Counted from the stretch's first letter, positions 1-64,000 are shown. The stretch is DNA of 64,000 nt from an uncultured virus (IMG/VR IMGVR_UViG_3300021446_000040) (IMGVR_UViG_3300021446_000040), one strand, 5' to 3'. The notes: generated by a model not told the origin, from the letters alone. Numbers and translations: made by a program.

Positions 1-1
1 G

Positions 2-1081
2 TTCGGCGCTGTCCGCCGCGCCCGCGTTAAACCGACCGTTATCAACGGCAATGGTGTAGGTGGTTTCCGAACTTGGGGAAATGTCGCCAGGCAGGTTATC
101 AGTCGGGTTGTGCAACGAACTGCCGTCGCCGGCGGCTATAGTCGCTTCGACCGTGTAGCCGCTGTTTTGATCACCCGAAACCAGTACCAGATCGACGCCG
201 CTTGGCATGGCCGTCCGGTCGCCTTTGATCATGGAAGCACGGCGCAAATCAAGCGTTTCGTTGCTTGTTAACGTGTAAGATACGATCACAGCCGCCTGGC
301 CTTGTACCGCTGTCCCGGTTTCATTCCATGAAGTCAATCCATCGATCCGGTTTCCAAATTCGTTTTCAGTGACCGGGTTGTAGGACGTGTTCGACAGTGT
401 GACCGTGTTCGCTTTATCCAAAAGCGGCGCGGTTCCTTGGATGTTTAGATTTCTAAAGTTGGGCGCGCCGCCTACAGGAATAGTAAATATATTACTGTTA
501 TTAGCCGCGTCGCGGACAATTACCCGGTTATTATTAGACTGATAAAATATTTGAATCTTTTTGTCGTTTCCAAGCCCGACTTTAACATCGTCGCGGATTC
601 GTCCGGTGTCTTTTATATCAAAACCGCCGCTAATCGAAATAAGACCGCCCGCAAAACTAATACTTTTATCGCCTGGCCCGTTAATGTTCGTGTTTACAAT
701 TGACAGACCGCCGTTGTTACCCCCGCCAGGCACGGTTTCAATGCTTCCCACTATATCGGTCATAAACCGCGAAACCCACGAATCAGTAGATTCGTCGTTG
801 AACCACAGCGACGGGCTGTTTGTACTGGTATCTACTGTGATCCGGGGATAATCAGCGCCGGCCTGGTTCGGCTTTCCGTCGGTTACGTAGACTGAATTAT
901 CGTCTGTCCATTGCCATAGGGTCTGTAGCGCGTCGGCATAATTCAGGTCGTCTAAGTTGACCGAACCGCCGTCTACGTCGTTGTAGTTTTCAAGCGGGCC
1001 GTCCCTGCCGTCCGGCTGTGCTTCTTGGCCGTCAGCGGCGACCGGCAGGCCAGTTCGCTGTAGTCTGTAGCCTTTAGGCAT
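2..1081 (-). CDS. Putative tail protein, partial (runs off window start)
   Basis: ATG at 1081 (MPKGYRLQRTG...) opens a frame towards the window edge; it is the next minus-strand gene after the tape measure gene. Absent from the ORF track, presumably because it is truncated. Confidence 0.6.
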   Translation of the reverse strand, partial: MPKGYRLQRTGLPVAADGQEAQPDGRDGPLENYNDVDGGSVNLDDLNYADALQTLWQWTDDNSVYVTDGKPNQAGADYPRITVDTSTNSPSLWFNDESTDSWVSRFMTDIVGSIETVPGGGNNGGLSIVNTNINGPGDKSISFAGGLISISGGFDIKDTGRIRDDVKVGLGNDKKIQIFYQSNNNRVIVRDAANNSNIFTIPVGGAPNFRNLNIQGTAPLLDKANTVTLSNTSYNPVTENEFGNRIDGLTSWNETGTAVQGQAAVIVSYTLTSNETLDLRRASMIKGDRTAMPSGVDLVLVSGDQNSGYTVEATIAAGDGSSLHNPTDNLPGDISPSSETTYTIAVDNGRFNAGAADSAE

Positions 1082-1152
1082 AGGATAGTCTTATATGAAC
1101 TTGTTAGCCGCCTGGTTTTAAGGTTCGGCGGTCGCGCTTTCAGCGCGACGGC

Positions 1153-1199
1153 AATACGACAAGTTTATACCTATGTCCCTGTTGTAGCTAAATGCAATG
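1153..1199 (+). promoter_or_regulatory. Repeated viral promoter module (leaderless)
   Basis: AATACGACAAGTTTATAC, then CCCTGTTG, then CTAAATGCAATG ending at the start codon; the same layout recurs elsewhere in the window. Confidence 0.7.
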
Positions 1200-1799
1200 G
1201 ATCAAAACGGTCCGTCGTATGACAGCGCGGAAGTCGGCGATCGAATTACGGTCGAATACGCGACGCCTGAAGTCGAAGGTCGCGCCGGGATTAGTGGGGA
1301 AGTCGTTTCGGTTGACGTTAACGCGAACGGTGAACGGATGAACACCTGGTTTGTGGGCCAGGACGGTTACTTGTACCGGCTTGGCGCGAACTACATGGAA
1401 AGAACACCGGAACGCTACAGCGTTCAAGCCGCAAAGCAACAGCTTCGCGGGTTTGACCAAGATAAAATCACAACGTCGCTAATGCGGATTGATCGGTTCG
1501 ATGAACCGAACCAAGCGTACTGTTCGGTTGAAGTCGTCTACGTCGAACCGCAAGACGAAAACGACGACTACGATCGCATGACCGACTACGAACTACAAGC
1601 CGCCGCGCTACAAGAAGCGCGCGAAGGCACGCTTTCGGAAGCGTTCGACGCGCTGTTAGAACGCCAAGAACAGACACACGCGGATTTCATTCGCACACAG
1701 GCATACGAAAGCGACCGGCAAAGGGCCGATGAACTACGAATCAGGTCCGACCGCCTTCGCACAGGCCTGAAAGACGCGCTGGATCGGGCTAACGACTAA
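1197..1799 (+). CDS. Hypothetical protein (SH3-like N-terminus; C-terminus paralogous to 1828-2118)
   Basis: Acidic ORF behind a TATA module; GDRITVEY..GISGEV motif; ELQAAALQEAREG..EAFD shared with the next ORF. Confidence 0.8.
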   Translation: MDQNGPSYDSAEVGDRITVEYATPEVEGRAGISGEVVSVDVNANGERMNTWFVGQDGYLYRLGANYMERTPERYSVQAAKQQLRGFDQDKITTSLMRIDRFDEPNQAYCSVEVVYVEPQDENDDYDRMTDYELQAAALQEAREGTLSEAFDALLERQEQTHADFIRTQAYESDRQRADELRIRSDRLRTGLKDALDRAND

Positions 1800-1827
1800 C
1801 GACAGCTTTTTATTCGCGGTTGCCGTC

Positions 1828-2118
1828 GTGGGAAGTGTGATCTACGACCGCGACGAACTGAAAGAATTAGACGACCCGAAATTAGCCGCCGCCGCGTACC
1901 AAGAAGCGCGGGAAGGCCAGCAGGGGGAAGCGTTCGACGTAATGGTAAAGCGCCAAAAGTCCCTGCATGACCGTCTGTTTCGCATGAAAGCGGACGACTA
2001 CAGCCAGTTTTCACGCGACGCACTACGAACGCGCGCCGTTTTGCTGTTGCATACAACGACCATGGCGATAGAAATGGCGGACGAACACGCTGAAGAAAAC
2101 GAAAACAACGATGAATAA
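1828..2118 (+). CDS. Hypothetical protein, paralog of the upstream ORF C-terminus
   Basis: LAAAAYQEAREG..EAFD..KRQ..H motif. Confidence 0.7.
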   Translation: MGSVIYDRDELKELDDPKLAAAAYQEAREGQQGEAFDVMVKRQKSLHDRLFRMKADDYSQFSRDALRTRAVLLLHTTTMAIEMADEHAEENENNDE

Positions 2119-2329
2119 CAAGTCGAACCCCATGATAGCGCTACAGAACGATCCGGCGATCAAGGCAGTCGCGGCTACGAACGCCGGCGAAATCGTAGCG
2201 ACGCTTTCGGTCGAAACGGTTGACTACGAACAGGCAGGCGCTAAGATCGCCGAACGGGTAAGCGTGGACCTGGTTTTTGGCGGGGCGACCGAACGCGGCC
2301 AGCTTTACTTTCGACCGCGTTCATGGTAA
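2111..2329 (+). CDS. Small hypothetical protein, GEI...GRLYF family
   Basis: AGEIVATL..DYE..G..IA....RGQLYF. Confidence 0.75.
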   Translation: MNNKSNPMIALQNDPAIKAVAATNAGEIVATLSVETVDYEQAGAKIAERVSVDLVFGGATERGQLYFRPRSW

Positions 2330-2396
2330 TACGACAGGTTTATACGTGTGCCGCTATTCTGGTTAATCGTAGCGGGCGAAGCCCGCTACACAAACC

Positions 2397-2612
2397 ATGA
2401 ACGCAACGCAAACCGCCGTCGAAGAATTGGAAGCCGATCACAACGTGACTAATGTGTTCGTTACCCCTGCCGGTGAAATCAGGGTTGAAACGAACGTTAC
2501 GACCGCCGAACCCGCTACCGTCGGCGAATCCTTGGCCCGCTGGATCGACGCGGACGTTAGCTTTTCCCGCGCGTCGGCTTCGGGGCGACTGTACTTCAGG
2601 GTCAACGCATGA
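2397..2612 (+). CDS. Small hypothetical protein, GEI...GRLYF family
   Basis: PAGEIRV..VSFSR..SGRLYF; preceded by a TATA box and a hairpin leader. Confidence 0.75.
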   Translation: MNATQTAVEELEADHNVTNVFVTPAGEIRVETNVTTAEPATVGESLARWIDADVSFSRASASGRLYFRVNA

Positions 2613-2827
2613 ACGACGAACTAACGCGCGCCGCTGAAGCCGTCGAAGCTGTCCGAAACGACCCGGACGTTTACACCGCCTACGTTATGCCTGGCGGTGA
2701 AATAGAAGCTGTGGTCAAAGCGTCAACTGGTACGTACCGCGAAAAAGGCGAAACGATCGCCGCGCGCCTTGATCCAGTTGACTTTTCGCGTGTGAACCGG
2801 CACGGACGGCTGTACTTTACCGTCTAA
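2609..2827 (+). CDS. Small hypothetical protein, GEI...GRLYF family
   Basis: PGGEIEA..Y..GETIA..VDFSRV..HGRLYF; ATGA overlap with the previous ORF. Confidence 0.75.
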   Translation: MNDELTRAAEAVEAVRNDPDVYTAYVMPGGEIEAVVKASTGTYREKGETIAARLDPVDFSRVNRHGRLYFTV

Positions 2828-2838
2828 CCGCCGCGCTC

Positions 2839-5800
2839 TTAGTAATTATCCATATAGCTATCAAATTCATCGGCGAAGCCTTTAGCGGCTTCCCGGCCGG
2901 CTTCCCTACTGTCCGCGTTGATAGTGGGGTTCATGTTATATTCTACCACGTTGACAGTGCCGCCGCCTGCGGCCGCTGAAGCCGCCGCGCCAGGTGCTTT
3001 GTCCGCCATGCGCGCCAGCTTATCCATTTCGTTCGCGGTCGTCTTTTTAGCGTCGCGCATGGTCTTTTCGATCGGGCTTTCCATATCCCACTTGGCCAAG
3101 TAGTCGTTAACTTCCGTTATGGTATCAGGAATGATCGAATTGCCGACTACCGTATCTTGGAAGCTTTCAAACGGCTTTTTCGCCGCGTCAACCGCGCCCT
3201 GTACCTTGGACTTCAAATCTTCTTTCAGGCCATTCAGCGCGTTCACCGCTTTCTTTTTCAGCTTTTTCATCTGTTCCTTGGCCTGTTTTTTGAGCTTCTT
3301 GAACTTACGAACGACCAAGTTACGGGTTTCATCGGCGATTTTCTTCAGCCGGCGCTTGATCGAATCGTATATCTTGATCAAGCGCTCTTTCATCGTTTTC
3401 ATGGCCTTCGCTACCAGTTCCCGCAGTTTGCTAAACGCCTGGCTAACCCTATCCTTCGCCGTTTGTGCGGCCGTAATTATCTGTTCCTTGGCGGTCTGAA
3501 TCGCCGTGACAGCTTTTTCTTTCGCCGTCTGTGCGGCTGTAACGACGTTATCCTTCAGCGTTTGGAAGGCAGTGCTTACTTTGTCCTTGGCGTTTTGTGC
3601 CGCCGTCAGCACTTTGTCTTTTGCCGTCTGATAGGCTGTAATAGCCTTGTCTTTGGCGGTTTGTGCCGCAGTAGTTACCAGGTCCTTTAGCTCTTGGAAG
3701 CGGCTTGAAACTTGGTCTTTGATCGTCTGTGCCGCGTTCTGTAGCTTCGACCGGATGTTTTCGAACGCGGTAATTGCCTTTTGCTTCAGCGTATCGAAAG
3801 CCGTAAGTACCAGTTCCTTCGTCCGCGTAGCCGCGTCGGATACGCGCTGTTTAAGCGTGTTAAATGCGGACACGGCGCGCTGTCGGGCGTTATCAATCGC
3901 CGTGCGAATCAGCGACTTCAACTGCTGAAACGCCTGGCTAACGCGCGCTTTAATCCGCGTCGCCGCGTTCGTAAGTTTCTGTTTTATGCTGTTGAACGTC
4001 GTAATTAGACGACCCTTCAGCCGATCGAACGCTTTTTGCACAAGCGCCTTCGTTCGCGTCGCCGCGTTAGACACTTTTTGCTTCAGCGCGTTAAACGCCG
4101 TGACAGCCCGCGACCGTGCGTTATCAATCGCGGTCTGAATCAGCGATTTCAGCTTTTGGAAGGCCTGGCTAACGCGGGCCTTGATTCGGGTCGCCGCGTT
4201 CTGTAATTTTTGCTTGATCGCATTGAACGCTGTGATCACGCGCCCCTTCAGCGTGTTAAACGCCTTTACAACGCGGGCCTTCAGCCGTGTAGCCGCGTTC
4301 GTAACTTTCTGTTTGATAATGTTGAACGCGCGAATCGCGGCGCGTTTTGCCTTATCAATCGCGCCCTTGATCGCCGAAACCAGTTTGCCACCCCACTTCT
4401 TTATGAATTGGACGATAGCGTTGAATATATCCTTAACTATCGAACCAAAGATTAGTTCTTTGCCCCACTGGATGAACTTTTTGACCGCTTTTGACAAAGC
4501 GTCCGCGATAAAGCGAACCAGTTTGCCACCCCACTTAGATACGAAGCTAACGATGCCGTTAAGAATCCGCTTGCCAAGATCGATCATGCGGTTTAGGCCG
4601 CGTTCCCAATTTCCGTTCATAAGATCGATCGCGGTCTTAACAATCGTCGCCAGCGTATCGAACGCCGCGCCAAGCACGGACAGCAGGGTATCAGACACGA
4701 ACGCCGAAACCGCACGGACCTTATCTTGATGCCGCTGTAAGAACTTGGCGATTTCATTGACAACCGTTAGCACGACATTCGCCAGCGTGCGGAACGACGC
4801 GCTAACCGCAGTCACAAGCGCCGCGACTACGATCACTATGTCCCTTTTGTTATTTTCCCAAAACGTAGACAGCCGGGACAAGAAGGGCTGAATCACGGCT
4901 ATAACCGTGCTTTTCAGCGCCTTAAACGTGTTAACTATCGTCGTCTTGGCCAGTTCGATCGTAGACGCCCACTTTTTGCCTTCAGTTTGCCAGGCCAAAT
5001 TAACCGCTTGGCCGATAGCGTTTACGGCCTGTTTGAAACTTTGCTTGGCGCTTTTAAAAGTCTGTTTTATCCCGTCGATTATCTGCTGTGTAGTCGGAAC
5101 CAGGGGCTTTAGCTTGTTATTCCAAAACTGGTTTATCCCGTTAAGGGTCTGTCGGACGACGTTTTTAATTTCGCCCATATCGCCGTTGAACAGCGACTTT
5201 ATAGCCGACAGAACGGTTTGCGTTTTGCCCTGGATGTTACCCAAGTTCTTTTGCCAGGCGATCCACAGGCCGGCGATCGCCGCGACCGCCAGGCCGATCG
5301 GGTTAGTCAGCAGGCCGATCGCCGAACCAAGCGACCCGAACCGCGTGATTAGCGGGCCGATTCGCGCAAGAAGCGACCCGATAGACCCGGTTAGGCGCTT
5401 TCCGATGAACGTCGCCAGGCGTTGCATCGGCCCGATTATCCGCGACGCGGCCGAACGCACGCGCGACAGTTGGGGAACGAACGCCGCCGCCATGTTCTTA
5501 GCTGTCCGCAGTCCGACTAACAGGACGTTCTTGAACACACCGCCGGCAGTGCGTGCCTTCCCGACAAGTCCGCCCACGAAGCCAGTGACCCGGCTTACAA
5601 CGCTACCAAGCTTGGACGACGCGGACTGTGCCGCTTTCGTCTTTCCGGCCCACGAACCCAAGCTTTTCGTGCCGGACTTCAGCGACCCGACAAAGCGACC
5701 GCCGAACACGGGAACCAGGGTCGAAGCGACGAACGACCCGATGCTTTTCGCGGCCGGCAGTGCGCCGCCGGTAATGCCGGTCGCCAGGCTACTAAGCGCG

Positions 5801-7902
5801 CCGGTCACTGTTCCGGTTTTCACCGCCCACGTCGCCAGGACAGCGCCAAGCGCGCCGACTGCGGCCTTGTACGGTGTGATCGACGTGCTAACTTGATCGA
5901 TCGCCGCGCTAACGTCCGTGCCGTGCGTGCGCCAAAGCTGTGTCGCGCTTTGTAAGATGTTTGTGACTGTCGTTAGAACAGTCGAAACCGCGTTGCGAAT
6001 CGTAGATACGACCGTCTGATACGGTTGCTGTACTGCGGTTTTCGTATCGACGCCGTGTTTATTCCACGCGCTTGTCAGCGCGTTTAGCGCGTTCGTAACC
6101 GGCGGTCGGATCGCCTGGATAGTGCTTAGGACAGTCGCTTTTACGCTGTTGTACGCGCCGCGCGCGCTTCCGATCAACGCCTGGCCGTGTGCGTCCCAAG
6201 CCTGTGTGATACCTGTTAACGCGGCCGAAACGATAGCGCCAAGTCCGCCGACTACCGTTTTGATTATCTTCGTAACGGTCGAAAACGTGTTACGAACGGT
6301 TTGAATTATTTGATCGCCATTCGCACGCCAGTAGTCAGCGAACGCAGTCAAATACTGGCGCGCCGTCTGAAACGCGCCTTTGATCCGCGACCCGATAGCC
6401 GTCTGTAGCGTCTGTACCAAGCTGGCCGTCCGCTGTTCGACGCCGGACGACATACCGCCAAAGGCAGAACGGAAGTCAGACAGTACCATAGACGCGACCG
6501 AAAACGCCTGTTGCATGGTCGCGGTGAACTGGCTTTCTATGATGCTAACAAGCCCCATGGTCGCCGTGCGTATGCCGGCGAAATTGCTATTCCACGCCGC
6601 GCCAAGGCCAGCGACCGCCGCCGCGACAGCCGTTACAGGCGCGGCCAGCGCCGCGACAGCGCTACCGAACGCGACTACGCCTGTTGCTACCATCGTACCC
6701 GAAAGCGCTGTTACAGCCGCCGTCAACCCGGCTATCGCGCCGGTCACAAGAATCACCGCGCCCGGCACACCGTTCATGGCCGAATTAAAATTAGCGAAGG
6801 CATCAATGCCGGACTTAACCGCGCCAAGCACGCCTTTGACCGCCGGCAGGAAAACCGACCCGGTTTGCTGTCCGACCGTTGTGATCGTATTCTTCAATAG
6901 CTGAAGCTGTGCTTTCGCCGTGTCCGCCTGGATCGCAAATTCCCGCTGTAGGCTTGTGCCTTCTTCGAACGACGAATTTGCGGTTTTCATGGCGCTGTTT
7001 ACGCCGTCTAAGTTTTGGCCAAGTTTCGATAAGGTCTGTCGGCTGTAGGTAGAAAACACCTTCCGCAGATTGTTACCCTTTTCAGTATTGTTAGCCATTT
7101 CCTTAGCCATTAATTTGAACAGACCCGTCGGGTCGTTCTTCCGCATACTTTTAAATTCGCTAACGTTCATGCCAAGCGCGTTAGCAAATTTTTCGACCTT
7201 CTTCGGGTTCTGAAGTTCTTGGGACACGCGCCGCAGGCCGCTACCCGCGCGCCGCGCTGAATTAGACACTTCATTCATAGCGCCGGACAGTCCGACAATT
7301 TCGGTTGTCGAAAGCCCAAGCTGTGTCAACGAACTGCTGGCCTTTAGCATCGTCTGTGTGATTTCAGACGACGAAGCGGCCGCGTTGTTAGAAAGTTCGT
7401 TGATAGACGACCCAAGGTTTTCCATCTTGGGGATGGGCGTTTCTGTAAGTGTGGCCAGTTTTGCGAATGATTTTCCAGCTTTTTGTGCAGAAAGATCGGT
7501 AGCGGTGGCCATTTTTCCAACTACCCGCGTAAAGTTTTCGATATTGTCCGCGCCTTCTATTCCGAAACGCCCCGCCTGTTCTGTCAAACTGGCCAATTCA
7601 GCAGTTGTTAGGGGAATTTCTTGTGCCATTTGCTGAATTTGGCCGGTAAGTTTAGAAGCGGTCGCTTCTGAAGTCACTTTTTGGACTTCCGCCATTTTTG
7701 CTTCGAAGTCAGCGGCCGCCTGTGTCGCCTTGGCTATACCGCCGGCAGAAACAGCCGCCATAGCGCCGCCTAAACCGACTGTCGCGGCCTTAAAACTTTT
7801 CGAAGCGCTGGCCGCTTGTGCAAATTCCGAAGCCACAGCTTCGCCGCCGGACGCTGTAAGGCGCGTTTCTATGGTATTTGCACCGCCGGAACCGCCGAAC
7901 AT
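2839..7902 (-). CDS. Tail tape measure protein
   Basis: 1687 aa, Ala/Gly-rich and helical; TP901-type N-terminal region (AADFEAKMAEVQKVT), LLTNPIGLAVAAIAGL motif, 11/22-residue helical repeats; lies downstream of the tail tube and chaperone genes. Confidence 0.93.
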   Translation of the reverse strand: MFGGSGGANTIETRLTASGGEAVASEFAQAASASKSFKAATVGLGGAMAAVSAGGIAKATQAAADFEAKMAEVQKVTSEATASKLTGQIQQMAQEIPLTTAELASLTEQAGRFGIEGADNIENFTRVVGKMATATDLSAQKAGKSFAKLATLTETPIPKMENLGSSINELSNNAAASSSEITQTMLKASSSLTQLGLSTTEIVGLSGAMNEVSNSARRAGSGLRRVSQELQNPKKVEKFANALGMNVSEFKSMRKNDPTGLFKLMAKEMANNTEKGNNLRKVFSTYSRQTLSKLGQNLDGVNSAMKTANSSFEEGTSLQREFAIQADTAKAQLQLLKNTITTVGQQTGSVFLPAVKGVLGAVKSGIDAFANFNSAMNGVPGAVILVTGAIAGLTAAVTALSGTMVATGVVAFGSAVAALAAPVTAVAAAVAGLGAAWNSNFAGIRTATMGLVSIIESQFTATMQQAFSVASMVLSDFRSAFGGMSSGVEQRTASLVQTLQTAIGSRIKGAFQTARQYLTAFADYWRANGDQIIQTVRNTFSTVTKIIKTVVGGLGAIVSAALTGITQAWDAHGQALIGSARGAYNSVKATVLSTIQAIRPPVTNALNALTSAWNKHGVDTKTAVQQPYQTVVSTIRNAVSTVLTTVTNILQSATQLWRTHGTDVSAAIDQVSTSITPYKAAVGALGAVLATWAVKTGTVTGALSSLATGITGGALPAAKSIGSFVASTLVPVFGGRFVGSLKSGTKSLGSWAGKTKAAQSASSKLGSVVSRVTGFVGGLVGKARTAGGVFKNVLLVGLRTAKNMAAAFVPQLSRVRSAASRIIGPMQRLATFIGKRLTGSIGSLLARIGPLITRFGSLGSAIGLLTNPIGLAVAAIAGLWIAWQKNLGNIQGKTQTVLSAIKSLFNGDMGEIKNVVRQTLNGINQFWNNKLKPLVPTTQQIIDGIKQTFKSAKQSFKQAVNAIGQAVNLAWQTEGKKWASTIELAKTTIVNTFKALKSTVIAVIQPFLSRLSTFWENNKRDIVIVVAALVTAVSASFRTLANVVLTVVNEIAKFLQRHQDKVRAVSAFVSDTLLSVLGAAFDTLATIVKTAIDLMNGNWERGLNRMIDLGKRILNGIVSFVSKWGGKLVRFIADALSKAVKKFIQWGKELIFGSIVKDIFNAIVQFIKKWGGKLVSAIKGAIDKAKRAAIRAFNIIKQKVTNAATRLKARVVKAFNTLKGRVITAFNAIKQKLQNAATRIKARVSQAFQKLKSLIQTAIDNARSRAVTAFNALKQKVSNAATRTKALVQKAFDRLKGRLITTFNSIKQKLTNAATRIKARVSQAFQQLKSLIRTAIDNARQRAVSAFNTLKQRVSDAATRTKELVLTAFDTLKQKAITAFENIRSKLQNAAQTIKDQVSSRFQELKDLVTTAAQTAKDKAITAYQTAKDKVLTAAQNAKDKVSTAFQTLKDNVVTAAQTAKEKAVTAIQTAKEQIITAAQTAKDRVSQAFSKLRELVAKAMKTMKERLIKIYDSIKRRLKKIADETRNLVVRKFKKLKKQAKEQMKKLKKKAVNALNGLKEDLKSKVQGAVDAAKKPFESFQDTVVGNSIIPDTITEVNDYLAKWDMESPIEKTMRDAKKTTANEMDKLARMADKAPGAAASAAAGGGTVNVVEYNMNPTINADSREAGREAAKGFADEFDSYMDNY

Positions 7903-8024
7903 AAGAAGCTATGACTAACTGGCTATCCGGCGCAAATAAAAAGTCGGACAAGCGCGCGGCGCTGTAGACAGTTACGCAAACTGATAAGCGCGACGAACGC
8001 GGCGCTTTCAAGCCGGCCAAGGCA

Positions 8025-8198
8025 GTGTCGGAAAAGTGATACAGCCTTTCGAAGCGGCGCTGAAATGACCGCGAAAACTGGCGGTCGCTACAACCCCCCG
8101 ATTTGAAATCGGCCGGTAGAAGCGATTTCTGTCCTAAAAAACATTTCAGTCCCTTCTACAATAGGGGAAGATTTCAGCCGCCGCTGTCAGCGGGGGTT
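8025..8198 (-). repeat. Dispersed intergenic repeat, copy A
   Basis: Reverse complement contains CCCCTATTGTAGAAGGGACTGAAATGTTTTTTAGGACAGA (identical in copies B and C), CCGATTT-C-AAATCGG+GGGG and TGTATCACTTTTCCGACAC. Confidence 0.92.
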
Positions 8199-8300
8199 GT
8201 AACAATCAGACTGCGGATAGTAATTTTTGTGCTGATTTTAATAATGCGTATCAGTATTCGAACACGCCAGCTTTATACAAGCGCCGCGCTATGCTAACGC

Positions 8301-8621
8301 ATGGCCGAAGCCGAAGGCAACTTACGACCGACGCCGAATGGCACGCACGAAGAAGCGCCGTCAGACCTTCCCCCGCTAATGTGGGATATGTATTATGGCC
8401 CCGGAAGTCAGCCGGATAACCCGCACTTGTATAGCGACTACGAACGCGCCGAACGGGGCGTTTACCTTTTCCGGCTGTACGAATACGAACAGAAACGGCC
8501 TGCGTTCCGGCTTGAAATCCTACACAGCGGGGAACAAGTTTTACAGGAAAAATACAACGACATAGACGCCGCAAAAGACCGCGCCGAAAAATTCGTCGCT
8601 GATAACTGCGTGTGGCTATGA
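8301..8621 (+). CDS. Small hypothetical protein, W..F.I..F.L..AK.RA family
   Basis: TTTATA ~25 nt upstream; RPTPNGTHE and AKDRAEKFVADN motifs shared with 9139-9438. Confidence 0.75.
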   Translation: MAEAEGNLRPTPNGTHEEAPSDLPPLMWDMYYGPGSQPDNPHLYSDYERAERGVYLFRLYEYEQKRPAFRLEILHSGEQVLQEKYNDIDAAKDRAEKFVADNCVWL

Positions 8622-8839
8622 ATTGGGAACCATACGAAGCCTACAGCGCCGCAGGTCGGTTCTTCCCCGAACGCTGGCGATCGCATACTGGCGGATGGAT
8701 ATTCAAGATCAAAAAGCGCCGGCGCGATTCTAAGTTTCAGCTAATGGTTCGCAAACAGGGACACACCTACTTTGTGCATCGTTCGTCGTGGGACGACCTG
8801 GATACCGCGAAAGACAAGGCGGACAAGTTACTTGTATAG
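8618..8839 (+). CDS. Small hypothetical protein, same family
   Basis: WIFKIKKR..DSKFQLMVR..G...DLDTAKDKA; ATGA overlap. Confidence 0.7.
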   Translation: MNWEPYEAYSAAGRFFPERWRSHTGGWIFKIKKRRRDSKFQLMVRKQGHTYFVHRSSWDDLDTAKDKADKLLV

Positions 8840-8893
8840 CCGTTGCCGTGAAACAACGGGTTTATACGTGTCCGGCTGTTCTGCCTAATCGCA

Positions 8894-9139
8894 ATGGTCG
8901 AAAAAACCGCGCCGGTGATCGCACAGGCATACGCCGAACACATTTCGGGCAATGGCGTCCGCGCCAAGACGTTCCCGAACGGAACGATAGAAGTTCAATT
9001 CGACAACCTTAGCACGAATGAAATCGAATTTGGTAGCGTGAACGATAAAGGCTGGCACGCTACCGCTGTCAATTTCGAAGAAAACTACGTCGTGCTAAAG
9101 TGCTACAACCGTCGGCCCTACATGGAAGGCGAATACTAA
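8894..9139 (+). CDS. Hypothetical protein
   Basis: Leaderless ATG directly after the GTTTATAC..CCGGCTGTTC..CTAATCGCAATG module. Confidence 0.7.
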   Translation: MVEKTAPVIAQAYAEHISGNGVRAKTFPNGTIEVQFDNLSTNEIEFGSVNDKGWHATAVNFEENYVVLKCYNRRPYMEGEY

Positions 9140-9438
9140 TGCACGAAAACCCGCGCCCTTCGATCGACGGAACGCACGAAGATATGCCGGCAGGTGTAAA
9201 GCCGCTAACCTGGCGGTCGCGCGAAGCTTGGGACGGGGGAGCTTTTTACCCGCGATACGAAGCCGCCGACCGCGAATGGGCGGTCTTTACGATCAAAGAA
9301 CGGAAGAAAGATAGCCAGGTCGTCTTAGCCGTGCGGGAAAACGGCTTTCGCCTGGTTCACAAATCGGTACATGAAGGCGCGCGCTACGCACAGCAACGCG
9401 CTGAAAGGTTCGTCGCCGAAAACGAACTGTTCGGTTAG
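9139..9438 (+). CDS. Small hypothetical protein, same family as 8301-8621
   Basis: RPSIDGTHE..W..FTIKERKKDSQVVLAV..AQQRAERFVAEN; TAATG overlap. Confidence 0.75.
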   Translation: MHENPRPSIDGTHEDMPAGVKPLTWRSREAWDGGAFYPRYEAADREWAVFTIKERKKDSQVVLAVRENGFRLVHKSVHEGARYAQQRAERFVAENELFG

Positions 9439-10061
9439 TGACCGTCCGGCAGGTTCCGCGCGCCGCTTATTTTGTCGCTGAAGCGTCCGTCCGAACTATT
9501 GCCGCCGCTTTCCCTGCGTTCTTCCGCCTGTTCATGGCCTTGGTAGATCGCCTGGATTTCACCCATGGTTAGGCTGTATACATCGGTTGGGTTCGTATGG
9601 TATTCGCCGACATACTGAAACAAGAAGTCGGCTAAATCTTCGTCTACGTCTTTGCGCCTACCGCCGTCGTTGTGCTGTGCAAACATCGAATCGTCGCGCA
9701 CTACGTCGCTGTAGTCGTCGTCTGATTTATCAAGCCGGTTGCTTTCTTGATCCGACCGCTGTAGCAGGTCGCTTGCAAGCAAAATACCGTATTCAAGCGC
9801 GGGCGGAACGGATGGGTGCATACCGGCGACCTGGCCGGGCGTACACGGCGCTATGCAGGCCGAAAACAAGTCGGCAAACATCCCGATCGTTCTTGGCCTG
9901 TTTTCGTAGAATTGGACGATATTGCCGTATTCAAGCGGGGCCATGGCTACGCAGTAGCCGCTTGGGTATTCTACTGGCCGCTTGATCACTTTTCCGTTCG
10001 GCGCGTGTGCGGCCTGGCCGTGTACTTCTATCTGTCGGTAATCGACGCCTTTCAGTTTCCC
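9435..10061 (-). CDS. Tail assembly chaperone, -1 frameshift extension (gpT-like)
   Basis: The frame is open from the G GGA AAC slippery heptamer (10055-10061) into ORF 9435-9989; DVYSLTMGEI motif near the C-terminus. Confidence 0.7.
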   Translation of the reverse strand, partial: GKLKGVDYRQIEVHGQAAHAPNGKVIKRPVEYPSGYCVAMAPLEYGNIVQFYENRPRTIGMFADLFSACIAPCTPGQVAGMHPSVPPALEYGILLASDLLQRSDQESNRLDKSDDDYSDVVRDDSMFAQHNDGGRRKDVDEDLADFLFQYVGEYHTNPTDVYSLTMGEIQAIYQGHEQAEERRESGGNSSDGRFSDKISGARNLPDGH

Positions 10062-10465
10062 GCCGCTTCGTCCGCTTCCGCGACCGAAACCGATCCGTCA
10101 GCGTTCGACGTAACATCGACGCCTTCGCCCATTAGACTTTCAAGCAACCGCGCGGGCAACAGCGGTTGCATGGACCGAACACCGTCGCCGTCCAAGCCCG
10201 AAAAGTCGGGCGAAATGAAGCGATCGCGGAAAATTTCAGCCATTTGGTCGGGCGTAATTTCCGCTTCGCCGTCGTCCGCGTTTCGCTGTCGCGCCGCGTT
10301 TTTCTTGCGGTAGTGATCGATGTATCCAAAGTCGATTAGTTCCGCGACGGCCTTACCCATGCCTTCGACCGCGACTTCTTGCGGCCCCTGTTCCTGTTGG
10401 GTATCTTCGAACGAAAAATCAGCTTCTAAGTTGTCTACTTCAGCCGGAACGTCAGAATCAGGCAT
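10052..10465 (-). CDS. Tail assembly chaperone (gpG-like)
   Basis: Lies between the tail tube and tape measure genes; ends GCG GGA AAC TGA. Confidence 0.75.
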   Translation of the reverse strand: MPDSDVPAEVDNLEADFSFEDTQQEQGPQEVAVEGMGKAVAELIDFGYIDHYRKKNAARQRNADDGEAEITPDQMAEIFRDRFISPDFSGLDGDGVRSMQPLLPARLLESLMGEGVDVTSNADGSVSVAEADEAAGN

Positions 10466-10562
10466 ACGCTATCAAAAAGCCGGGCGCATTTAAACGTTAG
10501 ATCGCCGCGTCAGACGACAAAGCGCCAGGTTTATACAGCCGCCGCTGTTCGGGGTAATTGCA

Positions 10563-10697
10563 ATGCGAAAACTTTGCAAAAGGCCGTTTTGCCCGAACCA
10601 GAACCGCGCGAACAGACACGGGGTTTCGCCCATGCGTGCCCCGTTCTGTTCGGAAAACTGTTTTCAGATTTGGCGCGAAGAAAACTTAGAAGATTAG
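10563..10697 (+). CDS. 44-aa Cys-rich micro-protein (CxxxxC...CxxxC)
   Basis: MRKLCKRPFCPN...PFCSENCFQIW after the GGTTTATAC..CCGCTGTTC..TAATTGCAATG module; below the ORF-track cutoff. Confidence 0.6.
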   Translation: MRKLCKRPFCPNQNRANRHGVSPMRAPFCSENCFQIWREENLED

Positions 10698-12103
10698 GGG
10701 CTTGGAAGCGTCGCGTCTAAGCCGGCTTCGCCGGACATAACGACGTATTCCATATCAAGCGCGTTTTCGCCGCCGGACCGCGACCGCGTGCTTTCCGACA
10801 TAGGCGCTTCAGGCGCTTCAAGGCGAAGGCTACCTTCCCGGTCGAACAGAACCGCAGTATCGATGTTTTCCTGTGCGGCCGTCTGTTTCATGCCCCTGTG
10901 CGAAAGCGTTTCGCCGTCGGCTTCCATGGTAATTTCGCCGGCCCGCATACCAGGAATGGCGCGCTGTTCGCGGCTTTGGTTAGTCGGCTGTTGCTCCGAA
11001 TCGTTTTCGATGCTAACTTCTATGTTGGTAACAGCGCCGGCGGCTTCGAACGCCCTGCCGTAAGGTCGTTCGACCAAAGCGTTCCCGACCGCAAAGTAGT
11101 CCGTGCCGGTGATCGTACCGCCGATTTCCGTGCCGTGACTACCGGACTGGCCAAGCGCGGGAACGCCATAGTCGCCGTGTGTGTTGTTATAGAAGCTGTA
11201 CCCGTACAGAACCGCAAGAAGCTGGCCTTCGCTATACGTGTCTACATTTCCGTCGCCGTCCGTATCTTCAGCGGTTGCTTCGTAGACAAGAATATCGCCC
11301 ATGTGATCGGCGACTTCATCGTTGCTGTTGACACGGACTTCAACCGATTCGATGCTTTCGAATTGGGACGTAGTACCTACGATCGCACTGGCGTCGTCCG
11401 CGTCCAAAGTGACCGTTTCGGTAGTGTTCGCGTCGTTCGATTCGATTTCCACACGCAGTTCGGTATCTGCGTTATTCGACGCGGCCATATCGCCGTGTTC
11501 GACCGCTTGGACGGCCAGGTACGTGTTCGAATCCGGCTGATCGATCTGGTAAGGCCGGCCCGTCTGACACATTAGCGTGCTTTCGCACGACCAATAGACT
11601 TCTTCCGGGTCGCCGGTAAGGGTCGCTTCGTCTACAGTCGCGCCGCGTGCGACCGTATACAAGTGCGTGTGTCGCGGCTGTGCGTTTCCGTCGTTTAGAT
11701 AGTCGAAATGAACGGTACTTTCCGCTTTGTTAGGGAACCCGTCGCCGTCCTTGTAGGTCTTGGCGGTTTCGACCAAGGTCACACTACCCGGCTGATGCCC
11801 GACTGCGGAACGGAACAGGCCATACGCGGACAGGTCGCTAAGTGTGCCGTCAGCGTTGTAGAACCAGCGCTGAAGGTCATACGTCAGCGTTAGCTCGTTT
11901 TCTTCCAAGCCGGCGGCATACGCATGATCGTGCTGGCCAAGGCCGTCCTTTTCGACCGAATCCGGGCCAAATTCGGGTTCAAATTCGGTGATCCGGTCCG
12001 AAACAAGCTGAAAGTCCGGGTTCGTGGGCGTAACGCCTTCCGTATCTTCTTCGACAAATTCGATACGCGAAGGTCGTAGACCCCCTTCGATGTTAGCTGG
12101 CAT
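10694..12103 (-). CDS. Major tail tube protein
   Basis: N-terminal RIEFVEEDTEGVTPTNPDF motif as in haloviral tail tubes; follows the neck genes; AAGGAG upstream. Confidence 0.8.
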   Translation of the reverse strand: MPANIEGGLRPSRIEFVEEDTEGVTPTNPDFQLVSDRITEFEPEFGPDSVEKDGLGQHDHAYAAGLEENELTLTYDLQRWFYNADGTLSDLSAYGLFRSAVGHQPGSVTLVETAKTYKDGDGFPNKAESTVHFDYLNDGNAQPRHTHLYTVARGATVDEATLTGDPEEVYWSCESTLMCQTGRPYQIDQPDSNTYLAVQAVEHGDMAASNNADTELRVEIESNDANTTETVTLDADDASAIVGTTSQFESIESVEVRVNSNDEVADHMGDILVYEATAEDTDGDGNVDTYSEGQLLAVLYGYSFYNNTHGDYGVPALGQSGSHGTEIGGTITGTDYFAVGNALVERPYGRAFEAAGAVTNIEVSIENDSEQQPTNQSREQRAIPGMRAGEITMEADGETLSHRGMKQTAAQENIDTAVLFDREGSLRLEAPEAPMSESTRSRSGGENALDMEYVVMSGEAGLDATLPSP

Positions 12104-12157
12104 TGATATGTTTGCTCCTTATCGAAGATAGATTAATCGCCGCGTTTAAACGCTGGC

Positions 12158-12670
12158 CTAATTCTGCCGGCGGATACCGTACCCAAGTTCGACAACCGCA
12201 AAGTAGTGCTGTGGGTCGGTAAGGTCCGGGTCGCGGCGCACGAACGGGAACGTCAGCGGTTCAAAGTCCATAGTCAGCGCTTCGTCCGGGTTATCTGGAT
12301 CGGGAACGCCGATCGAATTATCATGGGCGATTTCCCGAATGTGCGTAGCGATCGCTGAAGAAACCCTGCCGGCGTCGTAGTAGTCGCGTTCGGGCGTTCG
12401 GTCGCGCGTCGTATGCGCGCCGCCAAAGACCTGTGCATCCAGGCGATTCGTGTAGTCATAGACCAAGCCTTCAGGCCCAAGCCCGGAAGCGCCGCCGGCG
12501 CTTGAAGCGCCTGTAAGCGTGACAGTCGGGTAGTCACCGCCTTCTTCGCGGCCAAGGGTAATCGATACGTCCGCTTGATCGCCCGCTTCTAAGCCTTCTA
12601 CAGCGGCCGAATCCCACGAATTAATCAACAGCCGCCGGATCGCCGATCTAATTTCGTAGTTCGTAGTCAT
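12158..12670 (-). CDS. Putative tail terminator / neck protein
   Basis: Size and position immediately before the tail tube. Confidence 0.55.
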   Translation of the reverse strand: MTTNYEIRSAIRRLLINSWDSAAVEGLEAGDQADVSITLGREEGGDYPTVTLTGASSAGGASGLGPEGLVYDYTNRLDAQVFGGAHTTRDRTPERDYYDAGRVSSAIATHIREIAHDNSIGVPDPDNPDEALTMDFEPLTFPFVRRDPDLTDPQHYFAVVELGYGIRRQN

Positions 12671-12673
12671 GGT

Positions 12674-13057
12674 TTAGCTTTCGTCCGTGTACCGCACGCA
12701 GTCACATTCAAGAATCCCGCTTTGCCGGTCAACGACGCGCAAGATTTCATACCGATCGCCGCCCACTGGTTCCGGCCGGTCGTCCTGAATTACGTCGTCC
12801 GGCGCTGGATATACGTCAGCCGCGTTTAGTTCCGCGACACTTAGCCTGATTGTAAGGTCGCTTTCTACCGTATCGCCGTCCGGGTTAACGACCTGGCTTG
12901 GCTGATTCGTGACTTCTACCCGCATACTAACCGCCGTTTTCGTCGTATCGTACTGCGGTCGCCCGCTTTCGGGGTGTGTGCCGGTCTGTTCTTTGCGAAT
13001 CAGCATACCAGGGAAGGCAAATTCGTCGTGGACTTCTTGAACCGCGTCGGTATCCAT
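12674..13057 (-). CDS. Putative head closure protein
   Basis: Beta-rich, DDVI..RYEILRV..ILECDC pattern; position in the neck cluster. Confidence 0.55.
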   Translation of the reverse strand: MDTDAVQEVHDEFAFPGMLIRKEQTGTHPESGRPQYDTTKTAVSMRVEVTNQPSQVVNPDGDTVESDLTIRLSVAELNAADVYPAPDDVIQDDRPEPVGGDRYEILRVVDRQSGILECDCVRYTDES

Positions 13058-13097
13058 ACGTATCTTTCATGCGTCTGTCGCCTAAAGCTTTGCGTCG

Positions 13098-13439
13098 CTA
13101 CTTTTTCACTGGCGGGGCGTAGCTTCCCCGCAGTTTTCCGGTGTCCACTGGCGCGCGGGCTTGTACGCGCGACGCCAAATCAGCCGCCGCCGATTTCAGC
13201 GCGCCGTCCAAGGTCGCGGCTGTCCTGAAGTATTTGTCAATGTCGCCGCGAAGCGCGTCGGTCGCTGGCCGTAAGTGGGGCTGTTTCGGCATTTTATAGG
13301 TGCCGTATTCTACATGGATCGCATAGTAAACTGGCGATCCGACCGCGTAGGTCGGTTCATCCATCGACTGAAAGGTTTGCTGATAGTCGCGGAAGTCAGA
13401 CAGCCATGCGCTGTACCCAATAAGGTCAACGAACCCCAT
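13098..13439 (-). CDS. HK97 gp10-like neck/tail component
   Basis: YAIHVEYGTYKMPKQPHLRPA and APVDTGKLRGS motifs. Confidence 0.85.
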   Translation of the reverse strand: MGFVDLIGYSAWLSDFRDYQQTFQSMDEPTYAVGSPVYYAIHVEYGTYKMPKQPHLRPATDALRGDIDKYFRTAATLDGALKSAAADLASRVQARAPVDTGKLRGSYAPPVKK

Positions 13440-13542
13440 GCGGTCTATGGTTGACCTGGCCGCAAAAAGACGCTATCGACGGGTTTATATTTGTCCGGCT
13501 GTTCTACCCAACTGTCGCGTGCGAAGCCGCGCGGCGCAAACC

Positions 13543-14049
13543 ATGCAAACAGCATACGATTCGGCAGTTCGATCGATCAAGAATCACCCGGATATAGACC
13601 GCGAATCCGTAACGCCATACGGCAGGTTCGACGGGGAAATCGCCGCGACGCTTGGAAACGTCCAAGACTACGAAACCGCCGCGCGCATGGTAGCGACCCA
13701 TGCTGGCGTCAGCGTTGCCCGCGTAACCCCGGAAGGCCGTGTTCACTTTAACGCCGCTGTGATCAAGAAATCCAGCGGGGAAGTAGAAATAGAAGTTATG
13801 ACACCACAACAGTACCGCGACGCCAAATACCATGCCGCGAACCTTGGCCTTCAGGTCGAAGATACGGAAGTCCTTGGCGAATGGGAACACGTTACCGACG
13901 GCATGGTTCATGCTGTCACGCACGACGACCGCGCTGAAGTCGTCCAAGTCGGCAAAGAAAACTTCTACATAGAAGTCGATAGCGTAATGAAGTGCGAATC
14001 CGTCGGTCGCGGCCGGCGCGCTGGCCGGGTAGAAGTGACCTTCAGTTAG
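13543..14049 (+). CDS. Hypothetical protein with N-terminal GEI...GRLYF-family domain
   Basis: DGEIAATL..DYE....VSVARV..EGRVHF; TATA, hairpin and CAAACCATG leader. Confidence 0.75.
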   Translation: MQTAYDSAVRSIKNHPDIDRESVTPYGRFDGEIAATLGNVQDYETAARMVATHAGVSVARVTPEGRVHFNAAVIKKSSGEVEIEVMTPQQYRDAKYHAANLGLQVEDTEVLGEWEHVTDGMVHAVTHDDRAEVVQVGKENFYIEVDSVMKCESVGRGRRAGRVEVTFS

Positions 14050-14432
14050 ATAACGAAGCCGCCGACTGTTTTCTGAAACAGCCGGTTCGACGTGTCCCAC
14101 CTGGCGGCTAATTCCGCGAACTTTCCTGTATCGTCGCCTTCGAAATAGGTGATCGCTTCCGGCCCGGTTTTCACCTTCTTTTTGCGTCCGCCGCCGGTAT
14201 CAGCATAAAGGTAGTCAGCGGCCAGGAACGCGACGGCAGTATCAAAGGTATACGACGTTACCCGGTCGTAGATTCGCGGGCCGGCGAAATTGACAGCGGC
14301 TTCTATCGCGTCTGAAATCTTCGAATCGCCGTCAGCCGTATCTTCGGGCGGCTGTTCGCCTTCGGCGCGAAACACGTCGCGCACGTCGCCGACGGTTACG
14401 TTGTGGTCATACGATCCAGGTGCAACGGACAT
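14046..14432 (-). CDS. Putative head-tail adaptor
   Basis: VTVGDVR..ISDAIEAA..AVAFLAA..ITY pattern; first minus-strand gene after the major capsid gene. Confidence 0.6.
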   Translation of the reverse strand: MSVAPGSYDHNVTVGDVRDVFRAEGEQPPEDTADGDSKISDAIEAAVNFAGPRIYDRVTSYTFDTAVAFLAADYLYADTGGGRKKKVKTGPEAITYFEGDDTGKFAELAARWDTSNRLFQKTVGGFVI

Positions 14433-14491
14433 ACGTAACTGGTATAGCCTGCGCAAATAAACTTATATGCGTCCGGTGTGTGCGTTGTACT

Positions 14492-14824
14492 ATGGGCCTA
14501 CAAGAACCCCATAGTTCGCGGGAAGTCGCGGAAGCAACGGACCGTGTGTTAGATAACGAAGAAGCGAACGAACAGGCGTCGCTTGGCCAAGAAGCGGTCG
14601 CGGACGAACCGGATAAAACCGGCGGCTTCGGCGCGCGCTTTCCGAAGCTGAAGGCAGTCGGCCGCGTGCTGTTGGCCTGGATCACCGGATCGATCTTGGT
14701 CGCGCTTGTGGTCTACCTGGCCGGCTTGTCCTTGGCCGCGTTCACACCGCCGGCGCAAATTACCATGGTTATCATTAGCACGGTAATCATGTACTACGTG
14801 TTTCGGAACCGCACGCGCTTCTAA
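14492..14824 (+). CDS. Membrane protein (2 TM)
   Basis: Two hydrophobic segments; TTATA ~25 nt upstream. Confidence 0.65.
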   Translation: MGLQEPHSSREVAEATDRVLDNEEANEQASLGQEAVADEPDKTGGFGARFPKLKAVGRVLLAWITGSILVALVVYLAGLSLAAFTPPAQITMVIISTVIMYYVFRNRTRF

Positions 14825-14829
14825 GGCCA

Positions 14830-15018
14830 GTGCAACGACAGCATTTTTTCGACGTAATGTGGGTGATCGTAACCCTGAATATGGGGATTTTTGTAGTCGT
14901 GCCAGCGCTAATTCTAACCCCCATGCCCCTAACCCATCCGACGGTCATGCTTCAGACGGGCTTGGTTTTAGCGACGGCTGTGTTCGTCGCGTTCGCGCTG
15001 AAAAAAGGTGTGGTCTAA
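14830..15018 (+). CDS. Small membrane protein (2 TM)
   Basis: Hydrophobic 62-aa ORF following the previous one. Confidence 0.55.
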   Translation: MQRQHFFDVMWVIVTLNMGIFVVVPALILTPMPLTHPTVMLQTGLVLATAVFVAFALKKGVV

Positions 15019-15053
15019 GCTACTGTTCGTCGCGCTAAAGCGCGCGGCGCGCC

Positions 15054-15917
15054 TTAGTTTCCGATCCGAATACCGGCGTTCGGGAACGTGTCGGTGAAAC
15101 CGACAAGCCCGTACATCTGGATACCGACCCGAACCTGTCGTTTCGGGTCGTCGTAGTCGTCTACAGTCGGGGCGACCCATTCGGCTTCGCGGCCGAAATA
15201 CTGCGGGTCGATCAAGTAGGCGTCGCCCGAACCCATGTTGATCATGGGTGAACTGGACGTATAGACGTTCGCAAGACCGGCGATCGAACCGACGCGACCG
15301 TTTCGGATCACGTCGTCGCCGGTATCAGTCGCGTGCGTAAATTCATCCAGTTTGCGGATGCTTGCAAGCCCCTGATTTCCGACGTAAATCTGCGTCGGTG
15401 CAAATTCGCCGTCGTCGCTGTCACGAACACGCGCGTCAGCGTCTACGACATCTTCGTAGGTGATACCGCCGTTAGCACCGCTTGGGGCGATCGCCGCATG
15501 ATCGTTGCCCGCAAGACCCGCCTGGAGCGCGTCGAAGGCGACCCGATCCATGGTAAGACCGACGCGGTTTAGCTTCCGGTTTGCTTCGATAAGGGTTTCC
15601 CCTGCGGCATCATCAAGTTCGGCTTCCATCGTAATTTCATACGACTCACCGTACTTGTGCCGGGTAACACGGACCTTCCGCCGCTCGCCGTCACGCGAAG
15701 GAAATTCCGCGCCTTCTTGGACGATTTCGATTTCTTTTTCGTCGTAGGCCCCATCTTCGACGTAGAACGAAAATTCATCGTCGTTGACGCCCGAAACGTC
15801 CTGTTCCTGAAAGGCGTTACGGAACACGGAATTATGATCAACGCTTTCCAACAGCACAGCGTTGACCATATCCGGGTCCGTAAGAATATCCGTTGTAAGC
15901 TCTGGTTGATCTGCCAT
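15054..15917 (-). CDS. Major capsid protein (HK97 fold)
   Basis: VQEGAEFP, KYGESYEITME and NGRVGSIAGLANVYTS motifs; follows the scaffold and decoration genes. Confidence 0.88.
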   Translation of the reverse strand: MADQPELTTDILTDPDMVNAVLLESVDHNSVFRNAFQEQDVSGVNDDEFSFYVEDGAYDEKEIEIVQEGAEFPSRDGERRKVRVTRHKYGESYEITMEAELDDAAGETLIEANRKLNRVGLTMDRVAFDALQAGLAGNDHAAIAPSGANGGITYEDVVDADARVRDSDDGEFAPTQIYVGNQGLASIRKLDEFTHATDTGDDVIRNGRVGSIAGLANVYTSSSPMINMGSGDAYLIDPQYFGREAEWVAPTVDDYDDPKRQVRVGIQMYGLVGFTDTFPNAGIRIGN

Positions 15918-15961
15918 TATAGTAAGTCTTTTTTGGTTGCTTTTAAATTATTAGTGTGACT

Positions 15962-16381
15962 TTACCGGATTAGAACCAGGCCATGACCGTCAGCGCCGGG
16001 CGCGGCCATAAGAAGCCCGTCAAGCCCGGAAGCGCCGCTTTCGCCGTCGCGGGTCGGTCGTAGTTCGCCGCCGTTTCCGTTCGGCACAAGCGTCGCGGGC
16101 GCTTCGGTCGCGGTTCCGGCGTTCCCGTCGCCAGTATCGTCGTAGTCCGAAGCGACGCGGGCGTTGCGCGCGCCCTTCATTTCGACAGCAACGTATTCGC
16201 CGCCGCCCGGCTTCGACTTGGGCGGTCCCTGTGCAAGACCGTGCCAGTCTTCGCCGTCCTGGTCAGCGACGCGAACCGTGCGGTCGCCGACAAGAACCAG
16301 CGCGTCGTTTTCGTTCACTTCAGCCGATCCGTCCGCCACATCACAGGTAACGACCTGTGCTTCGGAAAATTCACCGTGCAT
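15962..16381 (-). CDS. Capsid decoration/stabilisation protein
   Basis: Small Gly-rich beta protein between the scaffold and capsid genes. Confidence 0.6.
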   Translation of the reverse strand: MHGEFSEAQVVTCDVADGSAEVNENDALVLVGDRTVRVADQDGEDWHGLAQGPPKSKPGGGEYVAVEMKGARNARVASDYDDTGDGNAGTATEAPATLVPNGNGGELRPTRDGESGASGLDGLLMAAPGADGHGLVLIR

Positions 16382-16942
16382 TTAGTTATCCCCCTTGATA
16401 GCGTCGATCTTGTCACGCGCGACTTCAGCCGCCGCGTCCCAATGGTCGCCATCCATGTTTTCGGCGTGTTCCGCGCGGGCTTCAAGCGCCGCGACCTGTT
16501 CCTGTTCGTCGTCCGTAAGCGTCGAACCGCCGCCGGTAGCGCCGGTCTGTGAAACGCCGCCGCCGGACGAACCGACAGCATCCGAACCGCCGCCCATGCC
16601 GTCGTCCGACGTTTCGCCGTCGCCTGCCGAATCGTCCAAAAGATCGCTAAGGTCGCCTGCGTAAGCGTCCTGAATCTCAGCAGGCGACATATCGCCCACA
16701 AAGTCGTCCGAAAGCCCCGTCTGTTCGGACAGCGCCGCCTGAAGCGTATCGACAAGCGGATTCATGGCGTCAACCTGGCTTCGAAGGTCGTCGCGTTCAT
16801 CTTCCGCTTCCGAAAGCGACGCCTTCAGGTCGTCTACCTTGTCCGCTTTGTCCTGTGCGTCGGAAAGCGACGCTTTCAGCGCGTCGTACTTATCTTCGGG
16901 GATTTCAACCGTGCCGTTATCCCGCGTAACTGTATCAGACAT
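16382..16942 (-). CDS. Scaffolding protein
   Basis: Acidic coiled coil with a Gly-rich linker; TAAGGAG upstream; lies between the protease and capsid genes. Confidence 0.65.
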   Translation of the reverse strand: MSDTVTRDNGTVEIPEDKYDALKASLSDAQDKADKVDDLKASLSEAEDERDDLRSQVDAMNPLVDTLQAALSEQTGLSDDFVGDMSPAEIQDAYAGDLSDLLDDSAGDGETSDDGMGGGSDAVGSSGGGVSQTGATGGGSTLTDDEQEQVAALEARAEHAENMDGDHWDAAAEVARDKIDAIKGDN

Positions 16943-17057
16943 TACTATCTCCTTACGGTTCCCGGTTATTCGGCTGTTTTAAAGCTTTCTTTACGTTCGC
17001 GCCGCGCGCGAACGTGTGAAAGTAAATACTTATACGAACGCGCCAGGAAAACGCCGT

Positions 17058-17567
17058 ATGGCGTCAGCGTCGAACCTTAGCGGCGAAGGCAAATCTTATG
17101 ACACACAGTCTGAAGAAGCGCGCGCCTTTAAATTTCTTAGCCGCCATATGCAGTTAGGACACGTCGAACCATACGGTACGGTCGTTCATCCAGACGGCGC
17201 TTATTATCGAAATGGCGAAAAAGAACACGCGGGTTATGTAGAAGTCGCCCGCGCGCTGAATAACAGTCCGTACAGTTGGATCGACGGCGCTTTACCGCGT
17301 GACAAGTGGTACTTTATCAGCATACCGGCAAAGCGAATCAATGGCAAACCGACCGAAAAAAGCGTGTTCGTAAAGTTCAACCACAGCATGAATAACTGTT
17401 TTGCGATCCACCTGGATAAAGTACCACGAAAATTGACGCCGCGTTCAAAAGACGCGAATGGCGACGCTGATAGAAACTTCTACACAGTCGAATTTGAAAA
17501 CAACAGCTACGTTACGGGGATTAAAAACGCCGCACGGCTGATAGAAGCGTCCTTTTTCGACGGCTAA
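17058..17567 (+). CDS. Hypothetical protein, possible PD-(D/E)XK-like nuclease
   Basis: SEE..HPDG...YVEV pattern; less acidic and more AT-rich than neighbours; antisense insert in the head module. Confidence 0.45.
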   Translation: MASASNLSGEGKSYDTQSEEARAFKFLSRHMQLGHVEPYGTVVHPDGAYYRNGEKEHAGYVEVARALNNSPYSWIDGALPRDKWYFISIPAKRINGKPTEKSVFVKFNHSMNNCFAIHLDKVPRKLTPRSKDANGDADRNFYTVEFENNSYVTGIKNAARLIEASFFDG

Positions 17568-17573
17568 TTATAT

Positions 17574-18287
17574 CTAATTAACGACGATCCGGTTCGGGTC
17601 GGGCTGTTCTTCCAAGACAACGTTAATATCGCGGCCCATTTCATCGAACAGAACGCCGGCGGCTTCAGCGAACGCTTGGGGTTCTATGTCGTATTCCTGG
17701 CCAAGCGAAACCAGGGTTTCCCGGTCGATCGGCATTTCCCCGACTTCCAAGCTGATTTCCGCGTTCGCTTCGGCCAGCGCCGCCGAAAGCGCGGGGTTGT
17801 TTTCGACGCCGCCGGGCGCTGTATAATTTGCTTTCGAAGCGCCCGAAGCGTCGCCAGGTAGCGCGGAAATCCTGTCGTAGACGTAATCAGTCATAAACGG
17901 AACGCCGGTTTCCGTGTGTTCGATATGGTTTTCATCGGGAACAGACGCTTCTAAGGACGTGTCTACGCCGCCGGTAGACAGCGCCGCCGCGATAGGTTTG
18001 CTTTCGACTTCAGCCGAATAGAACGTGCCTAAGCCGTCCTTGTAGCCGGCTTCGGTCACTTCCCCCACGTCGATCGCCTGGCCTTCGTGCATGACCGCAA
18101 AAGGTTTGCCGACAAGCGTATCAGCCGCCTTTTCCTGTTCTTCAGCCGGCCAGTGTTTCTTTCCGTGCTTGCCGGTCGTCGTTTCATCTTCCCCAAGGAT
18201 AACGCCATGCACTTCATGCGGTTCGTCGTCCCCTTCGGCCAGGGTAGCGCGAAGGTCGTCCGTGACAAATTCGAAAGTTTCGGTCAT
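17574..18287 (-). CDS. Putative prohead protease
   Basis: VHGVILGE..HWPAEE..AADTLVGKP..MH..VGEV..TSLE..GAS pattern; upstream of the scaffold and capsid genes. Confidence 0.7.
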   Translation of the reverse strand: MTETFEFVTDDLRATLAEGDDEPHEVHGVILGEDETTTGKHGKKHWPAEEQEKAADTLVGKPFAVMHEGQAIDVGEVTEAGYKDGLGTFYSAEVESKPIAAALSTGGVDTSLEASVPDENHIEHTETGVPFMTDYVYDRISALPGDASGASKANYTAPGGVENNPALSAALAEANAEISLEVGEMPIDRETLVSLGQEYDIEPQAFAEAAGVLFDEMGRDINVVLEEQPDPNRIVVN

Positions 18288-18317
18288 ACTTACGACATAG
18301 CTTTCAGCGCATAAAAA

Positions 18318-18632
18318 TCAGGCGGCTTCGAAAAGAATGTTCGACGCGCGCTGTGCGCGCCGCTTCTTTGCGTCTTTGGCGTCGCTGAAAAGGATTTCAA
18401 ACAGGCCCATCCAGATTAGGTTTGCTTCTTGGCGTGACAGTTCGACGCGCTGTTCTTCAGGCATCCACACGTCGGTTTCGTTCTTTAGCTTTCGGCGTAG
18501 TCGTGCGATCCGAATACGGGTCACTGCCGGATCGCCTAAGTGTTTATACGAAACCGGCAGTTGATCAAGCACGTCGCGGAAATACCAGAACACGCGGCCA
18601 GGCGCGTTTACCGTTAATGTCTGTTCGACCAT
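18318..18632 (-). CDS. Hypothetical protein, paralog of 18680-19015
   Basis: APGRVF..FRDVL..LRRKL..VEL..W.G..KRRAQRA. Confidence 0.7.
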   Translation of the reverse strand: MVEQTLTVNAPGRVFWYFRDVLDQLPVSYKHLGDPAVTRIRIARLRRKLKNETDVWMPEEQRVELSRQEANLIWMGLFEILFSDAKDAKKRRAQRASNILFEAA

Positions 18633-18679
18633 GTTTTAGCTAACACGGCCAAACGAAAATAAGTAACGGCGTTCAACGG

Positions 18680-19015
18680 TTACTGTGCTTCAGCCGGCGC
18701 GTCAGCTTCGGAAAAGACCAAGTGATCGGCCGCACGGTGTGCGCGCTTTCGGGCGCGCCGCGAATCGTTATCAAAGATAATGTCGGAAATGCCCGACCAC
18801 AGCAGATCGATTTCCGGGTCGGTTAGTTCGACAGTGTGCAAGCCGTCAGCCCATCCGTTCGTCCTGTTCGAAAGCTTGTGTCGTAGTTCGGTTGCCGCTT
18901 TGCGGCTGATTTGCGGGTCGTTGTATTCGCGGTACGTGCGTCGTAGCACGCCCAAGGCGTCGCGGTACGTTCGGAACACGGACGCAGGCGCTTCGATTTC
19001 AGTAGTTTCGACCAT
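18680..19015 (-). CDS. Hypothetical protein, paralog of 18318-18632
   Basis: APASVF..YRDAL..LRHKL..VEL..W.G..RKRAHRA; TATA, hairpin and CAAACCATG leader. Confidence 0.7.
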   Translation of the reverse strand: MVETTEIEAPASVFRTYRDALGVLRRTYREYNDPQISRKAATELRHKLSNRTNGWADGLHTVELTDPEIDLLWSGISDIIFDNDSRRARKRAHRAADHLVFSEADAPAEAQ

Positions 19016-19086
19016 GGTTTGTGTCGCGCGCTTCTTTGCCCGCGACAATTAACCAGAACGCCCGGAAGAATATAAACTTGTCGTAT

Positions 19087-19563
19087 TCAGTTTTCCTTTT
19101 CTTCGTTCATGCCAGGCCACCCGTCAGCCTGGCGCTTCAGTTGGCCTAAGTCGCGTTGCATATCGTCAGCTTCGTAGCCCGTCGCGGTGTTTTCAGGCGT
19201 TCCGTCGCCGTCTACGTCGATCGACATATGCTTGAAGCCGTTATACAGCGCGTCGTATTTGCCGCCCTTGTATTTGCGAAGCGCGTTCGATACGATGTTA
19301 TCCAGCAGGCCTACGATGGGCGTGTAGGCCGCTATCTGTGCGCCGTAACTGGCTTGTGACAGCGGTTCGCCGGCCAGCGCGTTCCCCAAGCCGATCACAA
19401 CTGAAACGGCCAACAGCGACGCAAAGCGCGGCACGTCGAACGGTTCCCCGGTTTGCCAGTAGTTGTTTGCGAAGCGCCAGGTTCCCCAAAACACAGCCGC
19501 CGCGATCGTTGTAAGAAAGGCATCCAGGCCAGTACCGTGTAGGCCCGACAGCAGTTCGTGCAT
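19087..19563 (-). CDS. Membrane protein (holin-like topology)
   Basis: Two or three TM segments followed by an acidic tail. Confidence 0.6.
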   Translation of the reverse strand: MHELLSGLHGTGLDAFLTTIAAAVFWGTWRFANNYWQTGEPFDVPRFASLLAVSVVIGLGNALAGEPLSQASYGAQIAAYTPIVGLLDNIVSNALRKYKGGKYDALYNGFKHMSIDVDGDGTPENTATGYEADDMQRDLGQLKRQADGWPGMNEEKEN

Positions 19564-19588
19564 AGGTTACTTGGGTCTACACAAGCGT

Positions 19589-19825
19589 TTAAACTTGTGC
19601 GTCCAAGTAGTCGAAAAGAAGCCAGGCCGTCGCCAGTGTGACAGCCGTCGCCAGCGTAAAGGACACGTTTTTGCTAAGGCCGATACCTTGGATCATGTTA
19701 CCAAGCGCGACAGACAGCGCGCCAAGCACGAACAGCGCGGCTGTCAACAGACCGCCGCCGATTAGGTCTAAGGTCGCTTGGTCTACCTTATTCGGGTCTT
19801 GCACATTTAGCGCGACGGCAGGCAC
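19589..19825 (-). CDS. Small membrane protein
   Basis: Two hydrophobic segments. Confidence 0.55.
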   Translation of the reverse strand: MPAVALNVQDPNKVDQATLDLIGGGLLTAALFVLGALSVALGNMIQGIGLSKNVSFTLATAVTLATAWLLFDYLDAQV

Positions 19826-19843
19826 ACTAAAAAGACTTACGAA

Positions 19844-20059
19844 CTACAGCCGTGCGACGAACCGATGTATTTCTACCGCAAACCCGGTCAACGCCATTGC
19901 CGCAACGATCATTAACATTAGCGCGACAAGTGAAAAGCTGGTAAGAACCATGTAAACGCCGAACACGAACGCGCTTACCAGCGCGGCGGCTAAGGACAGC
20001 AGAAACGCGAAAAAGAACAGTTGTTTGATCGTTCCCCAAACCGTGACTACCTGAAGCAT
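19844..20059 (-). CDS. Small membrane protein
   Basis: Two hydrophobic segments. Confidence 0.55.
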   Translation of the reverse strand: MLQVVTVWGTIKQLFFFAFLLSLAAALVSAFVFGVYMVLTSFSLVALMLMIVAAMALTGFAVEIHRFVARL

Positions 20060-20099
20060 ACCTTTTCTTCAGGCGGGTAGCGACAAAAGCTTTGCGCCG

Positions 20100-20975
20100 C
20101 TATCGATCGACTTCAAAGAAGCCGCCGCAGTCACACCATGCGATTTCAGTATCGTCGTATTCGCGCACGTCGTTAACGTCCGAACCGCAGTCGTCGCACA
20201 TTAGACTGTCAGCCGATCCAGTTGCGACGCTTGGGTTCGCTTCAAACATCGGGTCGTCCGCTATCCGGTCGCGGCTAACGATGCCAGGCGCGCCGCCTTT
20301 GTCCGGGCCATAACGGTATTCGGCGTCGTTGTTTGCATCCAGTTCCCGAACGAACAGACGCCCCGACCCGCAGGTATCACACGTCAGCTTGTCAACGTTC
20401 GTTTGTAGAAACCGGATCGTTTTCGTCCGGTTCTTTTGCCAAGACCGACCCCCGCACGCATGACAGCCATACACAAAGCGGAAGTCCCGGCCAGTATTGT
20501 ACTTATCCAGGTTCGTGCAACCGTGTGCTTTGCCAAGCCACACAAAGCGCGCCGTGTGACCCGCGATATGCCCGTGTAGGTACAGGTGTGCATGGATTAG
20601 CTCATGGCGCACGGTTTGGCAAACATCTTCCCACGTCTGTTGATAGTTCACAAGCTTCTTTCGAAGCAACCTGTGTTCCGTGATACCGACGCGGGCGACC
20701 CGGCGACCGTTTTCGATCTTGTACTTACAGACGCCAGCGCGTTTCGACGCGCGGCTATCACAGTAGAAGCGAACGTCCGACCATGGCACGTCTAACAGTT
20801 CGGTTTCGGAAAGGAACCACTTAGCATAGCGTTCCGCCGCTTTCCGCGCGCGTTTTGCGTCAGCGTCAGCGGGCGGGCGCGTCGCGTCAACATGGGCTTC
20901 TTCCCAATTTTTCGCGTCAGCGTATTCTTCGGGGCGCGTTTCGCCTTCGGACACGGCCAGCACGGTTTCGGCCAT
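20100..20975 (-). CDS. SprT-like zinc metalloprotease with Zn-ribbon tails
   Basis: RAGVC, TVRHELIHAHL, GHTARF and four CxxC/CxC pairs. Confidence 0.85.
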   Translation of the reverse strand: MAETVLAVSEGETRPEEYADAKNWEEAHVDATRPPADADAKRARKAAERYAKWFLSETELLDVPWSDVRFYCDSRASKRAGVCKYKIENGRRVARVGITEHRLLRKKLVNYQQTWEDVCQTVRHELIHAHLYLHGHIAGHTARFVWLGKAHGCTNLDKYNTGRDFRFVYGCHACGGRSWQKNRTKTIRFLQTNVDKLTCDTCGSGRLFVRELDANNDAEYRYGPDKGGAPGIVSRDRIADDPMFEANPSVATGSADSLMCDDCGSDVNDVREYDDTEIAWCDCGGFFEVDR

Positions 20976-21022
20976 TACAATTACCCCGAATAGCCGGATA
21001 CGTAAAAGGGCTACGATCGACG

Positions 21023-21382
21023 TTAGTCGTAGACTTCAGCCAGGTCGTCGTATATGTCCGTTTCGAAGCTAATGCTAACGTCGCCGTCGTTAAGCTGTGT
21101 TTGACGCATATCGCCAAGGGTTTGACCTGGATGTTCCCCGACTAACTGGCCTTTTGCAAGCGCCGCCGCCATAGCTTCGCCCATCGTATCGGACGTTTGG
21201 CGGACTTCAGATTCTATGTCCGACCCGTGCAAGACAATTACAACTTTTTGCTTACTTTCCCGGTACAGCCAGGTCTTTGTCTTGTCTTTCCTTGGATGTT
21301 CGAACCAGTTTAGCACCGGACCGCTGATTTCTTGTGGCACTGGCGACCTGGCGCTTTCGTATTCGACTGTCGCGGTTCGCAT
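21023..21382 (-). CDS. Hypothetical protein
   Basis: ATVEYES..EISGPV motif shared with neighbours; TTTTAT upstream. Confidence 0.6.
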   Translation of the reverse strand: MRTATVEYESARSPVPQEISGPVLNWFEHPRKDKTKTWLYRESKQKVVIVLHGSDIESEVRQTSDTMGEAMAAALAKGQLVGEHPGQTLGDMRQTQLNDGDVSISFETDIYDDLAEVYD

Positions 21383-21429
21383 AGCGTTTAGCGGTAATAA
21401 CGGGAAGAATAAAAGCGCGTCGGTCGCGG

Positions 21430-21840
21430 CTAATGAACGTAAGTCGTCCGGTCGCCGCGCGATATAGCGTCCGCGTAGATCGTAGTCGGGCCGTCGCCTG
21501 ATACCTTTTTGACCGTGACATTCGCCCCGGTCGGGTCTGAAACCCGGTCTGTAACACGCTTTCGCGTAAAGCCTTCGCAGGCGTCGCAAAAGTGGCCCTT
21601 GTCGAACAGTACAGCCTGTTCTTTTCGGCGCGCGCGTTTGACGTGCGAAGGGTATCCCGCGCCAAAGATCACTTCTATAACCGCCGCCGGCGCGCCTTCA
21701 AGTTCACCTGGATGCAACCACAGTTCGCTTCTATCGCCCTGAAGCTGTCGAACGTTGACCACTACACCGGCTTCCGATTTCCGGCTTCCGTTTGTATGGT
21801 CGTAGTGAACCGTTACCAGTTCGCCGTTGTTTACTTTCAT
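21430..21840 (-). CDS. Hypothetical protein (SH3-like start)
   Basis: GELVTVHY..EAGVV. Confidence 0.6.
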   Translation of the reverse strand: MKVNNGELVTVHYDHTNGSRKSEAGVVVNVRQLQGDRSELWLHPGELEGAPAAVIEVIFGAGYPSHVKRARRKEQAVLFDKGHFCDACEGFTRKRVTDRVSDPTGANVTVKKVSGDGPTTIYADAISRGDRTTYVH

Positions 21841-22247
21841 AGGTCGCTGTAGACACGGTTTCGGATCGACGGAAAAACCGAAACGATTAGTTCCGGTGTT
21901 TGTGAACTGCTAACAGCTTCCCACTTAACATTAGGCGCTTTTGCCGCGCCGCGTCGAACCCACTTTGCCGCTTCGCTTGAATCAAAGCGCTTGTCCGTCT
22001 TTTCAACGAACGAATCTACCAGTTCGCCGAAATGCGCCTGATAGACCGGCGCTTTGTTTTGCGAAACGTTGACCGGATGGAAAGTTAAGACCGTGTTTTG
22101 TGCGTGCCTATTTAGTGCCGATCGCGGCTGTCCTGCATGATCGATCGCTAAGACGTGTCCGGTTTTCTGTTCGCGCACGCCGGATACACCGCTGTTATAT
22201 TTCACGTTTACCAGGTCGCCCCATTCGATGTTTTCCGGGTCGGTCAT
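21837..22247 (-). CDS. Hypothetical protein (SH3-like start)
   Basis: GDLVNVKY..KTGHV; ATGA overlaps. Confidence 0.65.
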   Translation of the reverse strand: MTDPENIEWGDLVNVKYNSGVSGVREQKTGHVLAIDHAGQPRSALNRHAQNTVLTFHPVNVSQNKAPVYQAHFGELVDSFVEKTDKRFDSSEAAKWVRRGAAKAPNVKWEAVSSSQTPELIVSVFPSIRNRVYSDL

Positions 22248-22744
22248 GTTTGTCCCATGAACACGTACAGCGTCGGTGGATCAAGATACTGGATTTCAGC
22301 GCCGGCGTCGCGTAGCGCGTTGTTAAATTCCGTGCGGTCGCCGGTCGTAGGCATCGGGGAAAATTCGACCGCGATTCGTTCCCGGTCGTCTACGTTCCGC
22401 ACGTCGTTGACGCGAATGTTATCAACCATGCCAATACCGAACACGTCAGCCGCAACGTATTCGACAAGCGCTTGGGGCGCGTCCAAGCCCGGCGGTTCAT
22501 CGTCGCGGCGATCGACTTTCAGGCTTTCGAACGTGCCGGTCGGACCGCTAAGTGTGCCGTCCTGTTGCTGTTTAACGTAGACTTCGCCGCCGCGCGGCCC
22601 TTCAAGCCGGGCGTAAGGCAAAGCGTCGTCCGTATCCAGGTTGTTTAGCTCTTGAACAGTCAGCGGTTCCTTTCGTTCCGCGAACAGCACTTGGTCGCCC
22701 GATTCTAATTCGGCTACGTCCGCCGTTTCCATGGTTTGACCCAT
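22244..22744 (-). CDS. Hypothetical protein
   Basis: Acidic; LESGDQVLFAERKEPLTV..LEGPRGG. Confidence 0.7.
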   Translation of the reverse strand: MGQTMETADVAELESGDQVLFAERKEPLTVQELNNLDTDDALPYARLEGPRGGEVYVKQQQDGTLSGPTGTFESLKVDRRDDEPPGLDAPQALVEYVAADVFGIGMVDNIRVNDVRNVDDRERIAVEFSPMPTTGDRTEFNNALRDAGAEIQYLDPPTLYVFMGQT

Positions 22745-22776
22745 GTTTACCCGGATACACGGCGCGCTAAAAAGTG

Positions 22777-23322
22777 TTACGGGTCGGGCTTGTCCGGCGC
22801 TTCGATCCGTTCGACTTCCACAGACGACCGCCCGCGTTCTAAGCGAACCTGAAGCGTCGCCGGCAGGTAACACGGCGCGACGCACAGCACGCCGTTGTAG
22901 CCGCGCACACAGACAGGCGAAACGCCGTTGAACTGTGCCGTGTCCGCGCTGATAAAGACCCGTTCTGCGGCTACCAGGCCGGCCAGCGGGCGGTCTAACA
23001 CATACGCCGCCGTCGATATGTTTTCACGCATCAAAAACGTCGGCAGGGGCGCATGGTCGTCCGGTAGATCGCTTTCGACCGCGACACAAGTGAAACCAAT
23101 ATCGGCTTCTTCCGCCGTTACATACGCTGTATACATATCAGTCACCCGTGTTTCGTATGTACTAACGTTCGGCACGCCCTGTAAGTTATCGAACGCTACC
23201 GCCGTCGGCGCAAGCGCGAACTGGTTGCTGTCGTCTGTTACGACGCCGTGCGTGCTTTCCGTAACAGTCACGGACTTTTCATCTAACCGTCGAACCATTG
23301 CATCGAAGCTGTTGGGGTTCAT
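22777..23322 (-). CDS. Hypothetical protein, distant paralog of 25234-25743
   Basis: Ends SPV......CVAP..P......VEVERI. Confidence 0.65.
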   Translation of the reverse strand: MNPNSFDAMVRRLDEKSVTVTESTHGVVTDDSNQFALAPTAVAFDNLQGVPNVSTYETRVTDMYTAYVTAEEADIGFTCVAVESDLPDDHAPLPTFLMRENISTAAYVLDRPLAGLVAAERVFISADTAQFNGVSPVCVRGYNGVLCVAPCYLPATLQVRLERGRSSVEVERIEAPDKPDP

Positions 23323-23993
23323 AGTAGATCACCTGGCTGTAAGTCGGCCTGCGGTAGCCTTTCCATACACACGCGCATGGTTTGGTCGTAATACCCTTTC
23401 TTGCGACTGTACCGCTCCCCGTCCGGCGTGATTGTAATGTACCGATCGCTGTAGTCGTAGCGGTCGGATTTTACGAACCATTCAGGGTCTTCAAAAATCT
23501 CTTTGACGCGCGCCGGATCGATCCAGTACCTATCCGCTGTTTCGGCGATCGACAGCTTACAAATATCGTACACACGCCAAATCATGCCGGCGTAGTACGG
23601 ATATTTGCGCGGGGCGTACACGTCGATTGAACGCGACGCGACGCCTACTTTTTCAGTTACGTCGTGGTCGTCTGTGTGTCGCATTTCCCCGCGCGCTTCT
23701 ATCTGCCGGCGCGCTTCTTCGCCGTTGATTTCTTCGCCGTGCCAGTAGTACCATTCCTGTAGATCGGGAACCGTTACCGTACCCCACGGCGCTTCAAGGT
23801 TCGGCCCCAACTTGGTACAGAACATACAGCGCGCGATTTCTATTTCCCGCGCCAGTTCTTCGCCTTTCGTATTGTACGCAGTGTCGCGGTCGTTTACGGC
23901 TTCGCACTGCATTAGCAGTTCGGCGTTTCTATACGGATCGGACACAGGCGCGCTTTCATGGCCTGGATACTTTTCAAACGGCATGAACGACAA
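23319..23993 (-). CDS. Hypothetical protein with possible HTH
   Basis: LSIAETADRYWIDPARVKEI. Confidence 0.6.
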   Translation of the reverse strand: MSFMPFEKYPGHESAPVSDPYRNAELLMQCEAVNDRDTAYNTKGEELAREIEIARCMFCTKLGPNLEAPWGTVTVPDLQEWYYWHGEEINGEEARRQIEARGEMRHTDDHDVTEKVGVASRSIDVYAPRKYPYYAGMIWRVYDICKLSIAETADRYWIDPARVKEIFEDPEWFVKSDRYDYSDRYITITPDGERYSRKKGYYDQTMRVCMERLPQADLQPGDLL

Positions 23994-24039
23994 GACTGCC
24001 GGCGCGAAAATAAGACTTACGGAAGCGCGTTCGTAGGCC

Positions 24040-24279
24040 GTATCACTTTCCCGACAAGCGCAAAGGCTACAATCAGGCGGCGCTTGTCTAACAGTTGAAA
24101 GAAAAACCCGGCGCTGAAACAGCCCGCTGAAATCGTCCCCTATTGTAGAAGGGACTGAAATGTTTTTTAGGACAGAGATCGACTAAGACGGCCGATTAGA
24201 AATCGGGGGGTCACAACTGGCCGCGATTTTTCGGCGCGATTCAGGGCCGCTACGAACCCCTGTCTAATTTTTCTGACAC
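24040..24279 (+). repeat. Dispersed intergenic repeat, copy B
   Basis: 40-bp core at 24137-24176, CCGATT-AGA-AATCGG+GGGG, flanked by GTATCACTTTCCCGACA and TGTCTAATTTTTCTGACAC. Confidence 0.92.
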
Positions 24280-24353
24280 GGCCCCAAGCGATACAACCGT
24301 CACGCTTGTCTGATTGCTGATAATGCCGGAACCTTTTTGCACTGGCCGCGCCT

Positions 24354-24932
24354 GTGTATAGTATGAACAGGCGCGAACTACTGAAGCCCGACAAGAACGA
24401 ACCCCGCGAACCGTCTACGACCAAGCCGGTCCACGACGGCGCACGCTACGCCGAAGAACTACGCTATGAAACCGACGGCGTAGACCTGATTCGCGTTATT
24501 CAGGTCTTGCAAGAAGGCTTATCGCCCGAAACGTGGTCTTGGGAACCGGAACACGTCGCGGCCGCGTCGGATACAATCAGTGTCAGCACGGCCAACAGGT
24601 TTTCGAACCGCCTGGCCGCGAATGGCATGGTCAACATCATGCCGCGCAAAGGCCTACCGTCGTCCTGGCGCGCCGAACACACCTACGCGCTAACGGACGA
24701 AGGTAGGGATTTCGCCTGCTGTACCATGTACCGATACTACAAGACGATGAAAACCGACGTAACCGCTTACGGCTGTCCCGATCGGGAAGTCCTGATTCGC
24801 GCCTTCAACGAACACCTTGGCATGAACATCCAGCACGTTATGCGCCGGGTAACGCAAGAACAGTTCAAGAAACACTGCCGGCTAACACGCTTCGATATTC
24901 CGTCGCACATTTACGACGCTTACGGAATTTAG
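24354..24932 (+). CDS. Putative winged-helix DNA-binding protein
   Basis: ISVSTANRFSNRLAANGMV...YALTDEGRD. Confidence 0.6.
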   Translation: MYSMNRRELLKPDKNEPREPSTTKPVHDGARYAEELRYETDGVDLIRVIQVLQEGLSPETWSWEPEHVAAASDTISVSTANRFSNRLAANGMVNIMPRKGLPSSWRAEHTYALTDEGRDFACCTMYRYYKTMKTDVTAYGCPDREVLIRAFNEHLGMNIQHVMRRVTQEQFKKHCRLTRFDIPSHIYDAYGI

Positions 24933-24944
24933 CGGCGCGCGCCG

Positions 24945-25229
24945 CTAATAGAAGTCTTTTCTGCTGAAAACTATCGGATCGTACCCGACCCACATACCTG
25001 CCGGACAGTGCTTTTCGACAAGCTTTACCATGGCATCGTACAGGTCCGGGTAGGGAATACCAAGAATCCGCGCCCATTCAGTCAGCGCGTAGTCGTTTTG
25101 CGCCCGAAAGATCACTACGTCCTGGTTCTTGAACACAGGCGTACCGTACCGTTCGCGCACGCTTCGCGGCGTCGCGTCTACGTGGTCGCTTCGAATCCCG
25201 TTCGGCGTTAGTTCGTCGTTTTCTAACAT
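24945..25229 (-). CDS. Hypothetical protein
   Basis: Acidic ORF MLENDELTP..., continuing the operon. Confidence 0.6.
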   Translation of the reverse strand: MLENDELTPNGIRSDHVDATPRSVRERYGTPVFKNQDVVIFRAQNDYALTEWARILGIPYPDLYDAMVKLVEKHCPAGMWVGYDPIVFSRKDFY

Positions 25230-25233
25230 GGTA

Positions 25234-25743
25234 TCACCGCACCCGATCGACTTCAATGCCGTCGGCAGGCGGGGAAGTCGTCTGTACGCCTGCCGGGATA
25301 ATCGGCGCGACGAACATAGCCGCGTTCGGGTATTTGATAGCGACCGGCGAAGCGCCGTCAACCTGTGCGTATTCGTTGCTAACGAACATATGGCCGCGCC
25401 GCGCTAATTCGGCAAATTCGACGCCGATAATCGCGGCAATTTTAAAGCCAAAGTCCGTTTGAACGAAGGTCGGTACGCCGTTTTCGATGGGCGTTCGAAG
25501 CGCGAAAAGGTAGTGTTCGCTGTCCTTGTCGATGTTTTTAACGAAGGCTTCGCGCGCTTCATGCACCTGCGTCTGATATTGCATCGGATCGCTGTCTATA
25601 TCTTCGTGCGATCGTAGCGCTGTCATGCTTTCGGCCAGCGCGACACAGTTGTTTTCGGCGACGACTATGTTCGAACTTTCGCCTTGTCTACCGAACAGTT
25701 CTACGAACCGCATGGCCGCGCCCGCGAATGTCGTTCGGGACAT
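25234..25743 (-). CDS. Hypothetical protein
   Basis: Leaderless start after TTTTTAT..CCGCTGTTC..AATTGTAATG. Confidence 0.7.
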   Translation of the reverse strand: MSRTTFAGAAMRFVELFGRQGESSNIVVAENNCVALAESMTALRSHEDIDSDPMQYQTQVHEAREAFVKNIDKDSEHYLFALRTPIENGVPTFVQTDFGFKIAAIIGVEFAELARRGHMFVSNEYAQVDGASPVAIKYPNAAMFVAPIIPAGVQTTSPPADGIEVDRVR

Positions 25744-25788
25744 TACAATTGCCCGGAACAGCGGGCGGGATAAAAACCCGTCGATTTT

Positions 25789-26265
25789 CTACGAATACGT
25801 AGCGCCGGCGTCGCGGCGTTCAATCCCGGCACGTTCTAAGGCGTTATAGACTGTCGAAGCGGCGACGCCTAACTGTCGCGCGATTTCTATGCCGGACTGC
25901 TGTGGTTCTTCCACATACTGCCGGCGCAAGAAGTCAGCGTCCGCCAGCTTTTCGCCGGCTTCAATCCCACAAACCCTGTGGCCTTTGACGCCTATGCCGT
26001 GTTCATCCAGCTTCTTTTCGACAAGGGTATGACTAACGTCTAACATTTCGCCGATTTCCCGGTTCGTGTACCGTTCGGCTTTTTCGCGTAGCCATTCAGG
26101 GTCGTTCAACGCGGTTTCTTCAGCGTGTTCCCTGGTAATGTGCCGGTTGATCCGGCTAACGTGCGCCGGACCTTCCCCGCAGTGCGGACACACTTTCAGC
26201 GCCGGCGGTAGGTCGTTGCTGTTGTAGCTGTCCCACGAATCCGGCGCGTTTTCAGCGTCAATCAT
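25789..26265 (-). CDS. Zn-finger plus tandem HTH protein
   Basis: CPHC..H...H; TNREIGEMLDVSHTLV; SGIEIARQLGVAASTVYNALERAGIERR. Confidence 0.75.
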   Translation of the reverse strand: MIDAENAPDSWDSYNSNDLPPALKVCPHCGEGPAHVSRINRHITREHAEETALNDPEWLREKAERYTNREIGEMLDVSHTLVEKKLDEHGIGVKGHRVCGIEAGEKLADADFLRRQYVEEPQQSGIEIARQLGVAASTVYNALERAGIERRDAGATYS

Positions 26266-26539
26266 GGCTGTAAACCAACAGCAGGTTATCATGGGCGTGC
26301 GCCTTCAGTCCGCCGCGCGCGGCTAAGACGCCTTTGCGAAAGGTAACGCGGGCAACGCCGTTGATTTCTACGTGCTGGATACCGTTGAACGTTTTGCTGA
26401 AGCCCTTGTTTTCGGCGATAATTCGCGCGGTACTGCCTTGGTGCTTCAGCGCGGTGATAAAGTGGGTTTGGTCGCGGGTTTTTGCTTCCCACTGTGCTTC
26501 AGTTTCGACGCCTGCCGTTACTGCGGGCATTTCCGACAT
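26258..26539 (-). CDS. Hypothetical protein
   Basis: ORF overlapping the start of the next gene. Confidence 0.5.
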   Translation of the reverse strand: MSEMPAVTAGVETEAQWEAKTRDQTHFITALKHQGSTARIIAENKGFSKTFNGIQHVEINGVARVTFRKGVLAARGGLKAHAHDNLLLVYSHD

Positions 26540-26578
26540 ACCTGTTGCGAACAGCGCGCCGCTAAAAAGTGTTTTGCC

Positions 26579-27211
26579 TTATTCGCTGTCCGCCGGATGC
26601 AACCCAAGCCCCTTCGCCGCATGGTTTTCCCATTCAGGTGTGAACCACAAGCTTGCACCGTATGGGCCTTTTTTGCTTTCGATAGCGACGCCGTATTTCT
26701 TCAGGATATTCAGCGCGCGGTTTACGTCGCCGTTATTGATGCCTGTCGCGCTTGTGATCGCCGCCGCAGTGCTTGGCCCCTTTTCCAAGAAATCGCGCAC
26801 AGCGTCTATGCTGTCGTCTGATATGCGGTAATGGGCCGCGAACACGTCGGCGACTTCCCCGCGCGGTCCTTTGATGAACTGGTTTAGTTCTTCGATACAG
26901 TCCCAACTTTCCTGTACGTAGTAGGCCATGCGTCCCCCGTCCGGGTAGATGCTTGTCCGTTCTACGTACCCGCAGTAATGCAGGATATTTAGCACCCGCC
27001 TGGCGTCGCCTTCGGACACGTTACAATACGGATCACAGGAAACGCGGTGTGGATCGGTGTACTTTCGGTCGCTGTTGTCCGGGTCATAGGGTTCGGCGGC
27101 TAAACTTCCCAGGACTTCCCGCCCGATTCGTTCAAGCCGCGTTTCGTCCGGCGCGGGGTCTACGTCGGTTTCGTGCGTTCGGTGCCGCGTGCTTTGCATG
27201 GCTGTTGCCAT
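26579..27211 (-). CDS. Double winged-helix protein
   Basis: VSEGDARRVLNILHYCGYV and GINNGDVNRALNILKKYGVA. Confidence 0.65.
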   Translation of the reverse strand: MATAMQSTRHRTHETDVDPAPDETRLERIGREVLGSLAAEPYDPDNSDRKYTDPHRVSCDPYCNVSEGDARRVLNILHYCGYVERTSIYPDGGRMAYYVQESWDCIEELNQFIKGPRGEVADVFAAHYRISDDSIDAVRDFLEKGPSTAAAITSATGINNGDVNRALNILKKYGVAIESKKGPYGASLWFTPEWENHAAKGLGLHPADSE

Positions 27212-27292
27212 GTTTAGCGCGCCGTTCGGCGCGGTAATAAGACCTGCGTATTGCTAAGACTTATTGCTGTGCCGCTGTTCCGGCTAAATGCA

Positions 27293-27544
27293 ATGGCACT
27301 ACAAAGCCTGGAATGGTCGGACGATACCGAAGCCGACTTACCGCCGGTAGACGAACACGCCGATCAATACGCCGAATACGAAAGCGCTGAAGCCGACGGC
27401 TACCTGTTCACCGCGTGCCGGCGACAAGGCGATAACTACGTTAAACTGCGGATTGTCACCGACCAAAAAGAAGTGTACGGTTCGGCCTGCGTCAACATGA
27501 CACAGGCAAAAGGCCGCGCGGTTTGGTTCCTACACCGACACTAA
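27293..27544 (+). CDS. Small hypothetical protein, family of 8301-8621
   Basis: W...YAEYESAE..YLF..VKL..AKGRAVWFL; CCGCTGTTC..CTAAATGCAATG promoter module. Confidence 0.7.
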   Translation: MALQSLEWSDDTEADLPPVDEHADQYAEYESAEADGYLFTACRRQGDNYVKLRIVTDQKEVYGSACVNMTQAKGRAVWFLHRH

Positions 27545-27870
27545 CCGCCGAAAGCGTCGCCGGTTCGTTTCTTTGCCGGGCGGTCGGGGAAATCGTCTAC
27601 AAAGGCTTCGTACAGGCCCGCGTCGTCCGCGCGGCCAAGAATGTCATTTAGGTGCATAGCGGCCTTCAACCCATACCGCATATCCCTGTAGTCGGCCAGG
27701 TCGCTAAAGTTTAGTTCGACGTATTCGCCGGCGTCGTCTGATACCTGGCCGCTTGAAAAGGAAACGCCCCACTGTCGTAGCTGTTCTTCGGCGTCGTCCC
27801 ACTGCTGATAGCGGTCGCTTGTGGGATAAAGACGCGAAATAACGCGGCCTTCTACTGTGCGTTTGGTCAT
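27541..27870 (-). CDS. Hypothetical protein
   Basis: Acidic ORF. Confidence 0.6.
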   Translation of the reverse strand: MTKRTVEGRVISRLYPTSDRYQQWDDAEEQLRQWGVSFSSGQVSDDAGEYVELNFSDLADYRDMRYGLKAAMHLNDILGRADDAGLYEAFVDDFPDRPAKKRTGDAFGG

Positions 27871-27898
27871 AGTCAGCAACATATGACCAATTGGGTAC

Positions 27899-28144
27899 TT
27901 ACCCGTTAAAAATATCCATGTGAACGATCTTACTGCGTTCGCGTTCTAATTCAAACGCGCGTTCGTACAGGTCGTTTTCCGCAAATTCAGCGGCCAGGGC
28001 TTCCAAGATCACGCCGAACGACAGTTCTAAGTCCTGTTGATCCAGGTCGTCGCCTTCGGTCATTAGGTATTCGTTTTCGTCGCTGTACTTATACGCGGGA
28101 AAAGTCGGATCGGGAAGGTCCGATCGTTCCGCGTTCGTTGCCAT
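27899..28144 (-). CDS. Hypothetical protein
   Basis: Acidic ORF starting MATNAERS. Confidence 0.55.
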   Translation of the reverse strand: MATNAERSDLPDPTFPAYKYSDENEYLMTEGDDLDQQDLELSFGVILEALAAEFAENDLYERAFELERERSKIVHMDIFNG

Positions 28145-28313
28145 AAGATACCAGATTTCCGGGTCAACCTGGCATCCGGCGTAGCGTTGTGCGCGTTCCG
28201 TGTATGCGTATTCGTTTCGTAGCACAGTCGTATACAAGATAGCCGGGGTAAAAAGCGTTTTTTCCAACTACTTACACCGTAACACTTTATTATATCGCGG
28301 CGCAAGCCGCAGT

Positions 28314-28604
28314 ATGGCGCGACAGTATTACACACGCGGCTTAGAACACACCGACTATTTGGACGACGCGGGCGACGCACGCGCTGGCGACTACCTGGTT
28401 TTCGATCCGGTAGCCGGGCCGGTCGAAAGCGCGGAAATCATGGATGTTATGATCCATACGGAAGATGAACTAAACCAAACTGAAGTCGAACGCTTCGGCA
28501 ATATCAAAGCGCTTGGTTTTCAGTCGCCGTTTACAGGCGTGCCGTCGGTTTGCTTGCACCCGGATGTAAACGTTAATCAGCGCGTAGTCGCCGTTAGAAA
28601 CTAA
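28314..28604 (+). CDS. Hypothetical protein
   Basis: TTTATTATA ~25 nt upstream of the ATG. Confidence 0.65.
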   Translation: MARQYYTRGLEHTDYLDDAGDARAGDYLVFDPVAGPVESAEIMDVMIHTEDELNQTEVERFGNIKALGFQSPFTGVPSVCLHPDVNVNQRVVAVRN

Positions 28605-29302
28605 TGTCAGAACGCGGAAAGCGACCGATCGAACTTCCGGGCGACCCGCCTGAAGCCATACGGGGCGCTATTCCCAAGCTTCGCGCCGCATATGGCTTGG
28701 ACGCAGAACTTACCGGCGACGGCCTGGTAACGACGAACGACCGCCGGCTAACGGCAGGCACGCGCCAGGGGTTCGCACAAGCGCGCGGCGTAAAGATCGG
28801 ACAGTTCGATACGCCGGCGACAGTAGCGGCGCTTCAGTCGCCGAACGTCTACGAATTTAGTCCGGCGGACAGCGAAGCCGCCGATGAAACCGAAACCGTT
28901 TACGTCGCGCTTTCGGTCGCCGATCGCTTGGAAACAGTGATCGAAAACAGTATAGACGCGCTGAATGAAGGGTCGTTCTTTTGGATGAACCTGGATATGG
29001 TTGAAGCCGATCGGGGCTATCCGGTCGCCGTGTCCCTGGCCGAAAACGAACCGACTATCAGGGAAGATGTACGGGAAGTCGGGCTAACTGAAAGTCACCT
29101 AAACGAACCATGGGCGCTGTTGCCCGCACTTTCGGATACAGACCGGCTACCGGACGACCCGGAACGCGAACCAGGCCGCGCGGATACCTACACGCGCCAG
29201 GGGCTTTTGACCGAAACGAACTGGCGCGAAAAGTACCAGGACGCTATACCGGACGACGCGCCTGTTCCGACCGACGCCCCGGCTAATTTCGGTGAACAGT
29301 AA
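28604..29302 (+). CDS. Hypothetical protein
   Basis: 232-aa acidic ORF; TAATG overlap. Confidence 0.7.
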   Translation: MSERGKRPIELPGDPPEAIRGAIPKLRAAYGLDAELTGDGLVTTNDRRLTAGTRQGFAQARGVKIGQFDTPATVAALQSPNVYEFSPADSEAADETETVYVALSVADRLETVIENSIDALNEGSFFWMNLDMVEADRGYPVAVSLAENEPTIREDVREVGLTESHLNEPWALLPALSDTDRLPDDPEREPGRADTYTRQGLLTETNWREKYQDAIPDDAPVPTDAPANFGEQ

Positions 29303-29344
29303 ACCGTGTCGTTTATATGTATGGGGGTATTCTACCTAAATGCA

Positions 29345-29527
29345 ATGGTCGAACACACCGAAGGCAGAAAAGACGAACAGCCCCCTTGGATCGACGGCAA
29401 TGCAGTCGTTTGTCCGAACTGTGGAAGCGACGGCTACGCGGTTGACTGCTATGGGGGTAGCTACCGCATGGGCTACGAACAGCGCACTTGCTTGACGTGC
29501 GGCGAAGAATACCGCGTTAAGGCCTGA
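29345..29527 (+). CDS. CPxCG Zn-finger micro-protein
   Basis: CPNCG...CLTCG; promoter module GTTTATAT..GGTATTC..CTAAATGCAATG. Confidence 0.7.
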   Translation: MVEHTEGRKDEQPPWIDGNAVVCPNCGSDGYAVDCYGGSYRMGYEQRTCLTCGEEYRVKA

Positions 29528-29680
29528 ATGTCCGCCTGGCGCTATCGACTGCCGTGCGGCCACCATAGCTTTGTTTTCACGAAAACAGGCTATTGGTGTG
29601 AACTGTGCGGTGATAAATTCGATCACCTGATAGACAAGAAAACGAACACGCGGGTAAGCGGCGTCAACGACGCGCGCTAA
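29528..29680 (+). CDS. 50-aa Zn-finger micro-protein
   Basis: MSAWRYRLPCGHH..YWCELCG; starts right after the previous stop codon. Confidence 0.55.
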   Translation: MSAWRYRLPCGHHSFVFTKTGYWCELCGDKFDHLIDKKTNTRVSGVNDAR

Positions 29681-30180
29681 GTGTTATGATGTTTTGCGTG
29701 TTCGCTGTGCGAATCGAACACTTCTAAGTTTTCGCGGTAGTTTAACCAGGGAACAGAGATTTTATGATGTACGTAGCTATCGGCTACAGCGTCGAAGCCG
29801 TATTCAGCGACGGCTATCAGCCTGTGGTGCTTACATTCCCATCGTTCGCGTTCGTAGCTGTGCTTTATTATTTCGTAGCCTGCTGTATCGGTCGTAAGGC
29901 AGGGTAGCCCGCGAACAGTGTCGTGTGCGGCTTGGACCTGGCGCGCCCGCTGTTCATCGGTCATGTTTTGCCATTTTACCTTTGCGGCTTCGGTTTGGCT
30001 TCGCCGATGAACCCCAAGCCGATCCATGGCGTTACTAATCCCAGTTCGTCCTACCGGCAGTTCCTTCGACATTTTATTTACAGACTTTTCCTGCTGTATG
30101 TGCATATACGTAAGTAGCCATTCAGCAGGTACGCCGTATTTCTGTTCAAGCTTGTATTCCGTCCGCGCCTTTTCCGGCAT
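29677..30180 (-). CDS. HTH + HNH endonuclease
   Basis: HHRLIAVAEYGFDAVADSYVHHK..PWLNYRENLE...H motif typical of haloviral HNH nucleases. Confidence 0.85.
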   Translation of the reverse strand: MPEKARTEYKLEQKYGVPAEWLLTYMHIQQEKSVNKMSKELPVGRTGISNAMDRLGVHRRSQTEAAKVKWQNMTDEQRARQVQAAHDTVRGLPCLTTDTAGYEIIKHSYERERWECKHHRLIAVAEYGFDAVADSYVHHKISVPWLNYRENLEVFDSHSEHAKHHNT

Positions 30181-30225
30181 GGCGCTTATCAATACACACC
30201 GACGTAGAATAAAACTATTGTAAGT

Positions 30226-31128
30226 CTACTGATTTATCAAAATTAAGACGCATCGGCACTGTGGATGAGTAGCATTAGGCGGTAGAAGTTCCGAACGGTT
30301 GTTTCTGACTTCTTGAATCGTATACTGCTGGCCTTCAAGCGCCTGGCATTGATCGCACACCCGGCTATCGCCTGCCGTCGTATGCTCCATTTTTTTATCC
30401 GGCTGTGAATTTGCGCCTTCAATGCCGTATCCTACAGCGCGGTCGTCGCTAAACCAGTGATCGTACACGTCTAACGCGGTTTCGTTGTGCGCCCGTAAGG
30501 TTTCCGTGCGGGCGATCATTTCAGCGCGGTGTACGCCCACTTTCCGCACGCGCTTACTAATCTGCCGGCCTACGTCCCTGGGGTTTTCGCCGCGAAGCAT
30601 ACCGAACGTAAGCGTATCCCGCACGTCGTCTGTAATGTCGCCCGTAAGCGATTCTAATTCGTTATAGTTCCGCGAAAACAAGCGCGAAAGCAACTGTGAT
30701 CTTTGGGCGCGCGGCAAAACATCTTCGCCCGCGTCGATCGCTATGCCAGCGCCTTCAAGCTGTGCGGTCGCAAAGGCTTCGCCCTTGGTTTCGGCGCTTC
30801 TAACGTATTTCGCCGTGTAGTGCCGGCCTGCCGTGACTTCAGCGCGGCCCATCTTTTCCAAGACGCCCTGTTCGGCCTGTTCTTGTAACCAGCGGTTGAA
30901 CGCGGCGCGCGTCGCGGCCAGCGATCCGTCGTCTAAGGTTTCGGGGATTCGATAATCTTCAAGCGCGGCGTCGGTCGTTCGGCGTTCGCTAATGGCCAGC
31001 GCGTCGTTTTCGCCGATTGTCTTATTGACAGCCGCCGCCAAGCGCCGGACCCTGCCGGTTAGTTCCGGTCGGTACTGGCGTTCGCGTAGGTTGACCGTGT
31101 GGCTTGGGTCGGCACTGTTCGATAGCAC
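30226..31128 (-). CDS. Head morphogenesis protein (SPP1 gp7/MuF-like)
   Basis: RAEMIARTE, TAGDSRVCDQC and HPQCRC motifs. Confidence 0.9.
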   Translation of the reverse strand: MLSNSADPSHTVNLRERQYRPELTGRVRRLAAAVNKTIGENDALAISERRTTDAALEDYRIPETLDDGSLAATRAAFNRWLQEQAEQGVLEKMGRAEVTAGRHYTAKYVRSAETKGEAFATAQLEGAGIAIDAGEDVLPRAQRSQLLSRLFSRNYNELESLTGDITDDVRDTLTFGMLRGENPRDVGRQISKRVRKVGVHRAEMIARTETLRAHNETALDVYDHWFSDDRAVGYGIEGANSQPDKKMEHTTAGDSRVCDQCQALEGQQYTIQEVRNNRSELLPPNATHPQCRCVLILINQ

Positions 31129-31159
31129 ACGGCCTTTGATTCGCCGGCCCTAATAGTCC

Positions 31160-31606
31160 TTAGTGGTCGTTAGACAGCATTTCGGCCAAGCGGCGCGCTT
31201 CTTCTTTCTGTTCAGGGTGTAGGTCCGGGTTATCAGCCCATCGTTCTAAGACGCGCACAGCCGCGTCAATCGTTCCCTGGTTGTAAGGATATTCCTGTTC
31301 CCAAACTTCTCCGAACTGCACACACAGGACTAACAGCGGCGTCAGATCGACGGACGCACTGAAGCGGTCGCCGATCACCGGCAGGCGCGAAAGAAGCGGC
31401 GCGCTTACCATTATTTCGACGGGTTCGCCTTCGTTAGCAATGTCAAAGTCGCCCGCTTCGATTTCTTCAGTGTGATCGTAGGCGTATTCACAAAACGCGC
31501 GGGCGATCGTAGCTTGGTCGTCTACGTTCGGGTCGTTTTCGATTTCTTTCAGCCATTCGATGTACGCTTTCGCCGGCTTATCTGCGTCGCGGTAGGTTTC
31601 GGTCAT
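31160..31606 (-). CDS. Hypothetical protein
   Basis: Acidic 148-aa ORF. Confidence 0.65.
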   Translation of the reverse strand: MTETYRDADKPAKAYIEWLKEIENDPNVDDQATIARAFCEYAYDHTEEIEAGDFDIANEGEPVEIMVSAPLLSRLPVIGDRFSASVDLTPLLVLCVQFGEVWEQEYPYNQGTIDAAVRVLERWADNPDLHPEQKEEARRLAEMLSNDH

Positions 31607-31757
31607 ATGTAACCGCTTAGGGCTATGCTACCGAACAGGATAAAGATACCGACTATAAACCGCCAGGGACAGCGCCGCAACAGACCTTCGGTGATCAACC
31701 ACCCGCACAGGTAGCCGCCGACTATCGGGATAGCGAACGCCAGGGCCGTTTTGCCAG

Positions 31758-32048
31758 CTAACATTGCCCCGCGCCCATTCCGGGCAGTTGGGTTACGTCT
31801 TTGACGCGAACGTACCGATCACATTCGGGACATTCGCCTTCGCAACCCTTGAAAACAAAGCTGTTCGGGTCGCGGTCCATGCTTGGCATATACGTACAGC
31901 AGAAATCATACGCCCGAAGCGTTGACACGCTTTGACAGAACGGACAGCGGGCCAGCGTTCCCTTAGCGTTATCCGCTATCCCGGTTGTATACGACGCACC
32001 CATCGGATCGGTTTTAGTCAGCGGCGGTTCGTAATTTGGCCCGGCCAT
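31758..32048 (-). CDS. Zn-finger protein
   Basis: CPFC...CPEC; TATA box upstream. Confidence 0.6.
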   Translation of the reverse strand: MAGPNYEPPLTKTDPMGASYTTGIADNAKGTLARCPFCQSVSTLRAYDFCCTYMPSMDRDPNSFVFKGCEGECPECDRYVRVKDVTQLPGMGAGQC

Positions 32049-32294
32049 GGCTGTAATCTGCCGGTTACAGCCATAAAAAAGTTGTATAAAAGTCACACAA
32101 AGTCGCGCCGCCAGGCGCGACTTAGACCCGTTCGTTGCAACCTACGATAAGGTTTCCACAGTCCGCACAGGTGATTCTACAGCCGTCCTTTGTCGGCGCG
32201 CCGCCGTCGGCACAGTGATAACAGTCTACCATCGGGATGCTTGGGTAATTCGCGGTCGCACTAAAATCTGTTCGTCGCGGCACAAGCACGTTAG

Positions 32295-32950
32295 TTTTAT
32301 ACGATCCAGGCGTGTACGATTAGTCGGCGCGAAAGCGTCTTGGGACCTAACGGCGTGGCATATCCGTTCGGTATCTGATTCATGCGCTGTCAAAAGCGGG
32401 CTTTCGTCCGCTTTCGTACAACGACGCCAGGTTTATATACACCCGGCGCATTAGAATGAAATGCGCGTGGAAATCCCGCGCGCGGACACGTCAAACATGG
32501 TTTGTCAGCAACCCCACAGGGTTGCTTCGGTGTCAATGCCGCTTATCTGTTACCAAAAACACCGGAAAGGGCCGGCTTCAGCCGCCCTTTATTACGGTGT
32601 TTGAAAAACTTTAAGTTACAAACAGCCGTTAGTAGGAAATGCGCCGAAACGCACGGCGTAGCACTACAGTAAACAGCGGGTACTTTCCTTCCACGCTGTT
32701 TTCGAAACGTTTAAATTACAACAAGCCATTAGTGTAAATTGCCCGCAAAGGGCACAACGCGGCGCAAGCACGATGCGTCTGCTCGGTATCAGTGGGCTTG
32801 GATCACCCACGGAAGCGGGACGCTTCCATTCCGATCATGCCGGGGGCGCTTGCAATCCGATCATATTCGACCGGCGAATCCGCGCGACCATACACGCGCG
32901 CCCGCCAGTAGTGCGGGATAATATACGGTTCGCCGGTTAACACCTCCTTA
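32295..32950 (+). ncRNA. Putative cluster of four small structured RNAs
   Basis: TATA boxes at 32295, 32432, 32610 and 32710, each followed ~25-30 nt later by a hairpin and ending in a stem; no credible ORF. Confidence 0.45.
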
Positions 32951-32956
32951 CAACCT

Positions 32957-34627
32957 TCAAGCGTCAGCTTCAGCGCCGCCTTCGCCGTTTTCAGTACCAC
33001 CTTCGCCAGCGGCCGCGCCGCTGGCCGCGATTTCCGCCAGGGTTTCGCCGTCCGCCGCTTCGATTTCCTGAAGCGCGTTTTCAAGTTCGGCGTAGTCCAT
33101 GTTCAAATCCTGTTCTACGACCTGTTCAAGCGGAAGGTAAGCGTCTACACCGCTCTGGATATAGAGCTTCCAACCCTGCATATACTTGTACCAGGCTTCA
33201 GCGTCAAAGTCTTCGTCTTTTAGCGGGCTTTTCGATTGATCGGATTCGATCGCAAATTCTACACTGTCTATAACATCTTCGCGGTCGCTGTCCGCGACGC
33301 TAACAATCCCGCGATCGATCAAGAAGCGCGCTTTCTTCCGAAAGATACCAGTGTAGCCGTCGGAAATCCGCCGGCGAATCCGGTTAACGTCCCGGTCGAA
33401 CTGTTCTACACGCGGTTCCGTAACGTCACGGTTAATACTGTCGCCAAAGCCGACATACGCTTTCGGAACGTTAAGCCCGCCATAGATCGTATCGATGCTC
33501 ATGCGGATCGACGGTTCTATGTCCGGCAGTTCCGGCGTGTGCCATTCGGTTTCGACGCCGGGCGGAACGCCGAAGATACCACCTGGCGAATTATGCGCGC
33601 CGCCGCCCGATCCATCCAGGTCCGAATAGTCGGTTTCGTCGCCGCTTCGCCGCCGGTTTTCTTTCCACCCGCGCGACCCTGAAGCGCCCGACCCGCGCCC
33701 GCGAAGCGCGTTAATGAACTGTTGCATCTGTTGGGTCGTCCATTCTATAATATCGCCCGACGGCAGTTCGACCTGGTTGAAGCTAACGTTCGCGCGCGGA
33801 TGGGCGATATTTTTCAGCGCCGCGTTGTAGTCGTCGCGCCTGTTCTGTACCGCTATCGCTTCTTCCGCGACGGGTTCAACGATCGACATACCGCGAACCT
33901 GGCCGGCTTTGCCCGTGCTTCCGGCGCTGTGGTTCGGCGTGTCCGGCATGGGGTTCCGAACGATCTTAGTCACGTCGCGCTGTGAAAGCGGCACTACGTC
34001 GGCTTCAGCTTTGGACGAAGCGCGGCCCATGTTCTGAATGTAACAGGCCCATTCGCCGCGCGCGTTCTGCGGCGTTCCTTCAGGGACGTTCGCCGGGTCG
34101 TCGTCCGGGCGAATCAGCCGGTCGCTTTCGGGATAACAAAGAATGTCAACAGATAGCGGGTCGATCGACTGAAAACCCGAAAAGTGGCTTGGATCGGTCG
34201 GGTCGTCGTACATATGTTCAAGCAATACGGTTCCGTCCAAGTCATGCGCACGCGCGTCGTACCACAACTGCGGGCCTAACGGCTTGTCGTATTCGCCGCC
34301 GTAAATAACGCATTGATCGGCCCACTTTCGTAGCAGGTCGGTTAGGTCGTCGTTATCCGACCGAACGGTAAAACCAGGCCGGGCGACTTCCCCGCAACGC
34401 AAATCCAGGCCGGGGTTGATGTACGGGTTTTCCCGGTACAGCCGCCGGTATAGCTGTATCTGGTTACGATCCGGGGAACTGCGTTCGTAACCGCCGGCGC
34501 TGAAGCCGCCGAACCCTGAAGTCGTGGTTTGCGGGTCGGGAATGTCGCCCAAGAAATCCGGGCGGTCGCCGTCGCTTAGTGCAAGCGCGGCTTTTGTAAT
34601 GTCGCGCGCGTCGCTATATAAGCTCAT
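32957..34627 (-). CDS. Portal protein
   Basis: LYRENPYI, DGTVLLE, IDPLSV, RGMSIVEP and GLNVPKAYVG motifs; lies between TerL and MuF. Confidence 0.88.
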   Translation of the reverse strand: MSLYSDARDITKAALALSDGDRPDFLGDIPDPQTTTSGFGGFSAGGYERSSPDRNQIQLYRRLYRENPYINPGLDLRCGEVARPGFTVRSDNDDLTDLLRKWADQCVIYGGEYDKPLGPQLWYDARAHDLDGTVLLEHMYDDPTDPSHFSGFQSIDPLSVDILCYPESDRLIRPDDDPANVPEGTPQNARGEWACYIQNMGRASSKAEADVVPLSQRDVTKIVRNPMPDTPNHSAGSTGKAGQVRGMSIVEPVAEEAIAVQNRRDDYNAALKNIAHPRANVSFNQVELPSGDIIEWTTQQMQQFINALRGRGSGASGSRGWKENRRRSGDETDYSDLDGSGGGAHNSPGGIFGVPPGVETEWHTPELPDIEPSIRMSIDTIYGGLNVPKAYVGFGDSINRDVTEPRVEQFDRDVNRIRRRISDGYTGIFRKKARFLIDRGIVSVADSDREDVIDSVEFAIESDQSKSPLKDEDFDAEAWYKYMQGWKLYIQSGVDAYLPLEQVVEQDLNMDYAELENALQEIEAADGETLAEIAASGAAAGEGGTENGEGGAEADA

Positions 34628-34690
34628 ATGGTTATATTCTTTTTTATTACGTCGCGGTGTAAAAACAATCGCACGGCGTGTTACAAGCGC

Positions 34691-34932
34691 GTATCACTTT
34701 CCCGACAGTCGCGCGACGAAGCGCGCGACAAAACAAGTATCAGAACCGCGACGGTTATATCCCCTGCTATCAGCGCCGGCTGAAAGTCGCCCCTATTGTA
34801 GAAGGGACTGAAATGTTTTTTAGGACAGAAATCGCTTCTACCGCCCGATTAGAAATCGGGGGGCTGAAGCTGGCCGCAAATCAGCGCGGATTGTACGAAC
34901 CGTACAACCCCCGTGTCTAAGTTTTCTGACAC
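34691..34932 (+). repeat. Dispersed intergenic repeat, copy C
   Basis: 40-bp core at 34790-34829, CCGATT-AGA-AATCGG+GGGG, same two flanking motifs as copy B. Confidence 0.92.
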
Positions 34933-34982
34933 TGAAAACAGCCGCGAAAAACAGTCGTACAAGCCGGCGTTTGTCGCGGCGC

Positions 34983-35402
34983 TTACATTAGCCGTTTCGC
35001 CGATCGGAACCACTTACGGAACGCGAACGTTTCATCTTCGTAGTGTTTGCGCCCGCTACACAGCCGGGAAATCACGGCCAGGGACACACCGCCGCGCGGC
35101 CCTAACACCAAGTGGGCCGTATCGCTACCTAATTCGCCTTTGTTAGTCCATTTCGTTTTCGACTTAACGAACAGGCTGATTCGACCGCCGTCGATTTCTT
35201 CCATATCGATAGTGAACCGAAGCCGCGTCGGTTTTTCGGGCGTGTTCCGGTGATCTTCAGCCCGGCGCACTGCGGCGACTGCCGATCGAACGCGCCGGCG
35301 CTGTGTAGGCGTCGCGTCAGCGGTTTCTAAGCCGACGCGCACGTTATCAGGTAGCTGTTCTTCGGGCATTTCTTCGGCCAGGGGCGCGCTTCGTTGTGCC
35401 AT
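34983..35402 (-). CDS. Hypothetical protein
   Basis: Leaderless start after CTTAT..CCGCTGTTC..CTAAATGCAATG; LGPRGGV motif. Confidence 0.7.
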   Translation of the reverse strand: MAQRSAPLAEEMPEEQLPDNVRVGLETADATPTQRRRVRSAVAAVRRAEDHRNTPEKPTRLRFTIDMEEIDGGRISLFVKSKTKWTNKGELGSDTAHLVLGPRGGVSLAVISRLCSGRKHYEDETFAFRKWFRSAKRLM

Positions 35403-35497
35403 TGCATTTAGCACGAACAGCGGCATACAGATAAGTCTTTCACATTAGGCCATAGCCTAACACAAACCATTATCAAGCGGGGCGTGCTACGCCAGGT

Positions 35498-36154
35498 ATG
35501 GGACAGCTAACTGATAGCCCCCCTGAAGAACAGGCAAAGGTATTCCTGTCCGCATGGCTACAGCGCGAAGGCGCGGCTGTGTTTTGGGAAGAAAACACCG
35601 AATGGCCATTTCCGACCTTCAGCGTGTCCGGTACAGGCGGACGAAAGCCCGACTTGGTTGCTTCGACGCACGCCGGAAAAACAATCGCGTTAGAAGTGAA
35701 AAGCGGCTACAATACAAGCGGGCCGATTACCGGGTTGATCCAGGCGTTCGGCTACTGGCGCGACTATGCGACCCGGAAAGCGAACTACAACCTGCCGAAC
35801 CGCATGGGCGATAATCACAAGATCGACGTGTTCGCGGTAGCGACGCAGTACGCGAAACAAGGCGCGGCCTTTTGCCCGGATGGGAACCGCGATTCTATCC
35901 GCGACGATTATGCGTCAAATGACAAAAAATGGCGCGATACGCCGGATCAAGAATACAACTGTAGCCTTGTGCTTCGCATGACAGCCGCGCGGCTTATCCG
36001 CGACCTATACGGCTACGAAAACCTGCCGGACGACGCGCCAGGCTTCGGCCTGTTGCTGTCCGACGCCTTGGACGACCGAAACGGCGATACAGTGCGGCCA
36101 TGGGTATACTACTACGACGAAAGCTTTGACAATTGGGAACCTGTGGTAGAATGA
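35498..36154 (+). CDS. PD-(D/E)XK restriction-endonuclease-like protein
   Basis: PEEQAK..RKPDLV..IALEVKSG..LIQAFGY. Confidence 0.75.
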   Translation: MGQLTDSPPEEQAKVFLSAWLQREGAAVFWEENTEWPFPTFSVSGTGGRKPDLVASTHAGKTIALEVKSGYNTSGPITGLIQAFGYWRDYATRKANYNLPNRMGDNHKIDVFAVATQYAKQGAAFCPDGNRDSIRDDYASNDKKWRDTPDQEYNCSLVLRMTAARLIRDLYGYENLPDDAPGFGLLLSDALDDRNGDTVRPWVYYYDESFDNWEPVVE

Positions 36155-36408
36155 ACCGCAAGAAAGTGCCGGATCGCCTGGTAAGCGACGACTTCCGGTT
36201 TGACGGACAAACAATCAGCGAAATGGGCTATAACATCTACCAGTTCGGCGATTATGTGCGAATCGTACCGAACGATTCAAACAGCAATTGGGACAGCCGG
36301 AACGAAATGGGAACTGTGTGCCGGATCATGGCACAGTTCGATTATATCATGGTACACGCTAACAGCAATCGTATGGTCTTTTCGCCGGAAACTGTCGCGC
36401 TGTTCTAA
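36151..36408 (+). CDS. Hypothetical protein
   Basis: ATGA overlap with the nuclease gene (MNRKKVPD...). Confidence 0.55.
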   Translation: MNRKKVPDRLVSDDFRFDGQTISEMGYNIYQFGDYVRIVPNDSNSNWDSRNEMGTVCRIMAQFDYIMVHANSNRMVFSPETVALF

Positions 36409-37892
36409 CCGACTACTGGCGCGACGCTATCCGGCCTGTGCGGTCGGGAAGTCGGCGCGTTGCCCCCGGCCGCATAGCACGCGATTGCAAGCGCGTCCGG
36501 TATATCGTCGCCGCGCTTTTCGTCCCTGTGGTGTACTTTCACATAGCCGCTTGGCGTGTGACTAAATTCCAAGTCGGTTAGCTGTTCGATTAGCTTTGTG
36601 TGATCCGGCAGGGTTAGACTGCCTTCGTCAATCCGGCGCTTCAGCAGGTTGTAGTATTCGCTTTTCGTTTTCAGGGTTGACTTTATTTCGCCGATGTTTG
36701 TCACGCCGTAATCAGCGGCAAAGTCAACAGCGCCGCCGCCGATTACGTTGCTTTCGATATAGATTTCTTCGGGGCCAAAGTCGCGGTTCATGGCGTTCGC
36801 CATGCCGACTATTTCTTTCGTATCGTTTTCAGGCATGACCTGGTAGACGTTCACCGTACCCTTTTCGTCTACAAGCACGCCTGCGGTTTCGTCTTTGCCG
36901 CCGCGCGCTGGATCAATGCCGCCGAAACACGCTATGCCTTCGGGCGCGAACTGCGGTAGGTCGTTGCGGACACATTCTTTTGCGTCGCGGTGTTTAATGA
37001 ATACGTCGCCTTCGTCCGTAAAGATCGCCAGGTATTCTTTTTCGAACGAAAGCGTATCCAAGCTTTCGCGCTTGTCTTGGACGAACGAATCGGCGACCAT
37101 GGGGTTGATCGTAGTCGGCCAGTGAAACCGGAACCAGTCGCTATCATCTTCGCGCGCGTCGTTGCACTTTCTGTAGAAGTAGCCGCTCTTACCGTTCGTA
37201 GTCGAATACAAATAAAATTCAGTCGTGTCCGGCCTATCTTCAAAGCCGTCAATGTGGGAAACGTCGCCGGTAAATTCCCCAAACATCGGTTCTATGACTT
37301 CCGTAAGGATAGATTCTTTCTTATTGAACGCGGCTTCATCGAAAATTATAATCTGCGGCCCTAAGCCCCGTATCTGACTGCCGTCGTCGCCGGTCGTCTG
37401 ACTGATAATCCGCGCGCCACTGTCAAATTCGTACATCGTTTTATTGTCGGTTTCGATGCCGAAAAATTCCTTTACGGACATACCGAAGCGATCCGGCCAG
37501 GGGGATTCGTAGTACCAGGCGGTCGCCGCTTGCATCATTTCGTCCGCCGTGCTTTGATACGGCGCGGTGATCAACGTATCTTCGCCGTGCGCCGGCTTCA
37601 GCGGCGCGTCAGCGGCTATCAGTGATCCACAGAACGTTTTGCCGCCGCGCCTGCCGATAGGCGACGCGCTTTTCGTGTGTTTATTCCATGCGTTAACGTC
37701 TAACATCTTGCGCTGGTAGTCGAACAGCGTCGGACCGAACAGCATTTCCACGCGCTTCGACCGGGGAAGTTTGCTAACGTTCTTCAGGAAATCAGCCGGC
37801 GACTGTTCTGCCGGTTCAAGCTGAATGTCTTTAACTTTCGTTACGTAGTCTAAAAGTTCGTCCGAATCCGGCAGGTCGTCTTTAGTAGGCAT
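36405..37892 (-). CDS. terL: Terminase large subunit
   Basis: Walker A GRRGGKT, Walker B IIIFDE, EKEYLAIF, nuclease motifs GGIDPA and GDDIPDALAIA. Confidence 0.93.
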   Translation of the reverse strand: MPTKDDLPDSDELLDYVTKVKDIQLEPAEQSPADFLKNVSKLPRSKRVEMLFGPTLFDYQRKMLDVNAWNKHTKSASPIGRRGGKTFCGSLIAADAPLKPAHGEDTLITAPYQSTADEMMQAATAWYYESPWPDRFGMSVKEFFGIETDNKTMYEFDSGARIISQTTGDDGSQIRGLGPQIIIFDEAAFNKKESILTEVIEPMFGEFTGDVSHIDGFEDRPDTTEFYLYSTTNGKSGYFYRKCNDAREDDSDWFRFHWPTTINPMVADSFVQDKRESLDTLSFEKEYLAIFTDEGDVFIKHRDAKECVRNDLPQFAPEGIACFGGIDPARGGKDETAGVLVDEKGTVNVYQVMPENDTKEIVGMANAMNRDFGPEEIYIESNVIGGGAVDFAADYGVTNIGEIKSTLKTKSEYYNLLKRRIDEGSLTLPDHTKLIEQLTDLEFSHTPSGYVKVHHRDEKRGDDIPDALAIACYAAGGNAPTSRPHRPDSVAPVVG

Positions 37893-37959
37893 ATGTAAGC
37901 TTAGTCAAAAAGATCGCAAAAACCTTTACTAAGACCGCCCGAAAGCGCGCTAACTAAAC

Positions 37960-38496
37960 CTACAGTTCGGAAAAGTCCGCGTCTATTACATCGTCGTCCG
38001 CGTCCCAAGTGTCGCTAACGCTTTGGCCCTGAAGCGCGTTCGCGGTCTTGGTTTGCGGGTCGTTCAACAGACCCAACTTTTTCATGCGATTTATCACGCT
38101 TTCGTTTTGCGCGCGGACGGTTTCAAGAAGCACGTTCGGGATTTCTTCGATAAACAGTTCCCCTTCTTGTAGGTTTTCGCGTTCCTGCGTTATTCCTTCG
38201 CGCTTGATGTACCTGTAGGCGTTCGGGATTTGCTCTAAATCAATGGCGATAGCCCGTAAGACCTGTTTTGCAAACATATCCGGGTCGCGGCCATTGATCC
38301 GACGGTAGCGATCGGCCAGGTCTTTTTCCATCCGATCGATAAAGTCCGTGTCCGTCTTGGGAAAGTTGTGGTAGTAGTTTTCCCTGTCGGCGTATAGCCC
38401 GTGCTTGGTCGCGTTCTGGTTTCCGACCGGCGCGCCGCGCTTTTCGGCTTCAGCGCGGTCGCTGTTCGCTTCGTCTTTCGTTCGATCGTTTCCCAT
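37960..38496 (-). CDS. terS: Terminase small subunit
   Basis: GAPVGNQNATKHGLYA motif; directly upstream of TerL. Confidence 0.85.
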   Translation of the reverse strand: MGNDRTKDEANSDRAEAEKRGAPVGNQNATKHGLYADRENYYHNFPKTDTDFIDRMEKDLADRYRRINGRDPDMFAKQVLRAIAIDLEQIPNAYRYIKREGITQERENLQEGELFIEEIPNVLLETVRAQNESVINRMKKLGLLNDPQTKTANALQGQSVSDTWDADDDVIDADFSEL

Positions 38497-38519
38497 ACGG
38501 TTTTTAGTACCTTCGCCGG

Positions 38520-39887
38520 CTAAAAGGCCGGGAAGTCACCGGGGAACGCACGGAACGGAACCTGGCTTTGGGCGCGCAAGAACCCAAGTTCCGGCTGTGG
38601 TACATCCAGGCCTTCAGGGTAGACGACCATGCCGATAGCGTCTTGGGAATGACCTGCGTACAGCAGGGCTTGGCTAACGCTTTCGCGCAAGACGCTTTCA
38701 GCGTCGTCTTCAGCTTCGATCATTAACACGCCTAAGTTAGTGTCAACTACTATGTCGGGTTCGCGGCCGCTTTTCAAGCGCGGTTCGATTAGCACACTGT
38801 CAGACCCGTACCGTTCTTCAAACGCCGCCGCGACCTGGTTAATCAGCGCGCGGTCGCTTGGCGGTCGCATATCGCCAGGTGCTTCGTCGTCGCCTTCGTC
38901 GCCTTCAGGCGAATCGCCTGGCGATTCACCCGGATCACCGGGTTCGTTTGGCATATCGCCGCGTTCGGGCGCGGCCAGCGCGGTCACACCTAACTGTTCT
39001 TCGATGTTACCCACTTTGTCGCAAATCGAAACGCGCTGTGATCCACTAAAGACGTGTCCGATCAAGCTTGGCCGGCCGCTGTCCGGGTTCGTAAGCAACG
39101 GCGCGCCGCTATCGCCGCCTTTGCTTTGTGCGGTCGTTACAAGCACGTCGCGCCGCCGGACGTTTTCGTGGGCGTCGCCATAGCTTACGTCGATTGTAGC
39201 GTTAGACGCGGCCACACGTCCGTCTGTCAGCCCTGTAGTCCGGCCGGTCTTTTGCACTGGCGTACCGCGTCCTACGTCGCCGCCCACATTCATCGGACCG
39301 ACGCCATGCGGTAGATATGCCCTTTGGCTTCGGCGTTCACTTTCGCTTACAGACCGTGCGGCCGCGTCAGCCGGCGATCCATCTTCTAACAGCGACCCGC
39401 CTACGTATTCGCCCACAGTGCCGTTAGAATCCCCATCCATAGGCGACGGCTGTACGATCGGTTCGCCGACTTCAGCGTTTTCAGAACGTCCGTACACGTG
39501 CTGATTCGAAACGCGAACCACCTGGCCGGCGTCAGCGTTCAAGCCGATTTCAGCGGCGCTTGGGTCGGTCACACGCGCCATGAAGCCGGCGGTCGCCGCG
39601 CCGCCTTCGGCGTTCATTTCCGAAACGCCAGGTCGCGGCGGACGATAGCGCCGGCGCGGGCTTTCAAGCCGCGCGCGCACGTCGTTGCCAAGCGCGCTAA
39701 CGTCGTTGACTTCAACCACGTCGGTATCAGCGTCGATCCGTTCGCGCGCCAGTTTGCCCGACTTGATTTCATCTTCAGGTAGCTTTTCTTCGACTAAGAC
39801 CACAACCTGTTCATCTTCGGCGCTTACGCCCCGCACACCGGCGTCTTTCAGGATAAATTCGTAGTTGCGCGTGCTTCCACAGGACAT
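38520..39887 (-). CDS. Trypsin-like (Nal1-type) serine protease fused to a PD-(D/E)XK-like domain
   Basis: SNQHV, ADAA, KTGRTTGLTDG and GDSGA; acidic Pro/Gly linker; C-terminal SGREPDIVV..MIEAE..VSQALLYA. Confidence 0.8.
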   Translation of the reverse strand: MSCGSTRNYEFILKDAGVRGVSAEDEQVVVLVEEKLPEDEIKSGKLARERIDADTDVVEVNDVSALGNDVRARLESPRRRYRPPRPGVSEMNAEGGAATAGFMARVTDPSAAEIGLNADAGQVVRVSNQHVYGRSENAEVGEPIVQPSPMDGDSNGTVGEYVGGSLLEDGSPADAAARSVSESERRSQRAYLPHGVGPMNVGGDVGRGTPVQKTGRTTGLTDGRVAASNATIDVSYGDAHENVRRRDVLVTTAQSKGGDSGAPLLTNPDSGRPSLIGHVFSGSQRVSICDKVGNIEEQLGVTALAAPERGDMPNEPGDPGESPGDSPEGDEGDDEAPGDMRPPSDRALINQVAAAFEERYGSDSVLIEPRLKSGREPDIVVDTNLGVLMIEAEDDAESVLRESVSQALLYAGHSQDAIGMVVYPEGLDVPQPELGFLRAQSQVPFRAFPGDFPAF

Positions 39888-39909
39888 ATACTATATACGA
39901 CGCCCGCTT

Positions 39910-40116
39910 CTATAAAATTACGGCAAAAACACCTTTGTACCCGACAGCGCCAGTATACGCAAGAAAAAGCAACCAGCCGATGAAAAAGAAGGCGGCTTTT
40001 CCGTAATTGTCGCGCTTTACTGCGGTTAGAATCCACAGAACTAACGCCGTGCTGTGAACTATTATTACGGTTACAAGAACGAACCCGGCCACTGTAGCAA
40101 CCACGCCGGAAGTCAT
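39910..40116 (-). CDS. Small 2-TM protein (tandem array)
   Basis: Hydrophobic hairpin; ATGA overlap. Confidence 0.65.
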   Translation of the reverse strand: MTSGVVATVAGFVLVTVIIVHSTALVLWILTAVKRDNYGKAAFFFIGWLLFLAYTGAVGYKGVFAVIL

Positions 40117-40316
40117 ATTACCCCTTCCGTGCGAAGCACTAACAGGATAACTTTACCGGACACATACGAAATTACAAGCGTAGCGCTGATAATCTTGATC
40201 CAGATTCGATGTTCTGCGGTCGTTCTTTTCATAGCTTCAGCTATGGCAACGACTAAAAGAAGGATTCCTACAAAAAACGCGAAGCCGATCGCCAAAGCAA
40301 CCAGTTCTGAAATCAT
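40113..40316 (-). CDS. Small 2-TM protein (tandem array)
   Basis: Hydrophobic hairpin; ATGA overlap. Confidence 0.65.
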   Translation of the reverse strand: MISELVALAIGFAFFVGILLLVVAIAEAMKRTTAEHRIWIKIISATLVISYVSGKVILLVLRTEGVI

Positions 40317-40531
40317 TGTATTGCCCCCGCGTCGCGTAGCGCGATTAGTACGATTTTACCCATGAACCACAGGGCAAAGACACAGGCACAAGTGACATAC
40401 AGGTAAACCACCTGGCGATCGGTAAGCACGTCCCTGGCTGTCATTGCAAATTGTACGACGGCCAGCATGAACACACAGCTAAATTCAACGATTAGCACGC
40501 CCATAAGAATCGCCGCGAAAGGTTCGATCAT
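40313..40531 (-). CDS. Small 2-TM protein (tandem array)
   Basis: MIEPFAA..TDRQV..MG..V...AGA. Confidence 0.65.
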   Translation of the reverse strand: MIEPFAAILMGVLIVEFSCVFMLAVVQFAMTARDVLTDRQVVYLYVTCACVFALWFMGKIVLIALRDAGAIQ

Positions 40532-40749
40532 ATTGCACCCGCCGCTGTTAGTATGACCATGCCGGTCGCGTAGCAAATCAGTATTGCTACGACCGCGACA
40601 GTTGACCAAAACACCTGTTTGGCCGATGCTTTATCTTTCACGTAGTCCATGACAGTAAAAGCGGCAACCCCGCCTGTAATTAAGCCGGCCCACAGCAAAA
40701 ACCCGACAGCAACGGCCAGCGCGCCCACTAAAATACTGTTTAGAATCAT
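40528..40749 (-). CDS. Small 2-TM protein (tandem array)
   Basis: YVKDKASAKQVFW..ICYATG. Confidence 0.65.
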   Translation of the reverse strand: MILNSILVGALAVAVGFLLWAGLITGGVAAFTVMDYVKDKASAKQVFWSTVAVVAILICYATGMVILTAAGAI

Positions 40750-40964
40750 GGGCTTGCACCCGCCCTTATTAGAATGGTCGCCCCGGTCATGTAACAGATA
40801 ACCAGGGCCAGGATAAGAACGGTTCCCCAAAATGCCTGTCTGTCCGTCGCTTTATCATTCAGGTAGCTAACGCCCTTCATAAACGCGAAAGCGGCTACAA
40901 TCAACCCGAACCACACAACGAAACCAGTGCCTATAGCCGCCGCGCCGAAAGCAAAGGCGTTCAT
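40746..40964 (-). CDS. Small 2-TM protein (tandem array)
   Basis: YLNDKATDRQAFW..ICYMTG. Confidence 0.65.
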   Translation of the reverse strand: MNAFAFGAAAIGTGFVVWFGLIVAAFAFMKGVSYLNDKATDRQAFWGTVLILALVICYMTGATILIRAGASP

Positions 40965-41197
40965 AGGTTTTCAGCCGCCCATGCGATAGCGTCCGCGCCT
41001 ATCGACTGTGCCGACCACAGCACTACGACTATAACGATCAACCAAAAGAAATCTTCGCGGTGATCCGAAAACGTCTGACTGTGTTCGGCCAGCAGGTCTA
41101 CCAGTTCCGCGAACAGCAGTCCGCCGGCACAAACTGCGGCCAGCACGCCGATGCCAGCGGCCAGGTTCAACGCCGTCTGTACGAAGCCGCCGATCAT
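40961..41197 (-). CDS. Small 2-TM protein (tandem array)
   Basis: Hydrophobic hairpin; ATGA overlap. Confidence 0.65.
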   Translation of the reverse strand: MIGGFVQTALNLAAGIGVLAAVCAGGLLFAELVDLLAEHSQTFSDHREDFFWLIVIVVVLWSAQSIGADAIAWAAENL

Positions 41198-41436
41198 GGC
41201 ACAGCCCCCGAAGCGACCGCGTTAGCTATATCAAGCGTTAGCTGTCCCATGAACCAGGCGCAAATCAGGCCGAATACAAGCGCGCCGAACAGGACAGGGT
41301 AATCCAGCAGGGTTCTGTATTTCATCGGAACGCGGCTTTCAGCCATGATCAACAGTTCACCGGCTAAGACGCCCAAGGCAACGATTATTCCGATTACCAG
41401 GAACCCCAAGACGACCGTTAGAAGCGCCTGGATCAT
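41194..41436 (-). CDS. Small 2-TM protein (tandem array)
   Basis: Hydrophobic hairpin; ATGA overlap. Confidence 0.65.
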   Translation of the reverse strand: MIQALLTVVLGFLVIGIIVALGVLAGELLIMAESRVPMKYRTLLDYPVLFGALVFGLICAWFMGQLTLDIANAVASGAVP

Positions 41437-41807
41437 GCTAATACGTCCCCCGGTAGTACCGGATCGGCTTCGTCTACCGTCCTGCCTTCTTCGGCGTCAA
41501 ACATTACGTCGCCGTCTACGATTGCACCGGGACACCGAACTGCGTCGAACGGGCCAGCGTTCGCGTATTCTTGGATCGCCGAATGAAGCGCGGTACAGGT
41601 GATATACACCCGCGCGCCCTTTTGTGTGACCGCTCTTGTGTCGTCCGTTTCTTCGTCCGTCGGCGACAGGCAGAAAAACCCGGTTTGCGGGTCTTTCAGC
41701 AACAGCACGCGGTCGGGGAAGGGAAACGGCATTTCGTGCCAAGCGCGCACAACTGCCGGTGAAAGCGATACACTGCCTTTCGTATTCGTAGCCGTAACGT
41801 ATGCCAT
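41433..41807 (-). CDS. Hypothetical protein (possible AbrB-like fold)
   Basis: TNTKGSVSLSP..TQKGARVYIT pattern; heads the membrane-protein operon. Confidence 0.45.
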   Translation of the reverse strand: MAYVTATNTKGSVSLSPAVVRAWHEMPFPFPDRVLLLKDPQTGFFCLSPTDEETDDTRAVTQKGARVYITCTALHSAIQEYANAGPFDAVRCPGAIVDGDVMFDAEEGRTVDEADPVLPGDVLA

Positions 41808-41849
41808 ATTTACTATCTGCGTCGAACGGTAATAACTGTTTTGTCTGTG

Positions 41850-43730
41850 CTATTCGCTATCCAGTTCGTCCGCTAACAGCCCGGCCGCGTCGCGTTCGTC
41901 GTCCGTCAGCGGTTTGCCTTCGGCGGCTTTGCGTAGCAGGTTCGCCGCGAAGCCCTTTGCATCTTCGTCGCTAACAAAGTGGTGTAGCGCTTTTTCAGCG
42001 CGTTCTTCGTCGTCCGTGCTGTCCTGTTCGTCGCTATCGTCGCCGACTTCAGCGCCGCCGTCAGCGGCCAGGTCGGACTGTTCTATTTCCGCGTCGCCGT
42101 CCGGCCCGAAGCCGCCGTAATAGTCGTTCATAACGGCGCGTCGTTCGGTGTAGGCGTCGCCAAAAGACATTCCTTCGTCGCGCACGTCAACGATTAGCGC
42201 GTCGTCGCCGTTCGTGGGGCGAAGCGCGCGCCCGATAGTCTGGATCACTTCAACTGCCGACTTTCCGCCGTGTGCCAGGATAATAGCGTTAACATCGGGA
42301 ATGTCAACGCCTTCTTTCAGCAACGTGGAAACCACTACGTCGATTTCACCGTCAGCGAACGCGGCCAGCTTTTCGTCGCGGTCAACCGTATCGGACGTAA
42401 CGACTTCAGCCGTAACGTCACTGTCCCGCCCGGCGATCTTTTCGACTATGAAATGCGCTTGGTCAATCCGGTTGACGTTAACGATCGTTCGGCGACCGAC
42501 CTGGCTAAGACCGACTGCCTTTTTCGCTATCGCGTCGTTGCGCGCGTCGCTGTGTTCAATACAGCGCTTGTAGGCGTCGTGATATTCTTCCGCGCGACCG
42601 TTGCGGGTCGGGCCGTCGTGTTCGATCGTTTCGAAGCGCGGACGGGCCAGGTAGCCCTGCCGGATCATGTATTCCGCGCCGCGCGAATAGATCACAGGGC
42701 CGATCGCCCCGTTGATCCAGATTTCTTCAGGTTCGTTGCGCCGCCAGGGGGTTGCTGAAAGACCCAAGCGGAACGCCGACGGGAACAGTTGACCGACGCG
42801 GTGCATCGTATCGGCGACTGAAGTGCGGTGTGCTTCGTCGTAGATCGCCATGCCGTATTCGGCAGGCGACAGCGGCGCGTCGCCGTCAGCGCCGGACGTG
42901 CCTTTGCTCACAAGCGACTGCATGATAGCGACCGTAACTTGGTCGCCTTCGCGCCATTCGCCGTCGCCGATAATGCCGGGTTCGACGCCCAACAGGTCGC
43001 GGATTTCATCGGCCCACTGGTACAAAAGTTCGCGCGTATGCACGAACACCATAGTCTTGCGACCGACCTGCCGAATCGCGTGTAGCGCCGTGACAGTTTT
43101 GCCCGTGCCAGTAGGCAGTTCGATCACACCCGTCTGTTCTTCGGCGATCTTGTGGGCGGCTTCGTTCTGGTAGTCGCGTAGTTCTTCTTCAAAGTGCCAG
43201 GACACGTCTATCGCGTCGCCTTTAAGACCGGATTCGGGGCCGGCCAGCGTAACGTCGAAGCCTTCCGCTTCAAGAATCGCGGCCGCGCGGTCAACCAGGC
43301 CAAGGGGCGCGGTTCCCTGCCGGCGGTCTACGACGTGTTCGACTTCAGGGATTGACGGGTCAAATTCGGCGTCGGGATTTTCGTAGCTGAAGAAGTTATC
43401 CAGCACGCCGATCGCCCGACCGCCGTCAATGTGAAACACGTTTTCGGCAGGGTCGCGCCGAAGCGTGACTTCAGGGCCGCTATCGTCCGAAGCGCTGTTT
43501 AGGTAAAATTCGTCCTGTTGACTGCCGGTAGCGCGCCGGACCTGTTTCAGCGATTCTTCGCTGATTTCAACAGCCCATGCAAAGTCGTCTAAGCCGTCGT
43601 AGTCGCCAGGGTAGCAGGGTTCGTAGTGAACGACGCCCCATTCGGTGCCTTTGATCACCGACTTATCGACGCCAGTGATCGCCAGCTTTTCGCCGTATTC
43701 CGTGTCAACGGTCGTCGTTTCGTAGCTCAT
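41850..43730 (-). CDS. Superfamily 2 helicase (Rad25/UvsW-like)
   Basis: LRDYQ, PTGTGKT, YDEAH, LSATP, EGVDIP and QTIGRALR motifs. Confidence 0.92.
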   Translation of the reverse strand: MSYETTTVDTEYGEKLAITGVDKSVIKGTEWGVVHYEPCYPGDYDGLDDFAWAVEISEESLKQVRRATGSQQDEFYLNSASDDSGPEVTLRRDPAENVFHIDGGRAIGVLDNFFSYENPDAEFDPSIPEVEHVVDRRQGTAPLGLVDRAAAILEAEGFDVTLAGPESGLKGDAIDVSWHFEEELRDYQNEAAHKIAEEQTGVIELPTGTGKTVTALHAIRQVGRKTMVFVHTRELLYQWADEIRDLLGVEPGIIGDGEWREGDQVTVAIMQSLVSKGTSGADGDAPLSPAEYGMAIYDEAHRTSVADTMHRVGQLFPSAFRLGLSATPWRRNEPEEIWINGAIGPVIYSRGAEYMIRQGYLARPRFETIEHDGPTRNGRAEEYHDAYKRCIEHSDARNDAIAKKAVGLSQVGRRTIVNVNRIDQAHFIVEKIAGRDSDVTAEVVTSDTVDRDEKLAAFADGEIDVVVSTLLKEGVDIPDVNAIILAHGGKSAVEVIQTIGRALRPTNGDDALIVDVRDEGMSFGDAYTERRAVMNDYYGGFGPDGDAEIEQSDLAADGGAEVGDDSDEQDSTDDEERAEKALHHFVSDEDAKGFAANLLRKAAEGKPLTDDERDAAGLLADELDSE

Positions 43731-43804
43731 GGTTTGTCCGGGGTTCGTCGCCCCGTGATTAACACGAATACCCGGATACGTATAAACCCATCGTCTTAGG
43801 GTAG

Positions 43805-44047
43805 TCAACCCCAATTCGATTCATTCAGCAAAAACACGAAATAGAAGAACTTACCGACTACATACGGCAGGACGGCTATAACTATCGTAAGCGCCGCGCC
43901 TGCATGAATCGATACGTGAAACACGTTAGAAATTACCATGGATACGATACCGAAACAGGCCAACAGGATAGCGCCGATGAACCAGCACACTACGCCGTCA
44001 ACCTGTACGCTGTCATCATTCCAAATAAATTCATCTTCTTCGGTCAT
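43805..44047 (-). CDS. Small membrane protein
   Basis: Two hydrophobic segments. Confidence 0.6.
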   Translation of the reverse strand: MTEEDEFIWNDDSVQVDGVVCWFIGAILLACFGIVSMVISNVFHVSIHAGAALTIVIAVLPYVVGKFFYFVFLLNESNWG

Positions 44048-44688
44048 GCTGTCACCGCGTCAGCGATCCGCCGCGCTTTCTTTTGACCTATGCCATTAAC
44101 GTTCGTTAGCTTTTCTGGTTCGGCGTGTGCAACGCGGAACACACCGCCGGCGCTAACGAAATGATCCAGCAGGCGCGACGCCAGTTCCGGGCCGACTGCC
44201 GGCAGGCCTTCAACCAGGTAGCGCGGGCGCTTTTCCGGCGGCACGTCCGGCGCGTCGCGGATACTGGCCGGCGAAGCTTTGTCGTTGCGATATTCGTTCG
44301 CGCGCTTGTCAACGACGTAGGCGGTCATTTCCTTGTCGAACGTCGGCAGGACTTCTATACCCATGCGCGGGACGGCTTCAATCGCGCCGATCACCGCTTT
44401 ATCGCTTATGTTGCGCATGGCCATGGTTTCTTTCCACCCGCCTTCAAGAATCAGCACGGGCTTCAGGTCGTTTTCTTCGCACGCGCTATACAGCGCGCCA
44501 AGTTGTGACCATATGCTGTTTTCGTTCTGCGTCAGCCGATCCACAAAGTCCGGGTAGCGCTTCCGTTCTATCAGGTATTCGCCGGCCAGGAAATCGCCAG
44601 CGCCTAACTTGTCGCGTTCGTAGTCGTCGCCGCTTTCAGCGAACGCGGCCGCGTGCATTTCCGGCGGTTCACGGGTATCTATGATCAT
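44044..44688 (-). CDS. ERCC4/XPF-family nuclease with HhH motifs
   Basis: IDTRE, GDF, IERKRYPD, LILEG, GLPAVGP and VNGIG motifs. Confidence 0.92.
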   Translation of the reverse strand: MIIDTREPPEMHAAAFAESGDDYERDKLGAGDFLAGEYLIERKRYPDFVDRLTQNENSIWSQLGALYSACEENDLKPVLILEGGWKETMAMRNISDKAVIGAIEAVPRMGIEVLPTFDKEMTAYVVDKRANEYRNDKASPASIRDAPDVPPEKRPRYLVEGLPAVGPELASRLLDHFVSAGGVFRVAHAEPEKLTNVNGIGQKKARRIADAVTA

Positions 44689-44818
44689 GTGTCGCCCCGC
44701 TGTTCGCTTGGCTTTAGCCAGGCTTCCCGTTCGTTGTAGACGTGCGGTAGCAGGCCGGCGATTCGGACAGTAGGTTTGTCACCCATACCGAACGCGACGA
44801 CCGGGAAGAATAAAAGCG

Positions 44819-47616
44819 TTACGCGAAGGCCAGCAGTTCGGCCTGATTCGTCGCGTTCGGATTTAGATTAACCTGTTCGATCGCCTTCGTAAAGTAGTTT
44901 TGCCATATGTACGACCGGCTTTCCGGGGTAAAGGAAAAGGTGTCAACGCCCGCGCCTGGTACGCTTTGGGCCGCGCCATAGTCGGTATCTATTTCACCGT
45001 CCTTGTAGGCACGCCAGGGTAGGGGTTCGTCCCGGTAGACCGGATGAATCACGCTTTCGCGCCCCGTATCGAACTTGATGTATGGCACTTTGTCGCCGCG
45101 ACCAAGCTTCGCGCCGTCGATGTACCCGGCTTCGACCGCCGCGTTATACATCTTCGCGGCCCTGGCGTGCGCGGTATGGTTCGAATACGTATCACAGCTA
45201 CAGTCGTCGCGGTCACACACGCATGACAGCCGTTTTCGAAGCGACGCACGCTTTACCAGGTCGCCGTCGCGGTCGCCGTCTAACACGGCGTCGCGTTCGT
45301 CTAAGATAATCGGCGCGGTCGGTTCATCTTCTAACAGCGCTTCGACCAAGCGCGCTTGTAGCTTCGACGCGCCCTTTAGCGTGTCCGACTTCTTGCACTT
45401 CAGGCCTACTACCTTGTGTTCGTCCGTTGACTTTCCATCTTCCCAAACTTTCTTTACTGCATACGACTTTTTCTTATCGGTCTGAATGAACCGCGACGCG
45501 ACATAATCTACGTCCAGTTCTATGAACGATTCGTCGCCGTTCATTTTAAAGCCGACAAGGTGCTTGATATGCCGATTCAGACTGTCTACGACGGCTTCCG
45601 CCGCGTCCGCCGCGACTTTGGCGCTGTCGTAGTCGTCCTTCAGGCTGATAAAGACGCTATCAGTGTCGCCGCCGATCACTTGGTCTACAGCGTCTATTTC
45701 GTTTTCAACGAACCGCCGGCTTTCGCGGATTAGGTACTGGCCGGTTTCGGTAATGTGTTCGGACATACCAGGGACGTAATAGCGGTGCAATGGCGACGCG
45801 ACCACGCCGAACGACGAATTATACAGGGACTTGATACCCATATACATAGCCGCCGCGACTTTCTTTTCAGGCGTGCCGTTTTCCGCCGCGTTCCGGCGAT
45901 CTTTAAATTCTTGTGCCAAATCTTCCAAGTCCGACGTAGCATCGGCCAGTATGCCCCGTTCGTAATCTGGATGCAAGAATCCGCCGCGCGCGTCGCCGTC
46001 CTTTTCAGGGTCGAAGCGGCTGTTAACACCTTCGATAAACGGCTGTTCCGTGTTCGCCCAATAGTCGCCAGGTCCGTCAGCCGTCTTGTTAACGTCTAAC
46101 AGCTTCGGTTTCGTTATGATTTCCCGGTCGTCCAAATAGTCGCCGACTTCTTCTTTCAGCCCTTCGTACCCGTCCGTATCAACCCAAGTGTTTTCGCCCA
46201 TGTTTAGCGCCTGAATGATGCTTGGATACATCGAACTGAAGTCAGCGACGAACACCCATTCATGCGTTCCCGGCGTCGTTTCGAACACGTNNNNNNNNNN
46301 NNNNNNNNNNNNNNNNNNNNNNNNNNNNNNNNNNNNNNNNNNNNNNNNNNNNNNNNNNNNNNNNNNNNNNNNNNNNNNNNNNNNNNNNNNCTGAAGTCAG
46401 CGACGAACACCCATTCATGCGTTCCCGGCGTCGTTTCGAACACGTAGCCGCCCGGAAATTCGCCAGTGTCGCGGTAGCGCCCGCGATCGGGAAACACGTA
46501 GCCCTGTTCGTTCGCGCGGCGCAAGATCACACCGTCAACAGCCTTTCCGACCGCGACGCGCGGATAGCCGTTGCTGTCGTAGGTGATCGTAGACATTCGC
46601 GTATGCCCCTGTTTGCACACGCGCGCGGTCGTTTCGACAAGTAGGTACTGTTCCGAAATGCGGCGCGTTAAGTCCGCGTCCTGTAGGTTATACGACTTCA
46701 GGCGTTCGGGGTCATTATTCCACCATTCGCGTAGTTGCTTGTACGATTCGCTTTCATCCATATCCTTCGAATCGCCTAATTCGTGTTCGGCGACCGAATC
46801 CAGGCCATAGCTGTCTAATTGGTCGCGCTTGAACGACCGGAACAGCCCCATGGCGTCGAAATGGATCAAGCCAAATTCCGGCCAGGTAAAACCCGAAACC
46901 CGGTCACTTTCTTCAAGCCGGTTTTTCAGGTACGGCAGATCGAACGATTCGCTATTCCACCCGACAAGCACAAAGTAGTTTTCCAACAGACCGCCGTCGG
47001 AACGATCGGCCGGGTTCCCTATCAGTTCGGTATAGATTTCCTGTTCCGTGCCAGTGATGAAAAATTCGTTGCCTTCGCCGTCAACCGCCGCGAAGGAAAG
47101 GATTTGCGCGTCCGCGTCGTCCGGTTCGGGGAAGCCGTCGGTCGGGTCTACTTCTATGTCAAAGTATAGCACGTCCCCCGGATCGGGCGTATCCAGTTCA
47201 AGTAGGTCCGGGCGATCGATTAAGACGCGCCTGGCATAAGGCACGTCAGCCTGGTAGGTTTCCGGCACTATGTCAGCGTCGCTTTGCGGCATATCGGCCA
47301 GGTCGTCCCGAAGGTCGTCCAATTCGTTGCGAAAGCTACCGATCGTTCCGGGCGCTTCGGCTTCTACTTTCACGAAACCGTCCGGCGCATTATCGTAGTC
47401 CGGGTTCGTCCAAGCTTCCCACAGTTCGGTCTTGGACGTATCCAGTTCGCCCCATGGAATGTTATCAAAGTCGCCGACTTCCATGTAGAAGTACGGGTTG
47501 AACGGCGCTTTGAACTGTTTGCGCCGCTTTTCGCCGTTTTCTTTCATTAACAGTTCTACGTATAGTGGATCGTCCGTATTGTCGAACCCGTATTGCAGGT
47601 CGTACACGCGGGACAT
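44819..47616 (-). CDS. polB: Family B DNA polymerase (one gene split by an assembly gap)
   Basis: Exonuclease motifs YFDIE, GWNSESFD, YNLQD; polymerase motifs DFSSMYPS, KSLYNSSFG, GGDTDS; 55 bp duplicated on both sides of the N gap. Confidence 0.93.
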
Positions 47617-47673
47617 TACAGCCCGGCGCTTTGCCCCCCAAAGACTAAAGCGTTGCGTACCGCATTAGTAAGC

Positions 47674-48009
47674 GTGACAAGCGATACAGCAATCTTGGAC
47701 GAAGCAAAGCAAATCGTCAACGAACGCGAAAGCATGAACGGGCCGGCGATCCAAAGCATGACTACGATTCGCCAACTGTGGAATGTCTACCTTGGCGAAG
47801 CGTATCCCGACATTACGACGCGCCAAGCGGCGGTCATGCTTGCACTGCTGAAAGTCGGCCGGCACACGCACGGGGATAACGGTATAGACGACGCGCGCGA
47901 CATTGCCGGCTACGCAGAACTGGCCGCGCGGGTCGAAGAAGAACCAGGCGATCACACCTGTTGCGACTGCTGTATCAACGACGAAACGGGGCCGGTTAAC
48001 AAGTTTTAG
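47674..48009 (+). CDS. DUF6378-like phage protein
   Basis: ILDEAKQIV..ER...G....I..LW..YL...A.ML.LLKV.R....D...DIAGYA. Confidence 0.7.
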   Translation: MTSDTAILDEAKQIVNERESMNGPAIQSMTTIRQLWNVYLGEAYPDITTRQAAVMLALLKVGRHTHGDNGIDDARDIAGYAELAARVEEEPGDHTCCDCCINDETGPVNKF

Positions 48010-48015
48010 ACGCCG

Positions 48016-48894
48016 TTAGTCGTCGTCCCAAACGCTACCCCCGACCTTTTTACATTCGTCTACGAACGGACAGAACCGCATACAGTTATCCGGGTCTATC
48101 GGGTCGGTCGCCGGAATGGTATCTTCTTGGCGGTTGTTATAATGCAGGTACGCGCGCTGTACGATTTCAAGCCAAACCTTCGCTTCTTGCGGTACGCGGT
48201 AGCGCCTTTCATCCAGTTCGTTGCGCGTGATATAGGTTAGTTCGCCTGGCGCGTCGAACGCCTGCTGATAGGTCGCCAACTGGTATTGATGCTTCGGTCT
48301 GAAACCACGCTTGTTAAAGCGATCAAGCCAGTCTAATTTCTTGATCGTTTTGGTTTCAATTACCCGATCGATTGACCCATCATATTCCGACCATTCGCGC
48401 ACAGTATCGATCGACGGGTAGCCTTCGATTTCTTCGTTGTAAGACGACTTAGCGTACCGCTGTCCGTCCTGGCCGTCGAACACGTAGGCAACATGGCCGC
48501 GACCTGGCGCGTCAACGTTGAACACTACCCAATCCGATTCGCCTACGATCCGAAGATAGCCATTCGGCGCGTCGTCCGCCGGCAGAAAGATCGTACAGCC
48601 CACGTCCTGCCGAACGCGCTTGTCGCCAAATTCTTCCCGAAGCGCGTCGCCGTATCTATCTTCAATGTCATTCCCCAAGGGAAAATATGGCGACGCTTGG
48701 GGTTCTTTCCCGTTCTTGTGCGCCCAATATTCTTTCCGCTGGCACTTGGCAACGTGGGACGCATGAACGTCGGTATCAACCGCTTTATGGCGACCTGGAT
48801 CATGGCGATCAACGTATTCGGCTTCAAGCCATTTCGGGATTAGTGGATCAAGCCGTCGAAAAGAACCAGTATCTTCCGCCGCCGTCAATTCCAT
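48016..48894 (-). CDS. Cas4/RecB-like exonuclease
   Basis: HASHVAKCQRK, GESD, IETKT, QLATY and C-terminal CMRFCPFVDEC; stand-alone, no other cas genes seen. Confidence 0.8.
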   Translation of the reverse strand: MELTAAEDTGSFRRLDPLIPKWLEAEYVDRHDPGRHKAVDTDVHASHVAKCQRKEYWAHKNGKEPQASPYFPLGNDIEDRYGDALREEFGDKRVRQDVGCTIFLPADDAPNGYLRIVGESDWVVFNVDAPGRGHVAYVFDGQDGQRYAKSSYNEEIEGYPSIDTVREWSEYDGSIDRVIETKTIKKLDWLDRFNKRGFRPKHQYQLATYQQAFDAPGELTYITRNELDERRYRVPQEAKVWLEIVQRAYLHYNNRQEDTIPATDPIDPDNCMRFCPFVDECKKVGGSVWDDD

Positions 48895-48916
48895 ACGTTA
48901 ACCTGTGCGCGGTCGG

Positions 48917-49165
48917 TTAAATAAGTGTCGCCAGGTAGATACTGAAAGCGCCGAACAGCACAGCGACGACCGCCGCAACATACGGCGCACCGAACAGCAG
49001 TAAGATAGCTTTCGTTATGCTAACCTTCCCCGCCAGTTTATGCCAAGACCACCTGAAATCGCGCTTGATGCTAACCAGGCCATGAACATAGCCGGCGAAA
49101 ACCATTAACTGCGTCAGCCCATACGCAACCGCGACGCTGGCCCACAGGGTATCAATCGCTTCCAT
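48917..49165 (-). CDS. Small membrane protein
   Basis: 2 TM; VSIKRDFRWSW loop shared with the next ORF. Confidence 0.6.
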   Translation of the reverse strand: MEAIDTLWASVAVAYGLTQLMVFAGYVHGLVSIKRDFRWSWHKLAGKVSITKAILLLFGAPYVAAVVAVLFGAFSIYLATLI

Positions 49166-49187
49166 ACTTTGCACTACAGCCGCGCGG

Positions 49188-49442
49188 CTAAATAATTGAC
49201 GCAAACCACAGCACGCCCACAACGAACAGCGCCGCAGTAGTCGCGCCCCAAGCCGGCATTACAATCGCGTCGAAAGCGATTTGCGGCGTTTTGACCTGTG
49301 CGAACGCTTCGCCCCACGTTAGGCTTCGCTTCCGCTTCAGGCTAATTACAGACCATGAACACATAATTAGCACCATTAACAGAACGATCGGGTAGGCCAG
49401 TGCGAACGCTAACCAAACCAAGCGCCATTCCATATTCCGCAT
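49188..49442 (-). CDS. Small membrane protein
   Basis: 2 TM; ISLKRKRSLTW loop. Confidence 0.6.
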   Translation of the reverse strand: MRNMEWRLVWLAFALAYPIVLLMVLIMCSWSVISLKRKRSLTWGEAFAQVKTPQIAFDAIVMPAWGATTAALFVVGVLWFASII

Positions 49443-49486
49443 ACGGCAGGCGTGAATTTATATTTTTCCGTGCCTATTATATGCGT

Positions 49487-49843
49487 ATGGGAATGGTAAC
49501 GGAACCGCCCGACCGTATTTCCGTGCGTAGGCTTACCAAAGCATACGCGGCGAATGACATTTCTACTGAAGAACTAATGCGAACCCTTCAGGAAAGCTAT
49601 TCGTTTCACGAACAGATAGAAGTGATTAGCAGTCCGAAGGCCGGCGTGCTTACCATTTCCTATAACCCTGATACACACCCGACCTTACACAAGAAGCTGA
49701 AAGGCGCTGGATGGGAAACCGACGGCATAGTAATCGACGCTTATCAGACGCCCGAATCCATCGAACGCACACAGCCAGGCCGCGTCGCTACCTACAAGCT
49801 TGGTAACAAATCAAGCAACCGCATGACTATCTTTCGCGGCTGA
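49487..49843 (+). CDS. Hypothetical protein
   Basis: TTTATA upstream; the exact start codon is uncertain. Confidence 0.55.
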   Translation: MGMVTEPPDRISVRRLTKAYAANDISTEELMRTLQESYSFHEQIEVISSPKAGVLTISYNPDTHPTLHKKLKGAGWETDGIVIDAYQTPESIERTQPGRVATYKLGNKSSNRMTIFRG

Positions 49844-49845
49844 TT

Positions 49846-50028
49846 TCAGCTTGTTAAACTTGCCAAGCCACTAACGACCGCCATGAACAGCAGGTAGGCA
49901 ACAGTCAACTGAAGCACTGTCGCGGCGGCTGTGTAAGAAATCAGAAACCCGGCAGTGAACCAGGCCGCGACCGCTATAACGATGAAAATAGACGTAACAG
50001 CGGCCAAGGCTAACGCGCCGTTATCCAT
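49846..50028 (-). CDS. Small membrane protein
   Basis: Hydrophobic 60-aa ORF. Confidence 0.55.
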   Translation of the reverse strand: MDNGALALAAVTSIFIVIAVAAWFTAGFLISYTAAATVLQLTVAYLLFMAVVSGLASLTS

Positions 50029-50077
50029 ACGGTTACTTTTGCCGCGCCCGCGTAAAAAAGTGCGGTCTAAGGCTACG

Positions 50078-50473
50078 TTAACGGGTAACTTCTTGTCGCG
50101 CCTTTCGCGCTTGCCAACTGGCCGTTTCCGTGTCCGTTCGCGCTTCGCGGATTTCTTCTTCCACTTCCGGCGGTCCGTCGTATTCGCCCCACAGCGCGCC
50201 GGCTTCGGCTTCGGCCAATTCCAAGAAGGCCATTAGCACGTCCGCGCGGTGAATCCCCGCCGTTTGGACGAAGATACCGCCTTCGGCGTCGCGTTCCTGT
50301 ACGATCGCTTCGAACGTATCGAAGCCGCCAGGTTCTTCAGCGTAGTCACCTTCGGCGTCTACGTTTTCGCGCATGGTCTTGATCGCCGCTTGCACCCGGC
50401 GCGCCAGTTCTTCGCGCGGGTTGTCCGCGCGCTTCAGCGCTTCCCGAATGTCCGGCTGTGCTGTTTCAGACAT
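50078..50473 (-). CDS. Hypothetical protein
   Basis: Acidic; TAATG overlap with the upstream gene. Confidence 0.65.
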   Translation of the reverse strand: MSETAQPDIREALKRADNPREELARRVQAAIKTMRENVDAEGDYAEEPGGFDTFEAIVQERDAEGGIFVQTAGIHRADVLMAFLELAEAEAGALWGEYDGPPEVEEEIREARTDTETASWQARKARQEVTR

Positions 50474-51273
50474 TATGCTTCGATCACCGTACCGTTTTCT
50501 TCCCGAAGCCCGGCTTCAAAGAGCACGTCGTCTAAGTCCGCCGGGTCGTCCGCCATTTGGTCTACGAACGCCGCCAGTTCCGCGCGTTCGACTACCTGCC
50601 CGTCCTGGCTTTGGACGTAAACGCGCGCCGCTTCAGCGCCCGCTGAAAGGTCGCCAGTGTCGCGGTCGTCGTTGAAGCTAACGTCGTCGTCGTCGCTTGC
50701 AAGCGTCGAAAGGTCCTGTTTTTCATCTTCCGACCCGGTTTCGATCGGGCGGCTGTCGTCCCGCTGTCCGCTGTAGTTTTCCCGCGCCGCGCGGAAAGCG
50801 TCAGCGTGTTCGTAGTCGTCGTTATCCCACGATTCTTCAGGCATAACGCGACTGTCGAAGATGTACGCGGACGACGGTGCCCATTCGACTTCTTTCGAAC
50901 CTTCGCACCGAATGATAACCGCTTCGCCGATTTCCGCGTGATTGACGTAGCCCAAGCCGCCGTGATCCGACATTTCCAAGCCGTCGCCGACTTCAAGATC
51001 GACAAAGCCGGCGTTATCCGGTGCATCCGGGTCGTAGACCCTGATACCTTCGACGGGTTCGGCCAGTGCAATGATAGCGTGTGGCTGTTCGCTATCGTAA
51101 GGCGGGGTCGTTCCCGCCATGACCACGCCCGAAACCGTCTGTGGTTCGTTCGGGTCGGGCTTCCAGTTCTTAGCGTATTCTACCTGTTCGCCTTTCGCGC
51201 CGCTTGCCGCGTCGTCTATTCCGATCATACTTGTACGCGGGTCCGGGGCTTTTCTTTTGCCCGGTTGACCCAT
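50473..51273 (-). CDS. Hypothetical protein, possibly ssDNA-binding
   Basis: Beta-rich N-terminus (WKP..TVSGVV..IGEAVIIRCEG) and a very acidic tail, in the replication module. Confidence 0.4.
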   Translation of the reverse strand: MGQPGKRKAPDPRTSMIGIDDAASGAKGEQVEYAKNWKPDPNEPQTVSGVVMAGTTPPYDSEQPHAIIALAEPVEGIRVYDPDAPDNAGFVDLEVGDGLEMSDHGGLGYVNHAEIGEAVIIRCEGSKEVEWAPSSAYIFDSRVMPEESWDNDDYEHADAFRAARENYSGQRDDSRPIETGSEDEKQDLSTLASDDDDVSFNDDRDTGDLSAGAEAARVYVQSQDGQVVERAELAAFVDQMADDPADLDDVLFEAGLREENGTVIEA

Positions 51274-51309
51274 TTAGACACATAGACGGCAGGCGTAAAA
51301 ACCTGGCGT

Positions 51310-52167
51310 TTAGTTGCTTTCAGTAGGGTTTTCGCCGATAATATCACACATTTCAGCCATGCGGTTTCGGACCGTAACAGTAGACACGTCGCCGATTTCC
51401 CCCGCTTCAGTTTGCGTTACGGGTTCGTCCGCGAACTGTGCGGCTAAGTACACAGCGCCGGCCGCAACGCCGCTTGGATTTTTGCCGTTGTCGTATTCAG
51501 ACCCGCGCCAGGCGTCGATTAGTTCCCGCGCGTGCGCGTCGTCTACGCCCGCACGCTGTGCATAGCGGCCTACGTATTCTTCCGGGTCCATGATCGGTGT
51601 TACCAAGTCATAGCGCCGGCGAAAGTTGCGGTACGCTACGTCCGCGTCCGCCTTGTCCGGCAGGTATTCTTCGATTTCATGCAGTGACCTGGTAGCCCCG
51701 TTCTGCCGGCAGATAATATAGAAACACGCGCCGCATACGCCTTCAAGCGTCAGCGCTATCAGCCCGTCCGAATGAACCTGTTTGAACAGATACGCGGCCT
51801 GTTCGATATAGCTTTCAGGCAGGTCTAAGGCCGCGCCTAAACGGTTTATCTCCGATAAACCGGCTTCCCTTGTGTGGCTGTTTTCCGTCCGCGCGCGGTA
51901 TTCTTGGTGCCGCATACGCGACCGTTTCAGCGGGTCGCTTGTGTCGTTCGTCGCGGTCATTCGCGTGCGCAAACCGTTATCCGGCAGGCGATTCGTGCGT
52001 TGCGCGCCAGTGCGCCGGCGTTCTTCGATTTCTTCGCTGTTGAACGCGCGCCATTCAGCGCCCCGGTCTATCGGTTCATCGTCGTAGACAAGCCCGCAGG
52101 ATTCACAAAACGTTTCCTTGTCGGTTGTAGAAACCCGTCCGTTACATTCTTCGCAGGCAAAAGCCAT
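51310..52167 (-). CDS. tfb: Transcription initiation factor IIB homolog
   Basis: Zn ribbon CEEC..CESCG, IDRGAEWRAF B-reader, two cyclin repeats (EINRLGAALDLP; GKNPSGVAAGAVY; VSTVTVRNR). Confidence 0.93.
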   Translation of the reverse strand: MAFACEECNGRVSTTDKETFCESCGLVYDDEPIDRGAEWRAFNSEEIEERRRTGAQRTNRLPDNGLRTRMTATNDTSDPLKRSRMRHQEYRARTENSHTREAGLSEINRLGAALDLPESYIEQAAYLFKQVHSDGLIALTLEGVCGACFYIICRQNGATRSLHEIEEYLPDKADADVAYRNFRRRYDLVTPIMDPEEYVGRYAQRAGVDDAHARELIDAWRGSEYDNGKNPSGVAAGAVYLAAQFADEPVTQTEAGEIGDVSTVTVRNRMAEMCDIIGENPTESN

Positions 52168-52202
52168 TAATAAAAGTTATCCCGGCGCTACTACTTAAAC
52201 CG

Positions 52203-52325
52203 TTACACATATTCCGGCGCTGTCTTGCAATGCACACATTCTTTCAGCACGCCGTCTATAGAAAACGCGCGCCAGTACGACGGTGATACACTACGCCCAC
52301 AGTTAGAACAGATACGATCGGCCAT
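52203..52325 (-). CDS. CxxC Zn-finger micro-protein
   Basis: MADRICSNCGRSVSPSYWRAF..ECVHC. Confidence 0.6.
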   Translation of the reverse strand: MADRICSNCGRSVSPSYWRAFSIDGVLKECVHCKTAPEYV

Positions 52326-52350
52326 ACGGCCTGTAAAAGCGCGGCGGCTT

Positions 52351-52656
52351 TTAAACTTGGACTTCAGAAAAGCCGGCAAACTGAAGCTTGATAGACCCGT
52401 TCGGTTCATCGTCGTAAGTCGGTGTGGCCTGGCAATCTTCGCCATAGATAGTAAAGACAAAAAAATCGCCGCCGCTGTACTTTACGTCTACGTCCTTGTG
52501 GGTTAGTTGCGTGCGAACGCCGTTAACGTACCACGTCCCATAGACGGTTTCCTTTTCCAAGGACAGCTTCAGCCCGCTTTCGGCTACCAGGTCTATCGCC
52601 CGGATGTATTCAGCCGGGTCGGTCACACCGATTTCAAGCCTGCCGTCTACCTTCAT
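52351..52656 (-). CDS. Hypothetical protein, paralog of 52653-52931
   Basis: EYIRAIDLVAESGLKL..GTW. Confidence 0.6.
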   Translation of the reverse strand: MKVDGRLEIGVTDPAEYIRAIDLVAESGLKLSLEKETVYGTWYVNGVRTQLTHKDVDVKYSGGDFFVFTIYGEDCQATPTYDDEPNGSIKLQFAGFSEVQV

Positions 52657-52931
52657 TCGTCTGTAAAGGTCACAACGATCTTTCCGCGCGACCCTGCTAC
52701 TGGTTTCGGCTTGCACTTTTTCAGGCCATGGTTCGTATCGACAAACACCCATTCTTGGCCGATCCAGTGCAAATCTTGATCGGCGTATTCGGTTTCATAC
52801 GTTGCCCCGTTCTTGTCTTTCCACTTTCCGATTATTGCTACGTCTACGACCTTCAGGCCTAACCCGGTTGCTAATTCAAGCGCTTCGTTGTACTTGTCGA
52901 TCGACGGTATGGTTGCTTTTACTTGTCCCAT
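52653..52931 (-). CDS. Hypothetical protein, paralog of 52351-52656
   Basis: KYNEALELATGLGLKV..GKW. Confidence 0.6.
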   Translation of the reverse strand: MGQVKATIPSIDKYNEALELATGLGLKVVDVAIIGKWKDKNGATYETEYADQDLHWIGQEWVFVDTNHGLKKCKPKPVAGSRGKIVVTFTDE

Positions 52932-52981
52932 GGTCTTACGAACGCCGCCAAGTACGAAAGGTTAACGGTCGCTTTCGCGCC

Positions 52982-53042
52982 GCTGAAATCGGCCCCTATT
53001 GTAGAAAGGACTGAAATGTGATTTAGGGCTAAGATCGGCTAA
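52982..53042 (+). repeat. Dispersed intergenic repeat, copy D (divergent, cut by N gap)
   Basis: GCTGAAATCGGCCCCTATTGTAGAAAGGACTGAAATGTGATTTAGG. Confidence 0.85.
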
Positions 53043-53142
53043 NNNNNNNNNNNNNNNNNNNNNNNNNNNNNNNNNNNNNNNNNNNNNNNNNNNNNNNNNN
53101 NNNNNNNNNNNNNNNNNNNNNNNNNNNNNNNNNNNNNNNNNN

Positions 53143-55634
53143 TTTTGCTTGGCGCGATCGGCGCGCACTTTCGAACCGCCAAACGCTATACCAGTGCCGC
53201 TATTTAGTTTGCCGATCGTTTCGGCTACGTCCGCGACCTGCTGATTCGGGCTTCGGTCCGTTGCTAATTTCACAACGGTCACACCGCCCATGACAGGCGC
53301 AAAGTCATCCATGTACCGCACTGGTTCGGGCGGGTCGCCGTGTATCTTTTCGTGGACTTCAGTCATTAATGTAATGTCATTACCCGCGAACCAGTAGGTA
53401 GCATCTTCCGGCAGGTCTTGAAAGACGCGGCCTGTGTCGCCGACTATATCTATGCTCTTTTCGTTGCCGTCAGCGCGCGTTAACACGCCCTGAAGGTCGT
53501 CGTCCGGGTCGTGGTATAGTATATTCAGCAGTTCGCGCGCATGACCTGGATAGTTATTCTTCAGCCGTTTTCGCGTTTCGAAGAAGTCGGCTTCGGGCTG
53601 TAGTTCGGCCAGGCGTGCGCGAATGTCGGCTACAAGGTCGTGGTATGCGTTATCATTTTCGCCCCATGATTCGACGCCGCTTTCTTTTATCAGCGCCGGC
53701 AGTTCTAAGATAAATTCGGCGACGGCTTCTATATCGTCGTGAATCCGGTCGGTTCGTTCTAAGTCGCCGATCCGTTCGATTATGTGTTCTGCTGTACCTG
53801 TTAGCCCATCCAGTGCGCCCATGCTTGTGCCGGTCTTGTAGCCTGTGCGTTCGCTTTCGAAGATTGTAACGCTTGAACTTATCAGCCGGCTTAGGGATGC
53901 TTCTTCGCTGGTAATTATCAGGTCAAAGTCGTTTTCGGTCGTCCGAACCACGTCTAACTTTTCGGGAACTGTTACCACGACGCGCGCTTCTTGCGCGCCT
54001 TTTACGATCGCCTGGTACTGGTTCTTTTCAGGATGGATTTTTTCAAGCGCGTCCCATGGGTCTTTAGCGGTCTGTTCGGGGTATTCGTCGCTACTGTAGT
54101 TAAGCGGTGTGTCGTTTTCGCCCCATCCGCTTCGCGCCCATCGGCGACCGCCAAGGTACGCGGTTTCAACGTTCATGTTAACCAGTTTGTCGCGCGTCGC
54201 TTGGGCTTCTTGATGCGACGGCGCGACATATACGGCGCGGTTGAAGTTATCCGCTTTCAGTTCTTCGCGGATGTTTCGGACGATTTCATAGCTTTTGCCC
54301 TGGCGCGCGATTCCCTGCATGGTAAGGTGTTTGTCAGCGCCCGCGTCGCTTTCGTCGTATTCGTTGCTGGCAACGTGTTCATCTACAGACCCTTCCGCGC
54401 CTTCGACCTTATCACGGCCTAACGGGACGTTAGCCTTGTTACGGAGCCATTCAAGCGCCTGGTTGTATTCGTATTTCGTAAGGTGTTTGCCGTCGGTATC
54501 AGTGTCGTATTCGCTTGGCGCAAACATATCGTCCGCGTCGCGTAGACCGGCTTCGATCACCGCCCACATTAGACAGCGGTACGGTACTTTGTCCTGCTGT
54601 TCGATCTGTTTGCTGGCCTTGGCGTATTCCCAGGCCCAAAACAGCGCTTGGGGGTTTCCTGCAACGCCGGCGTTTTCGCCGCCAAAGTCCGCGCCAAGGT
54701 ATCCGCAGTCGGAATTATCGTCGTACCCCCGCGACGCCAAGGCACAAAGCGAAAGTGCGTTGTGCGTACAGCTATGGCCTTCGCGGAAGCACCACACTGT
54801 CTTTCCGTTATATTCGGCGTTCGTTCCGGTTTCGCTACCGTGTAATGGGTGTGCGTGCTTGTCGCCGCTAAGGTCGCCGCCCATTGCCGAATAGACCTGG
54901 CCGGTATTCAGGTCAAACAACTGGCTACGTTCGCCGTCTACGCTTTGGCTGAAGTCGGTATCCAGTTCGTCCCACGTCGTGCGGTTCTTCGCGGCGCGCT
55001 TGATCTTGCGGTATTCTTTCCGCGCACGCGCACGAAGCCAGGAACGCGGTAGTTCGCGCATACCAAGCGTAGGCAGTTCGTCGCCGCTCGGCACGTTTTC
55101 GACGGTGTAGACCGGCGCTTCGTCGTCCGGCACTTTATCAGCCGGGCGGTAGCTACCCGGCGCGTACATAAGCTTCGCTACGTTAGTGTTCCGAAAGTCG
55201 GCGATAGTGCCGTCGCCGTCCCATTTTTCGGGAATACCGATGCTATCTAAAAGGATTTCATCGTCCGGGTCGTCCGGCTGTGCATAGTACAAGTGCGTGC
55301 CGCCCGAACGCGACCTGATTCGTAGCGTCGGCTTGAACGATTCGCCGTGTGACTGTCGGACCTGTTCGTTATCTTCGTCTATCGCGTGAAAGCGATCGCC
55401 CTGCTGAAAGATAAAGGCGACCGCGTGTGATCCGGCGTCGTTCTTGTGCTGTTGTAGGTACTTCAGCGCTTCGTGGGCGGTTAGGCGGCTTTCGGGTTCG
55501 CTTTGCCACTGTTGATCGAAGAAACCGCCGTCGCCGCTGTTCGTCGTATAGCGCTTTTCATCCAGCGCGACGCCGGCCAGCTTGCGCATGGCTTCGGCGA
55601 AAGTAGAAAATTCGCGCGGACACGTGCCTTCCAT
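53143..55634 (-). CDS. Primase-polymerase / Zn-binding / SF2-like helicase fusion (3' end lost in gap)
   Basis: HAIDED..RSRSGGTHLYY..DFR..APGS prim-pol motifs; HAHPLHGSETGTN..WCFR; GIARQGKS, VYVAPSH, VTVPEKL. Confidence 0.75.
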
Positions 55635-55674
55635 AGCAACCCCTAACAGTTTTTCCGAACTTAAACGTTCTGTT

Positions 55675-56133
55675 CTACTTCAAGCGCTTACCCCTTGGCG
55701 GGATAAGCGCGTCAATGACTTCAGACTGAATCCGATCGCCGTAATAGGACGTAATGAATCCTAATACGGTGCTGTAGATCAAAAATACCAGCGCGCCGAC
55801 AGTGATCATGTAGATGGGTAGGCGTTCGCCTGGCACGTATTCAGCGCCGCCTACGAACAGCGTGCCTAAGCCGGTCGCCAGTAGGCCGATAATCGCTAAG
55901 AACCGTTCGACTTGTGCATCGGATCGCACTTCAGCGACCCAAAGGAAATATGCGACCCATGCGAAACAGTTTCCGCCGGTAGCTAAGTAGACTTCAGGGG
56001 CGTAGTAGCCGCGATTAACGACCGTGTAGACGGACAGCAGTATCAGCCCCAAGCTGGATAGCGCCAAGACGTTTGTAACGCGCTTTCGCTTTTCCGGGTC
56101 GTTTTCGTGACTGTACGATATGAGTTTTTCCAT
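55675..56133 (-). CDS. 4-TM membrane protein (putative lysis module)
   Basis: Four hydrophobic segments at the end of the tail operon. Confidence 0.6.
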   Translation of the reverse strand: MEKLISYSHENDPEKRKRVTNVLALSSLGLILLSVYTVVNRGYYAPEVYLATGGNCFAWVAYFLWVAEVRSDAQVERFLAIIGLLATGLGTLFVGGAEYVPGERLPIYMITVGALVFLIYSTVLGFITSYYGDRIQSEVIDALIPPRGKRLK

Positions 56134-56167
56134 TATCGGCCTTGTGGTGTGTGATTATCGTACATTT

Positions 56168-56434
56168 TTAACGTTTTGCCTTTTTCTGCTGTCCGTCGTC
56201 CTGCTGTCCGCTGTTCCCGCCAGGGAATTGATCGCCGCTTCGGGTTGACTTCAGCGCCCGGCGCGCGGTTTCGGACGTTAGAAGCGTGCCGGCTAAGATC
56301 AAGAAGTCGCGCGCCAAAGATAAAAGCTGTGCGTCGAAGGTAATGAACCCAAAGAACCCAAGCCCGGCAAAGGCCAGCATAACAGCTATGATAATTTGGC
56401 CTATGTCCCTATTCGTTAGATCAAGCCGCGCCAT
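56168..56434 (-). CDS. Holin-like 2-TM protein
   Basis: Two TM segments and a charged C-terminus; follows the tail fibre gene. Confidence 0.5.
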   Translation of the reverse strand: MARLDLTNRDIGQIIIAVMLAFAGLGFFGFITFDAQLLSLARDFLILAGTLLTSETARRALKSTRSGDQFPGGNSGQQDDGQQKKAKR

Positions 56435-56482
56435 TATGATGTATGGCTATCGGGGGATTAGTAAAGTTGGCGTCGGCGATCT

Positions 56483-57658
56483 TTAATATAGATTTTCGAT
56501 GAAATAATCGCCGCCTGAAGGCATCTTAACCTTCAGGTCCGTGCTTCCGCCGTCTTTATCTTCGATATAGATAGCGGCGCTTTCGCGCGGAATGTTGTAG
56601 TTTGACGGGTCGCCGCCAAGAATGGGAATTGGTTGCATGGCGTCGCCGTTCACAAATTTCTTATTCGTCTCATCTATGGTACGGGTATCCCATTCGATCG
56701 GTTCATCCGCGTTGTTATTCGCGGGCGCGACCGCGAACGTAATAGACGGTTGTGGGGCGTCGCCCGCGCCTGGGTAGTTGCTGTTCATGCCGATCAACGC
56801 ATGGGGTTCGTTAGCAACGATAGACCGCCAAGAAGCATCGGGGCCGGGGTCGGTCGCCGAAAGCGGATTGTCGTAGTCCCAATAAGCGTTCCAAGCCCAA
56901 GCAACCCTGCCGTGTCCGCCTTGATGGGATTGCACAAAGTCAGACGTGCCGGCGGCATACCGGATGTATTCGCCGTCGCTTTCGCCGGGAACGCCGCGCG
57001 CATCTTCGCCGCGTTCGAATACGTAAGTTCCCATTAACACGTCACTTTGATCCGACCGCACGAAATTGCCAGGCTGATAGCCCCGGAAGAACTGGCTGTT
57101 TTCGGCGCGATCGACCGGGACGGAATTATCGCCTTCGTAGCGGGCGTTCCGGTAGTTCACACGGGTTGTAAGCGGCCTGCGGTTAGACGTAGCGGTGATA
57201 CTTGATCCGTCGCTGTTAACGTCCCATATCGCCAAGCGCGGCGCTTTACGACCGGATAACACGATGTTACTTTCTGTGTCTATGATTAGCCGGTCTGTGC
57301 GCGTGCGGTCAACCGCCAAGTAGATCGTTTCATCGGACGAATTAGCCGGAATGTCTACGTCGTGAACGTTATTCCCGGTCACTTGGTCGGTTTCGGCGCG
57401 GTCGTCGCTTGCAAGATAGTGTCCGCCAAAGGCGGCTTCGCCAGTATCGATCGTTACTGTCAGCCCGTTCGTTTCGAAGATACCAAAGGCGTTTAGCGGG
57501 CCGTCTAAGATTTCATTATCGGCGGTCGCTAACAGGTCCTTATCAGTCGGCACAACGTATTCGTCGCCCGACTGTGCGATCGCTTCGGCCAGGCGCATAG
57601 AATCGACGTTTCTTTGGTCGGTGCTATCGCCGTGCGTAGGTTCTGTAACAACAGTCAT
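56483..57658 (-). CDS. Putative tail fibre / receptor-binding protein
   Basis: GLTVTIDTGEA..GG, ETIYLAV and FVRSDQSD fibre-like motifs. Confidence 0.65.
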   Translation of the reverse strand: MTVVTEPTHGDSTDQRNVDSMRLAEAIAQSGDEYVVPTDKDLLATADNEILDGPLNAFGIFETNGLTVTIDTGEAAFGGHYLASDDRAETDQVTGNNVHDVDIPANSSDETIYLAVDRTRTDRLIIDTESNIVLSGRKAPRLAIWDVNSDGSSITATSNRRPLTTRVNYRNARYEGDNSVPVDRAENSQFFRGYQPGNFVRSDQSDVLMGTYVFERGEDARGVPGESDGEYIRYAAGTSDFVQSHQGGHGRVAWAWNAYWDYDNPLSATDPGPDASWRSIVANEPHALIGMNSNYPGAGDAPQPSITFAVAPANNNADEPIEWDTRTIDETNKKFVNGDAMQPIPILGGDPSNYNIPRESAAIYIEDKDGGSTDLKVKMPSGGDYFIENLY

Positions 57659-57694
57659 AACTGATTTAAGTTCCCTTTCGGCTTAAGTTATTTG

Positions 57695-58237
57695 CTATTG
57701 CCCGATAGCCATTGACAAGTTAACAATTAGCACATAATCGGACGTTTTCTTGATCGAATTGGTAAGTGTGACGTAGTTATATACGTCGCCGTCGTCCGAA
57801 TACGCGACCATTTCGGACAGTTCCGGCACTGTATTATCCGCGTTCGGCTTTGGATTCAGTTCGTATTCGTCCGCAAATTCCCGCATATAGAACGTTTCGC
57901 CTTCGTTCGACGGGTCGGTAATTTCGATCCGACCGACAGGTTCCGAACAGCCGGTTTCGTCCGGCGTCGTGCCAGTGCCAAATTCTAATTCGTGATATTC
58001 CGGCAGGCCTTCGGTCCGGTTGTTAAAGTTCAACAGCGCGGCGATAGCTTCATGCAACGCGCTGGCCGTCGTATTGGATTCGGTCGTCTGTTCTTCGGCC
58101 CACAAGCGTTCGTAGTAATCGCGCTGTTCGCTTACGGTTACGCCCGGCACGTCCGGGGCGTAATTAGATTTAATTAGCCGTATCTGTACGTTTTCGTCTA
58201 CCGTCAGCTTCGGTTCGCTGGTTTCTATCTTTGCCAT
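57695..58237 (-). CDS. Tail tip protein
   Basis: FGTGTTP..LSE....IKKTSDY motif; position in the tail-tip cluster. Confidence 0.6.
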   Translation of the reverse strand: MAKIETSEPKLTVDENVQIRLIKSNYAPDVPGVTVSEQRDYYERLWAEEQTTESNTTASALHEAIAALLNFNNRTEGLPEYHELEFGTGTTPDETGCSEPVGRIEITDPSNEGETFYMREFADEYELNPKPNADNTVPELSEMVAYSDDGDVYNYVTLTNSIKKTSDYVLIVNLSMAIGQ

Positions 58238-58256
58238 GTTGGGTTATACGTATTTG

Positions 58257-59048
58257 TTATGCAAAAATCAGTCGGTCGTAGAAGCCGCCGCTTGTGTCTA
58301 AGCCGCCGTCGTCCGCGTTCGGCATGGGGTTGTCGTGACTGCCGGCACAGTAACCGACGTGTTCGACGTTACCAGTGTACGGGTAGACCCGCTGAAGCGA
58401 CGCTTCGGTTCCGCCGATCGCATGGTTGACTACGACCCTGTGCCACCCGGTCTGTAACGAAACGTTATTATCTATGTCTAAGTCTGTGCGGTTCCCGGTA
58501 TCACGCATGGCCAGGGCTAACCGGCTGTTAGTGACTTCCGCGAAGAACGTGCGGGTCGCTTGGTCGGTGTTAAACAGAAATTTGCGGTTCTGGTTTGCGT
58601 CCTGTTTCAAGAAGTACCAGGCGATCTTTGCGCCTTCGCCGGCTACGTTTTCGCCGTCGGTTATCAGCACGCCGTCGCCTTCTATACCATTGCCCCCGTT
58701 GAAGCCCCCGTTCTGGATCGAATAGCTGTTAGTCGTCGCGCGATAGCTTAGTGATCCGTTACCAAGCGAACCGCGTTCAAAGTCGTCCGTGCGTTCGGCG
58801 ACCGTATTGTAGCTGTTGTAGTCATAGCCGGCCTGTGCGCCGTATTTCGCTTCGCGGTTCGCTGAAGTGTCGCTTGTGGTCGTTGTGTTTTCCCCAAGCG
58901 TCAGCGTGTCAAAGTCGATGTTAGGATAGCGTTGACTACTTTCGACTTCTTTGCGCCCTTGTCGCAGTTCATCTAACTGTCGTTGATGATCACTAAGCGT
59001 CCTAAACAGTCGGCGGTAAAACCGGCGCTTTCGTCTATGATCTTTCAA
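58257..59048 (-). CDS. Tail protein with lectin-like beta domain
   Basis: DDFERGSL and TGWHRVVV motifs. Confidence 0.55.
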   Translation of the reverse strand: MKDHRRKRRFYRRLFRTLSDHQRQLDELRQGRKEVESSQRYPNIDFDTLTLGENTTTTSDTSANREAKYGAQAGYDYNSYNTVAERTDDFERGSLGNGSLSYRATTNSYSIQNGGFNGGNGIEGDGVLITDGENVAGEGAKIAWYFLKQDANQNRKFLFNTDQATRTFFAEVTNSRLALAMRDTGNRTDLDIDNNVSLQTGWHRVVVNHAIGGTEASLQRVYPYTGNVEHVGYCAGSHDNPMPNADDGGLDTSGGFYDRLIFA

Positions 59049-60595
59049 AATTGCACACCTTCGAACCCTAATTCAGTGTAAATCTTGAACCCGTTGTAGT
59101 CGCGTTTCTTTTCGGTTACAACGTAATCGCCGCTTACCATTATGTTTTCGTAGCCTTCTATTTTAACCTTGTCGCCTATATCCAGGTTAACGACCCGTTC
59201 GCTGTCTAAGTATTCGGGCTGAAACTGGCTTGGCGGGTAGCCGGACCTGGCCAGTTTCGCGTCGGCAGTATCGCGGACAGCCGCGCCGCTTTCTAAGCCT
59301 TCGTTAACGATCCGACCGTCTACCCGGCGGTACTTGTCGATGCTTTCGTTCAACGGCTTTTCTACACCGACGGGCTTCGGAAAGTAAGCAACATATGCCG
59401 GGTCTGTGGGGTTTCCGTTCGCGTCGGTTTGCACGCCTATGTCAAAGGCCGAATCGCCGCTTTCGGTATCTACGATCAACCAGATTTCCCGATCCGGTAT
59501 CTTGTGTTCGGCCAGGCGAAATGTCGTAAAGCCGTCGTCGTCGTAGGCGACCTTTCTTTCGCCGCTTCCGATAATGTCCGAATCGGTATCACCGGGTTCG
59601 ATCGGCCCACTGCCGTCCTGTTTGCCGATCTGGATTCGTGCGCGCACGCCGTTAGCATCCGGGTCGTCCGCCGGCGGTGAATCGGACCGCTTTTTGGTAT
59701 AGATTTCAAAGCTTGAAATTTCGCTTTTGCGGGTCGCTATCGGCGTTGTAAGCCGGTTCGTATCGCTTACGGTTACTGTATCGTCTACAGTCCGCTGTGC
59801 GTCTGTTTCATTATTTTCGTCGTCTATACCGCCTACGACGCGCACGTTGTTAACCAAGCCCCGGTCTGTGGTTTCTTCGACGGCTTCGCCGGCAAAGTCA
59901 GCCGGTCCGACGGGTTCTGATAGCCGGTAATCCAGGTCGCGGATTTGCTTGAAGCGAAGCGACCCGCCTTCGCCATACCAGATAATCGGCCCGTAAAACT
60001 GTGCCGCGCGGTCGGCAATTTGGCCGATCACTTTATTCGCTTGTACGCCCTTTACGAAAAAGTCGATTCGTTCGTCTAATTTGGGAAGCGCTTGCCGGCC
60101 GATTTCCGGCGCGTTATCACGTAAGACCTGATTAAGAATCGCGCCGGCGCTTCCGCTTATCGGCCTGTTGGTTTCGGTAAAGTCTACGTCGCGGTCCGAT
60201 AATATGCCGTTAGCAAAGCCAGTTAGACGCAGTTCGACTTCAGTCGGCCGCGCCTGTTCGCGGTTCCGTGTGACGTTTGTTATCATAAACGATGCTTCCT
60301 GTTCCCATCCGCTGAATGGCCCCGCGCCGAACGGTCCCGCGCCAAATTCAGCGCCGGGGTTGTTTTGCACCTGTAAAACCAGCTTGTCTTTCAGGTGTAG
60401 CGGTTTATCGCCGGACGTGTACTTGGCCGAACGGTTGTCTACCGTTAGGTTTCCGGTGTTTCGCGGTTCGCCGCTCTTTTCGGTCGTAGACATATCTAAA
60501 ACGTCGGACGTTTCGATGTAAAAATCAGTAACCGCGTCTGTCCGCGCTTTAGATACCGCTATCTCAAAGTCGTCCGCGTTAAAAAATTCGACCAT
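59045..60595 (-). CDS. Tail tip / baseplate hub-like protein
   Basis: GNLTVDN, LVNNVRVVGG, ESIDKY, LDIGDKVKI..GDYVV motifs; FGAGPFGAGPF repeat. Confidence 0.7.
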   Translation of the reverse strand: MVEFFNADDFEIAVSKARTDAVTDFYIETSDVLDMSTTEKSGEPRNTGNLTVDNRSAKYTSGDKPLHLKDKLVLQVQNNPGAEFGAGPFGAGPFSGWEQEASFMITNVTRNREQARPTEVELRLTGFANGILSDRDVDFTETNRPISGSAGAILNQVLRDNAPEIGRQALPKLDERIDFFVKGVQANKVIGQIADRAAQFYGPIIWYGEGGSLRFKQIRDLDYRLSEPVGPADFAGEAVEETTDRGLVNNVRVVGGIDDENNETDAQRTVDDTVTVSDTNRLTTPIATRKSEISSFEIYTKKRSDSPPADDPDANGVRARIQIGKQDGSGPIEPGDTDSDIIGSGERKVAYDDDGFTTFRLAEHKIPDREIWLIVDTESGDSAFDIGVQTDANGNPTDPAYVAYFPKPVGVEKPLNESIDKYRRVDGRIVNEGLESGAAVRDTADAKLARSGYPPSQFQPEYLDSERVVNLDIGDKVKIEGYENIMVSGDYVVTEKKRDYNGFKIYTELGFEGVQF

Positions 60596-60607
60596 ATGAC
60601 CCTTAGA

Positions 60608-63600
60608 TTATTCCTGGTTGAAATAGTCTAAGGTGTTCAACATGGTCACAAAGCCGGCGACCAATTCGGCGCGCGTTAGTTCGGACGGATCGCCCTGCGG
60701 GATTTCATCGGGAACGTCCGGCAGGTCCGGCGCGTCCTTGGGCGGTTCCGGNNNNNNNNNNNNNNNNNNNNNNNNNNNNNNNNNNNNNNNNNNNNNNNNN
60801 NNNNNNNNNNNNNNNNNNNNNNNNNNNNNNNNNNNNNNNNNNNNNNNNNNNGATTCGCCAGGCACGCTAATCCCATCGGGCCGGCGTAGTTCGCGGCTAC
60901 CCGTGTAGTCGTTCCCGTCGATCCACACGTTGATTTCAGGCGGGGCAATGATGTTTGTAACCGACCCTTCGATAATGAAGGCGTCGCCGCCATTCAGCGC
61001 TAAGACGCCGTGAATCGCCGCCTGGCTGTCCGGGTTGATAATTTCGTCGTTGTCGTCCGCCTTTCTATCTTCTTGTGCGGGCGCGTCGGTTTCGACCTTG
61101 TACGCTTCCCATCCGGCCGGGTCGCCGCGTTCATCTTCAGGAACCCACTGGTTCCCGAACAGGTAGACCCTGCTGGTTTGGACGTATTCTTCGCCGCCGA
61201 CTTCAATAGTCAGCGCCGGGTCGCTTTCGATGTTAACGATTTCACCCGTAACGAAGAAGTCGTCGTCCGAATCGCCGGGAACCTGGCCCTTGATCGTAGC
61301 GTTCCCGTCGTTAAAGACGATGTTATCCGAATTGCCCGACAGTCCGCCTAAGCGGGCGTTACCCGTGACTTCAATGGTGTAAGACAGTTGATCGGTTGTA
61401 CTGCCGTCGCCTTCGACGTAGATTCGGGTTTCATCTTCCGACGGCCCTTCGGGGTCGTCCGGCACTTCCGGCGGTTCGACCGGAACAGTCGGGTCGGTTT
61501 CGTCCGGCTGTTCTGGTTCGGGGCGATCGGGGGTTTCGGGTTCTTCGACCGGCGCGGTGCTTACGGGGTCGCGCGGTTCGGTCGAAGGTTCTTCGACTTG
61601 ATCCGGGGCGTATTCCACGCCGTCTACGTCGGTTTCAAAGTCCGCAACGCAGTCGCGGATTTCCAAGTCGTCGCGGCCAAGGTCAAAGGCATCGTCGCCG
61701 TCTACGTCGCCGCTGAAGTGACAGCCTTCCACAAGAACGCCCACGTCGCCCGACATTCCGCTTTCTTCTACGCGAAGGTGTGGAAGCTGGCCGGCGGTTT
61801 TCACCCGGCAGTTCCGCACTGTAGCGCGTCCGGCTTCGTCGTGAATGGCGATCGCCGCGTTACCTGGCGACCCGCCTTCGCGGTAGGTAACGTCACAATC
61901 TTCGACAAGACAGCCGTGCCGGTCGCGCACGCGAATCCCGCGACTGTTTTCGCCCGACTGATTACCTTCCGACGTTTTCACCCGTTCGTCTACAACGATC
62001 GTTGCTTCGCGGGCGACCGAATCCGTGCTACCGATCCGAAGGTTCGCTACGTTGCTGTTCGTAAACTTCCCGCCTTCGACTACAACCCTGCCGTCGTTGC
62101 CATAGTCGCGGCCTGGATCGGAGCCATAGACTGCGTTATTCGTGAAACGACCCATTTCACAGTCACGCAGGAAAACGGTGCCTTCGTGCGACGAACTAAC
62201 AAGAATACCGTTCGTGTCCGTCCCATCTTCTTCCGTGCCGCTGATTTTACACTGTGAAATCAGGCCCGTTTCGCCGCTGTTAACGTCGGTTGAAAAGCCT
62301 TTGGATTCAGGCGGGTACTGGCCGCGATTTCTAATATGCGAAACGACGAACGTTTCGCCTTCGGCTTGCAAGCGTCCGCCGTATCCGTCCTGGCTGAAGT
62401 CGAATACGAAATTACTAAACGCCCACGTATCGCCGTTGATAGTGATAAAGTATTCACCGGCGTTGTCCCGCGAACTGTTAGGTTCAAGAACGACTGTTTC
62501 GCCGGGTTCGCCGATAATGGCACAGTCGTTCATTTCAAGGCTAAGGTAGTCGGTCTGATATTCGCCGGCCGGAACGACTGTCACCGTATCGGTCGCGTTC
62601 GATGCTTCTTGTAGCAGGCCGGTAATGTCGTCGCCGTTATCTACGTCTAAGACGTTCTGGTTCGACAAGTCGGCCAGTGCTTCGTACTGTTCGTTCATAA
62701 TCGTTAATGGGTTAATTCCTGTGCTGTTGTCGCCGCCGCTACTTTCGTCGTCCGAATCGTCGTTTTCTACCGGAAGCGCGCCGTCCGTATCCGGTATCAG
62801 GTCGCTTGTGTAGCCGTTTTCCATAACGGATACGTCTAACGTATCGTCCGCCGACATTTTGAGCTGTCCGCGAATGTAATACGTATCCTGGCCGCCTTTG
62901 ACGTAGCCGGTCGCGGCCTGTTGCATGGCTTTGTCGCCTGTGTTCGCCATAGCGCCGCGTCTTACGTCGTCCGCTTCGATCCGGTAATGACCTTCATTAT
63001 CGTCGCCGCCGATTTTTACCCTGTGCCAAAGCGGTTCGGGCGCACTGTCGTCGCCGCTTCCCACGTGTGCGCGGCCGCCAGGTCCGAAGGCGTTATCACG
63101 GTTGATCCAGTGTACCTTGTCAAAGCCTTTTACGCCGTCCGTATCTTCCGTGCTGTACGGTTTGTCCTTGTCTTTGTATTCGTCTAATTCTAAGTCGCCG
63201 CCGCGATTTTCAGCCCACGTGTACCTATCTTCTAACCCCTGGTTAGTTTGCATGATCGCCGAACCGTTCCCGTCGTTCGACGTTTCGGGCGGTTCGGGCG
63301 GAACGTCGCCGGTGTAGTCGAAATGAACCGCGTAGACTTCATGGTAGTCGATCGGCGTTCCCCTGAAGTTAAACACTTCATTGACGCCGCCTTCAGCGTT
63401 GTTTTCGTTACCTTGTACGGTAATGTGGTGCCATACGGTTTTCTTCGAACCGGGTCGGTGTACGTCCAAGACGTGCGAAAACGGCGCGTTAGGGCCGCAC
63501 GTATGATACGCGATTTCCGTACAGTTGTCCCGACCGCCGTGTTCGACGTGATGCCGGCAGTTGTCGGTATAATTACCTATTACGACAGTCCGATCGGCCC

Positions 63601-64000
63601 ACGAACCGTCGTCTGTCATGCACGCGATACCGTACCCTAAGTGATCGAAGGCCGCGTTATACGACCTGTTATTGATAGCGCGGCATTTCTTGCCGCGAAA
63701 CATGATATTTCCATAGGTAAAGCCCGAAACGTCACATTCGTAGACGGTCGTCCGGGGGCTTTCGGACATAAGCCCAACTAAGATATGGCGTTCGCGGTAA
63801 TCGCCGGTTCCGTTCGTATAATCGTCGTCTACGATCGTACCGTCGGCGTGCGGCCCGCGAAGGTTGATACCGACACAAACCTGGCTGTCGTTGCTGATAA
63901 AGTTGATTTGCCAGGTTCCCCACCCCCAAGCGTCTTCAGTGTCTTGTACCAGGGTCGCGCCGTCTGAAATCAGGTTGCCCCTGATTTGGTATTCACGGTT
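60608..64000 (-). CDS. Large right-handed beta-helix protein (tailspike/depolymerase-like), 5'-partial, contains N gap
   Basis: Frame stays open upstream of ATG 63769 to the window end; TVVVPAGEY, parallel beta-helix repeats, YxIEVxG..GxxDxF Ig-like modules and PE-rich linkers. Confidence 0.65.
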   Translation of the reverse strand, partial: NREYQIRGNLISDGATLVQDTEDAWGWGTWQINFISNDSQVCVGINLRGPHADGTIVDDDYTNGTGDYRERHILVGLMSESPRTTVYECDVSGFTYGNIMFRGKKCRAINNRSYNAAFDHLGYGIACMTDDGSWADRTVVIGNYTDNCRHHVEHGGRDNCTEIAYHTCGPNAPFSHVLDVHRPGSKKTVWHHITVQGNENNAEGGVNEVFNFRGTPIDYHEVYAVHFDYTGDVPPEPPETSNDGNGSAIMQTNQGLEDRYTWAENRGGDLELDEYKDKDKPYSTEDTDGVKGFDKVHWINRDNAFGPGGRAHVGSGDDSAPEPLWHRVKIGGDDNEGHYRIEADDVRRGAMANTGDKAMQQAATGYVKGGQDTYYIRGQLKMSADDTLDVSVMENGYTSDLIPDTDGALPVENDDSDDESSGGDNSTGINPLTIMNEQYEALADLSNQNVLDVDNGDDITGLLQEASNATDTVTVVPAGEYQTDYLSLEMNDCAIIGEPGETVVLEPNSSRDNAGEYFITINGDTWAFSNFVFDFSQDGYGGRLQAEGETFVVSHIRNRGQYPPESKGFSTDVNSGETGLISQCKISGTEEDGTDTNGILVSSSHEGTVFLRDCEMGRFTNNAVYGSDPGRDYGNDGRVVVEGGKFTNSNVANLRIGSTDSVAREATIVVDERVKTSEGNQSGENSRGIRVRDRHGCLVEDCDVTYREGGSPGNAAIAIHDEAGRATVRNCRVKTAGQLPHLRVEESGMSGDVGVLVEGCHFSGDVDGDDAFDLGRDDLEIRDCVADFETDVDGVEYAPDQVEEPSTEPRDPVSTAPVEEPETPDRPEPEQPDETDPTVPVEPPEVPDDPEGPSEDETRIYVEGDGSTTDQLSYTIEVTGNARLGGLSGNSDNIVFNDGNATIKGQVPGDSDDDFFVTGEIVNIESDPALTIEVGGEEYVQTSRVYLFGNQWVPEDERGDPAGWEAYKVETDAPAQEDRKADDNDEIINPDSQAAIHGVLALNGGDAFIIEGSVTNIIAPPEINVWIDGNDYTGSRELRRPDGISVPGEXXXXXXXXXXXXXXXXXXXXXXXXXXXXXXXXXXPEPPKDAPDLPDVPDEIPQGDPSELTRAELVAGFVTMLNTLDYFNQE

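Follow-up and report, generated by a model that had tools for sequence, protein, structure and literature searches.

A halovirus genome purged of the trinucleotide GAG/CTC

Results

The halovirus genome analyzed here has lost about 97% of its GAG/CTC trinucleotides. The window, that is, the whole stretch of DNA under analysis, comprises 64,000 nt (63,700 called bases and 300 N) from the uncultured virus IMGVR_UViG_3300021446_000040 and has a G+C content of 55.2%, lower than the roughly 57% estimated in an initial annotation. Word counts over positions 1..64000 returned 12 GAG and 33 CTC, or 45 sites, against 652 and 846 (approximately 1,499) expected from a first-order Markov (dinucleotide) model and 909 and 1,262 (approximately 2,170) from base composition alone (zero order). 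The initial annotation had put these figures at about 40 observed and about 2,000 expected from base composition, and its observation is confirmed. Both words are under-represented against composition-corrected expectation, with first-order observed/expected ratios of 0.018 for GAG and 0.039 for CTC; the next lowest trinucleotide, GCA, stands at 0.66.

Among the 45 survivors, 32 (71%, previously given as about three quarters) lie in GAGC/GCTC, nine in GAGA/TCTC, three in GAGT/ACTC, and one in GAGG/CCTC. Whichever base flanks GAG on either side (four GAGN and four NGAG words), its loss is nearly complete, although GAGC is depleted more weakly than the other GAGN words. The survivors are evenly spread at 0 to 6 per 4-kb bin, and no island of normal density is present anywhere in the window. 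The sole GAGG/CCTC (GAG at 32944..32946, minus strand) begins as CCTC at 32943, just as the initial annotation had it, and is retained in the related contig L006; it sits inside AAGGAGGTG, immediately past the stop codon of the portal gene, and the string appears Shine-Dalgarno-like. Another survivor conserved in L006 straddles the first two codons of the portal gene, the start codon included (ATG AGC; 34623..34625, minus strand).

The depletion acts at the level of DNA rather than of codons. In a greedy longest-ORF gene set (an uncurated annotation whose 99 ORFs take up 92% of the window), glutamate is encoded by GAA 1,328 times and by GAG 17 times, and CTC accounts for 7 of the 1,306 leucine codons, in line with the bias originally described. 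Against a phase-specific Markov expectation, however, the loss extends well beyond in-frame codons. Sense-strand GAG occurs 17, 3, and 9 times in phases 0, 1, and 2, where 390, 118, and 157 are expected, and sense-strand CTC occurs 7, 2, and 2 times, where 268, 123, and 184 are expected; the totals are 29 of approximately 665 for GAG and 11 of approximately 575 for CTC. Intergenic DNA retains 1 of 48 expected GAG and 4 of 61 expected CTC, together 5 of approximately 109. The words are depleted 20- to 90-fold in every codon phase, whatever their orientation, and between genes as well. The initial annotation had taken double-stranded DNA, as opposed to codon choice, to be the likely object of selection, a view to be given up if only in-frame codons were depleted; since codon junctions and intergenic DNA are depleted too, it holds. 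The purge is achieved through neighbor-dependent codon choice. After a codon ending in G, serine is encoded by AGY 7 times and by TCN 256 times, whereas elsewhere the counts are 441 and 342. Likewise, an AGR arginine codon follows a G-ending codon in 0 of 408 cases, GGA precedes a G-starting codon in 2 of 548, and GCT precedes a C-starting codon in 1 of 385.

The GAG purge sits within a broad anti-restriction profile. CTAG (0 observed, 148 expected) and GCWGC (0 of 87) are missing from the window, as are the hexamers CCGCGG (0 of 63), GGCGCC (0 of 48), TCGCGA (0 of 39), ACGCGT (0 of 33), and GACGTC (0 of 25). The asymmetric hexamers CTGAAC (1 of 62), ACTTCG (2 of 54), and CCGTAG (0 of 41) are similarly affected. 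In all, at least 10 hexamers are wanting, along with several interrupted palindromes: GAAN4TTC (0 of 37), GCCN5GGC (0 of 36.5), GACN3GTC (0 of 24), and GACN6GTC (0 of 24). No clear asymmetric bipartite family emerged among 11,851 words of the form 3-N(3-9)-3, words containing GAG/CTC being excluded.

Two independent IMG/VR contigs, L006 (92% identical to the window) and L107 (97% identical), are also purged, and comparison with them shows that the purge is kept up by purifying selection that is still acting. The 684 substitutions separating the window from L006 would create 65.6 ± 7.9 new sites if placed at random (minimum of 43 in 500 trials), whereas each sequence carries only 2 private sites. 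For L107, 278 substitutions predict 30.3 ± 5.3 new sites, and the net gain is 6, private to that contig. Among the young private sites, GAGC accounts for 7 of 10, in line with the weaker depletion of this word. Across five orthologous genes, the relative L001 contains 97 GAG and 72 CTC and the window 4 and 1. What stands in their place in the window varies and is for the most part synonymous (GAA; CTT, CTG, TTG, or CTA; and xCT C to xCG C, among others); the single changes seen most often are GAG to GAA and CTC to CTT, and wobble T-to-G transversions and several leucine codons are found as well. Selection, and not a single mutational route, is therefore behind the purge. Positions 20000-39999 are covered by contigs from four runs in three studies (2016, 2018, and 2022), mostly at 90% to over 99% identity, and the agreement among the three independent studies rules out an assembly artefact.

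Relatives were retrieved through the major capsid protein (L001 and L002) or the portal protein (L006 and L007). The contigs of the relatives are short (5.2, 9.4, 7.1, and 9.2 kb) and display part of their gene content. L001 and L007 (approximately 69% nucleotide identity, 14.6 kb) contain none of approximately 241 expected CAG/CTG and are rich in GAG, with a GAG/CTC observed/expected ratio of 1.5 in each. A third lineage (L002 and L109) lacks GNGAG, and in L002 none of 317 GAG sites has G at position -2. GATC is nearly absent from L108 (1 observed, 38 expected), and CTAG is missing from all lineages. Because L006, L007, and L109 share one metagenome number, the signatures free of GAG, CAG/CTG, and GNGAG coexist. 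The comparison with related haloviruses that the initial annotation had proposed places the window far outside the range of five cultured haloviruses (GAG/CTC ratios of 0.96-1.3; Hardycor1, 1.3), and all 80 sampled haloarchaeal chromosome loci are normal (0.87-1.12). Depletion of GAG/CTC is hence specific to lineage or host, as relatives and other haloviruses keep the word.

The window is best read as most of an approximately 64-kb genome of a tailed virus of haloarchaea living in halite communities. It combines Caudoviricetes proteins, an HK97-type capsid among them, with archaeal-type TFB, TrmB, and Hef (the genes located in this paragraph lie on the minus strand). Family searches identified a tape measure protein (2839..7902) and, through PF25209, the major capsid protein (15054..15917). 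The portal protein (32957..34627) and terminase small subunit (37960..38496) were recognized by PHROG searches and the terminase large subunit (36405..37892), whose nearest counterpart is that of HGTV-1 (29.5%), by Pfam and sequence match; a MuF protein is also encoded. Pfam further assigned an SF2 helicase (ResIII/Helicase_C; 41850..43814), a Hef/ERCC4-type nuclease with HhH (44044..44688), and a family B DNA polymerase (44819..47616) that is split into two ORFs across an N-run (46291-46390) with identical 55-nt flanks. A Cas4/RecB-like nuclease (48016..48894) matches PHROG 1706. The virus encodes its own TFIIB/TFB (51310..52167), and as this protein is 32-40% identical to haloarchaeal TFBs, the host is placed within the Halobacteria.

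Two segments are optional. Neither L006 nor contigs of the X4 run contain a 546-bp insert (29687..30232, minus strand) that carries a gene for an HNH endonuclease (29677-30192), and a 721-bp insert (35435..36155, plus strand) with a 218-residue ORF (35498-36154) is absent from L006 and some X4 contigs. Both are themselves purged, with one and zero GAG/CTC, respectively. Three nucleases proposed in the initial annotation found no support. For ORF 17016-17567 (given as 17058) and ORF 35498-36154, neither a family nor a solved structure was matched, the latter ORF being missing from the equally purged L006. The similarity of ORF 38520-39887 is to serine proteases of the chymotrypsin type (a PHROG labeled "protease" at 1e-24, with weak matches to Streptomyces proteases). 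Predicted nuclease-like genes lie instead at 25789-26292, 29677-30192, 44044-44688, and 48016-48894; the first (25789..26292, minus strand) encodes an HTH protein matching PHROG families labeled HNH endonuclease and is a candidate DNA reader. Consistent with the earlier remark that none was seen, no methyltransferase was detected among 107 ORF translations searched with Pfam or 59 searched with PHROGs in the window with its 300 N. Searches for a provirus or spacer-like match to this virus found none.

Discussion

We favor, with modest confidence, the explanation that a DNA-targeting defense of the host, one that reads GAG, lies behind the purge, which would be an extreme form of anti-restriction avoidance. 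The evidence leans toward a reader encoded by the host, and we infer a nuclease, with a small hazard attached to each GAG site. Selection on double-stranded DNA has stripped the genome of GAG/CTC and goes on stripping it of new copies. The target would be read best as GAGD, and better yet where the second base upstream is G. A restriction-like nuclease or nickase that recognizes 3 bp could be at work or, alternatively, several enzymes with bipartite (Type I-like) or longer sites that have a constant GAG part in common. Because the hazard at each site would be small and independent, sites would be lost singly via synonymous, neighbor-aware codons. Having no detectable methyltransferase, the virus would be protected by the lack of targets, as for CTAG, GCWGC, the hexamers, and the interrupted palindromes. 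Since GAG/CTC is normal at 80 of 80 chromosome loci, a host reader would need protection of self-DNA, and none was observed. It also counts against a host reader that purging approximately 1,500 sites requires each of them to contribute a small, additive hazard, unlike classical restriction. The literature on haloarchaeal motifs yielded no archaeal enzyme with a 3-bp GAG target; the reported methylation motifs all have at least 4 specified bases (CTAG, CCTTG, GTCGAGG, GRAGAAG, GTAYCCG, GACCCC, and phosphorothioate GATC).

Word avoidance in the halovirus Hardycor1 offers a precedent. According to the available text of PMC7911831, Hardycor1 lacks AGCT, CTAG, and TGCA and strongly avoids the asymmetric tetramers CAGC (0.01), CATC (0.03), and CCAG (0.11); haloarchaeal mobile elements including Hardycor1 and the pL6 plasmids (PMC11431627) lack CTAG, AGCT, TGCA, GGCC, and many palindromic hexamers. 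The avoided set varies between viruses, and the window shares the absence of CTAG and GGCGCC/GACGTC and the CATC/CAGC-type avoidance. However, the shortest words there are 4 bp, whereas a 3-bp word (approximately 1,500 sites) is purged here and another 3-bp word in sister lineages. Chlorovirus nickases read R^AG (Nt.CviQII) and CCD (Nt.CviPII). Chlorovirus cutters and nickases are virus-encoded, have 2-4 bp targets, and act on host DNA, and R^AG overlaps GAG- and CAG-type words. They come with a cognate methyltransferase, however, and the viral DNA carries modification instead of being depleted of sites; over-expression of Nt.CviPII in E. coli needed that methyltransferase (available text of PMC3592412). 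A restriction-modification system of this type was set aside, as no methyltransferase family or homologous nuclease was found in the window ORFs and the sites are absent from the sequence instead of being retained in modified form. SspABCD-SspE ties defense to a 3-nt asymmetric word, 5'-CpsCA-3', but it is host DNA that bears the mark, at only 10-15% of sites, and phage avoidance is not described in the available text (PMC9646914 and PMC9239217). Haloarchaea have phosphorothioate systems too (DndCDEA-PbeABCD, at GpsATC); the known motifs, CCA for bacteria and GATC for haloarchaea, are not GAG.

A GAG cutter or nickase encoded by the virus, used on GAG-rich host DNA or in processing its own DNA, with self spared by site absence and not methylation, is an unlikely source of the purge. 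Phage HNH endonucleases are small, strand-specific nickases with very short asymmetric sites of 3 to 7 bp, one containing GAG (N.phiSal2, GAG^CA; N.BceSVIII, S^RT), but no genome purge is described in the available text of PMC3592412. The window encodes HNH-type proteins (25789-26292 and 29677-30192), a T5orf172/GIY-YIG-like gene sits between those for TerS and TerL in L007, host chromosomes are GAG-rich, a viral methyltransferase was not found, and short-word purging recurs in the viral clade with the word differing by lineage; the relatives' full gene content is, moreover, seen only in part. Nevertheless, L006 is equally purged while containing neither ORF 35498-36154 nor the HNH gene at 29677-30192, both of which are optional. 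No nuclease gene was seen to co-vary with the purged word in 14.6, 16.2, and 42 kb of relatives, a switch of self-specificity from CAG to GAG would require a purged genome before the weapon became useful, and the many other absent restriction-type words already show host restriction shaping this genome. It is comparably doubtful that no single 3-bp reader exists and that GAG was lost by ratchet to longer or bipartite host sites with a constant GAG part, such as Type I GAG-N(x)-NNNN, each specificity removing a few GAGs and every lost GAG protecting against all later specificities. EcoAI and EcoEI have a common GAG half-site. A Type I domain can recognize precisely the word GAG in double-stranded DNA, whichever way it is oriented, and REBASE-based predictions for Halobacteria include GAGN6VTGAC, GAGN4RTAA, and GAGN5TAC (available text of PMC6471742). 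Such a ratchet explains normal GAG in hosts and a small hazard per site, and the avoidance of GNGAG alone by L002 and L109 means that longer GAG-containing targets exist in the community. Type I enzymes, however, require a second half-site at fixed spacing, and avoidance alone should not remove 97% of GAG; near-total loss in every GAGN and NGAG context, with zero CAG/CTG in L001 and L007, would take hundreds of second half-sites over time, and the screen of 11,851 words gave no clear asymmetric bipartite family.

Evasion of CRISPR is less probable still. If a host type I system needed GAG or CTC beside the protospacer, a genome without the word would be neither sampled nor targeted; haloarchaeal type I-B PAMs are indeed 3 nt long (available text of PMC6546412), the hazard per site would be small and additive, both strands would count, and host genomes would need neither depletion nor modification. 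But type I-B accepts several PAMs, so removal of one word gives no escape, GNGAG would be atypical as a type I PAM, and no spacer-like match was found. Neither GAG nor CTC is among the seven I-B PAMs available for H. volcanii, which may not match the actual host, and none of the seven is depleted in the window. Explanations that dispense with a target in DNA are very improbable, whether they invoke codon bias, directionally biased mutation or repair, a nuclease acting on RNA, or an artefact of sequencing or assembly. RNA readers of 3 nt exist, such as MazF at ACA (available text of PMC12151602), and GAG to GAA and CTC to CTT lead the single replacements; yet depletion is equal out of frame, antisense, and between genes, the replacements span transversions and several leucine codons, the assemblies of three studies are concordant, and two diverged strains stay purged where approximately 66 and 30 new sites are expected. 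MazF-type mRNA interferase avoidance was rejected specifically, as its mark would be sense-only and both words are low in sense and intergenic DNA alike.

Returning to a host defense that reads GAG, the purge of GAG here and of other short words in close relatives argues for some reader with targets of only 3 bp. Furthermore, the co-occurrence of sister lineages purged of CAG/CTG or GNGAG suggests that the specificity of this reader differs between host strains.

Results

GAG/CTC is purged from the window

The window comprises 63,700 called bases plus three 100-N runs, and it contains 12 GAG and 33 CTC trinucleotides. A first-order Markov model predicts 652 GAG and 846 CTC, and a zero-order model 909 and 1,262, respectively. 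The purge proposed in the initial annotation is thus confirmed, with 45 sites present against ~1,499 expected under the first-order model. The next most depleted trinucleotide, GCA, has an observed/expected ratio (O/E) of 0.66, and CAG/CTG is the most over-represented one (O/E 1.5). The G+C content, previously estimated at ~57%, was computed as 55.2% and is flat from end to end. Each 4-kb bin holds 0 to 6 survivors, and no region shows normal density. By context, 32 of the 45 are GAGC/GCTC (the "about three quarters" first noticed), nine are GAGA/TCTC, three are GAGT/ACTC, and one is GAGG/CCTC, which matches the single CCTC seen by eye. At 22649, contigs of two public metagenome runs (X1 and X2) have TTC in place of the surviving CTC, which is therefore not fixed in the population.

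Selection acts on double-stranded DNA

Sense-strand counts were compared with phase-specific Markov expectations in 99 ORFs, a greedy, uncurated set that spans 92% of the window. GAG was depleted in phases 0, 1, and 2 (17/390, 3/118, and 9/157 observed/expected), as was CTC (7/268, 2/123, and 2/184), and intergenic DNA gave 1/48 for GAG and 4/61 for CTC. Codon usage was rejected as an explanation, since out-of-frame, antisense, and intergenic sites are depleted alike; a reader acting on RNA was likewise rejected because both strands are depleted.

Moreover, codon choice in the window depends on the neighboring codon. After a G-ending codon, serine is encoded 7 times by AGY and 256 times by TCN, as against 441 and 342 times at other positions, and arginine is never encoded by AGR (0/408). 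After a C-ending codon, serine is encoded once by TCN and 145 times by AGY. Similarly, GGA precedes a G-starting codon in 2 of 548 cases and GCT a C-starting codon in 1 of 385. Selection on the double-stranded DNA disfavors the occurrence of GAG, most strongly of GAGD, site by site, and it is ongoing. That selection was on double-stranded DNA had been suspected from the sequence alone, and the depletion in every phase, on both strands, and in intergenic DNA, together with the neighbor-dependent codons, bears this out.

The purge evolved and is actively maintained

Four relatives of the capsid protein were present in a large protein collection, with identities of 97, 79, 61, and 43%. One related contig, L001 (IMG/VR, 5.2 kb, compared over 1-5211), shares 78% capsid identity and ~69% nucleotide identity with the window and contains 152 GAG and 120 CTC (O/E 1.5). 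Nine gene pairs were tried, of which four were dropped as dissimilar; the five orthologous genes kept hold 97 GAG and 72 CTC in L001 and 4 and 1 in the window. The replacements from L001 to the window are diverse and mostly synonymous. GAG is replaced by GAA in 42 of 74 cases and by GAC or GAT in 14, in-frame CTC by CTT (17), CTG (7), TTG (3), or CTA (2), and xCT Cxx by xCG Cxx in 10 of 16 cases. So diverse a pattern reflects neither one mutational route nor base-calling error.

Closer relatives keep the purge. L006, a 7.1-kb contig from a separate assembly that is ~92% identical to the window, has 8 GAG/CTC sites against 161 expected, and six of these occupy the same positions as window sites. 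One shared survivor spans the portal start (ATG AGC), and another, the sole GAGG, lies within AAGGAGGTG directly after the portal stop codon. L006 and the window differ by 684 substitutions; when these were placed randomly with the same spectrum (500 trials), 65.6 ± 7.9 additional sites were expected (minimum 43), whereas the aligned columns hold two private sites in each genome. Likewise, L107 (9.2 kb, 97% identical) has 10 sites against 220 expected, and its 278 substitutions, expected to add 30.3 ± 5.3 sites, gave a net gain of 6. GAGC, the context with the weakest depletion, accounts for seven of the ten young private sites. Contigs from four runs of three studies (2016, 2018, and 2022) cover 20000-39999, most of them 90-99+% identical. 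Directional mutation and base-calling artifact were both rejected in view of the diverse replacements, the diverged strains with the purge kept, and the agreeing contigs of three studies. The purge is real and actively maintained.

Related lineages purge other words

Going beyond the initial annotation, the window and its relatives fall into four lineages. In lineage A (window, L006, and L107), GAG/CTC is purged (O/E 0.03-0.05) and CAG/CTG is over-represented. In lineage B (L001 and L007), CAG/CTG is purged, with none found in 14.6 kb against ~241 expected, and GAG/CTC has an O/E of 1.5. Lineage C (L002 and L109) has no GNGAG/CTCNC at all and a GAG/CTC O/E of ~0.55; in L002, none of the 317 GAG sites has G at -2, while C at this position is enriched 2.4-fold and T is rare (0.32). 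In lineage D (L108), GATC is purged (1/38) and GAGC/GCTC, the context best tolerated in the window, is partly avoided (49/105). CTAG is absent in all lineages (0/35 in L108). Lineages B to D are known here from short contigs: L007 (9.4 kb, 1-9397; portal identity 69-72%, TerL 68%), L002 (20.9 kb of LMAX01000005.1, 1-20876; capsid identity 60%), L109 (21.4 kb, 1-21380), and L108 (17.4 kb, 1-17359; tail protein 59% identical), besides L001. The three signatures of A, B, and C coexist, since L006, L007, and L109 share one metagenome number.

The contigs L003-L005 and L103-L106, which are distant or unrelated (24-35% identity) and carry no purge, were excluded from this comparison, and scans with TerL alone or with the helicase gave no further relatives. 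No nuclease gene was seen to covary with the purged word in the relatives' contigs examined (14.6 + 16.2 + 42 kb), and Pfam searches of their lineage-specific ORFs returned only T5orf172 (L007) and YdjM (L002). The former is a T5orf172/MUG113 (GIY-YIG-like) gene at 1671-2033 (+) between TerS and TerL of the CAG-free L007; the window has no counterpart there.

Outside these lineages, the cultured haloviruses Hardycor1, HATV-2, HF2, HGTV-1, and HVTV-1 (first 45-50 kb each) have a GAG/CTC O/E of 0.96-1.3 and no trinucleotide with an O/E below 0.5. Across 80 chromosomal loci of ~4.8 kb, drawn from nearly as many haloarchaeal genomes, the O/E is 0.87-1.12 for GAG/CTC and 0.98-1.52 for CAG/CTG.

Longer words are also avoided

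The window is depleted of many longer words (observed/expected): CTAG 0/148, GCWGC 0/87, CCCAG 5/90, CCGCGG 0/63, CTGAAC 1/62, ACTTCG 2/54, GGCGCC 0/48, CTGATC 1/46, CCGTAG 0/41, TCGCGA 0/39, ACGCGT 0/33, CTTGAC 2/35, CATCGC 0/27, GACGTC 0/25, and GAAGAC 5/37. Interrupted words follow suit, with GAAN4TTC 0/37, GCCN5GGC 0/36.5, GACN3GTC 0/24, GACN6GTC 0/24, and GACN5GTC 2/24. This wider composition points to restriction pressure. As the initial annotation had noted, the window shows no methyltransferase, no such family being found among 107 ORF translations searched against Pfam or 59 against PHROGs. The virus seems to rely on the absence of targets for protection.

Gene content, repeats, and habitat

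Judged by its encoded proteins, the window comes from an uncultured tailed virus of haloarchaea. It carries genes for a tape measure protein, HK97-type capsid, portal, MuF, and both terminase subunits, together with a helicase, a Hef/ERCC4 nuclease, a family B polymerase, a Cas4-like nuclease, TFIIB, and a TrmB-type regulator; no tRNA genes were found in it. The encoded proteome is rich in Asp and Glu by codon table, and among named viruses Halogranum virus HGTV-1 has the closest TerL (29.5%). The existence of related contigs of ~64 kb suggests that the window may represent nearly the full viral genome. Three nucleases had been proposed at 17058, 35498, and 38520; searches of structure sequences returned nothing for two of these and weak protease matches for one. 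The 455-aa protein at 38520-39887 (-), upstream of TerS, matches PHROG 20754 'protease' (1e-24) and, weakly, Streptomyces griseus proteases; it resembles chymotrypsin-type serine proteases and not a nuclease.

Two inserts, 29687-30232 with an HNH endonuclease gene (one GAG/CTC) and 35435-36155 with a 218-aa unknown ORF (none), are optional, being missing from L006 and some contigs of the metagenome run X4. Both are purged like the remaining genome, and they resemble mobile or homing elements. Tandem repeats of 231 nt and 99/132 nt at 3784-4386 (-), within the tape measure gene, coincide with Apolipoprotein-like helical repeat matches. The first N-run, whose 55-nt flanks (46236-46290 and 46391-46445) are identical, resembles a scaffold gap at a place where contigs overlap; the family B polymerase is therefore probably encoded by a single unbroken gene.

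A dispersed intergenic repeat of ~55 nt occurs in direct copies at 1151-1205, 2326-2380, 8848-8902, 10517-10571, 13471-13525, 27261-27296, and 29299-29353 and in inverted copies at 25745-25785, 35388-35439, and 43757-43801. It has a TATA-box-like GTTTATA core and a conserved downstream part ending in TAAATGCAATGG, and is probably a shared viral promoter. A second repeat of 60-140 nt lies at gene-block borders (8087-8227, inverted; 24112-24224; 34730-34877; 52979-53042), with copies also in L006 and L107; the copy at 24175 retains a GAG, and that at 34777-34839 has GAA in its place.

The public runs holding the sequence are labeled halite or rock metagenomes (14 rows from five studies, three of which hold at least one third of the sampled words), and no RNA data are among those listed for the window. 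Alignment of the portal against genome contigs found no relative. When 1-20000 was compared by BLAST with 401 genomes of the class, 96 of them showed weak, short matches (best match 76% over 89 nt, longest perfect match 25 nt); with two candidates scored per genome, neither a provirus nor a convincing spacer emerged. The TFB shares 32-40% identity with those of many Halobacteria genera and equally distant from all 80 haloarchaeal loci, so no host genus follows from it. Megablast of 20000-28000 matched no named phage.

Discussion

The purge represents avoidance of very short DNA words, actively maintained and switching between lineages, in an extreme anti-restriction genome. Restriction-site avoidance is textbook biology only for words of 4-8 bp. 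A 3-base word occurs about once per 30-40 bp, and removing it means coordinating ~1,500 codon and junction choices and policing each new mutation. The nearest precedents are halovirus Hardycor1, described in PMC7911831 as lacking AGCT, CTAG, and TGCA and strongly avoiding CAGC, CATC, and CCAG, and the pL6 plasmids, in which GGCC and CTAG are avoided (PMC11431627); the shortest avoided words there have four bases, whereas that of the window has three. The haloarchaeal modification motifs in the papers examined all specify at least four bases, and the sole 3-nt defense-linked DNA motif found there is the bacterial Ssp motif CpsCA (PMC9646914; PMC9239217). The literature searched gave no account of a DNA phage or halovirus purged of a trinucleotide throughout its genome.

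We infer a reader of GAG on DNA. Each GAG site would carry a small, independent hazard, with survival scaling as (1-p)^n, and each site lost would pay the same small premium; by our reasoning, a purge of ~1,500 sites is reachable only if the per-site hazard is small and independent. The agent is most likely a host DNA-targeting defense, because the genome is already marked by many host restriction systems, because the purged word differs among co-occurring lineages as host repertoires do, and because a change of word is easier under an external than under a self-encoded hazard. Such a defense could be a true 3-bp reader, or it could be a ratchet in which many longer or bipartite sites have GAG in common, and the two are not separable here; REBASE-based predictions for Halobacteria do include Type I sites starting with GAG (PMC6471742).

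A virus-borne nickase reading GAG is a less likely agent. Words of 3-7 bp are indeed read by phage HNH nickases, one of which nicks GAG^CA (PMC3592412). However, the optional HNH gene is dispensable for the purge, and no gene was seen to covary with the purged word. Purging of a CRISPR protospacer-adjacent motif (PAM) fits both the small-hazard logic and the normal host composition, but the seven known Haloferax PAMs include neither GAG/CTC nor CAG/CTG and are undepleted in the window. The GAG, CAG, and GNGAG lineages differ yet share one community, and both facts argue that a reader of very short words really exists, is evolving, and is missing from current catalogs. Our tentative proposal, which we hold to be somewhat less probable than its negation, is that an undescribed family of ~3-bp DNA-targeting enzymes exists in the haloarchaea of halite communities or in their viruses. 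Its target would have switched among GAG, CAG, and GNGAG in co-occurring strains, each switch forcing synonymous rewriting of a whole viral genome.

The viral genomes offer a direct test bed, and the 2016-2022 metagenome series lets selection on new sites be measured. Once found, the reader would extend archaeal defense or viral attack by a new kind of specificity, and a practically useful frequent cutter could come of it. If the tentative proposal is true, these viruses are a natural read-out of an undescribed, very-short-target immune or attack system.
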